Shown here: piece after piece, positions 1-59,474 of the stretch
Position numbering within the stretch: position 1 is the first letter of the stretch
Layout: each line of letters begins with the position of its first letter
Virus record (IMG/VR): IMGVR_UViG_3300001352_002199
Coordinates: 1 to 59,474 of that record
Direction: 5' to 3' (one strand)
From: a virus
Taxonomy: Duplodnaviria; Caudoviricetes
Length of the DNA: 59,474 bases
The notes under the pieces: generated by a model
Databases searched by the model: none
Seen by the model: only the letters and a program-made list of their open reading frames with translations
Told to the model about the DNA's origin: nothing
Translations under genes and position numbers: made by a program

Positions 1-904
1 AATTTACACTTGGAAACCAATTTAATTCGTTTTGAATTTTAGTATTATCAATTGCATAACGCCAATCGTGACCTAATCTATCTTTTACGAATTCTATTTG
101 ATCTTCATCTTTATCTAGTAGTTTTAGAATAGTTTTAACAATATCTATATTGCGTACTTCATTTTTGCCACCGATATTGTAAACTTGACCAATTTTCCCA
201 CCATGTAATACTGCATCGATACCAGAGCAATGATCTGAAACATGAATCCAGTCACGAATATTTCTACCATCACCATAAACAGGAAGTTTTTTGCCTGCCT
301 TAGCATTTTTAATCATTAATGGAATTAATTTTTCTTCGTGTTGATTTGGTCCGTAATTGTTTGAACAGCGAGTAATTAAAATAGGGTAATCGAAAGTCTC
401 ATAAAAACTGCGACATAATAAATCTGCACTCGCCTTGCTTGCTGAATAAGGGCTATTTGCTTGCAATGGAGTGTTTTCGGTAAAAGCATCATCTTCTTCA
501 CTTAAACTGCCATATACCTCGTCTGTGGACACTTGAAGGTATCTCTCGATACTAGAGCAATCGTGAAGCAAACTTAATAAAGAATGTGTTCCATTTATAT
601 TGGTTTTAATGAAGGGCGTTGAATTATTTATACTATTATCAACATGACTTTCAGCTGCGAAATTAACAATATAATTTATGTCATTCTTTTGTATTAAATT
701 ACGAATACTATCTGTATCATTAATATCACAAATTGATAAACTGTATCTGCCCGATTGATCTATCTCTTCGCTAATATTTTTATAGTTGGCCGCGTATGTT
801 TTCGAATCAACATTGTGAATGTGATAATCATATTTATGGAAAATATGTTTAATAAAGTTAGACCCAATAAAGCCTAATCCACCTGTGACTAATACACTTT
901 TCAT
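1..904 (-). CDS. rfbB: dTDP-glucose 4,6-dehydratase (3' end runs off the window)
   Basis: Not in ORF track; translated by hand: MKSVLVTGGLGFIGSNF...NFAAESHVDNSI...STDEVYG...SPYSASKASAD...RCSNNYGP...DRLGHDWRYA. ATG at 904 overlaps the TGA of the upstream gene (ATGA). Confidence 0.95.
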   Translation of the reverse strand, partial: MKSVLVTGGLGFIGSNFIKHIFHKYDYHIHNVDSKTYAANYKNISEEIDQSGRYSLSICDINDTDSIRNLIQKNDINYIVNFAAESHVDNSINNSTPFIKTNINGTHSLLSLLHDCSSIERYLQVSTDEVYGSLSEEDDAFTENTPLQANSPYSASKASADLLCRSFYETFDYPILITRCSNNYGPNQHEEKLIPLMIKNAKAGKKLPVYGDGRNIRDWIHVSDHCSGIDAVLHGGKIGQVYNIGGKNEVRNIDIVKTILKLLDKDEDQIEFVKDRLGHDWRYAIDNTKIQNELNWFPSVN

Positions 905-1440
905 TCTACATTATAAATTTCCGTATTAGGCTTAGGTATAAATTTTACACTATCATTTACTATATGGTCATCCCATATGATCTTATTTGTTGGCTGCGAG
1001 GCAAAATTGCCCTCTTTTAATTTTATAAAATGAAATGGTTTATAAAACTTTGGGTCTTCTGCACGATCTGACCCATAAGGTTCTAGGGTAAACATATATT
1101 GACCATGATGAAATTCTTTATCTTTGTCAAAAAACTTACAATTCATATATTTGAGGTAATCGTATTCAATAACACTATTAGAATAGCTAAATGAGTCGTA
1201 AGTCATTAAGAATGATAAATCTCTTTGTGGAGCTTCCTTGAGCCAACAAAAGGCATGCAAGGGTAGCTTTGTATATACTGCACCATTTTCAATCATAGCT
1301 ACAAATGTCATAGCTTGATTTTTAATTGTATGAACGCCGAAAATTACACAATTTAAATGATAGGGTATATCTTCAGAGTTGGAGACGAATTCTCTCCTTA
1401 AAAAACATTTTATAGCTGGTGTATTATTGCAAAGCTCCAC
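901..1440 (-). CDS. conserved phage hypothetical protein
   Basis: 179 aa ORF; ENGAVYTKLPLHAFCW and GNFASQPTNKIIW resemble a protein common in marine phages; preceded by GTGTA-N9 motif. Confidence 0.7.
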   Translation of the reverse strand: MELCNNTPAIKCFLRREFVSNSEDIPYHLNCVIFGVHTIKNQAMTFVAMIENGAVYTKLPLHAFCWLKEAPQRDLSFLMTYDSFSYSNSVIEYDYLKYMNCKFFDKDKEFHHGQYMFTLEPYGSDRAEDPKFYKPFHFIKLKEGNFASQPTNKIIWDDHIVNDSVKFIPKPNTEIYNVE

Positions 1441-1454
1441 GCATTATATTACAC

Positions 1455-2327
1455 TCAAATCACATATTTAGATAATGAATCTTTTAATGCTTCTTGAGCA
1501 GTTCTAATCGAAATATACTGTTCAATTTTTGATGTATCTAAAACACAATTTGAACGAGGAGCAGTAACTTCTTGCATGAAATTATCTAGCTTACTAAAGA
1601 ACTTAAACTCTTTATTTATCTTTAAATGCTCTTGCATTAATTCAACTACTTCTTTAGTAGTAACACTACCTTTATTTGTTATATTGTAGATGCCAAATGG
1701 GACATTTTGCTCGATTAAATCAATAGTATATTTTGCAAAATCAGTGCGATGAGAAAGAGAATTGCGCACATCTAATAATTGATCATAAGTCAATAATTTA
1801 GTTAAATAATTGCGAGGAGAAGCGAATTCATCAAATGGTATACGCAATCTAAAAATATAACTATTTGGCGCATTTTGCTTCACAATTTTTTCTGCAAGTG
1901 CTTTTGTGCCACTATAAAAACTACCATTTTGAAAATCAAAATTAGGGGCATCTTCTTCGGTGAAATCTTTAGAGTATCCGCCATAAATACAACCAGAAGA
2001 TATATGGGTGTATAAATAACCTTTATTTGCGCAAAGTTGCGAAAGCATTGCGGGAAATATTACATTGCCTTCAACTGTATCTGCTTTATTTAGTTCACAA
2101 GCATCCACATTTGGTTTACCAATATATCCCGCGCAATTAATTATAGAAACATTGTGGTGTGCAACTGTTTTTTTATAAGCATTATTTGATAGCCAATTAT
2201 CAAAAATTTTCATATTTGTATAATCAACTTTAGAACGACTGAGAGCCCAATAAGGTAAATCGCGTGACGTTAATTCTTTCATTATAGCTTGTGCTATATA
2301 TCCGTTTTTTCCTAGTATTATGTACAT
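1455..2327 (-). CDS. NDP-4-keto-6-deoxyglucose 3,5-epimerase/4-reductase (RmlD-like / NRS-ER type; NDP-rhamnose synthesis)
   Basis: GxxGxxA Rossmann start, NCAGYIGKPNVDACE, HISSGCIY, FYSGTK (YxxxK), LRIP. Confidence 0.85.
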   Translation of the reverse strand: MYIILGKNGYIAQAIMKELTSRDLPYWALSRSKVDYTNMKIFDNWLSNNAYKKTVAHHNVSIINCAGYIGKPNVDACELNKADTVEGNVIFPAMLSQLCANKGYLYTHISSGCIYGGYSKDFTEEDAPNFDFQNGSFYSGTKALAEKIVKQNAPNSYIFRLRIPFDEFASPRNYLTKLLTYDQLLDVRNSLSHRTDFAKYTIDLIEQNVPFGIYNITNKGSVTTKEVVELMQEHLKINKEFKFFSKLDNFMQEVTAPRSNCVLDTSKIEQYISIRTAQEALKDSLSKYVI

Positions 2328-2335
2328 AAAATATT

Positions 2336-3049
2336 TTAAGCGTAGTGATGATTGCCGTATGAACCCCTTTGTTCAAATTTATCTCTTAGGTTTGGTTTGA
2401 TTTGAGGTATTACTTCATGTTTTAATAAACATAAATTCCATGTAGGTTGATCTCTAAAGGTAATGTCTGATTGAGTGTAAATTTCCCAAAAATTTGTAGT
2501 GACTTTTTTAACTAAGTCATTGGGAGTATAGCCAAAAATTGTGTTTTCAAAATATTGTTTGGCTGAAAGAGAAATTTCTGGAAATTCTTTTTTAAAAAAT
2601 AAAAGTGTTTTCGAGATGCTGTCTTTAGAATCTTTGCGACCCCAAATTATTAATTGGCATTCACGCTTAACTCCTTTATTGTGGCAAGTGGGATGTTTGT
2701 ATTGAAGAAAGGGATAAGGTTTAGATATAAAAGTATTTGATATAGATACCCAGTCAACATTACATTTTGGGTTCAAATGAACATCGCAATAATATATACA
2801 ATCATAATCTACACCCATAGAATCTAATAATTCCCAGCCCATAAATTTAGCATATCGAGACTTTCTTACATTGCAATTCAAGTTAGATATATTGGGATTA
2901 TTGGAAATATTGTGCACATCCCAATCTGTGTCGAAATCTTTTTGATCTCTGTCGCTAAATAAAAAGTAATCACAACCATCAACCCGTTGAAATCTAGCGG
3001 GATTGTTTCCACGTTTACCAAAAAGAGATGTAATAAATGCTATTTTCAT
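2336..3049 (-). CDS. DUF616 (TOD1/MUCI70)-like glycosyltransferase
   Basis: TSLFG, FSD, SRYAK, YCD, KHP, RDQ motifs typical of DUF616. Confidence 0.7.
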   Translation of the reverse strand: MKIAFITSLFGKRGNNPARFQRVDGCDYFLFSDRDQKDFDTDWDVHNISNNPNISNLNCNVRKSRYAKFMGWELLDSMGVDYDCIYYCDVHLNPKCNVDWVSISNTFISKPYPFLQYKHPTCHNKGVKRECQLIIWGRKDSKDSISKTLLFFKKEFPEISLSAKQYFENTIFGYTPNDLVKKVTTNFWEIYTQSDITFRDQPTWNLCLLKHEVIPQIKPNLRDKFEQRGSYGNHHYA

Positions 3050-3051
3050 AT

Positions 3052-3630
3052 TTATTCTCCAAATTTATACCCGAAATACTCAATGTCTTTTGCATATTGT
3101 TCCGCAACGATTGCGCGAGTTTCGTCATCGTAGTATTCGGTGTAGTGTTTGTGTTTAGTGGTGTTTTCGTGTGAAAGTTCTTGTCTTGGAATTTCAATTA
3201 TATCACAAACCGTTTCAAAGTCTTCTTGTAAATTTTCAAATCGACCTATAAAATCTATATGTTTATCTATAAATTCAACTTGCTTGTTGACATGTCTTAT
3301 CTGCCAATTTTTTGGAGTTTTTAAGAATTCTAAAAAACTAATGTTTTTAAATTGCGGACCCCAATTATACTCACTTGCTACTTTGTCGAATGGGTTTCGC
3401 ACAAATGTAAAAGAAAAATATTTTTCTCTGAATGTTATGTCAAATTCTTCATGAAATGCATGACCTTTAATGCCAGAATCTAGATGATATTGATTTTGTA
3501 TATTTTGCGGAAGAAGCGATAATCTTTCGGGCCTTTTAATACCCTCAAGATTTAAGAGATGCTTCTCTATAGATGTTCCCGCGCATTTTGGAACATGAAT
3601 AAAGATGTATTTATAATTATGACTAATCAT
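3052..3630 (-). CDS. sulfotransferase family 2 protein
   Basis: 5'-PSB FIHVPKCAGTS, 3'-PB FVRNPFDKVAS, GRFENLQEDF, C-terminal DIEYFGY. Confidence 0.9.
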   Translation of the reverse strand: MISHNYKYIFIHVPKCAGTSIEKHLLNLEGIKRPERLSLLPQNIQNQYHLDSGIKGHAFHEEFDITFREKYFSFTFVRNPFDKVASEYNWGPQFKNISFLEFLKTPKNWQIRHVNKQVEFIDKHIDFIGRFENLQEDFETVCDIIEIPRQELSHENTTKHKHYTEYYDDETRAIVAEQYAKDIEYFGYKFGE

Positions 3631-3865
3631 GATTCTCTAAGTCCCAAAAATCGTTATAAAATTTCTTAGCGTTATACTCATGTAGTTTTTTGCTAATAAG
3701 TTTTCCTTTTTCATATGTGGATTCTAAGGTGTGTAAAATTTTTTTATATTTATCATCTTTGCGAGCAGAAAGCTCTTTGTAAACTTTTCGATGAAGCTCA
3801 CAGATAGTTCGCATTGGAGCCGTGCGATTATTTTTAATGTGTTGTTCTAAGTTGTCCTCACCCAT
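3623..3865 (-). CDS. small helical hypothetical protein (paralog family with 3858..4073 and 15098..15430)
   Basis: 80 aa ORF overlapping its neighbours; RTICELHR...GKLISKKL. Confidence 0.65.
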   Translation of the reverse strand: MGEDNLEQHIKNNRTAPMRTICELHRKVYKELSARKDDKYKKILHTLESTYEKGKLISKKLHEYNAKKFYNDFWDLENHD

Positions 3866-4073
3866 CTTTTACGCTTCCTTCATTATGCTTGTTTTTTTGA
3901 TACCAATCTTCTGATTTTGATGTTGCATGTTGTTCAAATTTACACAACATTTTCTTTGCCATATCAAACATTTCTTCAATCATTGGCAGAATATCATCGC
4001 TTTCATTCATTGTTTTAAGTTCAGAATGTATTTCCTTTAGCTCTTTTAAAATTGTTTTGTCGTCGTAATTCAT
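3858..4073 (-). CDS. small helical hypothetical protein
   Basis: 71 aa ORF; KTILKELK...MAKKMLCKF. Confidence 0.6.
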   Translation of the reverse strand: MNYDDKTILKELKEIHSELKTMNESDDILPMIEEMFDMAKKMLCKFEQHATSKSEDWYQKNKHNEGSVKDG

Positions 4074-4091
4074 TCTCTATATATTATATCC

Positions 4092-4872
<781 letters not shown>

Positions 4873-4918
4873 TATTCCAGCTTTTTTCATGTTTAAAATT
4901 GAAGAGGGATGCATATTT

Positions 4919-5476
4919 TTACTCTCCTATAGTTTGCGTTTCAGCGCACCATAATTTCATAGTGAAGCCTTTTTCTTGTAATTTTTTGACTAAATTATTA
5001 TGAAATTGTGTGCTAATATTTTTTAATTTACCCAAATGCCACTCTCCATATAGTGTGTTTATATAACCGTCAAACAAACCATCCTCTAGCATCTTGGGTA
5101 ATATATCATACTCTGACCCTTCGATGTCCATCTTGAGGATAATATAATCGTCTTTATTGAAGTTTTTAATAATGAAATCAGAAATATCAATACAATTCAC
5201 TTTAATTTTCTTAGAGTTAAACATTCCAGTAGTTTTATCCGATCTAAGTGTACTACTTAAATTTGCTCCAACACGAAAACTCGACTCGCCATAAAATGTA
5301 GAAACAGCATAATCGTAAATTTTAAAATCAGGGAATTTGGATTTATACTCTTCCACCATGCTAGGATTGCATTCAAAGCTATGTATTTCGTAATCTTTAG
5401 AATCAATAAATGATTTCAAAAATAAATCTACAGAACAACCATTATTGGCGCCGAGATCTATAAATATTTTTTTCAT
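4919..5476 (-). CDS. FkbM family SAM-dependent methyltransferase
   Basis: FIDLGANNG, FECNP, LKMDIEGSEY, EWH. Confidence 0.9.
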   Translation of the reverse strand: MKKIFIDLGANNGCSVDLFLKSFIDSKDYEIHSFECNPSMVEEYKSKFPDFKIYDYAVSTFYGESSFRVGANLSSTLRSDKTTGMFNSKKIKVNCIDISDFIIKNFNKDDYIILKMDIEGSEYDILPKMLEDGLFDGYINTLYGEWHLGKLKNISTQFHNNLVKKLQEKGFTMKLWCAETQTIGE

Positions 5477-5485
5477 AAATTTTGA

Positions 5486-6220
5486 TTATTTATGATAAAT
5501 ATAAAAACTTTCATCTTTAAAAGCATACCTCTTAAAAGGAGAAAAGATAGAACTATCTATTGGTATATTTTTAGTTTTAAGCATGATATTGAGCAGTAGA
5601 TTGTTGCAGTTTATTTTGGGACTCGAGCTGGAGACATCTTCCATTAAGTACACGTACTCCTTTAGGAAACTATGTATTAGTTCGATATAACCACCCCATA
5701 CTCCAGCATTTAATGGAGTTGTAGGGAGTTTTATGTATGAATTAATATCTAAATTAGAGGATGACTTAAGGGTTTGTAATTGAGTTCTATAGTGGTTATT
5801 AAAGAAATTAACCTCACTCGATGTTTCTTCGCAAATTTGAATTGTTTCTTTATCCATTTTTTGAATTGGGTTTTTTCGAATAAAAACATCACTAGCATCA
5901 GAAAACAAAATATGAGTAAAGTTTTTCGATAAATGAAAATTATCTAAATAGATTTTAAATCTATAATCATTATTTGATAAATTGGTGTTATTAGGAGAAA
6001 TGCGAACAAAATGAATGTTTCTATTGGATTTGGTAATATTACCTTCGATGTGATTCGATACACTGCCGTCGTGAAAAATAAAAAGATCGATGTCATTTTG
6101 AATACAACCAATCATTAAAGGGTAAAAAACACACTCAAAATTAGCTGGAAAACTAAAATTTCTCTGCGGGTCTAAACCGCAAGAAAGATATGTTGTAAAT
6201 ATACAAAGTTTATTGTTCAT
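5486..6220 (-). CDS. putative glycosyltransferase (GT-A-like)
   Basis: DPQR, YRF, FSDASDV (DxxD), LNAGVWGG, terminal YIYHK. Confidence 0.55.
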   Translation of the reverse strand: MNNKLCIFTTYLSCGLDPQRNFSFPANFECVFYPLMIGCIQNDIDLFIFHDGSVSNHIEGNITKSNRNIHFVRISPNNTNLSNNDYRFKIYLDNFHLSKNFTHILFSDASDVFIRKNPIQKMDKETIQICEETSSEVNFFNNHYRTQLQTLKSSSNLDINSYIKLPTTPLNAGVWGGYIELIHSFLKEYVYLMEDVSSSSPKINCNNLLLNIMLKTKNIPIDSSIFSPFKRYAFKDESFYIYHK

Positions 6221-6228
6221 TTATATAT

Positions 6229-6783
6229 TTATCTAATATGTAGGAATTTAATTGTTTTATTGCCATAATGTTTATAAATTGAGTTGATTATAGTGCTTTC
6301 ATTAAGTTTTGAGTATTTACTTGACTCCTTATACAAAAAAACAATGTCATCATACTTGATTGAGGTGTTTTTGAAGTTTTTAATTCTTTGTTCGTATCGT
6401 TGACGAAATTTATGAAAATTATTTCTAATATAGAATTCATCATCATTACGACCTTCAGAAAAGAGATGTGAGTGCCCTCCTCCTTCGTGGTTAAAGACTA
6501 TGCCTGCGTCATTTGTTATAGCGGTACCTCCAGGGCCCGCATTTGACCTATTGCCTGAAGCATTGCCCCATGCACAAACTCGCAAGCCTTTGAAGAAAGT
6601 TTCAAAATTATGCTCTAATAAATCTTCGACTGCAGAAGGAGGAGAAATGCAAAGATCAAAAGGGTGTGTTCGGTACCCATTAGATCTGCCTGTTTTATAT
6701 TGATTTTTGAGATTGATTCTAGGATCGCAGTTCCAACCTAATGAAATCCAATTTAAATGAGGGTAAATCTTTTCTGTGGTCAT
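6229..6783 (-). CDS. DUF1796 putative papain-like cysteine peptidase
   Basis: ISLGWNC, THPFDL, FNHE, RYEQRIKNF. Confidence 0.8.
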   Translation of the reverse strand: MTTEKIYPHLNWISLGWNCDPRINLKNQYKTGRSNGYRTHPFDLCISPPSAVEDLLEHNFETFFKGLRVCAWGNASGNRSNAGPGGTAITNDAGIVFNHEGGGHSHLFSEGRNDDEFYIRNNFHKFRQRYEQRIKNFKNTSIKYDDIVFLYKESSKYSKLNESTIINSIYKHYGNKTIKFLHIR

Positions 6784-6801
6784 TTTTTTACAAGACTATT
6801 A

Positions 6802-7380
6802 TTAATATCCAACATGATAACATATTTCGTCAGTTATGGTATAATTATAACCTTGATTGATTAAGTTTTTAACAAATTCAAAATCCTCGCCACCCTCATT
6901 TTTAGGAAATAAAATTGGCTCTTTGGGAGTTTTAAAGGAAAAGGAAATGCCTACATTACCAAAACGAATTTGATTGTAGTTTGGTCGAGGTATAATTGTG
7001 TTATTTTTAGTACAATGCATTCGAAAAATGACAAGGTCAAATTGAGAATACTTAGATAAAAGTAAATCGACATAATTAGGGGTTATAGTGTCATCGTCAT
7101 CTAAAAAAGACGTCCAAGTTGTGTCGACATTTTGAAGGCCAATATTGCGTACAAGACCAGCTTCATTGTGAGGATACGAAGAGTCTGTGATTCTTCCTAA
7201 TTTTTCTGTTTGCAAAGTTGTGATCTTTTTACTTTGAAAATCTTCTGTGGGGTTTACTCCATCATATACAATGATCGATTTCCAGTTTGGGTTTGTTTGT
7301 GTGTGTAAAGAAGCTATGCTTCTACTTAATGTCGGGCGACCAATGCTAGGAATAATAAAAGTTGTACTCACTGCTGTCAT
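6802..7380 (-). CDS. glycosyltransferase family 2
   Basis: FIIPSIGR, VYDG, RNIGL, FLDDDD, GEDF. Confidence 0.88.
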   Translation of the reverse strand: MTAVSTTFIIPSIGRPTLSRSIASLHTQTNPNWKSIIVYDGVNPTEDFQSKKITTLQTEKLGRITDSSYPHNEAGLVRNIGLQNVDTTWTSFLDDDDTITPNYVDLLLSKYSQFDLVIFRMHCTKNNTIIPRPNYNQIRFGNVGISFSFKTPKEPILFPKNEGGEDFEFVKNLINQGYNYTITDEICYHVGY

Positions 7381-7733
7381 GAACGCTCGTAATCGTCTTC
7401 AATTCTAACTATATCATCTTCTCCAAAATAAGTGCCTGTTTGAACTTCTATTAAAATCATATCTTCTGAATCGCTAGGGTTAGCCATTCGATGTTTATCT
7501 TCAAAACCAATTAATACAGTTTCTCCAACTTCATAATCTGTATCAATATCATTTAATGTAACACGAGCGACTCCTTGCACAACAGTCCATGCTTCTTGTC
7601 GATGATGGTGATATTGATAACTTAGCCTTTGTTGGGGCTTAACAACAATACGTTTAACTTTACAATACTCTGTGTCGAGTAAAATTTCATAATGTCCCCA
7701 AGGGCGAATTGATTCATCTTCTTGCTTATTCAT
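7377..7733 (-). CDS. mannose-6-phosphate isomerase type II C-terminal cupin domain protein
   Basis: RPWG, KVKRIVVKP, LSYQYHHHRQEAWTVVQG, EVQTGTYFGEDDIVRIEDDY. Confidence 0.92.
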   Translation of the reverse strand: MNKQEDESIRPWGHYEILLDTEYCKVKRIVVKPQQRLSYQYHHHRQEAWTVVQGVARVTLNDIDTDYEVGETVLIGFEDKHRMANPSDSEDMILIEVQTGTYFGEDDIVRIEDDYERS

Positions 7734-8130
7734 TTAAAGTTATTATATCCCATCTGTTGTCATAATTCAACCGAAAAGTGCCTTGATAGCCATCTTTCCC
7801 CCAAGAGCATTCATTAGGAGAAAATAAACTCATAAAAAGTCGCCCGCTATCTTTTTTGTAAAGATAATACTCTTTGCCGATGACAGGCTTGAACCGCATT
7901 TCTGCATTAAATATCACTTCGTTCCATTCCAACTCTTTGGTTAGTTGTTGGTATTCTGATTTGAGTTTATCGAATCGCTCTTGATAGTGTTGGTTGGCTC
8001 GATGAACTGCTCCAATTTTCCAACCACCCAAACTATGGTTGGGCTTAATAATAGGAGCGCCCAAATCGCTAGCATAAGGTAAAGAATGAGGGTTTGGGAC
8101 GACATTGTCGGGCACTTGCTTTTCATCCAT
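7726..8130 (-). CDS. DUF2452-like protein
   Basis: LPYASDLGAPII, FKPVIGKEYYLY, SLFSPNE, final W; ATG overlaps upstream TAA (TAATG). Confidence 0.7.
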   Translation of the reverse strand: MDEKQVPDNVVPNPHSLPYASDLGAPIIKPNHSLGGWKIGAVHRANQHYQERFDKLKSEYQQLTKELEWNEVIFNAEMRFKPVIGKEYYLYKKDSGRLFMSLFSPNECSWGKDGYQGTFRLNYDNRWDIITLNE

Positions 8131-8321
8131 TACCAATTTTTAATTACGTTAGCCACTATAAAACCACAAGTAACCATATTTGTCAAGACTATAATGGTTC
8201 TTATTAATAAACTAATTTGTGCATCTTTTAACGAAAGAATAGGAATATCGGGTTCATCGTCGTCAGTTCTACCTACTCGATGATCTAATGTTCGCGCCCA
8301 TATTAACCATAATTTTTTCAT
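8130..8321 (-). CDS. small conserved phage membrane protein
   Basis: LWLIWARTL...IRTIIVLTNMVTCGFIVANVIKNW; hydrophobic C-half. Confidence 0.7.
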   Translation of the reverse strand: MKKLWLIWARTLDHRVGRTDDDEPDIPILSLKDAQISLLIRTIIVLTNMVTCGFIVANVIKNW

Positions 8322-8337
8322 TCACCAAAATATTAAA

Positions 8338-8535
8338 CTAATCAATTTCGTCGCCTTGACGCCAATTCATGCACCATTTATAGCTTTGAACATTAACGAC
8401 TTCTTTTTTATCGTCTTCATTTAAATAAATAGTAGTCGTTCTTAAGTTAGTTTGCAGAGTATCAATTAATGCATATAGTTCGGCGATTTGTTTGTCTTTT
8501 TGTAAGAGTTGTTTTAATAAGTTTTTTTCGTCCAT
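8338..8535 (-). CDS. hypothetical protein (coiled coil)
   Basis: 65 aa ORF preceded by GTGTA-N9. Confidence 0.55.
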   Translation of the reverse strand: MDEKNLLKQLLQKDKQIAELYALIDTLQTNLRTTTIYLNEDDKKEVVNVQSYKWCMNWRQGDEID

Positions 8536-8552
8536 CCAAGAATTTACACTAT

Positions 8553-8699
8553 TTAGCTGCTTTCAAGATGTTTTTTAACTAAATTTTTTATTTCAATTAC
8601 TTTTTCTTTATTATTTTCTTTGTATAACTTTAGGATAATAGAATTAACTAAAGCATTTACTCTTTCTTCCCAAGAATAATCTATTTCAAAACGATTCAT
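8553..8699 (-). CDS. small hypothetical protein
   Basis: Below ORF-track cutoff; MNRFEIDYSWEERVNALVNSIILKLYKENNKEKVIEIKNLVKKHLESS*, fills the gap and overlaps the HPF stop. Confidence 0.45.
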   Translation of the reverse strand: MNRFEIDYSWEERVNALVNSIILKLYKENNKEKVIEIKNLVKKHLESS

Positions 8700-9031
8700 T
8701 TAAATATATTTAAGTGTCGTTTGAATTTTTCGATTCGTGATTTTCGGCGTAATACTCTATCCATTTTATCAAACAAAAAGTCGATAGATTTTAATATATC
8801 GTCACTAGCCGCAGAAACTACTGAAGATTTACCTTTGAAGCTTAGGTGACCTTTTGCGATAAATTCGTTTTTATGGGAGCGAGAATGAGCGTCCCGAATT
8901 AATTCGACCCTTAAGTCAATAATAGATTCTGAGCGGTCAAGCAATTTTTGGCATTTTTGCTTTAACATGGCGACATGTATGCGCTTTTTATTTATATGAA
9001 TAAACTCGATCTTTAAATCATCAATTTTCAT
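8696..9031 (-). CDS. hpf: ribosome hibernation promoting factor HPF/RaiA (S30AE) family
   Basis: KCQKL...IIDLRVEL...FIAKGHL...SDDILKSIDFLFDKMDRVLRRKSR pattern of short HPF. Confidence 0.8.
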   Translation of the reverse strand: MKIDDLKIEFIHINKKRIHVAMLKQKCQKLLDRSESIIDLRVELIRDAHSRSHKNEFIAKGHLSFKGKSSVVSAASDDILKSIDFLFDKMDRVLRRKSRIEKFKRHLNIFK

Positions 9032-9288
9032 TTTATTTTAATATATGGATTGACATCTCCATTTTGGAGTATTTTTTTATCTTCATAGGGAGCAACTAAT
9101 CTCCGATAAATCTCCATTTTAGCACATTCGATTGCGCCGATAATGTCGTTAGCAGTTTGATAGTTAAAATCGTTTTGTTCAATGTAGATATTGACCAATT
9201 GGTTTAGTGCGTAATTGAATTGACCTGCGGTCGTAATCAAGTTGTCTTGATCTACTCGTTTTTTTTCTGATGGCGGTATATAAGGCAT
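9028..9288 (-). CDS. conserved phage protein (DUF6899-like)
   Basis: MPYI...GQFNY...GAIECAKMEIYRRLVAPYEDKKILQNGDV. Confidence 0.75.
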   Translation of the reverse strand: MPYIPPSEKKRVDQDNLITTAGQFNYALNQLVNIYIEQNDFNYQTANDIIGAIECAKMEIYRRLVAPYEDKKILQNGDVNPYIKIK

Positions 9289-9656
9289 TATAGCATCTCC
9301 TCTATTTGTTTTTTGTATTCATTGGTTTGGTTCATCAATGTCACTGTGACATTTTTTAATGTAATTAAAGATTCAGTATCCACTTCACGCTCTGGAGGAA
9401 TATCGACATAAGTATTGTTAAGGTCTATTAGATCAGAGAGCGCATCAATTTGTTTTTGATACAATAAAAACAGTTTAGAGCAAGATTCTTTGCATTTCGA
9501 TTTAACTCGATCTCTCTGATATTTTTTAGGAGAAGTGTTCTCACTTACAAAACGTTTTAAAGTTTTTAATGTATTCATGTGAACTTCTTCATACTCAACT
9601 ACTTCGTTGGTATAAAACTCGTAAGTTTCCCAAGCTAACTCTAATTTATTAATCAT
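9288..9656 (-). CDS. hypothetical protein
   Basis: 122 aa helical ORF with overlapping start/stop junctions. Confidence 0.6.
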   Translation of the reverse strand: MINKLELAWETYEFYTNEVVEYEEVHMNTLKTLKRFVSENTSPKKYQRDRVKSKCKESCSKLFLLYQKQIDALSDLIDLNNTYVDIPPEREVDTESLITLKNVTVTLMNQTNEYKKQIEEML

Positions 9657-9826
9657 AGAAATTTATGCAACAACTCAAAATCTCGAAGTCCAACATATTT
9701 AACAAAATAAAGACAGAACTCAGCCACTTTAGATGGAGACCATTGCTCTTCTCTGATTATATTGCCGATTTCAAGGTATTCACCGTCATTCCAGAGGTCT
9801 GTAAGTTTGATATATTCAGTGTTCAT
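9653..9826 (-). CDS. hypothetical protein
   Basis: Likely start MNTEY (9826), 7 nt after a sigma70 -10 box. Confidence 0.6.
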   Translation of the reverse strand: MNTEYIKLTDLWNDGEYLEIGNIIREEQWSPSKVAEFCLYFVKYVGLRDFELLHKFL

Positions 9827-9833
9827 GATGATG

Positions 9834-9862
9834 ATCATACTAGAATAAATGATTAATGTCAA
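9834..9862 (-). promoter_or_regulatory. sigma70-type promoter, probably leaderless
   Basis: TTGACA-N17-TATGAT, ATG 7 nt downstream. Confidence 0.75.
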
Positions 9863-9875
9863 GAGTAAAAAGTAG

Positions 9876-9889
9876 GTGTAACATAACTT
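9876..9889 (+). promoter_or_regulatory. GTGTA-N9-ATG motif (putative phage promoter)
   Basis: GTGTA at 9876-9880, exactly 9 nt before ATG 9890; same spacing as at 8 other genes. Confidence 0.6.
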
Positions 9890-10516
9890 ATGGCATTTAG
9901 AAGAAAAATATGTTGGTCATGTATGATGTTGTTTTGTGCAATATTAATGGTGGTTTGGGGTTTGACATCCTGTAATAAAGTGAATTTTGATGAATTAAAA
10001 AGCATTCCAACAATTGAAACTAAGGAAGATCAAAAGTATAGAGTTTACTATAGAAAAGATTTTGGTTTACGCTTTGGTCATCAAATAGGCAATAATTCTG
10101 TAAAAATAGATGTTCCCACTAACGTTCAAATTATGATGCTTGATGGAAGTTTTAGGGAAGTTGATTATTATTTCTTTAGAAAGTTTAATAATTGGTTTAA
10201 GGATGTCAAGTTTCAAAATGGAATTATGGCAATTAATCAAAATGAAACATTAGATTGCGATAACTTTGCAATGCTTTATAAGTCTTTAATGAGTGTCGCG
10301 AGTTACAAAAGTAAGATAGAACAAGAATTAGCTGTCGCTCTTGTTGTAGTCGAACAGAAAAATGAATTTGGGGGTATTCCTGGAACTGGAGGGCTTCATA
10401 TGTTGAATTTAATTTTCACAAGCAGAGCTTGGTATATATTTGAGCCGCAAACTGGGGAATATATAGAATTACAAAATTACCCAAACCAAAAATACATAAG
10501 AACGATAATTATTTAA
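9890..10516 (+). CDS. putative lipoprotein with transglutaminase/papain-like (MOA lectin C-terminal-like) domain
   Basis: Signal peptide with lipobox LTSC; LDCDNFA...HMLN...IFEPQTG (Cys-His-Glu triad). Confidence 0.7.
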   Translation: MAFRRKICWSCMMLFCAILMVVWGLTSCNKVNFDELKSIPTIETKEDQKYRVYYRKDFGLRFGHQIGNNSVKIDVPTNVQIMMLDGSFREVDYYFFRKFNNWFKDVKFQNGIMAINQNETLDCDNFAMLYKSLMSVASYKSKIEQELAVALVVVEQKNEFGGIPGTGGLHMLNLIFTSRAWYIFEPQTGEYIELQNYPNQKYIRTIII

Positions 10517-10943
10517 GCTTCCTTTTAGCCCAAGCTTTTTTCATTGCTTCACTTTGTTTTTTCTTGAATTCAGGAGAAGAGTGATTGGATGAGTTTTTAT
10601 TGCCTTTCATTGATTTTGAAATTTTATTTTTACTTTCTGTTGTATGGGGATGATTAAATATAGGAGGATTACTCTTGTGAGCTTTTGATATTTTAATACA
10701 ATGTTCTTTGGATTTCGACTTACCTTTATTGTTTAGCCCTCCGATTCTTGAACGTTCGCGAAAAATTTCTTCTTTACCTATTTGTTTCCTTAACCCTTTG
10801 TAAGCTAAATAATTTTCTATGTTTCCATGTTCTAAGTAAAGCTTAGCGTGAGCAATTGCATGCTCTTTAACTGAAAGGACAATAATATTATCTGGGTCAT
10901 CTGTGCCCCCCATGTGTTTTGGAATAATGTGATGTTTATGCAT
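10509..10943 (-). CDS. HNH homing endonuclease with NUMOD3-like repeats
   Basis: HHIIPKHMGGTDDPDNIIVLSVKEHAIAH; repeats of H/S-x-E-x-K-x-KIS. Confidence 0.88.
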   Translation of the reverse strand: MHKHHIIPKHMGGTDDPDNIIVLSVKEHAIAHAKLYLEHGNIENYLAYKGLRKQIGKEEIFRERSRIGGLNNKGKSKSKEHCIKISKAHKSNPPIFNHPHTTESKNKISKSMKGNKNSSNHSSPEFKKKQSEAMKKAWAKRKLK

Positions 10944-10948
10944 AAAAA

Positions 10949-11024
10949 TGGAGCCACCTGTCAGGATCGAACTGACGACCTACGCATTACAAGTGCGTCG
11001 CACTACCAACTGTGCTAAGGTGGC
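10949..11024 (-). tRNA. trnT: tRNA-Thr(TGT)
   Basis: GCCACCT/AGGTGGC acceptor, ACGCA-CT-TGT-AA-TGCGT anticodon arm, TTCGATC T-loop, encoded CCA; 76 nt. Confidence 0.95.
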
Positions 11025-11039
11025 TTAATTTATAATAAA

Positions 11040-11624
11040 TCAAGAATCATTCATTTCAATTTGTTTTTTGTATTCAAGAACTTTTTCACATAAATTATAA
11101 AAGTCTTCTAGAAGTATTTCATTCTTCGCTTTATTTGCTTGAGGTGTAGCTATCTGTAAATTAGATAAATCATTTGTGCCGCCCAATTTAATTGGTATAA
11201 TGTGATCGAATTCATAAGTGTCACCTTTGTATAAATCAATAGATTGACCAGTTAAGTAACACTTTGGGTTTTTGCCTATTTTAGCTAAGACATCTTTAGA
11301 TGTATAATTACCTTCTGGTATATTGTTTACAATAGTTTTATTTCTTCTAGTAGTCCTTTTGAAGCTTCTGCACTTACTTATAATTGGTTTTGGTGTATGT
11401 TTGCTTTTAAAGCTATTTACTTTTTTCATGATTGCTTTTTCGGGTGTGTTTTTGTTTTTATGGTAAGAGTCCACTTTCAGTTTAGTAGACCCACCATTAC
11501 AATGATAACTAATTACTGATTTGGAGCAATTTAATGCAGATGCAATATCTCTGTAGGATAAGCCTTCTGCCCTTAATTTTAAAATATCTTCTTTAACTCT
11601 TCTATTGTTAGTTGCTCTATTCAT
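11040..11624 (-). CDS. HNH endonuclease with N-terminal HTH
   Basis: GLSYRDIASALNCSKSVISYH (HTH); CYLTG, FDHIIPIKLGGTNDLSNL...AN.AK. Confidence 0.88.
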   Translation of the reverse strand: MNRATNNRRVKEDILKLRAEGLSYRDIASALNCSKSVISYHCNGGSTKLKVDSYHKNKNTPEKAIMKKVNSFKSKHTPKPIISKCRSFKRTTRRNKTIVNNIPEGNYTSKDVLAKIGKNPKCYLTGQSIDLYKGDTYEFDHIIPIKLGGTNDLSNLQIATPQANKAKNEILLEDFYNLCEKVLEYKKQIEMNDS

Positions 11625-12039
11625 TTGTAATCCAAAAATCGTTTAGCATACTCAATCTTTTGACCTCAACTTCAAAAATCTGATAAAGCATTACACCTTC
11701 GACCATAAAGTCAAAAGCTGTCTTGAGGCAATAAAAATCTTCAATATCTTCATAATTATTTAAATAAAAAACATCAAAAATTATTTCAGATGATTCGATT
11801 GATTTTGAGAGTACTTTTATTAATGGTTGAGAGTTTATTATTCCATTTAAAATACGAGTACAGAATGATGGGTCTTGGTCTTCTTTATGAATCATCGTGA
11901 CTTCATTTAAATTAGTACGATTTAATGCATCACCACCCAATAAGCATTCACCAAGATAAACATCTAAAAATGTATCATGCTTGGATTTGAATAAGCTTTC
12001 CGCATTTCGAAAAACATGAGTTTGAGTAGGGTGTATCAA
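11617..12039 (-). CDS. hypothetical protein
   Basis: 140 aa ORF in operon-like run. Confidence 0.55.
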   Translation of the reverse strand: MIHPTQTHVFRNAESLFKSKHDTFLDVYLGECLLGGDALNRTNLNEVTMIHKEDQDPSFCTRILNGIINSQPLIKVLSKSIESSEIIFDVFYLNNYEDIEDFYCLKTAFDFMVEGVMLYQIFEVEVKRLSMLNDFWITNE

Positions 12040-12236
12040 TTGGTTTTATTTTTGCTTTTAATTGAAGCAATAATACAAAGAGCCCCATGCTCATTAGAAG
12101 TCATTAAAGCTTCTCCGTTAGTCATCATTATTTTCCACATTTTTTTCCCCATATGATCGCGCTCTTTAACATAGATTACTTGTTTGGGGTTGATGTGATA
12201 TTTTTCTTCGTTTGCGTCTTCTATTAAGATCATCAT
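12036..12236 (-). CDS. FlbD-like small protein
   Basis: YHINPKQVIYV...IMMTNGE pattern resembles the FlbD family. Confidence 0.45.
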   Translation of the reverse strand: MMILIEDANEEKYHINPKQVIYVKERDHMGKKMWKIMMTNGEALMTSNEHGALCIIASIKSKNKTN

Positions 12237-12239
12237 TAT

Positions 12240-12788
12240 TTATATTTGATTGTTAAATTCTTTTTCTGCTTCCTCGTAAGCGGTATTGATACAACCCATT
12301 ATATTGGAACGTATTCTATGAAGAGTAGCACTAACTGAACCAATTGGTCTACCGAGACATAAACTAATTTCTTTCATACTTAAATCCCTCTTAAATCTTA
12401 ACTCAGCGATTTTACGCATGTGTTGAGGTAGCTTGTTATAACATTTATTTAAGGCGTTCATTCGTATTTGAGGGGTATCATAATCTATAGATTCAGAAGC
12501 TAAAACTTCAGTCAATTCATTAGATAAACAAATTTTACTTCTGGCATGCTTAGTTTTATGAGCCATAACTTGAAATTTAGCTACACCAAAAGACCAATTC
12601 CTAAAAGACCCTAATCCAGCATCGAAGGATTTTTGTTTTTGAAATAATATTAAATTTGTTTTTTGTAAAACATCTTCAGCATCTTGCTTGTGAGGCAATA
12701 AACTAAATATGAATTTGTATAATGATAGCTGAGTATCTTTGAGTAATTCTTCAAAACTTACTTCAATATCTAATGAGCTCTTGTTCAT
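12240..12788 (-). CDS. ECF-type sigma-70 factor (Rhodopirellula/Verrucomicrobium-like)
   Basis: DAEDVLQKTNLIL, FRNWSFGVAKFQV, ALNKCYNKLP, EISLCLGRPIGSVSATLHRIR. Confidence 0.88.
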   Translation of the reverse strand: MNKSSLDIEVSFEELLKDTQLSLYKFIFSLLPHKQDAEDVLQKTNLILFQKQKSFDAGLGSFRNWSFGVAKFQVMAHKTKHARSKICLSNELTEVLASESIDYDTPQIRMNALNKCYNKLPQHMRKIAELRFKRDLSMKEISLCLGRPIGSVSATLHRIRSNIMGCINTAYEEAEKEFNNQI

Positions 12789-13048
12789 TTTAAATTTTCT
12801 ATCGTAAGATCAAGTGAATTATTTATATTTTTAGTAATAATTAAATTAACAGCGGAATTATTGTCGGTAAATAAAGATTGATAAAGAATATCAATAATTT
12901 CAGACAGATCAGTGTCAAGATATGTTGATGGTTCAACTTCTTCAAGTAAAGGGTCTGTACCTACTTCTTCTACTGCTTTCATTAAATTTTTAAGAGCTTT
13001 TTTTATTTTATCTTCTTCTGATTCGAAACTATCTTTAAATGCTATCAT
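12785..13048 (-). CDS. hypothetical protein
   Basis: 87 aa ORF, ATGA-type overlaps. Confidence 0.55.
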   Translation of the reverse strand: MIAFKDSFESEEDKIKKALKNLMKAVEEVGTDPLLEEVEPSTYLDTDLSEIIDILYQSLFTDNNSAVNLIITKNINNSLDLTIENLK

Positions 13049-13281
13049 GGAATTACAATTCTGTCAACATCATTCTCTAATTCATAATTGTCCCAATATT
13101 GATGATCGTATTTGCTGTAAGTAATGTCATTAAATAAAATTAATATTCGTGTTGGAGAGTTAGAGTCAACTTCATAACCCACTGCTGTTCCGTCAGGAAC
13201 TCTACCGCTTCCATCTGTATATTCGAAACATTCATCGTAGTTATGTTCGGAGTATATTATATCTGAAGATTTAATCTTCAT
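13045..13281 (-). CDS. hypothetical protein
   Basis: 78 aa ORF, ATGA overlaps. Confidence 0.55.
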   Translation of the reverse strand: MKIKSSDIIYSEHNYDECFEYTDGSGRVPDGTAVGYEVDSNSPTRILILFNDITYSKYDHQYWDNYELENDVDRIVIP

Positions 13282-13523
13282 GAGTAATAATTTGATTCTC
13301 TTTCAGATATGTCTTCAGAGCGGTCTTCCCATTTTTGAGAGTAAGGGTTATATTTTTCTATGCTAACATTTTGAACGCAAGTATGCTTATGCTTTATTGT
13401 TTCCATATGAAAATAAAACGCTTGAGCTGCGCTTACAGCCATATAATAATGATAGCTATCCATTGCAGAATGTTCTTGACCTGCATTATATTTTATGCGA
13501 TATTCAAAAAGTTTTTCATTCAT
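13278..13523 (-). CDS. hypothetical protein
   Basis: Likely start MNEKL at 13523 (TAATG overlap). Confidence 0.55.
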   Translation of the reverse strand: MNEKLFEYRIKYNAGQEHSAMDSYHYYMAVSAAQAFYFHMETIKHKHTCVQNVSIEKYNPYSQKWEDRSEDISERESNYYS

Positions 13524-13726
13524 TAATCGTGTTCCCCGAAAGGAGGGTTCCAATAAATATCATCAAACAACTTAAATTTAACCTCAGTATAAGGAGGTTC
13601 GTCTAGGTTGCCTCTATGATTAATAGTGATATCAACACCTACAGGTGTATGCTCGCTCACTAGCTCATCATTGCCCGTGTAGAAAAACTCTTCGAAGTCA
13701 GATGCGTATATTAATTCGTAACTCAT
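13523..13726 (-). CDS. hypothetical protein
   Basis: 67 aa acidic ORF downstream of a sigma70 promoter. Confidence 0.55.
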   Translation of the reverse strand: MSYELIYASDFEEFFYTGNDELVSEHTPVGVDITINHRGNLDEPPYTEVKFKLFDDIYWNPPFGEHD

Positions 13727-13751
13727 AATATTTAATAATTGTTAAGGTTAT

Positions 13752-13780
13752 AGTGTAAAGTATTTTGACTAAAATGTCAA
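13752..13780 (-). promoter_or_regulatory. sigma70-type promoter
   Basis: TTGACA-N17-TACACT; the -35 is one arm of a TTGAC-N6-GTCAA inverted repeat (13765-13780). Confidence 0.65.
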
Positions 13781-14388
13781 GAAAAATGATTTGCAAAAAA
13801 TACAAAGTAATCTTTATTCATATACCCAAAACTGCAGGAACATCAATAGAATATATGTTTGGATTCTTTGAGAAAGTAAATAATGGTAAAATTATCCTTA
13901 ATAAAAATATTGGAAGAACTCATTTAAGTATAAAAGAAATACAAGAACAATTTCCAGAATATTATAAAGATTTCTATAGATTTACAATCGTTCGGAATCC
14001 ATGGAGTAAGGCATTATCTATGTATAACATGCTTACTCATTCTAAGCATTACTCTATATCTTTTAAGGAATACATTAAAACTATTATTTTACCAAAATCA
14101 AAATTAAAAACATCCCTGCACAGAAGTCAGCTTTCGTTTATAACTATTAACGGTGAAATCAAAGTAGATTACATTATGAGATATGAAGAATTAGAAAAAG
14201 AATGGGTTTGCTTGTGTCAAAAAATACAAAAACCCTTTGAGACTATGGTAAATATGTTAAAGTTTAAAAACCCTACTGAAAGTATGGAGAGTGGATACGA
14301 TCAAGAAAACATAGATTTGATAGCAAAAATTTATAAAAAAGATATTGAATATTTTAATTACGATTTTCCCGCTAAAACAACATCTTAG
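13765..14388 (+). CDS. sulfotransferase family 2 protein
   Basis: FIHIPKTAGTS, IVRNPWSKALS, RYEEL, DIEYFNY; true start may be ATG 13774 or 13786. Confidence 0.9.
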   Translation: MTKMSRKMICKKYKVIFIHIPKTAGTSIEYMFGFFEKVNNGKIILNKNIGRTHLSIKEIQEQFPEYYKDFYRFTIVRNPWSKALSMYNMLTHSKHYSISFKEYIKTIILPKSKLKTSLHRSQLSFITINGEIKVDYIMRYEELEKEWVCLCQKIQKPFETMVNMLKFKNPTESMESGYDQENIDLIAKIYKKDIEYFNYDFPAKTTS

Positions 14389-15094
14389 CTATAGAAGTTA
14401 AATCTTTTCTACCATGAACGAGCTTGATATAATCTTTGATAGAAGTTGGTAGTTTGTGAAAAGTATTGTGATAGCCTGAGTTGGCTAAATTTTGGTCATA
14501 GGTGCGACTAAGAGGGTGTTCGATGGTGTGATTAGAGTCACGTATAACAGGCATGCCGATCATGTGAGAAACCGCGCAAAATACTATATCCCATCCCCAA
14601 CCCATCTTATTATCTAAAAAACAATCTTCAAGGTCAAGGTATTTAAAATATTGAACGACTCTTGGATGAATAAACCAAACAGTTTCGTCGCCATTGACAA
14701 TATATTTAATGTTGGAATCTTGGGTAGTAACCATTTTCAAACTCGCAAGATCATCGCTTTGCCACTCTACATTATTTACTTTTGAATAATAAATACCAGC
14801 ATTATATTTTTGCATATAGTGCCGCGCATCTTGAACTAATTTAGGCCAGTCATGATATGATGTATCGCCCTGAACATGAAAAAAGACACTAGCTCCATCA
14901 TGAATGTCGAGAGCTTTTAAGAATTGATATGTAAAATAAGAATCTTCGCCAATATTATGCCAATACTCTCGATAGTTTTGCTCGTCGCTATTTATTACAT
15001 CGACACTATCAACGCATCCGTGTAGAGCTGATTCGATAGCTAGTGTAGAATCGAATTTATCGCGCCAATTAAATATAAAAGCCTGTATATTAAT
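14372..15094 (-). CDS. putative glycosyltransferase (non-ATG start)
   Basis: The 147 aa ORF is open upstream to 15094: (I)NIQAFIFNW...VINSD...QFLKAL...HVQGD...DETVW...GWGWD; the first codon is ATT. Confidence 0.65.
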   Translation of the reverse strand: MNIQAFIFNWRDKFDSTLAIESALHGCVDSVDVINSDEQNYREYWHNIGEDSYFTYQFLKALDIHDGASVFFHVQGDTSYHDWPKLVQDARHYMQKYNAGIYYSKVNNVEWQSDDLASLKMVTTQDSNIKYIVNGDETVWFIHPRVVQYFKYLDLEDCFLDNKMGWGWDIVFCAVSHMIGMPVIRDSNHTIEHPLSRTYDQNLANSGYHNTFHKLPTSIKDYIKLVHGRKDLTSIAKMLF

Positions 15095-15097
15095 GTG

Positions 15098-15430
15098 TTA
15101 ATCCCAGTTTCCTTGAGCAACATTTCGACCGTCGAGATTGCTCCAGTCTACAGCAAATGGATCTTCGTCTTCGTTTTGTTGTTGATGTTCGTTGTTGAAT
15201 TCTTGTTTTTGTTCGTCATATAATTTTGAATGCATTCTTTGTCCCATCCATAAAGATTCAAGAAGTAAGGCTTGTACAGCTTGTAGGTTGTAACTCTCTT
15301 CGCGGCTACAACGATATGCTAATTTTAATACATTGCACAATGTGCGTTTTTCATCAAATGGTTCGGTCATGGCGACCTTCATTTGCTCGGCAAGTTCCTT
15401 GGTGAAGGGTTTTGGTTTGTATTCGCTCAT
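15098..15430 (-). CDS. hypothetical helical protein (paralog of 3623..3865)
   Basis: KRTLCNVLK...MGQRMHSKL; GTGTA-N9-ATG upstream. Confidence 0.65.
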   Translation of the reverse strand: MSEYKPKPFTKELAEQMKVAMTEPFDEKRTLCNVLKLAYRCSREESYNLQAVQALLLESLWMGQRMHSKLYDEQKQEFNNEHQQQNEDEDPFAVDWSNLDGRNVAQGNWD

Positions 15431-15444
15431 ATTGATATATACAC

Positions 15445-16023
15445 TTAGCCAAAGGGAAATCCTATTTTTATAAACATATCGTAATCTTTGTTGTTAAAAT
15501 AAGGCCAATCGAACTTTTTGCAAATATGACGTATCATTTCTAAAAAATATATTGCTGGAGGATGGTATGGTTCAGTCGGTTTTTTTGGGTAGAAGTTTGT
15601 TAGTTCAAAATTTTCAAGGAGTGTGTCAATGGTTATTTCTACTTCTCTAGCTTGGTCCCTGCGCCTCATTCCTTCAAGGGTGACATCTAAATTGTTTACA
15701 TCTAGATAAAAATTAGTAATAGATACGCATTGAGCTTCTGGCAAAACAAGCGAACTTAATGCTTCAGTGTGATAGTCTGGAGAGCCTGTCTCGGTCATGT
15801 TTAGGTTTATAATATAATTACATGATTTTATGTACTCTATTGGGTTATAAGGGCATTTTATTTGTGAATTTAATTTCTTAGCAAGAGGGTAATTTCTTGC
15901 ATCTAAAAAACCAGAGTATCCATCAGAAAAAGAAACCCAATAACATTCTGCGTCAGGTAATAAGTATTTTATGTAAAACGATAATGTTTCAAGGTGACAG
16001 TGTCCTATTGTTGCTATTTTCAT
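15445..16023 (-). CDS. hypothetical protein, possibly WcbI-like polysaccharide biosynthesis protein
   Basis: IGHC near the N-terminus and YHP near the C-terminus resemble the WcbI GNCQ...HP pattern; weak. Confidence 0.45.
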   Translation of the reverse strand: MKIATIGHCHLETLSFYIKYLLPDAECYWVSFSDGYSGFLDARNYPLAKKLNSQIKCPYNPIEYIKSCNYIINLNMTETGSPDYHTEALSSLVLPEAQCVSITNFYLDVNNLDVTLEGMRRRDQAREVEITIDTLLENFELTNFYPKKPTEPYHPPAIYFLEMIRHICKKFDWPYFNNKDYDMFIKIGFPFG

Positions 16024-16706
16024 TGTTGGGAGAATGTCTGATATTGCTTTACTATATCTAGTCTGCTAAATTTTCTGTCGACACCTCTTTCATAACAACC
16101 TCCGTCATAGTGAACTAGAGGTGTGTCATTGAGGAAATCAGCTTCAATATTTGAACAATATTTTTTGTTGTGTTCATCTAATTTTAGAGAAAAGCATTTC
16201 GTATACTTAATTATAATATTCATGTCATTACAACTACCTCTTTTAGGACCCTCCTGGAACGGCTGATTGTTGAATTGTAAAATTGCTTGCTCAATATCCA
16301 TCACCCCTTCCTTGCCAAGATAAACAACTGCTCGTTCTCTGCAAAAATAACTATTTTCTTTTGCAAAATTTAGAATATTTGGTGTGAATCCGTAATTCAT
16401 TACATCATAGTCTGCATATAATGTTGCACCATGTTCACGAACATATTGACAATATGCAAGCAAACGACAATAACAACTGCGATGATATTTCCACATTGAT
16501 GAATGTATTGTTTTATAGAAATTAGCATCAGGATTATCCAAATCAAGTTCATGAAACAATTCGTTACGTTTAGAATATTCTTCGTTTAATACGATTGGAT
16601 TCCATCCATGTTTAATCCATGATTGTTTGTATAGCTCAATTAACTCTTCGCTTTGTTTAGAAAAGTCAAGGTTTGGTATTGATTGGAAATATGATATTGT
16701 GTTCAT
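16020..16706 (-). CDS. putative glycosyltransferase
   Basis: SWIKHGWNPIVL, CYCRLLAY, ADYDVMN (DxD), LVHY; likely start MNTISY. Confidence 0.6.
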   Translation of the reverse strand: MNTISYFQSIPNLDFSKQSEELIELYKQSWIKHGWNPIVLNEEYSKRNELFHELDLDNPDANFYKTIHSSMWKYHRSCYCRLLAYCQYVREHGATLYADYDVMNYGFTPNILNFAKENSYFCRERAVVYLGKEGVMDIEQAILQFNNQPFQEGPKRGSCNDMNIIIKYTKCFSLKLDEHNKKYCSNIEADFLNDTPLVHYDGGCYERGVDRKFSRLDIVKQYQTFSQQ

Positions 16707-16708
16707 TG

Positions 16709-17383
16709 TTATTTTGTTAAATTTGAGCACAACCAAAATTCAGCAAGCATTCTTTTTGAATGATTCGTAAACATAGGTCGTGTTCTCTCAGATTGATTTA
16801 GTGCTCTGTAATCATAATACCTCTCTTTACTTGCATGAAATTCAGTGTATGATTTCAAAGTTTTGATATAATTTGAATTTGCCCACCAAAAATTTCCCGA
16901 ATAATGAGGTAGTGGTTTTTCCTGAAAGTCTATTCCGTCAGTTTCTTTTTTGTTTAAATTTTGCAAACAAATTTCGTGATTATCTATTAAATATTCGTGC
17001 ATACGATTTGTCCATTGCTTTGCAAATTCAGTTGTACACAAAGGATTTGTTTTCCTTCTTTCATCATCATACGATGCACCTTTACTATGTATATAGAGAA
17101 TCTTAGAATTAGGATTATTCTGAGAATGTTTATGCATTAAATCTAAAGTACAACCCTCACCAGTTGCATCTGAAGATTTAGTGAAAATAATTTTTTTGTC
17201 TTGTTTGAATTTATTCGATAATAATTTCAGGAAATCTTCTTTTTTATCTCCAACTAAATTGCAATAAATATTAGATGTTTTTTGGTATAAACCACTGTCA
17301 ATTATTCTATTTAAAGTATTAAGAAACAATTCGTATGAATGATTTACGCAATATAGATGATAGAATATATAAATTTTATTCAT
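16709..17383 (-). CDS. glycan-cluster protein (HSKG...YSGNFWWA family)
   Basis: LYIHSKG, HYSGNFWWANSNYI, AEFW; a family often found among glycosyltransferase clusters. Confidence 0.7.
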   Translation of the reverse strand: MNKIYIFYHLYCVNHSYELFLNTLNRIIDSGLYQKTSNIYCNLVGDKKEDFLKLLSNKFKQDKKIIFTKSSDATGEGCTLDLMHKHSQNNPNSKILYIHSKGASYDDERRKTNPLCTTEFAKQWTNRMHEYLIDNHEICLQNLNKKETDGIDFQEKPLPHYSGNFWWANSNYIKTLKSYTEFHASKERYYDYRALNQSERTRPMFTNHSKRMLAEFWLCSNLTK

Positions 17384-17386
17384 AAT

Positions 17387-18523
17387 TTATTTCCAAATTG
17401 AATTCAATGCATTTTCTAAATCAGAAATTTTGATAAAAGTTTTATCAAATTTAGAATCGTCTGTATATAAAATATGATTGTAATTTAAATACAATCCGTG
17501 CATTACATTATGGTAACCGTTAAAAGGTCGTTGCACACTCCCGCATTCAACACTTGGTACGAATTCTAAAATCTTGACTTTATTTAAATCAGAGTATATC
17601 ATATTGATCAATCCAGTTCCGTGAGGACCGATAATGGTATGAGCATTACTAAAAATCTCGATTTGCTTTGCTATTGATAATGTTTCTTGATTGCCGTTTT
17701 GTCCCGAAAATATTTTTAGTTCACCTTGAATATTATATTTTTGCATCAATGTTTTGATTGTGTTGATCGCAGTTTGTTCATTATTTAAATCTAATACTCT
17801 ACGATTGGTAGTTCCGTGCCTTGTATAAAATATTACATCTTTAGGATTTCTTGATATTTTGCAGTTGGTTATCCATTTTTTAAAATACTGCATAAAGTTA
17901 TTGCCCATTATACATGGATGAACATCAGGAGTAGATACAATTAAGTTTCCTTTGATTTTTATCGTTTCTCCGATGTTTATCCAAACGATACGATTTAATA
18001 ATTTAGGATCAAGTTCTTTAAGCATATTTTGCTTAACTTTACTTTTTAACATTAATATTTTGTAATCTTCAGGAATCACCGAAAGAAACCATGTTAAGTA
18101 TGGTAAATTATCGTGTATAATATGACCATAATTGTTGTGCCACCATGTATGAAATCCTGCATAATCTCCTGTTAATTCTATAATTTTAGAGTTTTGTTTA
18201 ACTTCGTTTGTTTGGTAATCACTCCAAGGTATATTGACCATTGCGCCAAAAAAGTTTTTTCTTTCTGATTGTTCTGTTTTGAATGGATTAACCCAACCAT
18301 TGCCTTTTACGATTTGATGATCATTCCATGCACTTTGCAATACACTAGGTCCTCCGTTCCATATTGCATAATTGGCATTTTTATATAATGTTGTTGTTGT
18401 TGGAAAATCACGGTCAAGACCTATTTTAATACCTGCTTCAAGGTATTGTTGTGTGCATACATTGATAAACTGATTTTGTATATCAGGTTTCGCACTAAAA
18501 ATATTTGGCCATTTTATGCTCAC
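17387..18523 (-). CDS. glycosyltransferase family 61 (DUF563)
   Basis: NYGHIIHDNLP, R...RRVL.NE, QIEIFSNAHTIIGPHGTGLINMIY, LEF. Confidence 0.88.
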   Translation of the reverse strand: MSIKWPNIFSAKPDIQNQFINVCTQQYLEAGIKIGLDRDFPTTTTLYKNANYAIWNGGPSVLQSAWNDHQIVKGNGWVNPFKTEQSERKNFFGAMVNIPWSDYQTNEVKQNSKIIELTGDYAGFHTWWHNNYGHIIHDNLPYLTWFLSVIPEDYKILMLKSKVKQNMLKELDPKLLNRIVWINIGETIKIKGNLIVSTPDVHPCIMGNNFMQYFKKWITNCKISRNPKDVIFYTRHGTTNRRVLDLNNEQTAINTIKTLMQKYNIQGELKIFSGQNGNQETLSIAKQIEIFSNAHTIIGPHGTGLINMIYSDLNKVKILEFVPSVECGSVQRPFNGYHNVMHGLYLNYNHILYTDDSKFDKTFIKISDLENALNSIWK

Positions 18524-18599
18524 TTAGTAAATGCCATCAGTCCATGTTGCATCGTCTATACCATAACGTACTTTTCCGTTATTTTTATCTACGTGTGGT

Positions 18600-19142
18600 T
18601 TAATATTCATATCCTTTTAATTGTATTACTTCTTTTTCGTGATTTGCTACAAGATCAATTAATTCTTGGTTGTAAAAATCTTGATAATTTACTCTTCGTT
18701 GAGATCGATTGGATTTTTTGCTTGGCAAAGTAAGTGGAAGATTAATTTTGTTAAGAATTAATTTCATATCTTTATGCATATTTTCTAAAGAACCAATGAA
18801 GTCGGTTACTATAACTCCATCTTGTATATACCAGTGAGATTGAGGTTTAGCACTTTGTCTGCCAAGGTGTCCTTTGAGCCATGATCCAAAAGAATCTGGG
18901 TCCAATGGCCGGTTAAGCCAATTATAATAAGATAAAAATCTATCCCATGGATTTCTCACAAAAGTAAAAACAAAGTAATCGCTAAAATCATAATTAATAA
19001 AATGTTTTTTTATTTCAATTAAATTTCCGTGCTGAAGACTTGTAACATGCTCTCCATGTTTCCATAGTAAGTTTTGACGATAATTAGTCCCTGTTTTGGG
19101 CGGATCTAGGCTTATGAATTTATGTTTATGTGATATAATCAT
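18600..19142 (-). CDS. sulfotransferase family 2 protein
   Basis: PPKTGT, FVRNPWDRFLSYY. Confidence 0.85.
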   Translation of the reverse strand: MIISHKHKFISLDPPKTGTNYRQNLLWKHGEHVTSLQHGNLIEIKKHFINYDFSDYFVFTFVRNPWDRFLSYYNWLNRPLDPDSFGSWLKGHLGRQSAKPQSHWYIQDGVIVTDFIGSLENMHKDMKLILNKINLPLTLPSKKSNRSQRRVNYQDFYNQELIDLVANHEKEVIQLKGYEY

Positions 19143-19782
19143 AATTTTTTAATTGTATTACACTCTTTTCTTTTTGCGCTACGAGATCAATTAGTTGTTG
19201 ATTGTATACGTCATGTATATTGAATGACTGGACGCTTTTATTTCCGTGGCGCAATGTTGGCGTATTTATACCAATTTGGCTACACAAAAAAGAAAACTCG
19301 TCTTTAAGGTTTTCAAAGCTCGCAATATGATCTATCATAATTGCACCCTTTTCATTGCAGTAATACGCGTCTTGCGAGTTATTGTTTAATATGATGTTTT
19401 TTAATACAGTTTGATCGTCTTTATCTTTAAATAATTCGACGCAAAGTTTGCCTTGATTGATTTCTGGTTCACGCCAATTTATAGATTCGTCTCGACGCAT
19501 GCACTTTTCGCCGTAACTCTTAAAATACTTAAGAAAACTAAAATATCTTTGCCATGGATTGCGAACTATAGTGAATTTGTAATACTCATTCCAGTTCCAG
19601 TTGTTTTTTGCAAATTGTTTTTTTGCGCGAATTGCACCGTCATGTTGATAGAATTGCGCATCTACTTTTGGTTCTCCATGAATATCAATAACGCCCAATG
19701 GCAACAAGCTTTCCCGAAGAGACCTGCTTCCAGTTTTAGGTATATCAATCGTAATAAATTTATGTTTATGTGATATTAGCAT
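19126..19782 (-). CDS. sulfotransferase family 2 protein
   Basis: IPKTGSRS, IVRNPWQRYFS, FENLKDEF. Confidence 0.88.
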   Translation of the reverse strand: MLISHKHKFITIDIPKTGSRSLRESLLPLGVIDIHGEPKVDAQFYQHDGAIRAKKQFAKNNWNWNEYYKFTIVRNPWQRYFSFLKYFKSYGEKCMRRDESINWREPEINQGKLCVELFKDKDDQTVLKNIILNNNSQDAYYCNEKGAIMIDHIASFENLKDEFSFLCSQIGINTPTLRHGNKSVQSFNIHDVYNQQLIDLVAQKEKSVIQLKNYDYIT

Positions 19783-20683
19783 TTTTACAATACCTCTCCC
19801 ATAATTTTCTGTCCCAATATGTTCGATCTAAAAATGTTTGGCGAGTCTCTTCTGATAAATAATTAATATCTACTTTGTGTGTGTTGGGGGTTTCGTTTTT
19901 ATCTAAATTTTTCGCAACGACACTTTCCTCAACATCTTTCCTCATAACCCCATAAACTCCATGAAAAACTGAGTCAATTAAATTATCAACTCCACTAATA
20001 TCTTTAATTCTGAAATTTTTTAGGTAAGTATTGTGAGCTAATGTTAAATGATATGGTTCTATTATGACATCTTCACTAAGATCCAATAAACTCCTTAAAA
20101 ACCAACTATCTTCAAGTTCATGAGATTGTATATATTTAAAAAAAGTGGGGGACTTGATTGAACCATGTGTTGGTTCGTGATTACTCGCATCACTACTTAA
20201 GTAATGAAAAAGAGATTGGGCTCTATCAAAAGGATTGCGTAAGACTGTAAAATGCAGTTTATGTTTTAAATTTGACGATTCGCAAATGCGATTTATAGCT
20301 AATCTGGCAGAATTCCAGCCTGGATCCATTGGGTCAATGGAAACAGAAAAGGGTACAATATCTTTGGAAATAATACATTCTATAAAAGTTTCAATATCAA
20401 CATCATCACTACTCATATCTTCTGCAGAGTGCATGCGAAAGTTAGTATTATGTCGATTAATGTCAGTGGGAGTATAATAACAGCAAGTTAATTGCTTTCC
20501 ATCTTCAAGATGTAGTAAGCCCCTACGAATCCGATGAGCTCCCCAACCCTCAATATTTGCACTGCCGTTAAGTAAGTTATATTTCCTGCACAACATCATC
20601 ATCCAACTTAATACATATGTTCCTGCATTTTTAGCAATATGATGAAATACGGGTAAATATTCTGGATCTTTAATTATGCTCAT
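19766..20683 (-). CDS. sulfotransferase-like protein
   Basis: FHHIAKNAGT, LRNPFDRAQSLFHY, terminal D.KLW. Confidence 0.8.
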   Translation of the reverse strand: MSIIKDPEYLPVFHHIAKNAGTYVLSWMMMLCRKYNLLNGSANIEGWGAHRIRRGLLHLEDGKQLTCCYYTPTDINRHNTNFRMHSAEDMSSDDVDIETFIECIISKDIVPFSVSIDPMDPGWNSARLAINRICESSNLKHKLHFTVLRNPFDRAQSLFHYLSSDASNHEPTHGSIKSPTFFKYIQSHELEDSWFLRSLLDLSEDVIIEPYHLTLAHNTYLKNFRIKDISGVDNLIDSVFHGVYGVMRKDVEESVVAKNLDKNETPNTHKVDINYLSEETRQTFLDRTYWDRKLWERYCKNANIT

Positions 20684-21510
20684 TTTTTATGTAAAATGAT
20701 TGTTTGTGGATATTGTTTCTTTGCACTTTCTATACTTGTGTCTGCATCAATAGGTAAAGAAAAGTTGCTAATAATTGGAGAATCTATTAGGTGATTTTGT
20801 GGTTGCAGTGGATCGTGGCAATGCTGGCGACCAAATAATGCACTGTATAATGTATGCATAGCGACATCAAAACTAATAAAACTATTTATTTTATGATTAA
20901 CATTAAATTCAATAAGTTTTTTAGATTCTTGAATGAAAATTTTAAGAAATGGAATATTACGATATAAAGCTATTCCATTTAAGTGACCCGTCCATTCTTC
21001 GTAGATTGGAAGTGTTTGTTTACCTTTGTATGTGCTACCTGCAATTAAGAATTGATTGTTATCGCAATAGTCGATAAGTTTGTCTATCCAGTTATCGGTA
21101 ACCGGTTGAGAATCAACTTCAATTAAAAGATAATCTCTATAATCTAAATCGTAAAAGCGATCAAAAGATTTATAAAATAAATTATTAGGTCCAGTAGAAC
21201 CGCCAAGTTTAGGTGTTGATGAGAGACTTGACTCTCGCATAGCTTGTGGAGTGGTAGCATAAAAATCATCCAATCCAGAAAGATTCAATGTAGATATATA
21301 AACATTATTTAAGTTCTTGAATTTAGTTAAAAAATCTAAACCAGAATATTCTGATAATTTGCCTTTATTGAAAGTTATTTGTAAGTCAATTTTGTATTGA
21401 GAAGAAGCATTGCTTTCAAAGTATTTTCTCAAACATCTCTCTACACTCCCATCGAGATATTCTCTTTGGGTAGACATTAAAAATACTGATAATTTATTTG
21501 TATATTTCAT
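20680..21510 (-). CDS. putative glycosyltransferase-like protein
   Basis: GPNNLF, IEVDS, GS.Y.G, HLNGIALY, FDV, terminal LHKK. Confidence 0.55.
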   Translation of the reverse strand: MKYTNKLSVFLMSTQREYLDGSVERCLRKYFESNASSQYKIDLQITFNKGKLSEYSGLDFLTKFKNLNNVYISTLNLSGLDDFYATTPQAMRESSLSSTPKLGGSTGPNNLFYKSFDRFYDLDYRDYLLIEVDSQPVTDNWIDKLIDYCDNNQFLIAGSTYKGKQTLPIYEEWTGHLNGIALYRNIPFLKIFIQESKKLIEFNVNHKINSFISFDVAMHTLYSALFGRQHCHDPLQPQNHLIDSPIISNFSLPIDADTSIESAKKQYPQTIILHKK

Positions 21511-21764
21511 TTATTTAAACAATTGCAGTTTATATTATGTTTTGAATTATACTTTTTACACTTATTATATAGTCTTTCTTGTAAATAAAGTGGCCAAAAG
21601 AAATAAAAAGCGGCATCATCTTCGTTTCTTAAAGCATTACCCAGTTCTCGAGCATAAAGTTGCTCCCAGTTTCGGTCAACTAGCTTCAGTTTAGTATCTG
21701 AGGGTGTTAGTTGTTTGTGGGGCGTATTGCACCCAACCAATAAAAACAAAAACAAAAACCTCAC
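21507..21764 (-). CDS. small putative lipoprotein
   Basis: MRFLFLFLLVGC lipobox; GTGTA-N9-GTG upstream. Confidence 0.6.
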   Translation of the reverse strand: MRFLFLFLLVGCNTPHKQLTPSDTKLKLVDRNWEQLYARELGNALRNEDDAAFYFFWPLYLQERLYNKCKKYNSKHNINCNCLNK

Positions 21765-21780
21765 ACCATATTATACACTA

Positions 21781-22449
21781 TTAAATTTGATTAATTAATT
21801 CCAATGTTCGAGAATACAAGTGAGGTCGTCGGGAACTACCATGAAAACCAAAAACCTTGTTAATATCTTTATTATATTGATTGTCTTCTTCTAGGGAAAA
21901 TTTAGAAGCTAACTGCTCGGGAGCAAAAGAGAACCCATTGTCGCACAAATAGTTGTAGTGGTCTGTGCAAATAAGCTTATCTTCATTAAAAGAAAAATCT
22001 AAATCTAAATTAGAACAGTATTTCATTAACTTTTTACTTCTTAAACTAAATCCTCCATTGCCTACTCGATTTACCTTGCTCCATGGAGCTTCAGGAAATA
22101 AAGCACCAATATAATCATAATCTAAAAATCTATCACTCCAAAGGTTTGAATTTAAAATAAACCCATCATGTTGAAAAATTAAGCAATATTCAGCATCAAT
22201 ATGCTCATGCAGTCTTGTTAAGACAAATTTACTGTAATCCGCTACAGAGTGTAATTTCGTAGGTATGTATTGAAGTTTTTTATTCTTTGGTAATTTTTGA
22301 ATTTCAGGATAACCCGTAAAAATTTTAATAGAATTAAATTCTATGAATTTCGAGCTATGTTCAGCAATTTTAATTAATAGATTTATTCGATCTAAATTTT
22401 GACTACCATCGGCAGTAATTAGATCTATCGAACTTAGGTTTATGCCCAC
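21781..22449 (-). CDS. DUF5672 glycosyltransferase-like protein
   Basis: FQHDGF, YDYIGA, VGNGGFSLRSKKL, NED, FGFHG. Confidence 0.88.
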   Translation of the reverse strand: MGINLSSIDLITADGSQNLDRINLLIKIAEHSSKFIEFNSIKIFTGYPEIQKLPKNKKLQYIPTKLHSVADYSKFVLTRLHEHIDAEYCLIFQHDGFILNSNLWSDRFLDYDYIGALFPEAPWSKVNRVGNGGFSLRSKKLMKYCSNLDLDFSFNEDKLICTDHYNYLCDNGFSFAPEQLASKFSLEEDNQYNKDINKVFGFHGSSRRPHLYSRTLELINQI

Positions 22450-22673
22450 TACTTATGCAAGTAATATAAGATATGGGCAGCTAATTCTTCTTCATTTATA
22501 ATATCTTGAATCTCAGTATCATCAAATTGACACTTCTCAAATAATTTTTGATACGTCATAGAAAGTTCCATCATTTTATCTTGAGGTAACTTTCGATTTT
22601 TATAGTAATTTTTATAGACATAATTAAATACATCTTTAAATTTTACTTCACTAAATAATTCATTAGTTTTCAT
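22449..22673 (-). CDS. hypothetical protein
   Basis: 74 aa ORF in operon. Confidence 0.5.
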   Translation of the reverse strand: MKTNELFSEVKFKDVFNYVYKNYYKNRKLPQDKMMELSMTYQKLFEKCQFDDTEIQDIINEEELAAHILYYLHK

Positions 22674-22898
22674 TTAATTATATTTTTCGTAAAAAGGAGC
22701 GGTTTGCTGTTGTGTCTTGTTGGATTGTTTGATCACCATGTTTTGACACTCAATTAAAAATAATTGTTTTGAAATAGCTTTGTCTTGAATTTTTATAGTG
22801 TCTTCGAGGTATATATTGTGTTCGTGTTGTTTGTTGGTAAACCAAAGTAAAATACAAATAATTAAAAAGAAAATAACATCTGTTGCATTTAATTTCAT
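22674..22898 (-). CDS. hypothetical membrane-anchored protein
   Basis: N-terminal hydrophobic stretch then coiled coil. Confidence 0.5.
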   Translation of the reverse strand: MKLNATDVIFFLIICILLWFTNKQHEHNIYLEDTIKIQDKAISKQLFLIECQNMVIKQSNKTQQQTAPFYEKYN

Positions 22899-23707
22899 AA
22901 TAGCGCTATATCAAAATCTGCATTAACTGCTCCACCATTTCCATCTGCGCCAACAATTTGAAATATTATATCAGTTTTAGGAGGTAATTCTAATGGAAAC
23001 AATAAAGTTTCTTCATCTGATTGATTTGTTGAACAAGATATAATCTTGCGAGTTCTGAAAACTTTTCCAAATTCGCGTGTTTTAAAATGAATTGTATAAT
23101 TAATAGCAGCAGAAGAAGTGTTTTGAGCAGAACAGTGAAATTTCATTAAGTAGCCAGTATATTCTGCTGGGATTGTATACAAAGCCATTAATGTTTGATT
23201 GTTTTCGGGCATCAGATAAGCATATACATCGCCTTCGCTATTTACTACTGAAATATCTCCAGATAACTCACTAGAGCCGCTATTGTAAGCTCTAAATACC
23301 CTTGACCAAGATCCATTAAGAGCTACATTGGTAGTACCATTCAAGTTGATTGTTTGTTGTTTGGAGGAAAAGTTTTCATCTAAACCGACCACTGTAATTT
23401 CTTGACCTATATCAGCAGGATCTGCAGACACAATGAATAGGGACTCTCCAATATCATCAGGGAAATTGTAATTTGTTTGAAAATCCCAAGCAGTAACAGG
23501 ACTTTCTATTGAAACTTGATTTGGAACATTACTATTAGATCCAAATTTATGAATGTTTGATTTAGCCTGACCTAATATAGAATCATAACTATTTACAGAC
23601 ATAGGAGTCCAATAGCTATTACCATTATCCCACACATAATTATAATTTACATTATGATTGCGGCTCGGAGCCTGTTCGATGTGGGAGTTGTAGTTAGGTT
23701 CAGCCAT
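22895..23707 (-). CDS. putative virion structural protein
   Basis: Beta-rich, N/S/T-rich; HKFG.N, GLDENF, QTLMALYTIPA motifs of a common phage protein; GTGTA-N9 upstream. Confidence 0.55.
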   Translation of the reverse strand: MAEPNYNSHIEQAPSRNHNVNYNYVWDNGNSYWTPMSVNSYDSILGQAKSNIHKFGSNSNVPNQVSIESPVTAWDFQTNYNFPDDIGESLFIVSADPADIGQEITVVGLDENFSSKQQTINLNGTTNVALNGSWSRVFRAYNSGSSELSGDISVVNSEGDVYAYLMPENNQTLMALYTIPAEYTGYLMKFHCSAQNTSSAAINYTIHFKTREFGKVFRTRKIISCSTNQSDEETLLFPLELPPKTDIIFQIVGADGNGGAVNADFDIALL

Positions 23708-23724
23708 AACTATATTTACACTAA

Positions 23725-24399
23725 TTATGCCTTTGCTCTAGATTTTTTTCTTTCTCCACCAAATAAATATTGGATAGACTTATTACCTTGAGTTAGAACC
23801 TCTTTATCACAGTCTTCATTTATGCTTATTTTAATATGAGATTTAATTCTTTCATATATATCACGAATAGAATGAGATATTGCTTGATGAGAAACTCCTA
23901 ACGCTTCACCAAGCTCGTCAAGAGTTTTACCTTGTAGTATAAATGGGAATATATTTTTTTGGCGAGGAGTTAATATTTCGCTGTAATCTAATAACCATTT
24001 AATTATGTTTTCATGTTTATCTGAGACATTTAATTGTGAGAAGTTAGGGTCTTCATCACCTATAGTTTGACATACATAGTCAAAGATAGTTTTAGAACCT
24101 TCATCAGTCTCAACTATGTTATCATTTTTCTTGTCTTGATACTTCTTTTCTTTATAGGAATGTCCACCTCTAGCAGTCCATTTAATGAAATTGCGACAAA
24201 GCATATGAGTAAATTTTTTAAAATCAACATCAGTTGGAAAAACTTTATCAAGCAAACGGTTAATGAAGTAATTATTTACCTCAGAAATTATTTCCTCTAC
24301 AGACAACTTGTGGTGAGGTTTTCTATGCTTACCTACAATTTTAATCATGTCGTCTTGATAATCAGACAACCATTTCATGTTTTGATATTTATTTTCCAT
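23725..24399 (-). CDS. sigma-70-like factor / HTH regulator
   Basis: EEIISEVN...F..F....CRNFI.W (region 2-like); LTPRQK...GKTLDELGEALGVSHQAISH (region 4 HTH); likely start MENKY. Confidence 0.7.
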   Translation of the reverse strand: MENKYQNMKWLSDYQDDMIKIVGKHRKPHHKLSVEEIISEVNNYFINRLLDKVFPTDVDFKKFTHMLCRNFIKWTARGGHSYKEKKYQDKKNDNIVETDEGSKTIFDYVCQTIGDEDPNFSQLNVSDKHENIIKWLLDYSEILTPRQKNIFPFILQGKTLDELGEALGVSHQAISHSIRDIYERIKSHIKISINEDCDKEVLTQGNKSIQYLFGGERKKSRAKA

Positions 24400-25255
24400 A
24401 ATTAAGACACTTTTTGACGGTTTTATAGTCCAACTTGAATGTTGAGCGTATTTTATGAATACTAGCACCTTTGGATCTCATCTCTATGACTTGTGGAGCT
24501 AATCGAGCTATGCGAGCTTGTGACTTTTTTCGCAAAGTAGCTTTCATTTTAGCTACCCTTACACCTTTATAAACTGAGGAAAGATGGAAGCGAGGGCGGG
24601 GTGGAGGGAATTCTTTTGACCAATCAACTTCCACAAATTTTTTTTCCATCAATTTATATAAATATCGAAGTTTAAAACCCATTGACTTCGCAGCTTCAGT
24701 ACGATTGTTATTGTTTAATGATAGATGTAATTGAATTTTTTCTTTTAAAGCTTCACGTTCTGCTTTGGGCCATTCAATCCACTTTCCCTTCCATAGCATG
24801 TAAGGTTTTTCCTCTTTTTTTGCGGTATGAATAGGGCGAATCTTATTACCTTTTTGAAACGCTTTGTTTTTAGCTGGAGGCTTGCCTTTGTTAAATCGAT
24901 TATTGTAACCTTCTGGGCGGGGCTTATGATGCTTAAATAAGTGATTAGCAAAATTAGGGAAAGATGCAGCCTTAATGCATTGCCAATCTTTAATATTTAA
25001 TTTCAACCCACCAATATGAGTATCATGGGCAAACATGAATATCTGCAATGATTTTATTTTGTGCGAAGGATTATCTTCTTTAACTTTTTTTATTAAGATT
25101 TTTTTAGCTAAATCTGCAGACCTGGCTTTAATAATAGTATGATAATCTAATTCGTTGCCATCTCGGCTATGTTCAGTATAGCCAATTTTCCAATACTGGT
25201 CAAATGAGAATTTTGTACGTCGATATTTTAATTGTGAATTATATTTTTTAGGCAT
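24389..25255 (-). CDS. basic DNA-binding protein with Fis-like HTH
   Basis: NNNNRTEAAKSMGFKLRYLYKLMEK; second HTH-like C-terminus. Confidence 0.6.
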   Translation of the reverse strand: MPKKYNSQLKYRRTKFSFDQYWKIGYTEHSRDGNELDYHTIIKARSADLAKKILIKKVKEDNPSHKIKSLQIFMFAHDTHIGGLKLNIKDWQCIKAASFPNFANHLFKHHKPRPEGYNNRFNKGKPPAKNKAFQKGNKIRPIHTAKKEEKPYMLWKGKWIEWPKAEREALKEKIQLHLSLNNNNRTEAAKSMGFKLRYLYKLMEKKFVEVDWSKEFPPPRPRFHLSSVYKGVRVAKMKATLRKKSQARIARLAPQVIEMRSKGASIHKIRSTFKLDYKTVKKCLNYGK

Positions 25256-25264
25256 AATTCGTTT

Positions 25265-25293
25265 ATTTTAACACGAGAAGATTAAATAGTCAA
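25265..25293 (-). promoter_or_regulatory. sigma70-type promoter
   Basis: TTGACT-N17-TAAAAT with TG extension; ATG 9 nt downstream. Confidence 0.7.
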
Positions 25294-25294
25294 G

Positions 25295-25462
25295 CTATTT
25301 CCATTTGCAATAATTAGGATCTTCTCTTCTTTTTCGCCTCATGTATTCGCGTTTTTGGATGCGACGTTTTTCCTTATTATCCTCTTCATACTTTTCTCTA
25401 GCCTTTTTTATGGCTGCTTCACCCTTTGGGGTTTTTTTATATTTTGATTGTCTATCGTCCAC
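25295..25462 (-). CDS. small basic hypothetical protein
   Basis: Below cutoff; GTG start MDDRQSKYKKTPKGEAAIKKAREKY...REYMRRKREEDPNYCKWK*. Confidence 0.6.
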   Translation of the reverse strand: MDDRQSKYKKTPKGEAAIKKAREKYEEDNKEKRRIQKREYMRRKRREDPNYCKWK

Positions 25463-25491
25463 TGTAAGTCAAAGTCTTCTCGGAAATTTTT
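25453..25491. repeat. direct repeat, copy 1 (copy 2 at 26338-26378)
   Basis: Exact 15-mer TATCGTCCACTGTAA plus a similar CTCnGAAA(A)TTTTT tail. Confidence 0.6.
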
Positions 25492-25493
25492 CT

Positions 25494-26075
25494 TTACATA
25501 ACCTGCTCAAATTTCGGTAGAGACTGTATGAGGTGAGATAAGAAAGGAAAGATGTGAGAATCACAACCCTCTAATTTGTCAGAACCAAAAGTAGGCCAAT
25601 TGATATTATACTTAACGTACTTTTTCATTCTAACAGATTGCTTATGCTCTTCATGATTGGCAGGTTTGATGCCCTCCCTGCAAACAGAAACTAAAGTACC
25701 TCCGTTCATATTAATCCATTGAGCTTCATTTTCATACCTCACATCAGTAACAAATACATAATCACCTTCATTTAAATGATGAATAACCCTGGGCTGAACT
25801 TTTTCTATCCAACAATTTTGATTTAAATGGCGGCGAATATGAGTGCCGTACGTGACAAGAAGTGGGCGGATCAACTCTTTATCTTGATCTTCCTCAGTAA
25901 ATGCTGAAATACCAGTATGAGTTGTTAGTAATTCATTTAATTCATTTTTTAATGCATCTGCAAAAGCTATGCGGGCAGAAGAATGTCCTTCTTTAGCTAA
26001 AAAATTAGCAGCACGTTGATAAAAAGTATCTTTGCCTGACCGGGCAAAGCCTGTAATTCCAATTAATTTTTTCAT
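25494..26075 (-). CDS. deoxynucleoside monophosphate kinase
   Basis: GITGFARSGKDT, FADALK, R.LL..YGT, TDVRYENE. Confidence 0.88.
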   Translation of the reverse strand: MKKLIGITGFARSGKDTFYQRAANFLAKEGHSSARIAFADALKNELNELLTTHTGISAFTEEDQDKELIRPLLVTYGTHIRRHLNQNCWIEKVQPRVIHHLNEGDYVFVTDVRYENEAQWINMNGGTLVSVCREGIKPANHEEHKQSVRMKKYVKYNINWPTFGSDKLEGCDSHIFPFLSHLIQSLPKFEQVM

Positions 26076-26080
26076 ATTTT

Positions 26081-26293
26081 TTATTCTAGTTCTATATCTG
26101 ATTCAAAATCTTCATTGCCCTCATTGGACAACTCAACTACTTTTTCTTGGAGAGCTCCAATGATAGTGATAGTATTAATGTCATATTCATCTATATATCT
26201 ATATATAAGGTTCTCTAGATCGAACCTAAAAGAATCCGTTTGTTCGTTGTAGTCTCTGGGGCCAGAGATAAATAAATCATCGTCTTTGGGCAT
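26081..26293 (-). CDS. hypothetical acidic protein
   Basis: Likely start MPKDD (ORF open to 26347). Confidence 0.55.
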   Translation of the reverse strand: MPKDDDLFISGPRDYNEQTDSFRFDLENLIYRYIDEYDINTITIIGALQEKVVELSNEGNEDFESDIELE

Positions 26294-26337
26294 AATATTA
26301 TTATAATTATTAAAAGTATTTTTTTCTAGTAAATGTA

Positions 26338-26378
26338 TATCGTCCACTGTAATTTAATTTTGCTCCGAAAATTTTTTT
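26338..26378. repeat. direct repeat, copy 2
   Basis: TATCGTCCACTGTAA...CTCCGAAAATTTTT. Confidence 0.6.
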
Positions 26379-26380
26379 CG

Positions 26381-27109
26381 CTAATACTGTCTTACGACAT
26401 CTAAAACAGAAGGTTTGAATTTCAAACAAACCGCGCCTCTTCCACCCCACGAATTATTCTCTGGGAGAATTTCTTTGTCGCGAATGTGTTGATTGATTTT
26501 ACTAAAATTTTGAATAGATATATATTGATTATGGCCAACTAATAAGTGGATATAATAATCATTATCTTTAATAGATTGATATTCTGGATTTTTCCCTCCA
26601 CGAAGTGTTAATTTTTGACTACGCAAAAAAGAATTATTAGCTTTAATATGTATATCAATCGGTTTAGATCCTGCGACTACTCGAAGGTCGGGTTTGCGAG
26701 TAATTAGTCTTCCTGGCTTAGTATAAATCTCGCGTTTATTACTGTCAGAATTAAATTCTGAACTAATTATGTTGATTTTGTAATCTGGGTATAGCTTTGA
26801 TAACTTTTTAGCATGTAGAGCTTCTTTCAATGTGCCATTAACTTGATCCGCTAAATAAGTGTGAGGAGAACGCTTGTTTCGATTACCTGTACTACCGAAT
26901 AATCTATTGCAAAGATTTAAAAATCTATCATCAGGCTCCCTGAGTAAAGATATACAAGCAAACCAATCGTAAACCTCAATAGGGGGTCGAGAATTTGGCC
27001 CCTCTTTGATGTCTATATTATCTCTAATCCATTCGCAGATATTACAGCCAAATGACTTTTCAAATTCATCTTTAAACGATTGAAAGTTTTCATGCATAAA
27101 TTTATTCAT
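26381..27109 (-). CDS. putative restriction endonuclease (PD-(D/E)XK-like)
   Basis: KPDL...IDIHIK motif; ATGA overlap with the C5 methyltransferase. Confidence 0.5.
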   Translation of the reverse strand: MNKFMHENFQSFKDEFEKSFGCNICEWIRDNIDIKEGPNSRPPIEVYDWFACISLLREPDDRFLNLCNRLFGSTGNRNKRSPHTYLADQVNGTLKEALHAKKLSKLYPDYKINIISSEFNSDSNKREIYTKPGRLITRKPDLRVVAGSKPIDIHIKANNSFLRSQKLTLRGGKNPEYQSIKDNDYYIHLLVGHNQYISIQNFSKINQHIRDKEILPENNSWGGRGAVCLKFKPSVLDVVRQY

Positions 27110-28443
27110 AATGTAAATTCTAACTGTTTTACTGTTTGTTTAGATGGAGTATTGATGTGTTTTAATTCCGAAAAGATAGCTAATGATACTTTAGGTAAAA
27201 ATAACTCACCTAAAACCTTGCGTATAAAGCTGGGATGATAGTCATAGCCAAACTTACCACTCTTAAATTTAAATTTAGTGTCGTCTGTAATTTCATGAGC
27301 AAAACTATCCAATAAGTCTGGCGGTAATCCACAAACAAGTAATACTTCTCTAATAGTTAAAACTCTAGCGTCAGAAAAAGTACCGTCAGAATTTGATCTT
27401 CCTGGATGCACATTATTCTGGCTGGAGATGGATCCATTAGTCATTGTGACAGTAGGAGCAGGCTTATCCCAAGACATCCTCTTATAAGCCGTAGTGAAAC
27501 CATACACTTCCCGCTTTAAGGAGTGATTTGGAGGTATTTCTGCAAACATTTTTAATTTTCCATCAATACTTTTAGTGGTAATGTTTGCGTTGCCAATATT
27601 TCCATCTTTATCTATAATTACGGGCGGATTGGTGTGCCAACCTACATCGCCATTCTTGATTAAATCTTCAATGGTTTCGTTGGATTCATTTTTTATAATT
27701 TTAGTAGGGTAATGATCTCCTTTATTGAAGTATGCACTTTTACCAGAAGGAGTATTACTCATCCAGTCTATGTGATGGGGATTATGCTTAGAACTGAAGT
27801 GCCATTTAAGGTTAGATGAGGATTGAGCTTCTATACTATCTAAATAACCGATAGAGCTTTCAAGGGTAACAGTTTCATTCTTATCTTTGGGAAATCTCCA
27901 TTCTCCGTTTTTAGATATTAATGTAATTGAGCGCTTTCTCTCTTGTGGAGTATTGAAATATTTTCCATCAACGACTTGAGTGATACATTTAAAACCTTCG
28001 GGAATTACCTCTTCGATATAATCTATGATTTTAATTTGACCATAATCTGGATGATAAATATATGTGTTTGGCATATTGGTTACATTCTCAATCAACATAT
28101 AATTCGCTTCAACAGCTTTAAATACGTCCATAGCATGCACTATGAGTGTGTTTCTGGGGTCGTTGGACTCTTTGGTAGCATTAGCTAGACTCATGCCTTG
28201 ACAGGGTGGGGTAGCTAAAACAATATCTATCGGGCCAACTTCTTTGCATGCATTAATTATTTTTGACTGTACGCTATTGTCTCCAATGTCGCCGCAAATA
28301 ACATTTTGAGCGTCGGGGTAAAGAGTTTTGTAAAAATCAACACGATCCTGCAATAACTCATTAGCAACAACTACATTAAAGTTGTTTTGCTTGAGATAAT
28401 ATTCACCAAAACCCACATTAGAAAATAGAGATAATATATTCAT
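27106..28443 (-). CDS. dcm: DNA (cytosine-5)-methyltransferase
   Basis: LFSNVG (motif I variant), PPCQG (IV), ENV (VI), PQERKR (VIII), HP...RVLTIRE. Confidence 0.93.
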   Translation of the reverse strand: MNILSLFSNVGFGEYYLKQNNFNVVVANELLQDRVDFYKTLYPDAQNVICGDIGDNSVQSKIINACKEVGPIDIVLATPPCQGMSLANATKESNDPRNTLIVHAMDVFKAVEANYMLIENVTNMPNTYIYHPDYGQIKIIDYIEEVIPEGFKCITQVVDGKYFNTPQERKRSITLISKNGEWRFPKDKNETVTLESSIGYLDSIEAQSSSNLKWHFSSKHNPHHIDWMSNTPSGKSAYFNKGDHYPTKIIKNESNETIEDLIKNGDVGWHTNPPVIIDKDGNIGNANITTKSIDGKLKMFAEIPPNHSLKREVYGFTTAYKRMSWDKPAPTVTMTNGSISSQNNVHPGRSNSDGTFSDARVLTIREVLLVCGLPPDLLDSFAHEITDDTKFKFKSGKFGYDYHPSFIRKVLGELFLPKVSLAIFSELKHINTPSKQTVKQLEFTL

Positions 28444-28445
28444 AC

Positions 28446-28487
28446 AAAAAAAAGAGGAGAGACGACCATTATAGTCGACTCTCCCCT
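28446..28487 (-). terminator. intrinsic terminator hairpin
   Basis: AGGGGAGAGTCGAC-TATAATG-GTCGTCTCTCCTCT followed by a T-run, after the porin operon. Confidence 0.75.
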
Positions 28488-28496
28488 TAAAGTCAA
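28468..28496 (-). promoter_or_regulatory. sigma70-type promoter for the methyltransferase, embedded in the terminator
   Basis: TTGACT-N17-TATAAT; the -10 is the hairpin loop. Confidence 0.7.
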
Positions 28497-28509
28497 GAGT
28501 AAATATTAC

Positions 28510-28770
28510 TTACTTACCCTTGGAGCATTGGCCTCCGTCACAATTAAGTTTACCGATCAAAGCTACTACAAGAACCAGAGTCACAAAAGAAGTGAATCCA
28601 GCTCCAGCTCCAACAAATCCAGCAAGCAAAGCTTCGAGATTGCCGATGACGTTAACAGGAGCCGCAGCTCCAAATACAGCTTGAACGACAATAAGTAGAC
28701 CAAGGACACTAAGTAATGTAGCAGCAATACCTTTTACTGCACACGTGATGTTTTCTAATGTTTGTTTCAT
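28510..28770 (-). CDS. small two-TM membrane protein
   Basis: Two hydrophobic helices; VNVIGNL linker. Confidence 0.7.
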   Translation of the reverse strand: MKQTLENITCAVKGIAATLLSVLGLLIVVQAVFGAAAPVNVIGNLEALLAGFVGAGAGFTSFVTLVLVVALIGKLNCDGGQCSKGK

Positions 28771-28791
28771 AATTATAATTAGGGGGTTAAG

Positions 28792-29442
28792 TTAAAATTG
28801 GAAGCTTAAAGCTGTACCAAATACAAATTCACGCTCAATATCATCAGAATCAATAAGATCTACAGACAGGCCAAGGTCAACTCCCGCTCCAATTTGACGA
28901 GTCAATCCACCTCCTACAGAATAATAGGTTCTATTGTTAGCTGTAGTTACTTCAGTGTTGCCAACGGAACCACGTACATTCAGAGAGGCAAAGGATAAAT
29001 CAAACGATTCAGAAAGCGAACCTTCAAATGTATATAAATCTTCGTCTACATTACGAAAAGCAGATAAAGTAGGATTACCGAATACATTTACCGATCCTGA
29101 TAGTTCAATTTCAGACAAAGCTTCACCAGCAACATCTTCGAAATGATTAAATCCGCCATAGATAGAAAGCAAACCTTCAGTAAAGTCTGTGCCCAAGCCA
29201 GCAGCAAAACGATAACTATCGACTCCTTCATCAATAGATTGATTGGTGCAAGCATGAAGCTTCGCATCTAATCCAAGTAATGCAGTTTCTAAATCAACTG
29301 CGGCTTGAACAGACTCAAGAGCTTTTTGCTCGCCTCTATAGAAAAAATCAGATGCATATCCAATTTTAGCAGAGTTTCCCGCAAAAGCGGCGTTAGTAAG
29401 AAGGCCTAAGGCCATCAATAGTGATGTTAGTTTTAGTTTCAT
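28792..29442 (-). CDS. outer-membrane beta-barrel protein (TorF/Gcw_chp-like putative porin)
   Basis: Sec signal peptide (AAFA), YASDFFYRG motif, alternating beta-strands, C-terminal SFQF (BAM signal). Confidence 0.8.
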   Translation of the reverse strand: MKLKLTSLLMALGLLTNAAFAGNSAKIGYASDFFYRGEQKALESVQAAVDLETALLGLDAKLHACTNQSIDEGVDSYRFAAGLGTDFTEGLLSIYGGFNHFEDVAGEALSEIELSGSVNVFGNPTLSAFRNVDEDLYTFEGSLSESFDLSFASLNVRGSVGNTEVTTANNRTYYSVGGGLTRQIGAGVDLGLSVDLIDSDDIEREFVFGTALSFQF

Positions 29443-29462
29443 AATAATTTATGGGTTAAAAT

Positions 29463-30128
29463 TTATTTTATTCTCACTTCTTTCCAAGTAACTAGCTTAC
29501 CTTTCACAAGATCTCTAATGTACCTTTGCTTTTTATTAAGCTGGCTATTACCACTCTTGACCTCAATGAAAGTAATTTCATCATCTCCGAAGGATATATA
29601 ATCAATCGGTTTACCAAGGAAAGTACAATTTTCGGGGTCAAAATCAAATTGATCTAAGAAGGGCGCTAGTGTTTCTGCTATATGTCCTAGACGAACTTCA
29701 CTACTTTTCTTTTGAGATGTAACTTTTTTACGGTTTGCAGTCTCTTCGGTTAAGCGTTGTTCTAGATCATTAAGTTCTTTTAAAAGTTTTTGCTCTTTAA
29801 AATCAAGTTCAAGTTTGCGTTCTTTTATTGATTCTTGTTCCCTGTTAAAGCTAGATTGTAATTTATCTATAGTTTGCTTGAAGTAGGATTCGCGTTCTTG
29901 AAATTGTGAGTAATTTTGGGTTAGTTGATTCCTTAGGTCTGTGTTTTGCTTCTCTAATGAATCGGCGTTAGATTGTTTTTCTTTAAGTTGAAAGTTAAGT
30001 TGGTTTTTAAGATTTTCGTTTTCTTTTTGTAATAAGTCTTTATTAGATTGTCGCTCTTTTAATTTAAAAATTGTATAACTTAGGTATATAATAAACCCAA
30101 GTAGGGCGATTTCTAATAAAAAATTCAA
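29463..30128 (-). CDS. membrane-anchored Holliday-junction-resolvase-like endonuclease (Endonuc_Holl)
   Basis: TM, coiled coil, then SEVRLGHIAETLAPF...FLGKPIDYISF...FIEVKSG. Confidence 0.85.
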   Translation of the reverse strand: MNFLLEIALLGFIIYLSYTIFKLKERQSNKDLLQKENENLKNQLNFQLKEKQSNADSLEKQNTDLRNQLTQNYSQFQERESYFKQTIDKLQSSFNREQESIKERKLELDFKEQKLLKELNDLEQRLTEETANRKKVTSQKKSSEVRLGHIAETLAPFLDQFDFDPENCTFLGKPIDYISFGDDEITFIEVKSGNSQLNKKQRYIRDLVKGKLVTWKEVRIK

Positions 30129-30131
30129 AAC

Positions 30132-30383
30132 TCACTTTTTTGTGATAGATAAAATGCGGTCATGTCGAAACGATCTCATTTGACCCCTAGCAAAACAGAA
30201 GGCTCTGAAGCCTACATTGTCTCTTTTGTCTCGCTTGTTTCCAAAAGAATTATATAAATTAATATTACCTATTTGATAGGTTTTAATTTTATTATGTTCA
30301 TTCTTGTAGACAATATAATATCTACGACAAAACAAACAATCAAATTTAGATTTAAATCGAGATAGTAAACTTTTAATCTTCAC
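30132..30383 (-). CDS. stand-alone WYL-like domain protein
   Basis: FRAFCFARGQMRSFRHDRI matches the WYL C-terminal AxCxxRxxxRxFRxDRI motif. Confidence 0.6.
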   Translation of the reverse strand: MKIKSLLSRFKSKFDCLFCRRYYIVYKNEHNKIKTYQIGNINLYNSFGNKRDKRDNVGFRAFCFARGQMRSFRHDRILSITKK

Positions 30384-30588
30384 TTAATAAACCTCTCTCT
30401 TCACATATAGCAACACTATATCCTACTTTGTAGTGGAATGTTTGAGCAAAATAAACGAGAGCCATAATAACATATGGTTGCCAAGTATAAAACCCTAAGC
30501 TGGAAAATAGCAAAAAAGCTACTACTCCAATGGGGCAAAATTTATTTAATGTATAATTTATAATTGAATTTAATTTATTTATATTCAT
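30373..30588 (-). CDS. small membrane protein
   Basis: 71 aa, two hydrophobic segments. Confidence 0.55.
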   Translation of the reverse strand: MNINKLNSIINYTLNKFCPIGVVAFLLFSSLGFYTWQPYVIMALVYFAQTFHYKVGYSVAICEERGLLSED

Positions 30589-31003
30589 ATTGTTCGACTT
30601 TTATTTTAGCTTGTTTTAATAATTGAATACCTTCGTCACTTCTATAGAAATCTTTATATACTACGCGAGATATACCTGATTGAATGATTAACTTAGCGCA
30701 GCCTAAGCATGGAGAGATGGTGATATACATTGTTGCTCCAACACTAGACTGTGTTGATTTAGCAAGCTTTGTAATAGCGTTACTCTCTGCATGTAAGACT
30801 TCATCTTTAGTTTTAAGATTACTATCATACTCGATTTCGCAAACATTGTCAAACCCTTTCGGTGTTCCGTTATATCCGTCCGATATAATTGCACCATCTT
30901 TAACGATAATACAACCAACTTTCTTACGTTTAGCGTAAGATAATTTAGACCATGTTTTACAAATGTCAAGATATGCTTCATCTAATTTAGATTGTGAAGC
31001 CAT
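30575..31003 (-). CDS. dCMP deaminase (ComEB-like)
   Basis: KVGC, GYNG, HAE, SPCLGC. Confidence 0.93.
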   Translation of the reverse strand: MASQSKLDEAYLDICKTWSKLSYAKRKKVGCIIVKDGAIISDGYNGTPKGFDNVCEIEYDSNLKTKDEVLHAESNAITKLAKSTQSSVGATMYITISPCLGCAKLIIQSGISRVVYKDFYRSDEGIQLLKQAKIKVEQYEYK

Positions 31004-31030
31004 TATACGACAAAAAAACTAAACTGTCAA
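31002..31030 (-). promoter_or_regulatory. consensus sigma70 promoter whose -10 overlaps the deaminase ATG
   Basis: TTGACA-N17-TATAAT(G). Confidence 0.6.
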
Positions 31031-31033
31031 GAA

Positions 31034-31240
31034 TTAATTTATAGAATCTGGATCCTCTGTTTCCATGATTACCACTTTTTTGGCATCAGGATCTGAGAAA
31101 TTTTTCAAAGAAGCTATTAATCCTTGAGCATGACTTTGAGCTTCACTAATAGTCCAATAGTTTTTAGGCCAAGCTCGGCGCCCATTTCTAGTAACAACAT
31201 AAAATGTTGGCTTACTTTCTTTTCCAATTAATTGATTCAT
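31034..31240 (-). CDS. hypothetical protein
   Basis: 68 aa; FYVVTRNGRR. Confidence 0.6.
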   Translation of the reverse strand: MNQLIGKESKPTFYVVTRNGRRAWPKNYWTISEAQSHAQGLIASLKNFSDPDAKKVVIMETEDPDSIN

Positions 31241-31364
31241 AATTTTTATCGTATTTATTTTTGGAGAAAGGACGAGTTTTATCTCCTTTTCCGTTTTGAT
31301 TAGTTTTTTTAATAGAGCAATTACCTGTTTGACATTTAGGCTTTCGCTTTACTGATGATGCCAT
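31212..31364 (-). CDS. small basic phage protein (GKGDK.RP...Y..NY..I family)
   Basis: Below cutoff; MASSVKRKPKCQTGNCSIKKTNQNGKGDKTRPFSKNKYDKNYESINWKRK*. Confidence 0.55.
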   Translation of the reverse strand: MASSVKRKPKCQTGNCSIKKTNQNGKGDKTRPFSKNKYDKNYESINWKRK

Positions 31365-31442
31365 ATCGATTTATTTAGTTTTATTTGTTTTAGTTTATAG
31401 TACCAATAAAATGGGAGAGCTAAAGAGTAGCCCATTGATAAG

Positions 31443-31471
31443 ATTATAATAAGAGAGCCCGAAAAAGTCCA
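31443..31471 (-). promoter_or_regulatory. sigma70-type promoter
   Basis: TGGACT-N17-TATAAT; ATG of a 21-aa ORF 7 nt downstream (31435). Confidence 0.55.
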
Positions 31472-31485
31472 GAAATTTGTAAAAA

Positions 31486-31980
31486 TTATTTTGAGTGCTT
31501 CTGCCATACTTGATGGTTTGGGATATTTAGCAAATCTTTAACTTTGATTTGCGTAATAGTTTCAAGAGTATCTTTTCTTCTAAATAACCTATACTTAGAG
31601 TTCCAAGGTTTATCAACATAAGGCAAGTCCCACCTTACTATCTGTGATTCATTCAAGAACTTTATCAAACCTTTCCTTGGAATAAAAATAAATTCTTTAG
31701 AGGTTTCAAAAATAACAAAATCAGACATACCATAAAGCCATCCTTTTCCTCCTTTAGAGTTTTCATATTCTATATATACCCAGTGGTTTGCATTTTTACC
31801 ATTTTTTTTCTTTAGATCTATGCGAACTTCGCTAGATTGACCACCTTTTTGACCTTCAAGTAAGAAGTCTACATTACCTTTTCGCTCGGAAAAGCTAGGC
31901 TTTTTGACTTTATATCCTTTTGACTCAGCGATTTCGATAAAAAGTTTTTTATAACTTTTAGTTTGTTTTTTCTCTGCCAT
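31486..31980 (-). CDS. PD-(D/E)XK-like nuclease-fold protein
   Basis: VDF...IDLK, WVYIEY.N..G.KGWLYG. Confidence 0.6.
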   Translation of the reverse strand: MAEKKQTKSYKKLFIEIAESKGYKVKKPSFSERKGNVDFLLEGQKGGQSSEVRIDLKKKNGKNANHWVYIEYENSKGGKGWLYGMSDFVIFETSKEFIFIPRKGLIKFLNESQIVRWDLPYVDKPWNSKYRLFRRKDTLETITQIKVKDLLNIPNHQVWQKHSK

Positions 31981-31985
31981 AAATT

Positions 31986-33068
31986 TTAAGAATCATACAA
32001 AGCATTAAATGCTCGAGATGCATCTTGAGATTTTTTATACTTGTTTTTTGTAATGGTAACAATTACTTCTTCGGTCACCTTGTCCTCATCCTCAGGCATT
32101 GTGTACTTAATAATAGCTTTATCTCTTTTGCGCACATCGCACTCCCATTTAATATTGTAATTGAAATCTGGGATAGGACCAGAAAGATACTCTGCGGAAA
32201 CATTAGAGCCTTCCTTATCTTTTTCTGACCACAAAAACACAGGAACAACACCCATCCAAGTCTCATGAAATGCCCCAATATTTACGATAGGTTCAACAAT
32301 CTCAGATCCAAAAGAGCCAGGATTTCTTTCGTCAGCTATGTTATAATAACTCAAGACCATGCCATTTCCAAATTTTTCATATAGATAAACATGAAAATAT
32401 TTAAATAAATTAACAGGATTCCAGAAACCTTTTTCTTCGTTTTGAATTACAATTCTTTTTTGAGTTTCTTTATTTAACTTTTTAAAGTTATCATGAAAAG
32501 ATTTAACTAAGCTGACAGCTGATTCATGACTTGTTGATTTTGGTTCAGAAAAAGGCTTAATTATTATGGGGTTGGAAGCATTAGAGGGGAAGCCTGCAGT
32601 CTCAAAAAACCAACTGTGAAAGTTTAATTCTTGAATAGCTCTATTTAAATTGACTTCATCTTCAGTAACTAAACTGTTGGACGAATCGGGATAAACAGAC
32701 AATGTAATGTTGTTTTGCCTAGCAATTACCCCAATAGATCTAATTTTGTTAAGGATGTTTGAATGATTTGGTAGCGAATCTATACTTAAGTTTAAACCAT
32801 TGGAAAAGTCGCAAATCAAACTAAAGATCGAAGAGCTAATTCTATAATGAGTTATACCAACTTTAGGCAAAAACTCGATTATATTCTCAGTTAAGTTTAA
32901 ATTATGTATAATTCTATTTGAAAGCTCTAGTAAGGCAGCTTCATCTCCTTGACTTTCTTTAATTCCAGAAAAAGTTTTTTGAGCGATACCTGAGAAGGTG
33001 TAGGAACCATCTTTTTGCTGCTCTTTTAGGAGTTCGGATAAACTAATTAGACCATACAGTACATTCAT
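31986..33068 (-). CDS. UvsE/UvdE-fold protein with degenerate active site
   Basis: HN...GITHYRISS, LSVYP, ELNFH, KRIVIQNEEK, TW...P.F..S framework of UV-damage endonuclease; metal-binding His/Glu replaced. Confidence 0.75.
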   Translation of the reverse strand: MNVLYGLISLSELLKEQQKDGSYTFSGIAQKTFSGIKESQGDEAALLELSNRIIHNLNLTENIIEFLPKVGITHYRISSSIFSLICDFSNGLNLSIDSLPNHSNILNKIRSIGVIARQNNITLSVYPDSSNSLVTEDEVNLNRAIQELNFHSWFFETAGFPSNASNPIIIKPFSEPKSTSHESAVSLVKSFHDNFKKLNKETQKRIVIQNEEKGFWNPVNLFKYFHVYLYEKFGNGMVLSYYNIADERNPGSFGSEIVEPIVNIGAFHETWMGVVPVFLWSEKDKEGSNVSAEYLSGPIPDFNYNIKWECDVRKRDKAIIKYTMPEDEDKVTEEVIVTITKNKYKKSQDASRAFNALYDS

Positions 33069-33078
33069 GTTAATGTAA

Positions 33079-33387
33079 TTACACTAAACTATCTGGGATC
33101 TCTTCTTTTTTTGGAGATTCTTGTATATCTTTTTCATTTGACTTAATTTCTGCAGAGCTTGAATCAGAGGATTCTGCATCTTTAGATACATAGAGAACAT
33201 AGTCTGGCTTCTTGTCGTTATCTTTGTAGCGATTTGGAAACATAACTACCTTCATTTTCTTCTTAACTCCAAGCTCATCGACTTCGATGCTACCTGAGAG
33301 ATATTTACCTTTAGCACTATCCCTAGTCCAAAAGGCTCCAATTTCGCGTTGTGACCAATCTGATTTTGTGTTTTGTTCTTCTAACAT
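33079..33387 (-). CDS. putative ssDNA-binding protein (DUF736-like)
   Basis: EIGAFW...GKYLSG.I...KPDY, acidic tail. Confidence 0.6.
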   Translation of the reverse strand: MLEEQNTKSDWSQREIGAFWTRDSAKGKYLSGSIEVDELGVKKKMKVVMFPNRYKDNDKKPDYVLYVSKDAESSDSSSAEIKSNEKDIQESPKKEEIPDSLV

Positions 33388-33404
33388 AATGTGTATATGA
33401 TTTT

Positions 33405-33716
33405 ATGGTTGTAATATATGATTCGACGTTAACTGAGCCACCTAGCTCAATTCATTGTTTTAGAGATGTAACTTTATTTGTTAAAGTTTTTTGTGGGAAA
33501 GATAATATTTTAATGTGCCCGAAGGGAACAAAAAGTAGTTATTGGAAATGGATAAAAAAATATGGAGCACATGATTTTGTTGAGCAATTAATAACGAAAG
33601 GGGAGGATCAGGATGGGCTTTTAGTTGGGAGTTTTGGAGATATTTCTTGCGATGTATTGAATGAATATAACTATGGTGAAATTTTAAATTCGATAAAAAG
33701 TAGATTATCGATTTGA
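33405..33716 (+). CDS. hypothetical protein
   Basis: 103 aa; GTGTA-N9-ATG upstream supports it as the real ORF here. Confidence 0.6.
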   Translation: MVVIYDSTLTEPPSSIHCFRDVTLFVKVFCGKDNILMCPKGTKSSYWKWIKKYGAHDFVEQLITKGEDQDGLLVGSFGDISCDVLNEYNYGEILNSIKSRLSI

Positions 33717-33783
33717 TTGTAAATGATTTAAATAAACATAAACAACCATACAATAAAAAATAAACAAATAAGTATCTAGCATG

Positions 33784-34320
33784 CTATCTAAACTTTGGTT
33801 GTAATAATCTCCACCTATCAGAATCTATCGGTTTACTGCCATTGTCTATAGCATACAACATTTCTATGATTTCGTCAAGAGAATTATAAATATATTTATG
33901 TGGAAGCATCCCCAGCATCCATAGTGGGGTTTTTGATTTACCACCTTCCATACTAATAAAGATAGGTTTTTTCATGCGCACAGCAGTAACAATCTCTTCT
34001 GCACTACCCCAACTAGCAACATCTGGAACTAAATGAGCGATAATAAAATCTGAGCGATCAACTAAATTAAGATCGTAAGCTCGAACCGTTTTCATTCTAT
34101 CAGTCACTCGATCATATTGCTTAGTCTTCATCCAAGTTTCCATTTCTTTACGAGAAGCTTCATCTTCTTCTACGTCTTTAATAAAAGGCTTCTTGTAAGG
34201 GTCAAAACATAGAATATCTAGAGGCTCTAGCTTTTCAGTAACTTCTTCGCGCCAATTTCGGCCACTAAGATACTGCATGTGACCAACGAGATAAGTTTTA
34301 GTTTTATACAGAAGATTCAT
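33784..34320 (-). CDS. nucleoside 2-deoxyribosyltransferase-like protein
   Basis: YLVGHM, WRE, FDP, DLNLVDRSD, GSAEE, KKP. Confidence 0.75.
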   Translation of the reverse strand: MNLLYKTKTYLVGHMQYLSGRNWREEVTEKLEPLDILCFDPYKKPFIKDVEEDEASRKEMETWMKTKQYDRVTDRMKTVRAYDLNLVDRSDFIIAHLVPDVASWGSAEEIVTAVRMKKPIFISMEGGKSKTPLWMLGMLPHKYIYNSLDEIIEMLYAIDNGSKPIDSDRWRLLQPKFR

Positions 34321-34329
34321 ATTCTGAAT

Positions 34330-34358
34330 ATATTAACAGAAATGAGATTGAATGTCAA
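34330..34358 (-). promoter_or_regulatory. sigma70-type promoter
   Basis: TTGACA-N17-TAATAT (TG extension); ATG 9 nt downstream. Confidence 0.7.
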
Positions 34359-34366
34359 CAAAAAAA

Positions 34367-34457
34367 TGGCGGAGAAGACAGGATTTGAACCTGCGGAGGA
34401 ATTAACTCCCTCAACGCTTTAGCAAAGCGCCGCCTTAAACCACTCAGCCACTTCTCC
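34367..34457 (-). tRNA. trnS: tRNA-Ser(GCT)
   Basis: GGAGAAG/CTTCTCC acceptor, GCGCT-TT-GCT-AA-AGCGT, long variable arm, TTCAAAT T-loop, GCCA end; 91 nt. Confidence 0.95.
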
Positions 34458-34470
34458 TTTTTTATTTAAA

Positions 34471-34869
34471 TGGTGGACGTGGCGGGAGTTGAACCCGCGT
34501 CTTTAAATCTTCAAGAGATACACATCTACAAGTTTAGTCGATTTTTTTTATAGTTATGATATCGACATCCAACTAAACATTTCAATTATTCACTCAAACT
34601 TGAGGCCCCCGAATACTCAGTGGTACAGTTTATAAAACGGATAAACTTTTATCTGTTTTGCAGATAGATGACCCCGCAATCCTTTTATCTGCGTCAAAGG
34701 TTACGAGGTAGCAGAGATTAGGCTGCTAGAGCAAGCTGACGCTTCTTAAAAGCGAAAGCTTTAACACGTGACTTATTGCCATGTAGTTTTTTGTGCCTTT
34801 TGAAGGAGCCAGGCACAACTCCTACTTGCAGTATACTGATTCAATTTAAATCAAATCCAGAACACGCCC
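34471..34869 (-). ncRNA. ssrA: tmRNA (ssrA), tag (A)GNKSRVKAFAFKKRQLALAA*
   Basis: 5' GGGCGTG pairs with 3' CACGTCC-ACCA with G3.U wobble; T-arm GCGGG-TTCAACT-CCCGC; tag ORF 34780..34718 ending ALAA. Confidence 0.93.
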
Positions 34870-34875
34870 ATAAAT

Positions 34876-34923
34876 TTATCAAAGAACTTGTATAGTATAC
34901 AGTAAAAAACAAAAAAAAGTAAA
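34876..34923 (-). promoter_or_regulatory. putative tmRNA/tRNA promoter with boxA-like element
   Basis: TTTACT-N18-TATACT then AAGTTCTTTGATAA just before the tmRNA. Confidence 0.5.
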
Positions 34924-34932
34924 GAAAAAAAA

Positions 34933-36231
34933 TTATAAAGGATGTCCCCATGCTAATATTTTAGGTCTTTCAGGAAAAAAACTTTCCCCATAAATATAAA
35001 ACCCTTCATCAGTAGGAGTTGACTCTGGGTCGGTATAATCTAAAGAGAAGGTTAGCTCTACAGTTTTAGCTTGACTATCTACGGAACTTTGGAAAGATTC
35101 TGTATCAAGTATAGCTTTTTTGAAATAAAAAGATAAGTGAGCATCTCTTTGATGTAAATTTCCGTCACATAAATCTAAGTTACAGATGTCATGTAATGAT
35201 ATAACAACGTTATGAAAATCTTTTTTACATAAATGATCAACTAAATTAGCCTCTTTTAATTCCGATAGATTAGCTACACACTTGACTTCTATTTTATTAG
35301 GAAACTGATACACTCTATTATATTCGTAAAAACTCCCTAATCTATTAATACGAATAGTGGGTAGTGGCACATTGAAGGTAAAACCTTGAATGTGAGCAGC
35401 TTTAATATTCTTTTTATTTTCTGACGATGTAGTTTCTGAAAGTAAACCAGAGTCATCTAGGGATATTTTAATACCAGCAGGCGAAACTCCAGGAGAATTG
35501 TTATGAAATAAAACTTCGTTAAACTGATTACCTATACCTGGGTAACTAAAACTATCAAAAGTGTCGGGTAGACTAAATTTGTAAGGGGAACAAGCAGATT
35601 GATTAGCTAAGTCAAGTGAAGGTAGGGGTAAATTTTCTACCCCTGAATCATGAGTACTAATATTAAAACCTTCATAAGATAATCTAGCTCTGGGCATAGA
35701 TCCAACTTCTGCAGTAAAGGCATATTGAGTTAAAAAAGCATTGCCTATACCAACAACCGAAACAGCAGGATTACTTTGGGATAAATCTGACCCTATAATA
35801 TCGTGCCCATCAGGACCTATGGCTATAAATATATTTTGACCAAATGGAATATTAGCTGAAAGAAAGTCATACAAGGCTAAAGTTACACCATCAACCTTGA
35901 GTCCAGAAACTAATTCATTGTATCCATCAGCAAAAAGATATTCAAAATTAATATAAACATCTGGCGTTCCAATAGGTACTGAACTAACTTTACCTGCTTG
36001 ACCATACTGATTTACGTCCACATTGTTAACTTTAAATCCATAATCTAAGGATTGTATTCTATGTAATTGACGAACAGAATTACCATCGACTGTAGACCAA
36101 TGTAGGTTGCGCCTGAGGCCGCCAGAATCGAAAGACGAACCATCATTAAAGTGGGGCTCAGTAGCCTGGGGGCTTATATAAACGAATTGATTTTGATAAT
36201 TAATTCTATGATGTTTAGTTTTATAACTCAT
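34933..36231 (-). CDS. putative virion structural protein (tail-tube-like)
   Basis: 432 aa beta-rich; RIQSLDYGF...DVNQYGQ, and a second pseudo-repeat IQGFTFNV...RLG, as in tail-tube folds; by-eye only. Confidence 0.5.
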   Translation of the reverse strand: MSYKTKHHRINYQNQFVYISPQATEPHFNDGSSFDSGGLRRNLHWSTVDGNSVRQLHRIQSLDYGFKVNNVDVNQYGQAGKVSSVPIGTPDVYINFEYLFADGYNELVSGLKVDGVTLALYDFLSANIPFGQNIFIAIGPDGHDIIGSDLSQSNPAVSVVGIGNAFLTQYAFTAEVGSMPRARLSYEGFNISTHDSGVENLPLPSLDLANQSACSPYKFSLPDTFDSFSYPGIGNQFNEVLFHNNSPGVSPAGIKISLDDSGLLSETTSSENKKNIKAAHIQGFTFNVPLPTIRINRLGSFYEYNRVYQFPNKIEVKCVANLSELKEANLVDHLCKKDFHNVVISLHDICNLDLCDGNLHQRDAHLSFYFKKAILDTESFQSSVDSQAKTVELTFSLDYTDPESTPTDEGFYIYGESFFPERPKILAWGHPL

Positions 36232-38608
36232 GACATAAAAAATTACCTTTTGAAAATGAAACTTTTATGTTAGTAACATTTTTATTTATTAAAAATTTAG
36301 CTATTTCAACTTCAACTTCATTTTGTATAATTCTCCTAATAGGTCTACCACCTAAATTCTCTGAAATAGTTTTATCTAAAATTGCCAGCTTTAATGAATT
36401 TAGAAATTTTGATTTGATTCCTTTTTTAGAGAGTTTATTGCTTACTTTTTTTAATTCTATATTAATAATCTTTTTAAGATCTGAATCTTTAAAGTTGTTA
36501 AACAAAACAATACCATCAAACCTATTAACTAGCTCTGGACTTAATTTACGCTTAGCTTCTTCAAACACTTTATCTTTATGAGTTGATTCAGTATTCATAA
36601 AACCTACAGAACCTTTTTTATCAATAATGTCCGCACCTAAATTACTTGTTAATATAATGATCGTATTTTTGAATGAAGTTTCTTCTCCAGTATTGTCAGT
36701 TAATCTACCTTCTTCTAAGATTTGAAGCAAGGATTGCAAGACTACTGGATGAGCTTTTTCAATTTCATCAAACAATAAAACGGAATGAGGGTCCTTTTTA
36801 ATCTTCTCAGTAAGTATGCCTCCATTTTCATAACCAACATAACCTGGGGAGGAGCCTGAGAACTTATTGACTGAAACTGAATCACTAAATTCAGACATAT
36901 CAAAATAAATTAATTTCTTATGAGAACCAAAATAATGATTAGCTAAAGATTTAGCTGTCAATGTTTTACCAACTCCAGTCTTTCCTAAAAATAAAAAACT
37001 ACCTATAGGCCTGAATTCATCAGACAAGCCACAATGAGTTTTAAATAGTGAATTAACTATCTTTTCTACAGCTTGTTCTTGACCAATAACATCTTTAGAC
37101 ATTCGATTGGACAATTTTAAAATTTTGTTAGAATAGGTTTCATTCAGAGATTCAATAGGTATGTCTAATTGTTTAGAAATTACGCGACGTACATCTATAG
37201 GTTGAACTTTAGCAATTTTTTTTAACTTCTTTTTACTCCAAGAATCCATGATGGTTTTATATTGTTCATATATAGAGTTTTTGGTATGCGAGTCGATGTT
37301 TTCAGTAGTTAAAGATTTTTCTATCTGTTTGGCCATTTGAGGCTTTTTATAGAATTTAATTTTTACATTAGATCCAGCCTGATCTAGTAAATCTATAGCT
37401 TTATCTGGTAATTTTTTGTTGTGAATAAACTTATTAGAAAGATGAATAGATTCTTTAATGGACTCTAGGGAGTAGTTTATATTGTGAAAAGAAGAATAAC
37501 TTGGTATTAAGTTGCCAATAATTTCTAGAGTTTCAGACTCTGTTGGCTCTTTTACATGAATAAAGTGGAATCTACGCTTTAAGGCTGCATCTTTACCAAA
37601 ACTTTTTCTATATTCTTCGTGAGTTGTCGATCCGATGCATGTTATTTCTCCCCTGGAAATGTAAGGCTTTAGTATATTGGCTGCATCTAAAGCTCCTTCT
37701 GAGTTTCCTGCCCCAACGATAGTGTGGATTTCATCGATAAATAAAATAATATGCTTGTGCTGGGTAACTTCATCGATAAAAAATTTAAGCCTCTCTTCGA
37801 ATTGACCTCTATATTTTGTGCCTGCAACCATTGAATTTAAATCCATAGAGATAATAGTCTTATTAATGAGGTAGTCGTTAGAGTCTAAATTCACAATTCG
37901 TTTAGCTAAACCTTCCACTAAGGCAGTTTTACCAACACCAGCATCACCAACTAAAACTGCGCAAGATTTATTCTTTCTACACAAAGTAGATTCGAGTTCG
38001 TGAATGTAATTTTGATTAGGGAATACAAAATCAAATTTACCTGACTTAGCTAAAGTATTAAAATTTACTCCATAAGATTCAAGAGTAGTTTGATTGCCAT
38101 TACTTGACTTGGGTGAGGCCGGGATACTGGAATCTTCAGTGTTAAAAATAGGGCTATGCACTATATCTTCATCTAGCAAGCTATTTAGCAGATCTTCCAT
38201 CGCCAATATATCTATATCAGCCTCAATAAAATAATCAATTGCATTAGAATTTAAATCATTAATTAATGCTGAAAAGATATGCTCGACACTTATATAGTTA
38301 TGCTGCTTAGAATTTGATAGGGAGATTGAATAATCAAGGCAAGATTTTACTTCGCTAGAGAATACAATATCATCAATTAAATTACTATCCTTAACTTCAA
38401 TAAACTTAAAGTATTTATGAAGCGAATCTTCTAGCTTAGTAAATTGAGTATTGAGATGCAATTCTAGAAAAGGGACTACAAAACTATCAGCCTTAATTAA
38501 AGAGAATAGAATATGCTCTATATGAACGGCTTCATGATTAAATTTTCTAGCTAATTTTTTAGCTAAGCTTAATATCTCTTGTGTTCGAGGAGTAAAATTT
38601 GCTCGCAT
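36221..38608 (-). CDS. clpC: ATP-dependent Clp protease ATP-binding subunit (ClpA/ClpC type)
   Basis: Clp N repeats; D1 GDAGVGKT, GTKYRGQFEE, FIDEIH; D2 GKTGVGKT, PGYVGY, FDEIEKAH; VGF ClpP-docking loop. Confidence 0.9.
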   Translation of the reverse strand: MRANFTPRTQEILSLAKKLARKFNHEAVHIEHILFSLIKADSFVVPFLELHLNTQFTKLEDSLHKYFKFIEVKDSNLIDDIVFSSEVKSCLDYSISLSNSKQHNYISVEHIFSALINDLNSNAIDYFIEADIDILAMEDLLNSLLDEDIVHSPIFNTEDSSIPASPKSSNGNQTTLESYGVNFNTLAKSGKFDFVFPNQNYIHELESTLCRKNKSCAVLVGDAGVGKTALVEGLAKRIVNLDSNDYLINKTIISMDLNSMVAGTKYRGQFEERLKFFIDEVTQHKHIILFIDEIHTIVGAGNSEGALDAANILKPYISRGEITCIGSTTHEEYRKSFGKDAALKRRFHFIHVKEPTESETLEIIGNLIPSYSSFHNINYSLESIKESIHLSNKFIHNKKLPDKAIDLLDQAGSNVKIKFYKKPQMAKQIEKSLTTENIDSHTKNSIYEQYKTIMDSWSKKKLKKIAKVQPIDVRRVISKQLDIPIESLNETYSNKILKLSNRMSKDVIGQEQAVEKIVNSLFKTHCGLSDEFRPIGSFLFLGKTGVGKTLTAKSLANHYFGSHKKLIYFDMSEFSDSVSVNKFSGSSPGYVGYENGGILTEKIKKDPHSVLLFDEIEKAHPVVLQSLLQILEEGRLTDNTGEETSFKNTIIILTSNLGADIIDKKGSVGFMNTESTHKDKVFEEAKRKLSPELVNRFDGIVLFNNFKDSDLKKIINIELKKVSNKLSKKGIKSKFLNSLKLAILDKTISENLGGRPIRRIIQNEVEVEIAKFLINKNVTNIKVSFSKGNFLCHEL

Positions 38609-38623
38609 ATAATATATTACACA

Positions 38624-41191
38624 CTATTTTAAGTCAGCTAACTTCATGCAGATTTTTTCATCCACAATGGAAAGGCTATCTATAAACAAAATATCTTCAG
38701 CCTTTCTACCTACAATAATAACTATGTTGTCTTTGTCTGGAACTTTCCCACCAGACTCTATGTATTCCGTGCAGGTCATTTGCCTTCTAGTGTCAACCAT
38801 TATTCCTGGAATTGTACCCATTTCGTCTGATAATAAGATTTTAATATATTTATTACCATTAGCACTAGTACTCCTAAAAGAGTCTTCTACTACACCTATA
38901 AATTTACCCCTGTCATTAGCTAACATAGAATTATAGCTCAAGGAGTCATTTAATTCTACAGCATCACTTTTAAATACATCTTTTAATCTAGATGAATAAC
39001 TGTAACCTAATAATTTTTTTTCAAAATACCAATTAGCAAAGCTTTCATACTGAACATTTTGCTCATAGATAGCTTTATATTTATCATATTTCTTTTTAAA
39101 AGTAATGAATCTAGACTCCTTCATTAGGGGTCTGTTGTCGTCAGCTAATAAACTATCTTTTTTCGCTGCATGTATAGATTCAAGAATGTCGTAACTATAC
39201 TTTGGACCAAGAGATATAAAATTCCTTTTTTCTCTATCTGTTAATAAATTAAAAGCTTGAGCTTCAAGAACTAATCTTGGACGACTAAGAGTTTCATCTT
39301 CACTAAGAGCTCCTGCCTGAATTAATGCAGACATAACTCCGATATTTAGACCTGCTTGCTTAGCGGATAAAAATACATCATACTTATTAGAGTTATCTGT
39401 ATCCCTAAAATCCTCTAAAGCTTTTAAGCTTTTTTCACTAATACCCTTGATGCTATTTAAGCCGAATCTAATATTGTTTTTATCAATAGTAAAATTAAAT
39501 TTAGACTTAATTAAGTTTGGTTGAAGTAAATTAATATCAAAGTACTGTAATTCTCTACTAATTTTAGCAATCTCTTCTTGAGCATTAGGTTCAAATTGAG
39601 ACATCTTAAGTAAACTTAAAAAGAATTGTTTGGGGTGCTTGAATTTTAAGTAAGTAGTCCAAGCTGCAAGAGTAGCGTAAGATATAGAGTGAGACTTATT
39701 GAATGAGTAATTAGCACTATCTTCTGCAACCTTCCATAATACATCAGACACTTCCACGGGTAAATTGTTGTCTTGAACTTTTTGTTTGATTTTTTCTTGC
39801 CATTCTGGCATTAGCTCTACCTTCTTCTTTCCGACTATTCGACGAAGTTGTTCTGACTCATCCAATGTAAAGCCTACCTTTACAGCCATTTTCATTAACT
39901 GCTCCTGATAAAGAGGAATGCCGCCAGTATAATCTAGGACATCATCAAAAAACTCGTGAACACTTTGAAATCGATCAGTAGCCACATAGTCGGAGTAGCT
40001 ATCCGCAAACTCAAGAGCTCCTGGCCTAGCAATAGCTACAACAGCACTTAACTGCTCCATGTTTTTGGGTTTGATTTTTTGACAGATTCTGAAGTTAGTG
40101 TCAGCCTCAATCTGAAATAAGCCATGGGGATTTTGTAGGTCAGTTAAAGGCTCAAAAACTGCTGGATCATTTAAATCAATATCATAAACATCGATATCTA
40201 AATCATTGCAGACATCATAGATAACACTTAAAGTGCGGAGACCAAGAATATCAAACTTAACCATTAACTCAGCAACCCAATTCATATCATAACCGGTCAC
40301 ATAAGAGCCGTCGTTAGTTTTTTGAATAGGACATATATCTGATATTTTCTGATGAGAAATTGCTATACCTGAAGGGTGGACTCCTGTATTTTTGTTTAAC
40401 CCCTCCAGCTGTTTTGCTATTTTAAAAACTCTTGGATTATCTTTAACCCAAGAAGCAAAGCGTTGACTCTCTTCTTCAGCAATTCTTAAGGGGGCTACCT
40501 TACCAAATTTTTTGGGTATGTAACTACTAACATCATTAACTTCTTGCTCAGAATACTCTCCAACTATTTTACCACATTCTTTAACACACAGTTTACCACT
40601 TAAAGTGTTTAATGTCAAAATGTTTGCGGTTCTAGCAGGATGTTTTTGCTCAATATAATCTATAACTTTTTGACGATGTTCATAGGCGATGTCATTATCT
40701 ACATCAGCTAATAAGCTACCGTCTAAATATGTGGTTCCATCTTTTTCTATTTTTCTAGCCCTACTTTTAGAGACGAAACGCTCAAAGAAAAGATCATACC
40801 TTATGGGATCAACCTTAGTAACATCAATTAAAAATAAAACTAATGAGCCCGCAGCTGAACCTCGGCCTGGACCAGTGGGAATATCGTTCTCATGGCAGAA
40901 ATTTAAAATATCCCAATTCAAAAGAATGTAATCAATAAAACCAAGATCTTGAAGGATTTCTAATTCCATCTTGGTTCTAGAGTAGTATTCATCTTTATTA
41001 TCTAGTTTGTCAATGCCCTTAGCTTTAACTCCTTGCATGCATAAAGCTCGCAGGAAATCATAATTAGAACTACTAGGGTCTATATCTAAGTCAGAATAGT
41101 ACTTTGGGTTTACATCAATTTCAGGAAGTAGGACTCCTGGAGGAGCATAATTTTTATACTTCGTGAATTTACTTAAAAATAAATCAGACAT
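38624..41191 (-). CDS. dnaE: DNA polymerase III alpha subunit, polymerase core lacking most of the PHP domain
   Basis: GPGRGSAAGSLV, FERF, LADVDND, HPSG, KFDILGL, YQEQ, YSFNKSH, IRFGL, OB fold; start MSDLF overlaps the exonuclease stop (TAATG). Confidence 0.95.
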   Translation of the reverse strand: MSDLFLSKFTKYKNYAPPGVLLPEIDVNPKYYSDLDIDPSSSNYDFLRALCMQGVKAKGIDKLDNKDEYYSRTKMELEILQDLGFIDYILLNWDILNFCHENDIPTGPGRGSAAGSLVLFLIDVTKVDPIRYDLFFERFVSKSRARKIEKDGTTYLDGSLLADVDNDIAYEHRQKVIDYIEQKHPARTANILTLNTLSGKLCVKECGKIVGEYSEQEVNDVSSYIPKKFGKVAPLRIAEEESQRFASWVKDNPRVFKIAKQLEGLNKNTGVHPSGIAISHQKISDICPIQKTNDGSYVTGYDMNWVAELMVKFDILGLRTLSVIYDVCNDLDIDVYDIDLNDPAVFEPLTDLQNPHGLFQIEADTNFRICQKIKPKNMEQLSAVVAIARPGALEFADSYSDYVATDRFQSVHEFFDDVLDYTGGIPLYQEQLMKMAVKVGFTLDESEQLRRIVGKKKVELMPEWQEKIKQKVQDNNLPVEVSDVLWKVAEDSANYSFNKSHSISYATLAAWTTYLKFKHPKQFFLSLLKMSQFEPNAQEEIAKISRELQYFDINLLQPNLIKSKFNFTIDKNNIRFGLNSIKGISEKSLKALEDFRDTDNSNKYDVFLSAKQAGLNIGVMSALIQAGALSEDETLSRPRLVLEAQAFNLLTDREKRNFISLGPKYSYDILESIHAAKKDSLLADDNRPLMKESRFITFKKKYDKYKAIYEQNVQYESFANWYFEKKLLGYSYSSRLKDVFKSDAVELNDSLSYNSMLANDRGKFIGVVEDSFRSTSANGNKYIKILLSDEMGTIPGIMVDTRRQMTCTEYIESGGKVPDKDNIVIIVGRKAEDILFIDSLSIVDEKICMKLADLK

Positions 41192-41832
41192 TATATATTC
41201 ACCTCCCATAACATTTTCTTAAATACTTCGTAGTTCTGCTCAATATCATACATAGCATCATGCAATCGGCTCTCGTCAATTTTAATATCATAATGTTTAC
41301 ATAAATCAATTAATTTCTTTTTAGATTTTCTATCAACCATATTATTTAATCTATATTGCCAATTGAAGAAGTCATCGTCTTTATTAAATTTAATATCATT
41401 TTTTATAGCTTTAGCTAAGCAAAGGGTATCGATGGACCTATTGATGTAGCTATAGTCTGGTTTTTTATGAACGCACTTTCTATATATACCATGAATGTAT
41501 ATGTCGAATCCTAGTATATTGTGACCTACATTAATGTAAGATTCATCATACAAGTATTTCTCGAAGTCATGTAAGATTGGTTCAGCTAGTTGAGCTTTCT
41601 TATCGTACTCAGACTTTGTCCAGCCAGTCATCTTAGCGGCTGCGTCTGACATCTTTAAGTTAGACCAGTGTATCCAGCAGTCTTTTTTCTCTACGATCTT
41701 ACCCTCGTTGATTACCATGTAACCAAGTTGCCAAGGTTTATTATCTAGAGAACCTAAATTTAGACAACAAGTTTCAAAGTCAAAAAACAAATAGTTTTGC
41801 TTTTTATTGAACCTAAGTAGATCTTCTTTCAT
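41191..41832 (-). CDS. DEDDh 3'-5' exonuclease (Pol III epsilon-like)
   Basis: FDFET, GHNILGFD, IDTL, LHDAMYD. Confidence 0.9.
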   Translation of the reverse strand: MKEDLLRFNKKQNYLFFDFETCCLNLGSLDNKPWQLGYMVINEGKIVEKKDCWIHWSNLKMSDAAAKMTGWTKSEYDKKAQLAEPILHDFEKYLYDESYINVGHNILGFDIYIHGIYRKCVHKKPDYSYINRSIDTLCLAKAIKNDIKFNKDDDFFNWQYRLNNMVDRKSKKKLIDLCKHYDIKIDESRLHDAMYDIEQNYEVFKKMLWEVNI

Positions 41833-41837
41833 TGTAA

Positions 41838-42002
41838 TTATTGCTTATTAAAAAACTCTTCAACTTCAGATAAGAATTTAGATTTTTCTTTGTCGGAAAG
41901 AGCGGTGTATTGCTTTTTAATTTGACGCAAAACTCTTTTCTGTTCTGGAGTGTCTTGGTAGGACATTGCTTTTTTAATTCTTAGTAATTGCTTCTTGTTC
42001 AT
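41838..42002 (-). CDS. small basic hypothetical protein
   Basis: Below cutoff; MNKKQLLRIKKAMSYQDTPEQKRVLRQIKKQYTALSDKEKSKFLSEVEEFFNKQ*. Confidence 0.55.
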   Translation of the reverse strand: MNKKQLLRIKKAMSYQDTPEQKRVLRQIKKQYTALSDKEKSKFLSEVEEFFNKQ

Positions 42003-42759
42003 ATTTTGTTTCTAAATAACTTTCATAAGAGAATTCTGGACTAGATAAATGATCAAAATTTGGTACAGATAAAGTTCTTTGTTTTCCGTTCCTCTTTGCA
42101 CATATACATTTATATGTTTGATACGCTTCGAAATCTTCTTTTTTGTTATAGTAAATTGATTTTGATTCGCTATAATTGTACTTGAAATTTTCACAATAGT
42201 CAATAACTTTCGACCTTATTTGCTGATCAAAGGGTAAGTAGTTATTTTCTAAAAAGAAATGAGGGTCACAAAACGAAAAATCAGGAATACAACTACAGAA
42301 ATGCATACTATTCATAAATATGAATGAATCATAAAAGGGTATAGCCATTTGCAAATCTTCATTAGACCACATTTCTTTAAGGCTAGGGATGTCTATAACT
42401 CCATTATTATTACAGAATGCATGAGAATATATTTTATTTAATAATGAACAGCCAGCATCATTCTTAGCGAAAATTATCAATTTATGACAACAATGATTAG
42501 TTGGGGAGTCAGAGTCAGCAGAAACCTCTAGATGCGAACAGGATATCCTTAATCCAAAAATTAAATGTTTACCCATAGACTCAGCTGTTTTTTGTGCTTG
42601 CAGGAAGCCCACTAAAGAGTCTTCAACTAATGTGATTGAGTCTTCGTTTTCCGCTATAGAGAAAACGCTCTGTGGGCCATCCTCTTGAACCTTAGACGGA
42701 TGACTCAAAGTTAAAATAGATTTACCTATTGAATAGTGACTTTTGAACAGTGCTATCAT
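41974..42759 (-). CDS. stand-alone PHP domain of DnaE (N-terminal part of split Pol III alpha)
   Basis: FKSHYSIGKSIL, VEDSLVGF, LIFGLR, KLIIFAKNDAGC..L.KIYS align with the DnaE PHP N-terminus. Confidence 0.8.
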   Translation of the reverse strand: MIALFKSHYSIGKSILTLSHPSKVQEDGPQSVFSIAENEDSITLVEDSLVGFLQAQKTAESMGKHLIFGLRISCSHLEVSADSDSPTNHCCHKLIIFAKNDAGCSLLNKIYSHAFCNNNGVIDIPSLKEMWSNEDLQMAIPFYDSFIFMNSMHFCSCIPDFSFCDPHFFLENNYLPFDQQIRSKVIDYCENFKYNYSESKSIYYNKKEDFEAYQTYKCICAKRNGKQRTLSVPNFDHLSSPEFSYESYLETKYEQEAITKN

Positions 42760-42765
42760 TCAATC

Positions 42766-42794
42766 ATGATAGCAAGAAAACACATTTAAGTCAA
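42766..42794 (-). promoter_or_regulatory. sigma70-type promoter, probably leaderless
   Basis: TTGACT-N17-TATCAT (TG extension); ATG 6 nt downstream. Confidence 0.72.
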
Positions 42795-42795
42795 G

Positions 42796-43791
42796 CTATA
42801 TCTTGTATTTTTCGATAAATGATTCAGCGGGCTTTCCGTCAGCTAAATGAATTTCAAGATCTAGTAAAATTTTATTCCTCAATTCAAGCACATCCTTCGA
42901 TTCGGATGAACCTTGGGACTCTTTGAATGTTGCGGAAGCAGCTACAACCAAAAGAATAGCTAATGGATCAAAAACAAAAATAAGAATTAAAATAACCATC
43001 CTAACCGCAGATTCAGAGTTTACTTCTGGACCCCCAAAATCAGAAACGAGCTCAGCTATATATTTAATTGGGCCGATTTCCGCCTCTAACTCTTTGAGCT
43101 TGGATTCTATTTTACTTTTGTCTAAATTAATTAATAAATAATCTTCTTCTAAGTTTTCTAGATTAGGAAATATCTCGCTTTCCAACTTAACTCTATAAGC
43201 TTCTAGCCTATTCTGTATATCTTGTTTCGATTTCTCTATGGAGGCGCGCTCATCTGCTTGATTCTCTCTCTCTTTTTTAATGTTGCTGGATGTAGAAAAT
43301 CCACCTTTCTCTCTAATGTGAGTAATCATAGAGTCTAAATCTTTGAGCCTATCATTTAAACGCTGTAATGAAGTATAGTCATCAGATTTAAGCTGTTCGT
43401 TAGTTTTCTTTTGGGATTCTAGAGATATCTTTTTAGTGTCAATAGACTCTAGCTTTTTATCTAACATAGATATTTGAGAGCCGTACTGAGATGCACCAGC
43501 TTCTTGTTCTATGTGAGACTTACTCAAGAATCCAAATATACCCATACTTGTAATCCCAGATAAAACTAAAACAGCAATTGCTAAATAATATTTAATTAAA
43601 CGACCAGCTGTTTTCCAATTTCTATGAAGCCAGACAGCAGTAACTAACTTGCCAATTTCGAGAGTACTACCCATTATTACGATAGACCAAAATACACCTG
43701 GAAAGATAGTTGTTAAGCCTATAATGCTAAAATAAGCTGCTACAGCAGCTAACGATAAAGAAGAAAGAGCAATTACTATTGGAAAAACCAT
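42796..43791 (-). CDS. conserved phage membrane protein with long coiled coil
   Basis: Three N-terminal TMs (AAYFSIIGL, LEIGKLV, ITSMGIFGFLSKSH), coiled coil, GPIKY...IFVFDPLA. Confidence 0.75.
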   Translation of the reverse strand: MVFPIVIALSSLSLAAVAAYFSIIGLTTIFPGVFWSIVIMGSTLEIGKLVTAVWLHRNWKTAGRLIKYYLAIAVLVLSGITSMGIFGFLSKSHIEQEAGASQYGSQISMLDKKLESIDTKKISLESQKKTNEQLKSDDYTSLQRLNDRLKDLDSMITHIREKGGFSTSSNIKKERENQADERASIEKSKQDIQNRLEAYRVKLESEIFPNLENLEEDYLLINLDKSKIESKLKELEAEIGPIKYIAELVSDFGGPEVNSESAVRMVILILIFVFDPLAILLVVAASATFKESQGSSESKDVLELRNKILLDLEIHLADGKPAESFIEKYKI

Positions 43792-43809
43792 AATAATGGT
43801 TACACTAAT

Positions 43810-44901
43810 TTAACCAAATAAGTCTACATGCTCTGACTCTGATGGCTTCCAGTAAGGACAACCTTCATACTCCATTCGGTCAATCGATTGACCTTCTTTC
43901 TTAACTTTCTCTAAACTATTTAAGTCATCGATAAAACAAGTTTTTAAGACTTTACCAGAACTATCCTTAAGTGCATAATAAGGAAAAGGTTTTCTAAAAG
44001 AACATATAAAGGCTGGAATGGGATTGCCATTTTTATCAAGAACAGGTTGACCTCTACTCACCTTAAATCCATCCTTACCACAAGCTAAAGGCCCTCCAAA
44101 TGTACCATCAGAAGGGTAAGATTGAGCTCCAGCAAAATTAGAATGAGCTTGCTCTTCATCAAAATTGTCAATGACTTTTTGAATCTCAGTTAGTTCGTAT
44201 TGAAACCCATACAACTCGGAGTCAGAGAGCGGTTCCATCCTGAGGACTCCATTGCCAGTTTTTTTAAACAAATCTTTACTTAAATCAAATTTCAAAAATA
44301 AAAATTCACTTTCTCTTTTTTTATAATTAGGGTATAAATGCTTAACAGCTAGAGAATACATTAAGTCCTGCAAGTTGTCAGTAATTTCTTTACCCTTAAA
44401 TACTTGCTTACTACTCTTAAAATCTCTAATTAAAGCGTAGGATGTTTCTTCATATAGAAATAACTTATCAATGAAACCTTTTATGCGATAAGAAAAATCT
44501 TCATTTTCTACTTCGATATCAAAAGACTCTTCTGATATAGCTTTGGTGGGCTCATTATCATCACCGCCAAAAAAATCATAATGTAAACCATTAACGGTCA
44601 TGGAGTCAATTAACTCTAAGTTTTCATCGTCATCAACATTTAATTTTCTAGCATAATAAAGAGTCAATCGCTCTATAGGAGGGCATTTAAAAATAGATCC
44701 GTGCTTGATTATGGACTCGTAATGTTTCTTGTGTCTTGGGTTACCCAGTAATTCAAAAATTAAGTGGCAGATCCAACCACGACTAGCACCATCATTAGAT
44801 GTGTCGGGCAGCTTTAATTTATAATTGCCCCAGTATTTCCATGAGCACATTTGTAGAGTTTTAATTCTACTTGCAGATAACGCTGATTCATGCTTCTTCA
44901 T
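43810..44901 (-). CDS. PD-(D/E)XK exonuclease (RecB/AddB/Cas4-like)
   Basis: LSASRIKT..CSW, GFIDKL...IRDFKSSK, LQ..MY; C-terminal Cys residues. Confidence 0.85.
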   Translation of the reverse strand: MKKHESALSASRIKTLQMCSWKYWGNYKLKLPDTSNDGASRGWICHLIFELLGNPRHKKHYESIIKHGSIFKCPPIERLTLYYARKLNVDDDENLELIDSMTVNGLHYDFFGGDDNEPTKAISEESFDIEVENEDFSYRIKGFIDKLFLYEETSYALIRDFKSSKQVFKGKEITDNLQDLMYSLAVKHLYPNYKKRESEFLFLKFDLSKDLFKKTGNGVLRMEPLSDSELYGFQYELTEIQKVIDNFDEEQAHSNFAGAQSYPSDGTFGGPLACGKDGFKVSRGQPVLDKNGNPIPAFICSFRKPFPYYALKDSSGKVLKTCFIDDLNSLEKVKKEGQSIDRMEYEGCPYWKPSESEHVDLFG

Positions 44902-45943
44902 ATAATAATGTTAAGTTCTTTTTTAAGGTTTTAGGTATATCCCTCTTGTTGTCTAGTTTTTTAGCGAAAGAAATAATTTTAGGGATTTGATCTGTTTCAT
45001 TAATTAATTTAAGTTTTTCTCTCCATTTAATAAAATCAACTTCCCCCATATCACCAAAGTCATTTTGTGTAGGTAAGCAGATTTTGATTTGAGAGGAATC
45101 ATAATAATTTAGTAGTTTCAAATAATTTTTAACACATGCATTCATGCCTCTATTATCTTCTTTGTTGGAGTCGTTGTTGAAGGAAAGAATAACTCGCTTG
45201 AAGTTAAACTGAATTAAAGAGCAAAGAAGCTTGGACGATATATCTAAACCGAAAGAAACTAATACATTAGTTATTCCGTTTTCTATACAACTTAACGCAT
45301 CACCAATGCTCTCAACTATAAGAACATAATCTTTATTTACATTATCAAAAAATACTCCATCTTCAGTTGGAACATAAGCGGGGTAAACCCAAGATTTCTT
45401 TTTGCCCATATGTTTCCATTTAGGGCGACCCTCTTTGTTCGACATATCCCTGCCAGAAAACCCATGAATTTGTTTGTACTCATTATAGATAGGAAAGACA
45501 AACCTCTGATACATTTGAGACCTAGTAGCTAAACCACCCTTCAATTGAATTAAGGTATCATCGGATATACCCCTGCCGTTGTAAAACTTATAATGAGGCA
45601 AGAGTTTATCAAGTATACTGTCTGGATAAACTTCTTCAACTTGGAGCTTTTCAATTGTGTTTCTTGCTCTCTCCGTCAGGAAGAAAGTTTCTTCCTTGTT
45701 TAAATATTTTTTAAGCTCTGTAGGGTCATTAGTATTAAGGGTTAAAACTAATAACTGCTTAAATGGCATGAACGGTGTATTCTGAACATAGTCCTTCCAA
45801 GCTCCAGTATCCTTATATATTTGCAAGGCTGTTGAGTTGTCTCCACCTCTATATAGAGCTGCACACTGCCAATAAGAACCTTTATCATTAAGTTTGTAAC
45901 CTAACTGCTCGAGTATATCTCGAATTTTATCAGAACTTATCAT
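44888..45943 (-). CDS. dnaG: DNA primase (DnaG-like, TOPRIM)
   Basis: RFVFPI, GFSGR, PKW, VESIGDA, FNND, NDFGDM. Confidence 0.85.
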   Translation of the reverse strand: MISSDKIRDILEQLGYKLNDKGSYWQCAALYRGGDNSTALQIYKDTGAWKDYVQNTPFMPFKQLLVLTLNTNDPTELKKYLNKEETFFLTERARNTIEKLQVEEVYPDSILDKLLPHYKFYNGRGISDDTLIQLKGGLATRSQMYQRFVFPIYNEYKQIHGFSGRDMSNKEGRPKWKHMGKKKSWVYPAYVPTEDGVFFDNVNKDYVLIVESIGDALSCIENGITNVLVSFGLDISSKLLCSLIQFNFKRVILSFNNDSNKEDNRGMNACVKNYLKLLNYYDSSQIKICLPTQNDFGDMGEVDFIKWREKLKLINETDQIPKIISFAKKLDNKRDIPKTLKKNLTLLYEEA

Positions 45944-47457
45944 ATATCTGGCAACTCATCAGGGTTATTGTTGAGGCTCACATCCGCTTCAGCCATTTGA
46001 GTGCGCACTAAATCTACAGTATCTCCAACTTCAGTAATATTAAAGTTATCAAAATTTAAATAAATAGAATTCTTAACCATTGTTACATCATCCGAAAGTC
46101 GAACGGGCTGCAAAGCTCTCATGTAATTTGAACCCAAATGCCTATGCTTGAAACAAGAAAGTTTATGTGTTCCGAAATTAGGGCTATCCGCCATTTCATC
46201 TTGAGATTTTTGCCTAAGACTAAATAGGTGAGAACTAAATTGTGTGATTCTATCAGAAAGAGATACAACACTTTCGTCTTCTACTATATTTTCTGCCCTA
46301 CGATTATTGGTAATACCAGAACGATTACTTTGAACACTAGTCATCATAGCTACCATTGGGTTGCCTTCAAATAAAATATCTCGTTGAACTAATTTTTTAA
46401 ATTTATCAACCATTTCACCAACCACTTGCCATTCGCTTTTATTGTTTGAGTTTTCAGATGTAGTTTTGATGTAGTCAAAATTAAAGATCATTTCATTACC
46501 TCTACCAACCTTGCTGTAGTAAAAACGTTTAACTAAATTTACCATTTGATCAACATTCATTCCTGATACATTAAAATAATGTAATTTGTAAGATTTTATT
46601 TTAGGCCAGACAGATCTGACCCTATTAACCATTTCTTCGCCGCCTCTACGCCATTTTCCAGTCTCAATAAAATGAAGAGGCACGCCAGACATTGAGGCAC
46701 ATAAACGCATCCTAAGTTCTTCCTGACTCATCTCTCCATTATCAAAGTGCAAGATGGGTGTAAAATTATTTAATTCGGAGGTTTTAAGACAAAAATCTAA
46801 ACAAAACTGAGTTTTACCAACTCCAGATCTAGCTGTAATTGTGGTGATATTTCCTGGCCTAAGTAGGGATCCATATAATTCGTGAAGCCTTTCATGTGGA
46901 CCAGTTAAACCAAACTCCTCAATAGGATTATTTCCCCTATCTTCAACATAATCCTCCATTTCACTAAATAAATCTTCAGGAACATTTGAGCCGTTATCAT
47001 AAAGGGATATAGTGCTATTATAAATTTTATCAGCATCCTCTATTAATTGACTAAATGAATCTTCAGAGGAAGCATTCTGCATTCTCTTTATTATTTTAGA
47101 GCCACACCCAGCTACCTTACGCCTAGCAGAGTATTTCTTTAAGTCTTTAGCTAAACCAATAACGGTATTGGAATTAGTCTTCCTTAAAGAAAGGGCTTGG
47201 ATGTAGTCACCTATATTTATATCATCCTCAAAAGATAAATTAAGAGATAACGCTCTTTCCGTAAGCATTACATAATCAATTTGATCACCGCCCTCTATGG
47301 ACCTTTTAAGAATTGAGAAAATTGTTTTATTAACTTGAGAAGACTCACTATAAAAATCATCCTCGCAGATATAGGAAGATATTTCTACAAAAGAGTCTGG
47401 GTGATTAATAAGTGTTGCAAGAAACTGCTGTTCCTCTTTAAAAGAATACATTGCCAT
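45940..47457 (-). CDS. dnaB: replicative DNA helicase DnaB
   Basis: ARSGVGKT, NGEM, FDYIK, QSNR, KHR. Confidence 0.9.
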   Translation of the reverse strand: MAMYSFKEEQQFLATLINHPDSFVEISSYICEDDFYSESSQVNKTIFSILKRSIEGGDQIDYVMLTERALSLNLSFEDDINIGDYIQALSLRKTNSNTVIGLAKDLKKYSARRKVAGCGSKIIKRMQNASSEDSFSQLIEDADKIYNSTISLYDNGSNVPEDLFSEMEDYVEDRGNNPIEEFGLTGPHERLHELYGSLLRPGNITTITARSGVGKTQFCLDFCLKTSELNNFTPILHFDNGEMSQEELRMRLCASMSGVPLHFIETGKWRRGGEEMVNRVRSVWPKIKSYKLHYFNVSGMNVDQMVNLVKRFYYSKVGRGNEMIFNFDYIKTTSENSNNKSEWQVVGEMVDKFKKLVQRDILFEGNPMVAMMTSVQSNRSGITNNRRAENIVEDESVVSLSDRITQFSSHLFSLRQKSQDEMADSPNFGTHKLSCFKHRHLGSNYMRALQPVRLSDDVTMVKNSIYLNFDNFNITEVGDTVDLVRTQMAEADVSLNNNPDELPDI

Positions 47458-47468
47458 AATTAAACCTT

Positions 47469-47497
47469 AGTATAAACTAAGAAATTATAAAAGTCAA
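47469..47497 (-). promoter_or_regulatory. sigma70-type promoter
   Basis: TTGACT-N17-TATACT; ATG 11 nt downstream. Confidence 0.7.
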
Positions 47498-47500
47498 GTT

Positions 47501-47764
47501 TTATTCTTGATCCCCATTAATATCAAATGGAGCATCTACATTTTCAATTTCAATTAAATACTTTTCTAAAGCCTTGCGAATTCCCATTTCTATAATTTGA
47601 CTACCAGCCCTGCAAAAAATCATTGGCGCACCATCTTGATCCGTGTAGGCTATTAAGAAACCTTTGGATCCATCGCTACTACCTCCTGTAAACTCGTATA
47701 ATTTTTCTAAAAGGCTTTGAGGTATCTGAAAAGCTGGTAAGTTTTCTGGATCTATTTGACTCAT
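47501..47764 (-). CDS. hypothetical protein
   Basis: 87 aa; GTGTA motif upstream (11 nt spacing). Confidence 0.65.
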   Translation of the reverse strand: MSQIDPENLPAFQIPQSLLEKLYEFTGGSSDGSKGFLIAYTDQDGAPMIFCRAGSQIIEMGIRKALEKYLIEIENVDAPFDINGDQE

Positions 47765-47783
47765 TCAATATATATTACACTAT

Positions 47784-48194
47784 TCACAAGAGAATATCTA
47801 GCTTTTTAAAAAAATCTTTAGATAATTTATCTTTTTCATATATTTCTACCAACTTTATATTATTAAGCTCGCAAAAATCATGCTTTTGGTGATCTCGTTT
47901 AAGTTGCATTAAATAGTTGTTTTTGTAATTACCATGAAAAAAGGGTACATATTTTGTATGTTGTCCACCTTGAACTTCTATTGCAATTTTTTCATTGGCG
48001 TTATAAAAATCCAATGTCATACGGGTACCAGCAATTGGGAACTCTTCAAAAACTACATGTCTAGACCAATATTCATGCAAGAAATCTTTAACCGACTTCT
48101 GAAATTTACTGCGACTTCCGGCGTCCCAATCGATAGCATATTTAGTGACACCAATAATTTTACGAGTGGAGCCAGTTAAGGTTTTAAATTTCAA
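47784..48194 (-). CDS. DUF559/Vsr-like endonuclease
   Basis: EEF, LDFY, IAIEVQGGQH, RD..K...C..NNI.L. Confidence 0.8.
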   Translation of the reverse strand: MKFKTLTGSTRKIIGVTKYAIDWDAGSRSKFQKSVKDFLHEYWSRHVVFEEFPIAGTRMTLDFYNANEKIAIEVQGGQHTKYVPFFHGNYKNNYLMQLKRDHQKHDFCELNNIKLVEIYEKDKLSKDFFKKLDILL

Positions 48195-50554
48195 CCTTCG
48201 ATTCTATCTTCGGGTTTGTAATGTTTGAATCTATCATGAGTGACGGTAGATGCTAACAAAACCGCAGGTTTAATTTCACCTTTTTTAGTTTCTTGAAAAA
48301 TGTGAGACATCCAGGTTTGCTCGTAAGGATGCGCCCATTTTGTATTAATGAACATTTTTTTATTACCTTCTCTACTAGTTATATGAGGCCAATTGGCATA
48401 ATAAATTTCTCCACTAATATAAGAGAGACCATTAAGGACTTCAACATTTTTAAACTCTGTACGTGGACAATTGGGGTCGAGCCCAGTGGTTGGCAACTTA
48501 TCATAATTGGGCCAGGTTTCTGTACGGACAGACTGAGGTACATTGTACCAGCTGACCTGTATATTATTATCCATGTAAACTTCAGTATAGGATAGTTTGA
48601 GGAAATCAAATTTTTCCTTTAACATAATTTGATGAAGTTTTTTGTATAAGTCGGGAACATGCTTATTAAAACCGTTTCTACATATCCCTTCTTCTGGGTC
48701 AGATATAGTCATGTCGTCTTCAAAAAATAAGTAGAAATCTGAATCACTAGAATCAAAATGCTCTGCAGCAAATTGGCGACCGCCACATATGCCAGTATTT
48801 TTATTCATTATAATATGCTCAAAACCATACTTTTCACAAATCAAACTATTGCCATCTCTAGCTTCTTGGTTTGTGGAATTATCGATAATAATTTTTTGAC
48901 ATGGGTGTGTCAGGAAATCTTCATGTTTTTGTAAAGACTTTATCGTGGCTTCTAGCTGATCAGGAAAATTAAAAGTAAGGAAATATAAGTTAGTTTTAAC
49001 ATTAGATATATCTTGAGTAACTGGAGTAAACTGAGGACGTTTAGCAGTAAACTCTTCAAGTTTGGCGGTCCCATTCTGTAAAGCTTGAACAAATTTAACA
49101 ATCAGACCATTGCCGTCCAAAGAATAACGCTTATAATACTCTGGAAAAAGTTTTGCCATTATAGCAAAAACACTTTCTTCCGTGCCCGCTAAACCTTCAT
49201 TGATAGTTCTTTCTAATAAGTGGTAATACTCAGCATTAGCTTGAGATAAAAAGTCTTTATGACCACCAAATAAACCTCCCCTGCAAACATAATCAACTTT
49301 GGTTCCAGCATATCTATTGATTGAATTAAACTCAAACCCATGAATTTCATTATCTGCTTCATAGGGATAAGAAAGAAACAAGAAAGGGTCTATTTTATCT
49401 ACGATACCCTGAAGAACTTTTTCTTCGTAAAAATAATTTTCGTAAACAGTTTGACTTATACCAGCATCAAGCCATACGAAGTAATCAGTATCAAATGGGT
49501 TCCATATTTTAGAGTCATGAAGAAAAAACATCTTAGACATGACGATAGGATTATAATATTCATTTTTGCACTGCGGACTTTCTGGTAGCCAACCCGCTTG
49601 ACTTTGCCACTTTTTACTAGTTCGAATAGATTGCCACTTATCCCAGAAAGGCGCAAACATACCAGCCTTTATGTCTTCAAGCTCATAAATCCGAATAAAT
49701 GTGTTTTCTTTTGATCGACGCTCCCAAACGAAAGACTCCAGAGACTTAGGGATCCAGAGTACCATATTGCATGGAATTTTAAGAAATTTATCAAAGTGCT
49801 CTTCGTATCTAGACCAATCGCGTCCAACTCGGTTAATATCCCAGAGACCGCTGACTATAGTTAAGTCAGAATTTCTATCAATTAAAGAAGGTGAAGATGA
49901 AATTTTATTTGCTTCGCATTTGACAAAAACCCCTAACTGATCACAAGGGATTTCAAAATTTGGATTATACCCTTTGCTTTTTAAAAATTCTTCAGCTGCC
50001 GCTCTTACTCCTGGTAGATCAGGCCTGTCAAAATCATGAAAACAAATAATTCCACCTTCACTGACTTTATCGAATATCTTGGATAAACTATCATAAATAG
50101 AGTCATAAAAATCTCCATCTAAAAAAGCAAAACTAATCTTTGTGGGAATTTTATCATCAGGAACATCCTTGAACCAACTTTTATATATAATAGGTTCTGG
50201 TAAATTATTATTGTGGAAATTAGATTTTAATGCATCAACGCTAGTTTTAAGTGTTCCAGGTCTCCAACCAGTGCCTTCTTCAAATTTAGAAAGTTCAGGA
50301 AGACCTTCAAATGAATCATACACATATAATTTTTTAGTGGAATTATGATGTAATAAAGTGTGGGTTAAAAATTTGGAAGACTCACCAACATAGCAACCAA
50401 ACTCAACTACATCACCCTCAATATTTTTAGATAAAGAATCTATTAATTGAGAGCAGATATTTTGAATTTGATTGAAGTTAATGATGTCATGACAGACTTT
50501 TTGATTCATTCTTTCAAAATTATGCAAGAAATCTAAATTGTAAGTGGTGCTCAT
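48191..50554 (-). CDS. multidomain TylF O-methyltransferase + HtrL/YibB glycosyltransferase + GT-A domain
   Basis: GDVVEFGCYVG, DSFEGLP, LDGDFYDS (TylF); TIVSGLWDI, WLDAG, GGLFGG (HtrL); DNS, GGRQF, FFEDD (GT2-like). Confidence 0.82.
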   Translation of the reverse strand: MSTTYNLDFLHNFERMNQKVCHDIINFNQIQNICSQLIDSLSKNIEGDVVEFGCYVGESSKFLTHTLLHHNSTKKLYVYDSFEGLPELSKFEEGTGWRPGTLKTSVDALKSNFHNNNLPEPIIYKSWFKDVPDDKIPTKISFAFLDGDFYDSIYDSLSKIFDKVSEGGIICFHDFDRPDLPGVRAAAEEFLKSKGYNPNFEIPCDQLGVFVKCEANKISSSPSLIDRNSDLTIVSGLWDINRVGRDWSRYEEHFDKFLKIPCNMVLWIPKSLESFVWERRSKENTFIRIYELEDIKAGMFAPFWDKWQSIRTSKKWQSQAGWLPESPQCKNEYYNPIVMSKMFFLHDSKIWNPFDTDYFVWLDAGISQTVYENYFYEEKVLQGIVDKIDPFLFLSYPYEADNEIHGFEFNSINRYAGTKVDYVCRGGLFGGHKDFLSQANAEYYHLLERTINEGLAGTEESVFAIMAKLFPEYYKRYSLDGNGLIVKFVQALQNGTAKLEEFTAKRPQFTPVTQDISNVKTNLYFLTFNFPDQLEATIKSLQKHEDFLTHPCQKIIIDNSTNQEARDGNSLICEKYGFEHIIMNKNTGICGGRQFAAEHFDSSDSDFYLFFEDDMTISDPEEGICRNGFNKHVPDLYKKLHQIMLKEKFDFLKLSYTEVYMDNNIQVSWYNVPQSVRTETWPNYDKLPTTGLDPNCPRTEFKNVEVLNGLSYISGEIYYANWPHITSREGNKKMFINTKWAHPYEQTWMSHIFQETKKGEIKPAVLLASTVTHDRFKHYKPEDRIEG

Positions 50555-51186
50555 TATTTTTTAGTTTTACAAACCCAGACACACCGATCAAAATCTTCTT
50601 GCATTACTGGGTGTAAGTTTTCTTGAGTGCTAATTTCACTAATATCTGAATTTGAAATTTCATGCCAATTCCAGATTTTGTTATAAATTGAGTTTTTGAA
50701 TTTTTCTTGATCGTAAGCATAATCGTGAGCCATTATAATGTCTCCAGATTTAAGGAAAGGAGCTAGAGTATTAAATTCAAAAATTTTATTTCCTCCATCA
50801 CATAGTAATAAGGTTTGGCCTGGGGATTGAATTAAGTTTACAATTTCTTCCGTAGCTTTATGAGGCGAGCTTTCCGTATGCCAACTGTGGTGACGAAAAT
50901 CAATATCATAGTCTAATAAAGATTGCGAAGTCCATGGTTTATGAATGTCATAACTAATGACATTTGCATTTAAATCTAATTCATTAGCACACCATTTTAA
51001 AAACATTGTAAATCCCCCTGCCGCAGTTCCGATCTCTATGATTCTAGAAGGATTAATGGTTTGCATAAATTTACAAAAAACCTCAAAGGCATGGTGCGAT
51101 TGAGAGCATTGGTGCCCTTGCCAGCATGAAATTCCAGAGCCTGATTCTATGTTATTATGCGTTGTGATATATTCTGATTTAAACAT
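50554..51186 (-). CDS. class I SAM methyltransferase (CmcI/Methyltransf_24-like)
   Basis: IIEIGTAAGG, SYDI, CDGG, LKSGDIIMAHD. Confidence 0.8.
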   Translation of the reverse strand: MFKSEYITTHNNIESGSGISCWQGHQCSQSHHAFEVFCKFMQTINPSRIIEIGTAAGGFTMFLKWCANELDLNANVISYDIHKPWTSQSLLDYDIDFRHHSWHTESSPHKATEEIVNLIQSPGQTLLLCDGGNKIFEFNTLAPFLKSGDIIMAHDYAYDQEKFKNSIYNKIWNWHEISNSDISEISTQENLHPVMQEDFDRCVWVCKTKK

Positions 51187-51199
51187 GATATTGATTGGG

Positions 51200-52213
51200 T
51201 TAAAAAAGTTTATTTAGGTCAATTAATGTAAATAATTGATTGACATATTGGTCTATAGTGCAATGATTTAAATAATATTCTCTGCCATTAGATGAGATAA
51301 AATTAATGAGATCTTTATCTTTTTTGACTTTATTAAAAGTGTCATAATATTGATCAGCTAATTCTTTGTGGATCAACTCATCCTCTCGTGTGAATTTTGG
51401 ATCATGATGATAACCAAGTGGACTAAATGGGATATGGTTACCATTAAAAGGGACTTCAATATAATGAAAATTTGGATTAATTGAGTTGTGGCATTTTTGC
51501 GGAAAAGCTGGAGATAATACTGCAGTACCTAGACCCATTCCTTCAATTAATCTCATGCTAACTCCAGATACAGAATAAGTATCTATATTGATCCAGTTTT
51601 CGTGTAGCTCTTTCAAATGGGCACAAGAGTCAGTTTTAGCGCCCGTAAAACATTTAAAACGTTTATCTTTAAATAAAAATGCTCGAAATCCATAGCCATG
51701 ATTAACCATTCTACAAGACATATTCTGAGGGATTGTGCGGTGATTGGTACCCCCTTTCATTATTGATTCAATTTCTTCAGTTACATATGGGCCCCAGGGT
51801 ATTTTATTAATTGGAGTGTAATTTAAATTAGGATGTTCTTCAAGATTTTTTTCGTAATTAAAACACCCCTGAGCGGTAAAAAATTCTACACAATTCTCTA
51901 TAAAATCTAAACTCTTAAAATGAGCTATACTTTCCCAAGCTCTATCCCAGTAACCTAAAACCATATACTTTCTGTTGATTGGGTTTTCAATAATAAATTC
52001 AAAACATTTAAAATGATGTCCGTGATTTTGTACTAATTTTAAATCAACGGGATTTGTGTTTTTAATTTCAGAATCGCTAAGTGTGACATAAGACTTTTGA
52101 TTAAAGTTGATGTTTTTATGGCTAACCCGCCATTTTTGCATCAAACATTCTAAAGCTCTAGGCTTAATGTCATCACTGGTAGTCCAGTCTCCCCAAATAT
52201 TGATAGACTTCAT
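51200..52213 (-). CDS. putative glycosyltransferase (GT-B-like C-terminus)
   Basis: SMRLIEGMGLG, PNFHYI, ISSNGREYY; paralogous to 53533..54444. Confidence 0.55.
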   Translation of the reverse strand: MKSINIWGDWTTSDDIKPRALECLMQKWRVSHKNINFNQKSYVTLSDSEIKNTNPVDLKLVQNHGHHFKCFEFIIENPINRKYMVLGYWDRAWESIAHFKSLDFIENCVEFFTAQGCFNYEKNLEEHPNLNYTPINKIPWGPYVTEEIESIMKGGTNHRTIPQNMSCRMVNHGYGFRAFLFKDKRFKCFTGAKTDSCAHLKELHENWINIDTYSVSGVSMRLIEGMGLGTAVLSPAFPQKCHNSINPNFHYIEVPFNGNHIPFSPLGYHHDPKFTREDELIHKELADQYYDTFNKVKKDKDLINFISSNGREYYLNHCTIDQYVNQLFTLIDLNKLF

Positions 52214-52217
52214 AAAA

Positions 52218-52997
52218 CTACATCCAGAAGCGCTCTACTTTGGGATTATGTTTGCAATCAAAGAGGCCAGAAAAGTCTTCTACGGTACCTTTGATATTAA
52301 GAGCATTATATATAGGAGCTAATATATATTCGTTGTTAATTGCATAAGAGCCCCAAAATAAATTTTGGGAATTATTTTTATATATATGCAGCATAGTTTG
52401 ATCCCATATCTCAAAAAACTTAATCATAATATCGAGATCAGAGAAGCAGAAAAGTTTCCCTGCAGCATCATAAATTCTAACTTCATCATCAACTGATAAA
52501 TTATATTTAGACTTTAAAAAATTTACAATAAAATGCATGTTATTTTCTTGAGTCTTTTGATCCCACCTGCTAACAGTATTATATATTTTATTGTTTTTAT
52601 CTTCAACTTGCAAAAATCTATCAATGTTTAAGTCGGTATCTGTGCCAAGTAATGCAATATTTTTAATTCCATTTTGATGAGCGAGCAATAAATGAAATCT
52701 GTTAGTGGAAAAAGGAAATTTATAACCTTGTTTTAAAAATTTTTCAGCATAATCTTCTTTGCTGGAACTCTCTAGAAAGTATTCGTATTTTTCAACATGA
52801 GGAAATCGAGGGTAAAAGTCTTTTAAGTTTTTGACAATTAAATTTTTTCTATTAATGTCTGAAAAATAATCAACATCTTCAGTGATAACAAAAAAATAAA
52901 TATCAGGATTGTCTTTGTATAAATTAATTAATTTATCTCTGGCAGTCGCTCTGTATGTTGGGCCGCAACATGTGTAACATAAGGCTATTTTATCCAT
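52218..52997 (-). CDS. putative glycosyltransferase (GT-A-like)
   Basis: FFVITED, RF, GTDTD (DxD); likely start MDKIAL. Confidence 0.5.
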   Translation of the reverse strand: MDKIALCYTCCGPTYRATARDKLINLYKDNPDIYFFVITEDVDYFSDINRKNLIVKNLKDFYPRFPHVEKYEYFLESSSKEDYAEKFLKQGYKFPFSTNRFHLLLAHQNGIKNIALLGTDTDLNIDRFLQVEDKNNKIYNTVSRWDQKTQENNMHFIVNFLKSKYNLSVDDEVRIYDAAGKLFCFSDLDIMIKFFEIWDQTMLHIYKNNSQNLFWGSYAINNEYILAPIYNALNIKGTVEDFSGLFDCKHNPKVERFWM

Positions 52998-53514
52998 GAT
53001 TTTTAACTCCATAAATTACACCCAAGTTATCTGGGGTGGAACGAAAGTTAGCTAGTGTATGTATAGTGAATCCCCATTCATTTGGAATTTTATCAAGAAA
53101 AGCTTCTTTGAGTTCAAGTGTATGAAACTCAATAGCGATATCAGTAATGTTCTCTAAATCTTGTACAGTAAGATCAAGTAATACTGACTCTCCTCCTTCG
53201 ATGTCAGATTTTAAGAAATTTATATCATATTTAGAAATTAAACTTTGAATTCGAGACACATTGTTTATGCTCTCGCAATAAAATATATATTTAGATTCAT
53301 TAATGCAGTGATTATTATATATATTTATGCAATTTTGATTAGAATCAATTCCTATAACAGTATTAGCTGTTTTACCGAAAAACAATGGTGTTGTTTCATT
53401 TAAATCTTTTGTGTGCCAAGTGCCGCAACCTATATCTAGAATATTTTTTCCTTTAGAATCTACGAAGCGCCAGTGGTTAGATGCGTCTTCTGATGTAATT
53501 TCATAATATTTCAT
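52990..53514 (-). CDS. class I SAM methyltransferase (FkbM-like)
   Basis: ILDIGCG, GID, LKSDIEGGE, IEFH. Confidence 0.8.
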   Translation of the reverse strand: MKYYEITSEDASNHWRFVDSKGKNILDIGCGTWHTKDLNETTPLFFGKTANTVIGIDSNQNCINIYNNHCINESKYIFYCESINNVSRIQSLISKYDINFLKSDIEGGESVLLDLTVQDLENITDIAIEFHTLELKEAFLDKIPNEWGFTIHTLANFRSTPDNLGVIYGVKNHG

Positions 53515-53532
53515 AGTTTTATTTTTGTTATT

Positions 53533-54444
53533 TTATAAATTTAAATGTGATATAATTTTTTTTAAACGATTTTTCTTGGTGCAGTTTTCTTCATAGTAAG
53601 TTCTAGCAGATAAACTAACATGATCAAGTAATTCTTGGTCATTTTTTACTTCATTATATCTGTCTTGATACCTTATTATATAATCTTTACCTCCAGCTTG
53701 ATCTCTGTTAGAATCTTTTGGGAGACCTTCTCGGGAAATAGAAATGTAATGATGATTTGGTCTAAGGTGTGGATTATATTTATTGAGGAACTCAAAACGC
53801 ATTAGAGGTAAACCTATTGCCATATATTCTATATCCCTGTGGCATATCTCAGAGCATCCAGATATAGATAAACCTAATTTATAAGTAATCGCCTTCTTTA
53901 AATATTCTTCTAATGATTTAACTGGAAATCTAGAATTGATCAAACCTATTTTTTCTAACTCAAACTCATCCCCTCTTCCAGTGGTGCAGCGAAAAAAAGC
54001 TTGGTCAATCATACTATCAAATTTAATATTTTTTCTGATTTTATATATTTTATCATAATCCATAAATGGAGAGTATGTTAAAAAATTTGTATTAGTTAAA
54101 TTGTATTTATATTTTTTTTTGTATTGATCTAAATTAAGAATTCCCCATTCGCGTAAATGAGCTAGAACCAATATGTCATTTCTTGAATTTCTATTTTCAA
54201 AAACCTGTAGTAACCCATTATTAAACTCTCCATAAGAAATGGCTTTTAAGGTGTCGGAATGTTCGTCATAAATTAAAACTTCAGCATCCCCCATAGAATA
54301 ACCTAAACTTTCAATCAGTTGGGAACCTCCCTCTTGAATATAAATTTCAGCGCTAAATTGTTTTTTTAAAAATAAAATTAAATCTTCTAAAAGAGCATGG
54401 AATGTCCATTTGGGGTGTTTATTTGTGACTAAAAAAGCTTTCAC
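53533..54444 (-). CDS. putative glycosyltransferase (GT-B-like C-terminus)
   Basis: LSISG..EICHRDIEYMAIGLP, PNHHYI, ARTYYE. Confidence 0.6.
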   Translation of the reverse strand: MKAFLVTNKHPKWTFHALLEDLILFLKKQFSAEIYIQEGGSQLIESLGYSMGDAEVLIYDEHSDTLKAISYGEFNNGLLQVFENRNSRNDILVLAHLREWGILNLDQYKKKYKYNLTNTNFLTYSPFMDYDKIYKIRKNIKFDSMIDQAFFRCTTGRGDEFELEKIGLINSRFPVKSLEEYLKKAITYKLGLSISGCSEICHRDIEYMAIGLPLMRFEFLNKYNPHLRPNHHYISISREGLPKDSNRDQAGGKDYIIRYQDRYNEVKNDQELLDHVSLSARTYYEENCTKKNRLKKIISHLNL

Positions 54445-55709
54445 TATATTTTTCTTTCTACTCTTTCTGCCCAGCCACGTTTTTTACTATTGGCCCAGTA
54501 AACTACACGGGCTGGCTTTTTATCCGTCATGAACATTTCTTCGTAATGTATTGGTTTTGAATTTTTTATAAATTGATTTAGTTGTTCTCCTTCGATTGAT
54601 TTAGAAAAAATACCTTCTCCATTTTCATCATCAAATGCAATTAATATAGATTGATAATCATCTTTAGGCATTTCATGACGTTCTAAATTGACTAAATGAT
54701 AAAAGGAGAACATAAAACTGTCTTCCCATTCTTTGTCGCTTTTATATGGATAAGGATTGGGTGCAAAGTTGTTATCTTTAGTATATTTCTGGAATGACAT
54801 TTTTTTGAAATGAATACCAGCATATTTTTCATACTCACGTAAACTACGTTTGTCGCCAAGGCCATACTCACCTAAATGTATGCCATTGTCTTCAACCCCT
54901 ATAAGCTGGCGAATTCTTGCTCGAGCAGAATCGTTACCTTTCCACCACATACTTTCTCCACGCTTACTTTGGTCATCCCAAACTAATTTACCTGCCCGCT
55001 CTTCCCTCATGGTTGCATGCCATATAACCACTTTATTGGGGTGAAATAGATCATAACCATGAGTAAAACTTCGGACAGTTAGGTTTAATTCTTCGCCTGC
55101 AAAAAATATATTTCTATCATGCTTGACATCACGAGCCCACTGGTTTGAACCAAATGCAAAGTGACCACTTAAAAATCTAGCTGGGTAAGGTTTTTTTAAA
55201 TGCTTCCAGCCGCCTTTAACTGCAGTAGGTCTAATAAAAATTGTGTTATGCGGATAAAAACAAGCAGCTTCAGAAAACCATGGCTCATGAACTCTATCCT
55301 CAGGATCATTAAATGGATTATAATAAGGTAGGTAACCCCCAATAACTGGATTGTGACCTTCAGACTTTAATTGGTCATACCAATCTATGAGTGTACTATC
55401 CCAGTTTTTATCGAACCTGTGATGGGAATCTAACTGACACACAAAATCTTCATCAGTTAGCAGTTCATCATTGATGATTGCTCGAGCGGTAGCCAAACCT
55501 TTGGCTTGACCATAAGGCATATCGTGAATTTTAAACCTGGGGTCTTTTCTATATTTATCTAGGTTGTCAAAACCATCTTTTTCACAGAACTGTCTACATA
55601 TACCAAAATGTATTCTTTCGGGGTGCCCTGCATTTTTGAGGGCACTTTCTATAGTAGGCACAAGTTCTGGCTCTCTATAAGCAGGTAGATGTACTAAAAT
55701 AGTCTTCAA
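54444..55709 (-). CDS. GT60 (Skp1-type polypeptide GlcNAc-transferase-like) glycosyltransferase
   Basis: AYREPEL, QLDSHHRF, SGHFAF, FAGEE, RSFTHGYD, WH, GLG.KRSL.EYE. Confidence 0.88.
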   Translation of the reverse strand: MKTILVHLPAYREPELVPTIESALKNAGHPERIHFGICRQFCEKDGFDNLDKYRKDPRFKIHDMPYGQAKGLATARAIINDELLTDEDFVCQLDSHHRFDKNWDSTLIDWYDQLKSEGHNPVIGGYLPYYNPFNDPEDRVHEPWFSEAACFYPHNTIFIRPTAVKGGWKHLKKPYPARFLSGHFAFGSNQWARDVKHDRNIFFAGEELNLTVRSFTHGYDLFHPNKVVIWHATMREERAGKLVWDDQSKRGESMWWKGNDSARARIRQLIGVEDNGIHLGEYGLGDKRSLREYEKYAGIHFKKMSFQKYTKDNNFAPNPYPYKSDKEWEDSFMFSFYHLVNLERHEMPKDDYQSILIAFDDENGEGIFSKSIEGEQLNQFIKNSKPIHYEEMFMTDKKPARVVYWANSKKRGWAERVERKI

Positions 55710-56968
55710 AAAGAAGGTACCTCCCCTTCAATCCTTTCCATCCAACCTTTAGATTTAGAGTGAGGCCAGACAAGCCATTTGGATGGAACTACAGACGTTT
55801 CAAATTGACGCCAAAACCTTATGAATTCATCTTTCGGGTTTTCATTTAGTAACTTTTGAACTTCTTGCTCGTTGGCATCTAAGCGAATCATCTCTTCTCC
55901 ATCTTTATCTTTGAATGCCATTACCCAAACATCATAGTCGCTCTCACTAAACATAGGTTTATGCATATCAATACAATACTTAAATTGAGACACGAATTTT
56001 GATTCATAATCTTTTTTACTTTTAAATGGAACTGGTGGCTCATTTTTATCTAAGGTGTGTTGATGTATTTTTCTATCACTGAATTGAATGCCTGAATACT
56101 TTTCATAATCTTCGAGAGACCTAACCTTTCCTAATCCATATTTTTTAAAATGAACCCTACGCAACCCGTCCATTCCAAATAACTTCCTATACCTTTCGAA
56201 ACTTTTTTTGTTTAACTCTGCCCACTTAGATACATCGTCCCAATGACGCTTTCTACCTTCTCTTGTGTAGTGATGCCATACCAAGGGCTTGGGTAAATGA
56301 AATAGATCGTAACCATGAGTGAAGGCCCTAACGGCAAGAGAGCTTTCTTCCCCATGGAAGTATAACTTAGGATCATAAGGAACTTCTTTAACGAAAGATC
56401 CATCGCAAAAAATAAAATGACCGCTAATAAATCTAGCTTTTTCAGGGAATTGTTTTTCTTGCCAACCCTGTATGGATTCAGGAAAAATAAAAACTGGACC
56501 TTCTGGCATAAAGCGATCAATATATGTGCGCCACACATCATTTAAGCGATCTTCCCCCTTAACATCTGGATTGTAGGAAGGTAAGTAAGATGACAATAGT
56601 GGTTTTTTATATCCCTCTTTTTTTAAACTGTTCAGGATCTTTTTAACTTCATAATCCCAGTCTTGAGTGAAGCGATGGTGGGAGTCTAATTGAAAATAAT
56701 ATTCCTCACCGTCATAAAATTCTTGAACTTTACTCCTGGCATGACAAACTCCAAGGCTTTTAGATGCGGGAGACTCTATAATTTTAAAGTTTTTTTTAGC
56801 TTTATATTCAGTTAAATCATTGAATTTATCATTTTGATGATACTGATTAGATATAGCGAAAACTAAATGTTGGGGAGATTTAGCTTTAGCTATACAGTCT
56901 TCGATGGTCGGTATTAACTCTGAGTCTCTGTATCCAGCAATGGAGATAAATATTTTATTCTTTTTCAT
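55706..56968 (-). CDS. GT60 (Skp1-type polypeptide GlcNAc-transferase-like) glycosyltransferase
   Basis: IFISIAGYRD.EL, QLDSHHRF, VPYDP..YFHGEE, RAFTHGYD, WHHYTR. Confidence 0.9.
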   Translation of the reverse strand: MKKNKIFISIAGYRDSELIPTIEDCIAKAKSPQHLVFAISNQYHQNDKFNDLTEYKAKKNFKIIESPASKSLGVCHARSKVQEFYDGEEYYFQLDSHHRFTQDWDYEVKKILNSLKKEGYKKPLLSSYLPSYNPDVKGEDRLNDVWRTYIDRFMPEGPVFIFPESIQGWQEKQFPEKARFISGHFIFCDGSFVKEVPYDPKLYFHGEESSLAVRAFTHGYDLFHLPKPLVWHHYTREGRKRHWDDVSKWAELNKKSFERYRKLFGMDGLRRVHFKKYGLGKVRSLEDYEKYSGIQFSDRKIHQHTLDKNEPPVPFKSKKDYESKFVSQFKYCIDMHKPMFSESDYDVWVMAFKDKDGEEMIRLDANEQEVQKLLNENPKDEFIRFWRQFETSVVPSKWLVWPHSKSKGWMERIEGEVPSF

Positions 56969-58052
56969 TTTCAAAAATTTTATTTATAGTATTATAAAAA
57001 TACTCCTTAAGATTTCCATTCGATTCGAATAATTCTAATAACTTTTTATCTCCTTGGACTTTTTCGGGGCACTCTATTTTTTTAGAGGAAATATCCTTTA
57101 ACGCTTCCTCATCAAATGATATCCATGCGCCTTTTTTTTCTATAAAACCCCATAGGTACATCATGTCAATAATTTCTTTTTCTAACCATATTGAATTTCC
57201 ATTGGTTCGCCCGTAGCGAATTGGGTATCGAACTTGAGCTCCAGTTTTTTCATTAACACTTTTACGAAAACGTATCTTGCAATAATGACCAGTTGGGTCA
57301 CCTTTGTCTTCTATCTTGGAAGCGGATGGATTTTCCCACATAATGTCGTTGTTGTAACGCTCTTCAAATTCCAGAATGAAGTTAGCATAATGTTTGATTG
57401 CATTACCGCCAGCTTGTTTAACTTTTGGGCCACCCCTAGCAGCGTATGGGTTGGCGGCTACTTCAACCCTGACCTGAGAAGTTAAAAGCATCATGTGCCC
57501 CATTTTAGTAATAGGTAGAACCATCTTTTTTAAGAACACGGAAGTTACCAATGCTCCACCAGCAACCTGTTCACTCTCACTGAACGGTTTATCCATGTCA
57601 TTCATGCGACACAAGGCATCAACGCTATCAACTATAAACATGTATTTTTTATTATCTTCATTATTAAAGACTAGGTCGCGAATAAATTCAAAAACTTTTT
57701 CAAAGATATTACAATCAAGGATGAATAATTTTTCTGGATCTTGGTCTACACCAGTTCTCTTAAGCATTTCAGGGCTGAGCCTACCTTCAGATTTAACCAC
57801 AACAACCATTCCATCTTTACCAAAATGATTCTGGAAGTTTTTCGCAAAAGTTAATGCACAACTGGTTTTCCCACCTTCATTAATACCTGTAAACCTATGA
57901 GCTCCAGCTGGAAGACCTCCACCTAAAGCTAAATCTAAATTTAGGCTTCCGCTTGATATCTTATATTCTTCTTCATTAAAGGAATTAAAATGATATTTCT
58001 TATTATCTTTATTATCTAAAAATTTATTAATTTGCTCTAACGTCTTACTCAT
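56955..58052 (-). CDS. recA: RecA/UvsX-like recombinase
   Basis: ISSGSLNLDLALGGGLP, GINEGGKT, IVDSVDAL, SQVR, GGNAIKHY. Confidence 0.88.
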   Translation of the reverse strand: MSKTLEQINKFLDNKDNKKYHFNSFNEEEYKISSGSLNLDLALGGGLPAGAHRFTGINEGGKTSCALTFAKNFQNHFGKDGMVVVVKSEGRLSPEMLKRTGVDQDPEKLFILDCNIFEKVFEFIRDLVFNNEDNKKYMFIVDSVDALCRMNDMDKPFSESEQVAGGALVTSVFLKKMVLPITKMGHMMLLTSQVRVEVAANPYAARGGPKVKQAGGNAIKHYANFILEFEERYNNDIMWENPSASKIEDKGDPTGHYCKIRFRKSVNEKTGAQVRYPIRYGRTNGNSIWLEKEIIDMMYLWGFIEKKGAWISFDEEALKDISSKKIECPEKVQGDKKLLELFESNGNLKEYFYNTINKIFENEKE

Positions 58053-58380
58053 CTAGGAATCTTCTTATTGTTTTAGGTTTACTGTTGATTACTATATCAC
58101 AGCCAGACTTATCTGTCAACTCTATTTTTTTGTATTCTGGGATCTTATAATGAAATTCCTTGTATTTTTTATCTAAGAGAAATTTACCATAATCAGACTG
58201 TAATATTACGAGTGAATCCCAGTCATTTTCAAAATGTATTTTCTGCCAAAAGTCTTCATTTGGATACTTCTCCATTAAACGTTTTAATATTCCGTATTCA
58301 CGAGTCCAGAATGGACCCTTGATGGATTTAGGAGGAGTAATTAAGCGAAGTACTATTTGCTTTTTATTTAACTTAGCCAC
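58045..58380 (-). CDS. hypothetical protein
   Basis: Likely GTG start (MAKLNKK) 8 nt after a sigma70 -10. Confidence 0.6.
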   Translation of the reverse strand: MAKLNKKQIVLRLITPPKSIKGPFWTREYGILKRLMEKYPNEDFWQKIHFENDWDSLVILQSDYGKFLLDKKYKEFHYKIPEYKKIELTDKSGCDIVINSKPKTIRRFLDE

Positions 58381-58388
58381 AGTTAAAT

Positions 58389-58417
58389 ACTGTAGCACAT
58401 AATTTACCTAAAGTCAA
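58389..58417 (-). promoter_or_regulatory. sigma70-type promoter
   Basis: TTGACT-N17-TACAGT (TG extension). Confidence 0.62.
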
Positions 58418-59431
58418 TTAAAAATCATCTTCGAGGGAGCCGCTTTGTTGATACTCTCTAACTCTACGCTCGAAGAAATTACCCATAGCTTGCACATCAA
58501 CAACTTCACCAAGCCAAGGAAAGGGATTCTTGTCGCTAGGGAAGCGATAGTCTAAACCTATAGCTTCTAACCTACGGTTTCCTATATAGTGCATATAATC
58601 GACGAACATTTCAGCATTAAGGCCAAGGATTCCAGTAGGAAGAACATCGTGAGCATAAGCTATCTCAAGCTCAACAGCTTTTTTAATATGAGAAACGAAT
58701 TCGTCTTGGATTTCTTTAGTCCAAATTTCTGGGTTTTGTTCAATAAGAGTATTAATTAAGTATGTACCAAAAGCAATATGGGAACTTTCATCTCTTAGTG
58801 TGTATTTAATTTGATCAGAAACACCCTGAAGTTTATTTTGTCTACCAAGAGCTAAAAGCATAGCGAAACCACTAAAGAAAAATGTGCCTTCACATACAAT
58901 CCAATAAGTTAAGAAATTTCTGAGGATTTCCTGCTTTCCTTCTTTAGTTGTTGAGTCAAAATCCTGACGACTAATATCATCAGTAATACTCATTAAGAAA
59001 TCATCTTTAGCTTTGATACTAGGAATATTTTCGTAAGCCGCAAAAACTTCTTCGATTTCAAGATCTAAGCTGTCACATATATAAACTACCGTAAGATTGT
59101 GAAGACTCTCTTCGAAAGCTTGGCGCAAAATGTACTGACGACATTCAGCATCCGTGATAAAGCGAAAAGCAGAGAGTAACAAATTGTTACCAACCAAAGA
59201 CTCAGATCCAGCAAAAAATCCAAGACAACGTTTAACAAGTAGTTTTTCATCTTCTGTAATTTCATTGTTTTTCCATTGTTTTATATCTGATTGCATACTA
59301 ATTTCAGTAGGCATCCAGTTGTTAGCGCAACTTTTAAGAAATAAATCCCATGCATATTTATGTTTGTGTGGTAAGATGCGGTTTACACCAGCTATATTTT
59401 TAGTAAGTAATTCTCCAGTTTTTGTGTCCAT
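58418..59431 (-). CDS. nrdB: ribonucleotide reductase beta subunit, class Ic-type (no radical Tyr)
   Basis: FFAGSESLVGNN, RQAFEESLHNLTV, EGTFFFSGF, RDESSH, NFFERRVREYQ. Confidence 0.93.
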   Translation of the reverse strand: MDTKTGELLTKNIAGVNRILPHKHKYAWDLFLKSCANNWMPTEISMQSDIKQWKNNEITEDEKLLVKRCLGFFAGSESLVGNNLLLSAFRFITDAECRQYILRQAFEESLHNLTVVYICDSLDLEIEEVFAAYENIPSIKAKDDFLMSITDDISRQDFDSTTKEGKQEILRNFLTYWIVCEGTFFFSGFAMLLALGRQNKLQGVSDQIKYTLRDESSHIAFGTYLINTLIEQNPEIWTKEIQDEFVSHIKKAVELEIAYAHDVLPTGILGLNAEMFVDYMHYIGNRRLEAIGLDYRFPSDKNPFPWLGEVVDVQAMGNFFERRVREYQQSGSLEDDF

Positions 59432-59474
59432 AGATATATATCGATAGTTTTATTGTTTTAGTTTAGAGAAAATT

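Follow-up and report, generated by a model that had tools for sequence, protein, structure and literature searches.

Introduction

The capsid N-glycans of chlorovirus PBCV-1 contain O-methylated rhamnose and are built by viral enzymes that act in the cytoplasm, and to our knowledge these glycans carry no sulfate. Among bacteria, loci for sulfated surface polysaccharides include the sulfated EPS clusters of cyanobacteria and the rhizobial NodH/LpsS loci, and cyanomyophages carry clusters of LPS genes. For giant viruses, one account (PMC10117803) describes a UDP-L-rhamnose pathway (R141 and L780) and fibril gene clusters in Mimivirus, a sulfotransferase together with SAT/APS kinase in the clusters of Moumouvirus australiensis and Cotonvirus, and two 'papain-like' genes within the fibril glycosylation clusters. 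Virion glycosylation by phage glycosyltransferases has been established for mycobacteriophages (Freeman et al. 2023, cited in PMC12619734), and the same text describes 'moraphages', large phages from aquatic habitats whose hosts are predicted to be Bacteroidota and whose core genes include four groups of glycosyltransferases.

Here we describe a 59,474-nucleotide fragment (hereafter the window) that comes from an uncultured marine phage of large size and in which genes for predicted soluble sugar and sulfate enzymes occupy more than one-third of the length. An earlier note on this DNA had proposed about 20 glycan genes within positions 1-22449, and our count of 21 candidate ORFs, which span 14,334 of the 22,449 bases (64%), confirms this estimate. 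A third sugar block at positions 48191-56974 lies outside the span described earlier, and the whole record holds 29 candidate sugar ORFs amounting to 39% of its length. We conclude that this phage-borne toolbox of soluble sugar enzymes is real, and that it is sited in replaceable islands of a lineage of large (about 140-210 kb) marine phages.

Sugar islands in a conserved phage backbone

The window encodes DnaE, DnaB, primase, UvsX, RNR, a sigma factor, and homing endonucleases. The sugar blocks alternate with phage replication genes and are flanked by them on both sides, and the gene order of the window follows that of a collinear viral contig of 139 kb (G001) that has sugar blocks at equivalent sites. 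The backbone is kept between the two, and most sugar genes have been swapped at the same positions: counterparts with at least 50% identity exist in G001 for 29 of 35 backbone ORFs and for three of 29 sugar ORFs. The interleaved replication genes, the collinearity with G001, and a flat GC content (0.29-0.37) uphold the assignment of this DNA to a phage rather than to a host EPS locus.

An origin from a cellular EPS locus or through chimeric assembly would fit with the absence of capsid, portal, tail, and terminase genes among the window ORFs in our family searches, and with the placement of relatives in bacterial MAG bins. Yet hundreds of viral contigs share the same backbone, relatives of 200 kb carry a terminase-like gene, and the bins belong to many unrelated phyla, which is the pattern expected of mis-binned phage contigs. 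Given also the replication genes on both island flanks, a cellular or chimeric origin is extremely improbable. Because the window holds no structural gene, any link to a virion protein would be invisible within it. Among the close relatives, three of 12 bins are flavobacterial and only one of 12 is assigned to Verrucomicrobiales, and so the association with Verrucomicrobiota suggested in the earlier note is unsupported.

Predicted supply of rhamnose and mannose

Pfam matches were counted when above curated cut-offs, and family models recognized the RmlB, NRS/ER-type enzyme, PMI cupin, GT2, GT61, DUF5672, and FkbM genes that had been proposed. All features below are on the minus strand unless stated otherwise. 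The gene for an RmlB-type dTDP-glucose 4,6-dehydratase (2..904) runs off the contig end, leaving its C-terminus missing, and the product matches PF16363 (263 bits), TIGR01181 (406.9 bits versus a cut-off of 365.1), and PDB entry 6bi4 (E 4.9e-103), with 93% identity to the G001 copy. The putative NRS/ER-type bifunctional NDP-4-keto-6-deoxyglucose 3,5-epimerase/4-reductase (rhamnose synthase; 1455..2327) matches RmlD_sub_bind (84.8 bits) and falls under the cut-off of the TIGR01214 rmlD model (65.5 bits versus 224). Its matches among PDB entries are 4qqr (E 9.8e-37) and 7jid (E 5.7e-19), the latter a solved 'UDP-L-rhamnose synthase', with the RmlD structure 1vl0 reaching only 3.7e-6. Equivalents of Cys115 and Lys183 are retained, as is the YxxxK motif. 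This protein is far nearer to the solved bifunctional 3,5-epimerase/4-reductases than to RmlD, which agrees with the two-gene route to NDP-rhamnose put forward earlier.

The ORF between the two rhamnose genes (901..1440) was rejected as a glycan gene. It encodes a 'PurM-like' small protein of marine phages (phrog_3704, E 3.6e-35) with 97% identity in G001, and tblastn gave hits in 108 phage records, mostly from cyanophages and pelagiphages with purM/ferredoxin annotations.

A stand-alone cupin of the mannose-6-phosphate isomerase type (7377..7733; PF01050, 111 bits) aligns with the C-terminal PMI part of TIGR01479. An SDR sugar-nucleotide enzyme is matched in 19 of 20 relatives.

Candidate glycosyltransferases and O-methyltransferases

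Two glycosyltransferases belong to established families, namely GT2 (6802..7380; PF00535, 39.9 bits; phrog_14775) and GT61 (17387..18523; PF04577, 53.4 bits). The gene previously labelled DUF616 (2336..3049) has no Pfam match at E<=1; one language-model search (ESM Atlas, score 0.97) places the protein among clusters that are 79-83% PF04765, suggesting a TOD1_MUCI70-like glycosyltransferase. We take PF04765 (TOD1_MUCI70) to be the former DUF616. A DUF5672 protein (21781..22449; PF18922, 75.1 bits) lies near a small ORF with a lipoprotein-like N-terminus in its translation (FLLVGC; 21507..21764; no Pfam family).

Among the orphan proteins with DxD motifs noted earlier, one (20680..21510) is predicted to adopt a GT-A fold and would represent a virus-specific glycosyltransferase family that has no Pfam model. 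Its AF2 model (pLDDT 80.9, pTM 0.83) best matches a GT8 xylosyltransferase and glycogenin in Foldseek (E 1e-6, TM about 0.5), and E131-x-D133 is invariant. A second (16020..16736) has an invariant D109-Y110-D111 motif, and profile comparison with two glycosyltransferase families gave no link. Both have counterparts fused to a sulfotransferase in G001, where a 1107-residue protein joins GT-A, sulfotransferase, and DYD domains in this order; the DYD orphan aligns to residues 850-990.

The others have no family among Pfam and TIGR/NF models. These are 5486..6220 (nothing at E<=0.1, and none of the 3,200 ORFs in the retrieved loci is related to it), 14372..14815 (one relative, adjoining a sulfotransferase in locus L082), 15445..16023 (recurrent near sulfotransferases, with nine relatives in the fetched loci), and 16709..17383 (four relatives beside sulfotransferases). 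Two DUF1796 proteins, neither of which was named in the earlier note, are encoded at 4228..4914 (PF08795, 35.2 bits) and 6229..6783 (24.6 bits; cut-off 23). The former has invariant Cys30 and His95 residues in columns shared with the latter, and its model (pLDDT 81.6) best matches an uncharacterised protein, 2g6t (Z 7.1). Thus, seven of the 21 candidate ORFs in 1-22449 (five orphans and two DUF1796 proteins) gain no function from family searches.

O-methylation is a reasonable inference from family membership and intact motifs. An FkbM-family methyltransferase (4919..5476) matches PF05050 (44.4 bits) and TIGR01444 (51.3 bits versus a cut-off of 37.7). The third block begins with a 787-residue multidomain protein (48191..50554) that combines a TylF-type O-methyltransferase domain (PF05711, 80.8 bits) and an HtrL_YibB domain (PF09612, 40.9 bits), followed by a CmcI/rhamnosyl O-methyltransferase family protein (50554..51186; PF04989, 31.2 bits, cut-off 23.2) that scores far under the cut-off of NF045824 (30.8 bits versus 400). 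Next come four ORFs that lack a firm family and have no counterpart in G001 (51200..54444, comprising 51200-52213, 52218-53012, 52990-53514, and 53533-54444), the third of which shows weak methyltransferase similarity. The block ends with a tandem pair of PF11397 ('GlcNAc') glycosyltransferases (54444..56974; 158.5 and 206.2 bits; phrog_24687, E 7.4e-127). This pair is found in only three of 20 relatives and the rhamnose gene pair in three to four of 20, and therefore island composition varies between members of the lineage.

Sulfotransferases and the supply of PAPS

Four of the five Sulfotransfer_2 proteins reported earlier score above the Pfam cut-off for PF03567. They are encoded at 3052..3630 (71.3 bits; phrog_3347, E 7.4e-30; motifs PKCAGT and RNPFDKVAS), 13765..14388 on the plus strand (53.2 bits; PKTAGT and RNPWSKALS), 18600..19142 (44.0 bits; PKTGTN and RNPWDRFLS), and 19126..19782 (36.9 bits; PKTGSR and RNPWQRYFS). 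The fifth, a divergent protein with insertions (19766..20683), is below threshold (15.7 bits, E 0.017), and its assignment rests on AKNAGT and RNPFDRAQS motifs and on a match to the profile of the other sulfotransferases (hhalign, 94.3% probability over 44 columns). PF03567 occurs in 15 of 20 long relatives, with 1-11 matches each. Sulfation is likewise a reasonable inference from membership of the family and intact motifs. No gene for PAPS synthesis is present in the window, and sulfation would thus depend on the host, although the search for such genes elsewhere found an APS-kinase-like gene in three of five relatives.

We take Sulfotransfer_2 to be a family of carbohydrate sulfotransferases. 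Sequence does not reveal which acceptors these enzymes use, and the function of phage sulfotransferases is called unclear in a paper on an OM43 phage (PMC10580990). The enzymes might accordingly modify small molecules, lipids, or peptides, their clustering reflecting only the structure of the islands. This proposal seems quite unlikely to us, as it must contend not only with family membership but also with the tight packing of sulfotransferases among glycosyltransferases in both the window and G001, and with the G001 fusion that sets a sulfotransferase domain between GT-A and DYD domains.

Possible targets of the glycan

Among 85 ORFs scanned, a set that excluded RmlB, no sugar ORF has a hydrophobic segment. 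The export search, which covered priming transferases and Wzx, found lipid-carrier priming transferases of either type (Bac_transf and Glycos_transf_4) and the Wzx flippase (Polysacc_synt) each in zero of 20 relatives, with positive controls. Enzymes that lack membrane segments, in a lineage that lacks a priming enzyme and Wzx, favor cytoplasmic assembly on phage proteins, and the evidence leans toward these rather than the host surface as the target.

We give about an even chance to a model wherein the soluble toolbox glycosylates phage proteins in the cytoplasm, in the manner of giant viruses. RmlB and the NRS/ER-type enzyme would convert host NDP-glucose to NDP-L-rhamnose in two steps, and the cupin isomerase would supply mannose. 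At least five glycosyltransferases (GT2, GT61, TOD1_MUCI70-like, the new GT-A family, and two PF11397 proteins), from families that appear mostly eukaryote- or giant-virus-like, would build a glycan that FkbM-, TylF-, and CmcI-type enzymes may O-methylate and that the five Sulfotransfer_2 enzymes may sulfate at different positions by using host PAPS. The chain would be assembled directly on phage proteins, probably those of the virion or fibres. Large proteins in G001 with stretches of 52-53% Ser+Thr, located away from the sugar genes, are possible acceptors. If this model is true, fast island turnover would yield differing virion 'serotypes'.

The phage could instead borrow a lipid carrier, flippase, or exporter from its host, and so the absence of these parts leaves room for a cell-surface product. 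Phage enzymes would then build or decorate lipid-linked or nascent LPS, capsule, or EPS in the cytoplasm for export by the host. The surface of infected cells would be altered, perhaps in such a way that other phages are excluded or progeny are kept from re-adsorbing. Cyanomyophage LPS-gene clusters and O-antigen conversion by prophages are precedents. GT2 and HtrL_YibB, along with Caps_synth and GT25 in G001, resemble components of bacterial surface-polysaccharide loci, and two small lipoprotein-like ORFs lie inside or beside the islands. However, GT61, PF11397, TOD1_MUCI70-like, and Sulfotransfer_2 proteins are eukaryote- or giant-virus-like and untypical of O-antigen systems, and there is little time for the surface to turn over within a lytic cycle. 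Coupled with the lack of a priming transferase and Wzx in 20 relatives and of membrane segments in the sugar enzymes, these points make host-surface remodelling somewhat unlikely. The suggestion that the glycan serves as bait by mimicking the food polysaccharide of the host found no support.

Some glycosyltransferases might decorate modified bases of phage DNA, as happens in T4-like phages among others. The window encodes a dCMP deaminase, a dNMP kinase, a C5 cytosine methylase, and a deoxyribosyltransferase-like protein, and phage glycosyltransferases with a role in DNA hypermodification are cited in the moraphage paper (PMC12619734). Nevertheless, a dCMP/dUMP hydroxymethylase was not seen among the window ORFs, and the islands change too rapidly to serve as a core system of DNA protection. 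The gene set, with its rhamnose synthase, three types of O-methyltransferase, and five sulfotransferases, also goes far beyond the DNA glycans familiar to us, and we regard this explanation as very unlikely.

Comparison with known systems

Moraphages, compared here by description, are likewise large, uncultured phages of aquatic habitats that encode chaperones, antitoxins, homing endonucleases, and several glycosyltransferases, but the words 'sulfotransferase', 'rhamnose', 'DnaE', and 'polymerase III' do not occur in the paper on them (PMC12619734). Single sulfotransferases (phrog_3347) occur in Synechococcus phage ACG-2014f, Ralstonia phage RSL1, Stenotrophomonas phage DLP6, and a Pelagibacter phage, and are at most 33% identical to the phrog_3347 match in the window. 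Earlier phages with glycan genes have one sulfotransferase or two to a few glycosyltransferases, in contrast to the 29 candidate ORFs found here. In the literature searched we came across no phage credited with several sulfotransferases, and a giant-virus-like sugar and sulfate capacity appears to be undescribed for phages.

Bacterial sulfated loci resemble the islands in that PAPS-dependent sulfotransferases adjoin glycosyltransferases and deoxy-sugar synthesis genes, but they have priming transferases and export machinery, and the search for priming transferases and Wzx found none in the window or 20 relatives. Chlorovirus PBCV-1 has a eukaryotic host, and shares with this phage the combination of rhamnose and O-methylation through virus-encoded soluble enzymes and, by description, multidomain glycosyltransferase/methyltransferase proteins such as that at 48191-50554.

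Giant viruses, as described in PMC10117803, differ from this tailed phage of a bacterial host in several respects. Their clusters contain SAT/APS kinase, which is absent from the window, and one sulfotransferase, as opposed to five in the phage and up to 11 matches in its relatives. Unlike the giant-virus enzyme, the phage dehydratase belongs to the bacterial RmlB type. For both the giant-virus clusters and the phage, sulfation is a prediction from the genes. Even so, both encode a 4,6-dehydratase and a bifunctional epimerase/reductase, the phage enzyme matching 7jid, together with soluble glycosyltransferases, methyltransferases, and sulfotransferase in clusters of clade-specific content. Moreover, the 'papain-like' genes of giant viruses lie between a sulfotransferase and a glycosyltransferase, positioned like the two phage DUF1796 genes.

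Sugar genes in a fragment of a large phage genome

The phage origin of the record is secure. The minus strand of this 59,474-base viral contig carries nearly all of its ORFs, GC content is flat when measured in 2-kb windows (0.29-0.37), and a phage replication and nucleotide module occupies 22.9-48.2 kb and 57-59.4 kb. This module includes a DnaE-type polymerase core with a separate exonuclease and a PHP-like ORF, DnaB, a primase, a PD-(D/E)XK nuclease, a UvsX-like recombinase, the small subunit of RNR, a dCMP deaminase, a dNMP kinase, a C5 cytosine methylase, a ClpB-like ATPase and homing endonucleases. Between the sugar blocks lie a gene for a sigma-70-type factor, two more HNH genes, tRNA-Thr and tRNA-Ser. 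None of the 59,474 bases encodes a recognizable capsid, portal, tail or terminase protein, and we therefore conclude that the record is a fragment.

The backbone has some peculiarities of its own. DNA polymerase III alpha is split into a PHP-like ORF (41974-42759, with a weak N-terminal match to phrog_405), an exonuclease (41191-41832) and the polymerase core (38624-41209). Three HNH/NUMOD homing-endonuclease genes lie in 10509-11624 and 47784-48194, two of them flanking tRNA-Thr (10949-11024), and a ribosome hibernation/S30AE-like protein is encoded at 8696-9031 (PF02482, E 9.3e-6; phrog_8990). A set of DNA-precursor and modification genes at 25494-31003 and 33784-34320, coding for the dNMP kinase, the C5 cytosine methylase (445 aa), a Holliday-junction-resolvase-like endonuclease, the dCMP deaminase and a nucleoside 2-deoxyribosyltransferase-like protein, points to possible modification of the phage DNA. 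Lipoprotein-like N-termini occur in two ORFs, one in the conserved core between the islands (9890-10516, plus strand, …GLTSC) and one within the second island (21507-21764, minus strand, …LLVGC); their products are possible surface or exclusion proteins.

The candidate sugar ORFs number 29 and together span 23,112 bases, or 39% of the record; the 21 that fall within 1-22449 make up 64% of the bases there. The glycan families that the earlier note had named by eye were confirmed, most of them above the curated Pfam cut-offs, and the set proved to reach beyond that region into a third block at 48191-56974.

A predicted two-gene rhamnose route

The dTDP-glucose 4,6-dehydratase RmlB, encoded at 2-904, scores 406.9 bits with TIGR01181, above the equivalog cut-off of 365.1 even though its C-terminus is missing, and it matches PDB entry 6bi4 with an E value of 4.9e-103. 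Its partner, encoded at 1455-2327, matches RmlD_sub_bind in Pfam, but reaches only 65.5 bits with the TIGR01214 rmlD model against a cut-off of 224, and its nearest solved structures are a plant 3,5-epimerase/4-reductase (4qqr, E 9.8e-37) and a ‘UDP-L-rhamnose synthase’ (7jid, E 5.7e-19) rather than the RmlD structures 1vl0 (E 3.7e-6) and 4wpg (E 2.9e-5). An identity as RmlD was therefore rejected. When the protein is aligned to 4qqr, SSGCIY falls on ATGCIF (position 115), YLTK on FITK (183) and FYSGTK on FYSKTK, such that the Cys at chain position 115, the Lys at 183 and the SDR YxxxK motif are all kept. We take Cys115 and Lys183 of the plant enzyme to be the epimerase acid/base pair. No ORF of the window matches RmlC (dTDP_sugar_isom), which fits a route of two genes.

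These sequence data support the suggestion, made when the DNA was first read, that an NRS/ER-type bifunctional enzyme (a 3,5-epimerase/4-reductase) completes a two-gene path to rhamnose, with dTDP or UDP as the predicted nucleotide carrier. The NRS/ER protein is also abundant and conserved in metagenomes, since the best 120 of 8,000 scored matches are at least 71% identical to it. The small ORF between the two rhamnose genes (901-1440) could by size and position have been an RmlC-like epimerase, but this candidate was rejected because it encodes a small ‘PurM-like’ protein known from cyanophages and pelagiphages, which is no sugar enzyme. This ORF is 97% identical to the copy in a relative of the window, the 139,273-base viral contig G001, and is more conserved than its neighbors.

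Sulfotransferases and the supply of PAPS

Five Sulfotransfer_2 (PF03567) proteins had been claimed for the window. Four of them, encoded at 3052-3630, 13765-14388 (plus strand), 18600-19142 and 19126-19782, exceed the curated cut-off of 22 bits, the four scores being 71.3, 53.2, 44.0 and 36.9 bits. The fifth (19766-20683) falls below it at 15.7 bits, but carries the characteristic motifs and aligns with a profile of the others at an hhalign probability of 94.3%. Both cofactor motifs are present in all five: an alignment of 13 sulfotransferases from the window and G001 shows no variation in R-N-P and conservation of at least 90% for P14, K15 and S86, and the loop reads PKTGTN in 18600-19142 and PKTGSR in 19126-19782. 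We presume that PKxxG(T/S) is the 5'-phosphosulfate loop and RxPxxRxxS the 3'-phosphate motif, both binding PAPS. The profile built from the 13 sequences matches solved sulfotransferases weakly (5x2b, E 2.8e-5).

In G001, one protein of 1107 residues (L156:8693-12016, equivalent to G001 48693-52016) is a fusion in which an unassigned N-terminal stretch of 250 residues is followed by a GT-A domain, then a sulfotransferase and finally a DYD domain, and the window counterparts of the last three are separate genes at 20680-21510 (GT-A), 19766-20683 (sulfotransferase) and 16020-16736 (DYD). Their union in a single chain ties these three window genes to one process.

Neither the window nor G001 has a match to APS kinase or ATP sulfurylase, and a possible helper of PAPS synthesis, which the first reading had proposed to seek elsewhere in the genome, came to light only in other relatives. 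Three of five encode an APS-kinase-like ORF of 267-276 aa (G002:C1:23770-24021, or L163:961-1764; G004, L164:955-1761; G003:C1:75736-75981) that has no counterpart in the window or G001. Its first 90 residues match APS kinases, with the LGFSxxDR and F-V-C-P motifs kept and the first Asp of DGD replaced, and its C-terminal part resembles a nucleotidyltransferase. This ORF adjoins a pyrophosphatase gene in G002 and lies no more than 1.4 kb from two sulfotransferases in G003. Its product may serve as a PAPS helper, or else as an enzyme of NAD salvage.

Further transferases and the DUF1796 proteins

Several other sugar genes were assigned by Pfam matches above the curated cut-offs, namely FkbM (4919-5476), GT2 (6802-7380), a PMI-type cupin (7377-7733), GT61 (17387-18523) and DUF5672 (21781-22449). 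The gene first labeled ‘DUF616’ (2336-3049) has no Pfam match of its own and clusters in the ESM Atlas with TOD1_MUCI70 (PF04765; 0.97). The third sugar block (48191-56974), which sits between the homing endonuclease gene at 47784-48194 and the UvsX gene, encodes a 787-aa TylF methyltransferase/HtrL_YibB multidomain protein, a protein of the CmcI/rhamnosyl-O-methyltransferase family, a tandem pair of PF11397 glycosyltransferases and four ORFs that lack a firm family. A PF11397 protein also occurs in four jumbo phages of Xanthomonas and Stenotrophomonas.

Two of the orphan proteins with DxD-like motifs fared differently. The protein encoded at 20680-21510 was folded together with nine homologues (pLDDT 80.9, pTM 0.83), and a Foldseek search with the model returned 365 PDB matches at E<=0.001, led by a GT8 xylosyltransferase and glycogenin (E ~1e-6, TM ~0.5). 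E131-x-D133 is invariant in nine sequences, and the model thus predicts a glycosyltransferase of GT-A fold with an acidic metal-binding motif. In the protein encoded at 16020-16736 a D-Y-D is invariant, but profile comparison connects it to neither of two glycosyltransferase families, the Gly_transf_sug-type proteins of G001 and the new GT-A family. Family searches, including comparison with loci of relatives, left four orphans in 1-22449 without any family.

Two proteins that the earlier note left unnamed, encoded at 4228-4914 and 6229-6783, match DUF1796 (PF08795, ‘putative papain-like cysteine peptidase’) with 35.2 and 24.6 bits, respectively, the cut-off being 23 bits. Cys30 and His95 are invariant in these proteins. 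The structural model (pLDDT 81.6) finds nothing at E<=0.001 with Foldseek, and the best 50 VIA-align rows contain no papain. Its best VIA-align match is the uncharacterized structure 2g6t (Z 7.1), followed by SGNH-type esterases and acyltransferases, among them carbohydrate esterases and O-acetyltransferases (Z 5.4-5.7). A word-based homologue search returned six close relatives only, a single-protein query of viral contigs returned no relative, and a local profile detected DUF1796-like ORFs in just three of the loci examined, a distribution that leaves a general linkage between DUF1796 and sulfotransferases unsupported.

Turnover of the sugar islands among relatives

Relatives of the window polymerase are encoded by 578 of 599 candidate stretches in IMG/VR, and the best 80 polymerase loci are 56-95% identical to it and reside on contigs of up to 203 kb. 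Isolated phages offer at best 27.6-32.9% identity over DnaE, and the lineage therefore has no cultured relative. The window is collinear with G001 in reversed orientation, matching its 61-127 kb portion, and the two polymerases are 83% identical. PHROGs and Pfam recognized neither a terminase nor a portal nor a capsid among the G001 ORFs scanned, whereas the 200-kb relatives G003 and G006 carry a terminase-like ORF. This casts doubt on the estimate that G001 is 98% complete, and complete genomes of this lineage probably come closer to 200 kb.

Comparison with G001 separates the backbone from the sugar genes. Among 35 backbone ORFs, 29 have a G001 counterpart at 50% identity or more, three have only paralogue-level matches (28-47%) and three have none; for the 29 sugar ORFs the corresponding counts are three, 12 and 14. 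The three that are kept are RmlB (93%), NRS/ER (88%) and one PF11397 protein (68%). G001 has its islands at matching positions around a shared set of core genes, with different contents. The approximately 35 sugar genes of G001 include transferases of the GT1, GT2, GT8, GT10, GT25, GT31-like, GT61, GT92, GT-D and Caps_synth families, a GDP-mannose dehydratase with an epimerase, a cytidylyltransferase and an inorganic pyrophosphatase, together with nine matches to Sulfotransfer_2 and one to Sulfotransfer_4.

A survey of 20 relatives, each of at least 75 kb, extends this picture. PF03567 is matched in 15 of them, with 1-11 matches each. An SDR sugar-nucleotide enzyme (TIGR01181 at E<=1e-10) is found in 19 of the 20, a true RmlB above the cut-off in three, plus one at 295 bits, an NRS/ER homologue in six and the PF11397 tandem pair in three. 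Given this uneven presence, the trait of the lineage is a variable sugar toolbox and no single fixed glycan. For this member, we infer on good grounds a product that is rhamnose-containing, O-methylated and sulfated.

Host and habitat

Marine metagenome runs from several studies contain pieces of the islands. Among contigs of four DNA runs, such pieces were seen with 0-25 differences in three marine runs that belong to other studies. The many joints between sulfotransferase paralogues in these contigs are indistinguishable from cross-matching, and no conclusion rests on them. No RNA dataset is listed as containing island sequence. Fourteen loci fall in MAG bins, and 12 of them are close relatives of the window (51-67% identity). 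The bins of these 12 are assigned to Flavobacterium or Flavobacteriaceae (three), Verrucomicrobiales (one), Bacteriovoracaceae, Halobacteriovorax, Proteobacteria, Cellvibrionales, Pseudomonadales, Cyanobacteriota, Woesebacteria and an archaeon. With so many unrelated taxa, no host can be named by binning. The proposed link to Verrucomicrobiota, which accounts for a single bin against three flavobacterial ones, finds no support, and neither does the idea that the glycan serves as bait.

Destination of the glycan

A phage might use such genes to remodel the host surface or to decorate its own proteins. A self-contained bacterial surface-polysaccharide locus, Wzx/Wzy- or ABC-dependent, would have a priming transferase and a flippase or exporter. 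The priming transferases Bac_transf (PF02397) and Glycos_transf_4 (PF00953) and the flippase Polysacc_synt (PF01943), the three families that made up the search, are absent from the window and from all 20 relatives, whereas the same searches matched 9, 12 and 13 of 14 control genomes, respectively. No sugar ORF among the 85 ORFs scanned, a set to which RmlB did not belong, contains a hydrophobic segment (Kyte-Doolittle >=1.6 over 19 residues). What the window does hold is the giant-virus type of equipment, in which virus-encoded nucleotide-sugar synthesis is combined with soluble transferases independent of a lipid carrier. The families present are also largely those of eukaryotic and giant-virus glycosylation (GT61, PF11397, TOD1_MUCI70-like and Sulfotransfer_2).

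Possible substrates are visible in G001, where large unannotated proteins contain 60-residue stretches with 45-53% Ser+Thr (L154:2448-6279, L154:9895-12312 and L155:14584-15498), one of them with a Calx-beta domain; from their composition, these proteins are candidate glycan acceptors. Together, the soluble enzymes, the missing priming transferase and flippase, the eukaryote- and giant-virus-like families and the Ser/Thr-rich proteins of G001 lead us to favor phage proteins as the target, although the phage could borrow export machinery from its host and no acceptor is visible in the window itself. Assembly of the glycan would then take place in the cytoplasm and directly on these proteins, much as giant viruses do it.

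Predicted soluble transferases for sugar, methyl and sulfate groups take up 39% of the record and a comparable share in relatives, and they change rapidly from strain to strain, a pattern that suggests strong selection on an exposed surface. Should the product coat virions, it would offer a new view of phage adsorption, of stickiness to marine gels and particles and of phage ‘serotypes’ in the sea, and the genes would supply glyco-engineering with a large set of compact (~190-aa), predicted soluble carbohydrate sulfotransferases and a two-enzyme rhamnose route. The enzymes are accessible in vitro without phage culture.

A more ambitious proposal, which we put forward tentatively and consider rather doubtful as a whole, is that this cosmopolitan lineage of large marine phages possesses an autonomous, giant-virus-like system of cytoplasmic protein glycosylation that coats virions or fibers with sulfated, O-methylated deoxy-sugar glycans, that the replaceable islands are virion ‘serotype’ loci, and that some members bring their own APS-kinase-like PAPS helper. 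If true, it would mark the first case of a bacterial virus producing a sulfated glycan, and polyanionic coats of this kind could determine how virions adhere to marine gels, recognize hosts or escape from grazers and defenses.

Relation to known viral glycosylation systems

Giant viruses are known to make glycans, and a few phages make simple ones; to our knowledge, a sulfated virus-made glycan has been shown for no virus. The system in the window is virus-encoded glycosylation that is unusual in its scale and in its many sulfotransferases. In full-text literature searches, neither a phage with multiple sulfotransferases nor a sulfated phage glycan was found described. Annotated sulfotransferases occur singly in 52 phage records, with no more than 33% identity, and a paper on an OM43 phage describes the function of phage sulfotransferases as unclear (PMC10580990). 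The moraphages, large aquatic phages with predicted Bacteroidota hosts, have four core glycosyltransferase groups according to their description, in which the word ‘sulfotransferase’ is absent (PMC12619734); the window has no TerL or MCP, the markers for placement among them.

The closest precedent is found among giant viruses. According to one report, the fibril-glycosylation clusters of Moumouvirus australiensis and Cotonvirus contain, besides a sulfotransferase and a SAT/APS kinase, a glycosyltransferase flanked by two ‘papain-like’ genes, and its authors state that sulfation awaits validation (PMC10117803). The window presents a neighborhood that resembles these clusters, with a sulfotransferase, a DUF1796 protein, a methyltransferase, an orphan, a second DUF1796 protein and a GT2 in succession, and this parallel, in which papain-like and DUF1796 proteins are likened by description, stands as a lead.
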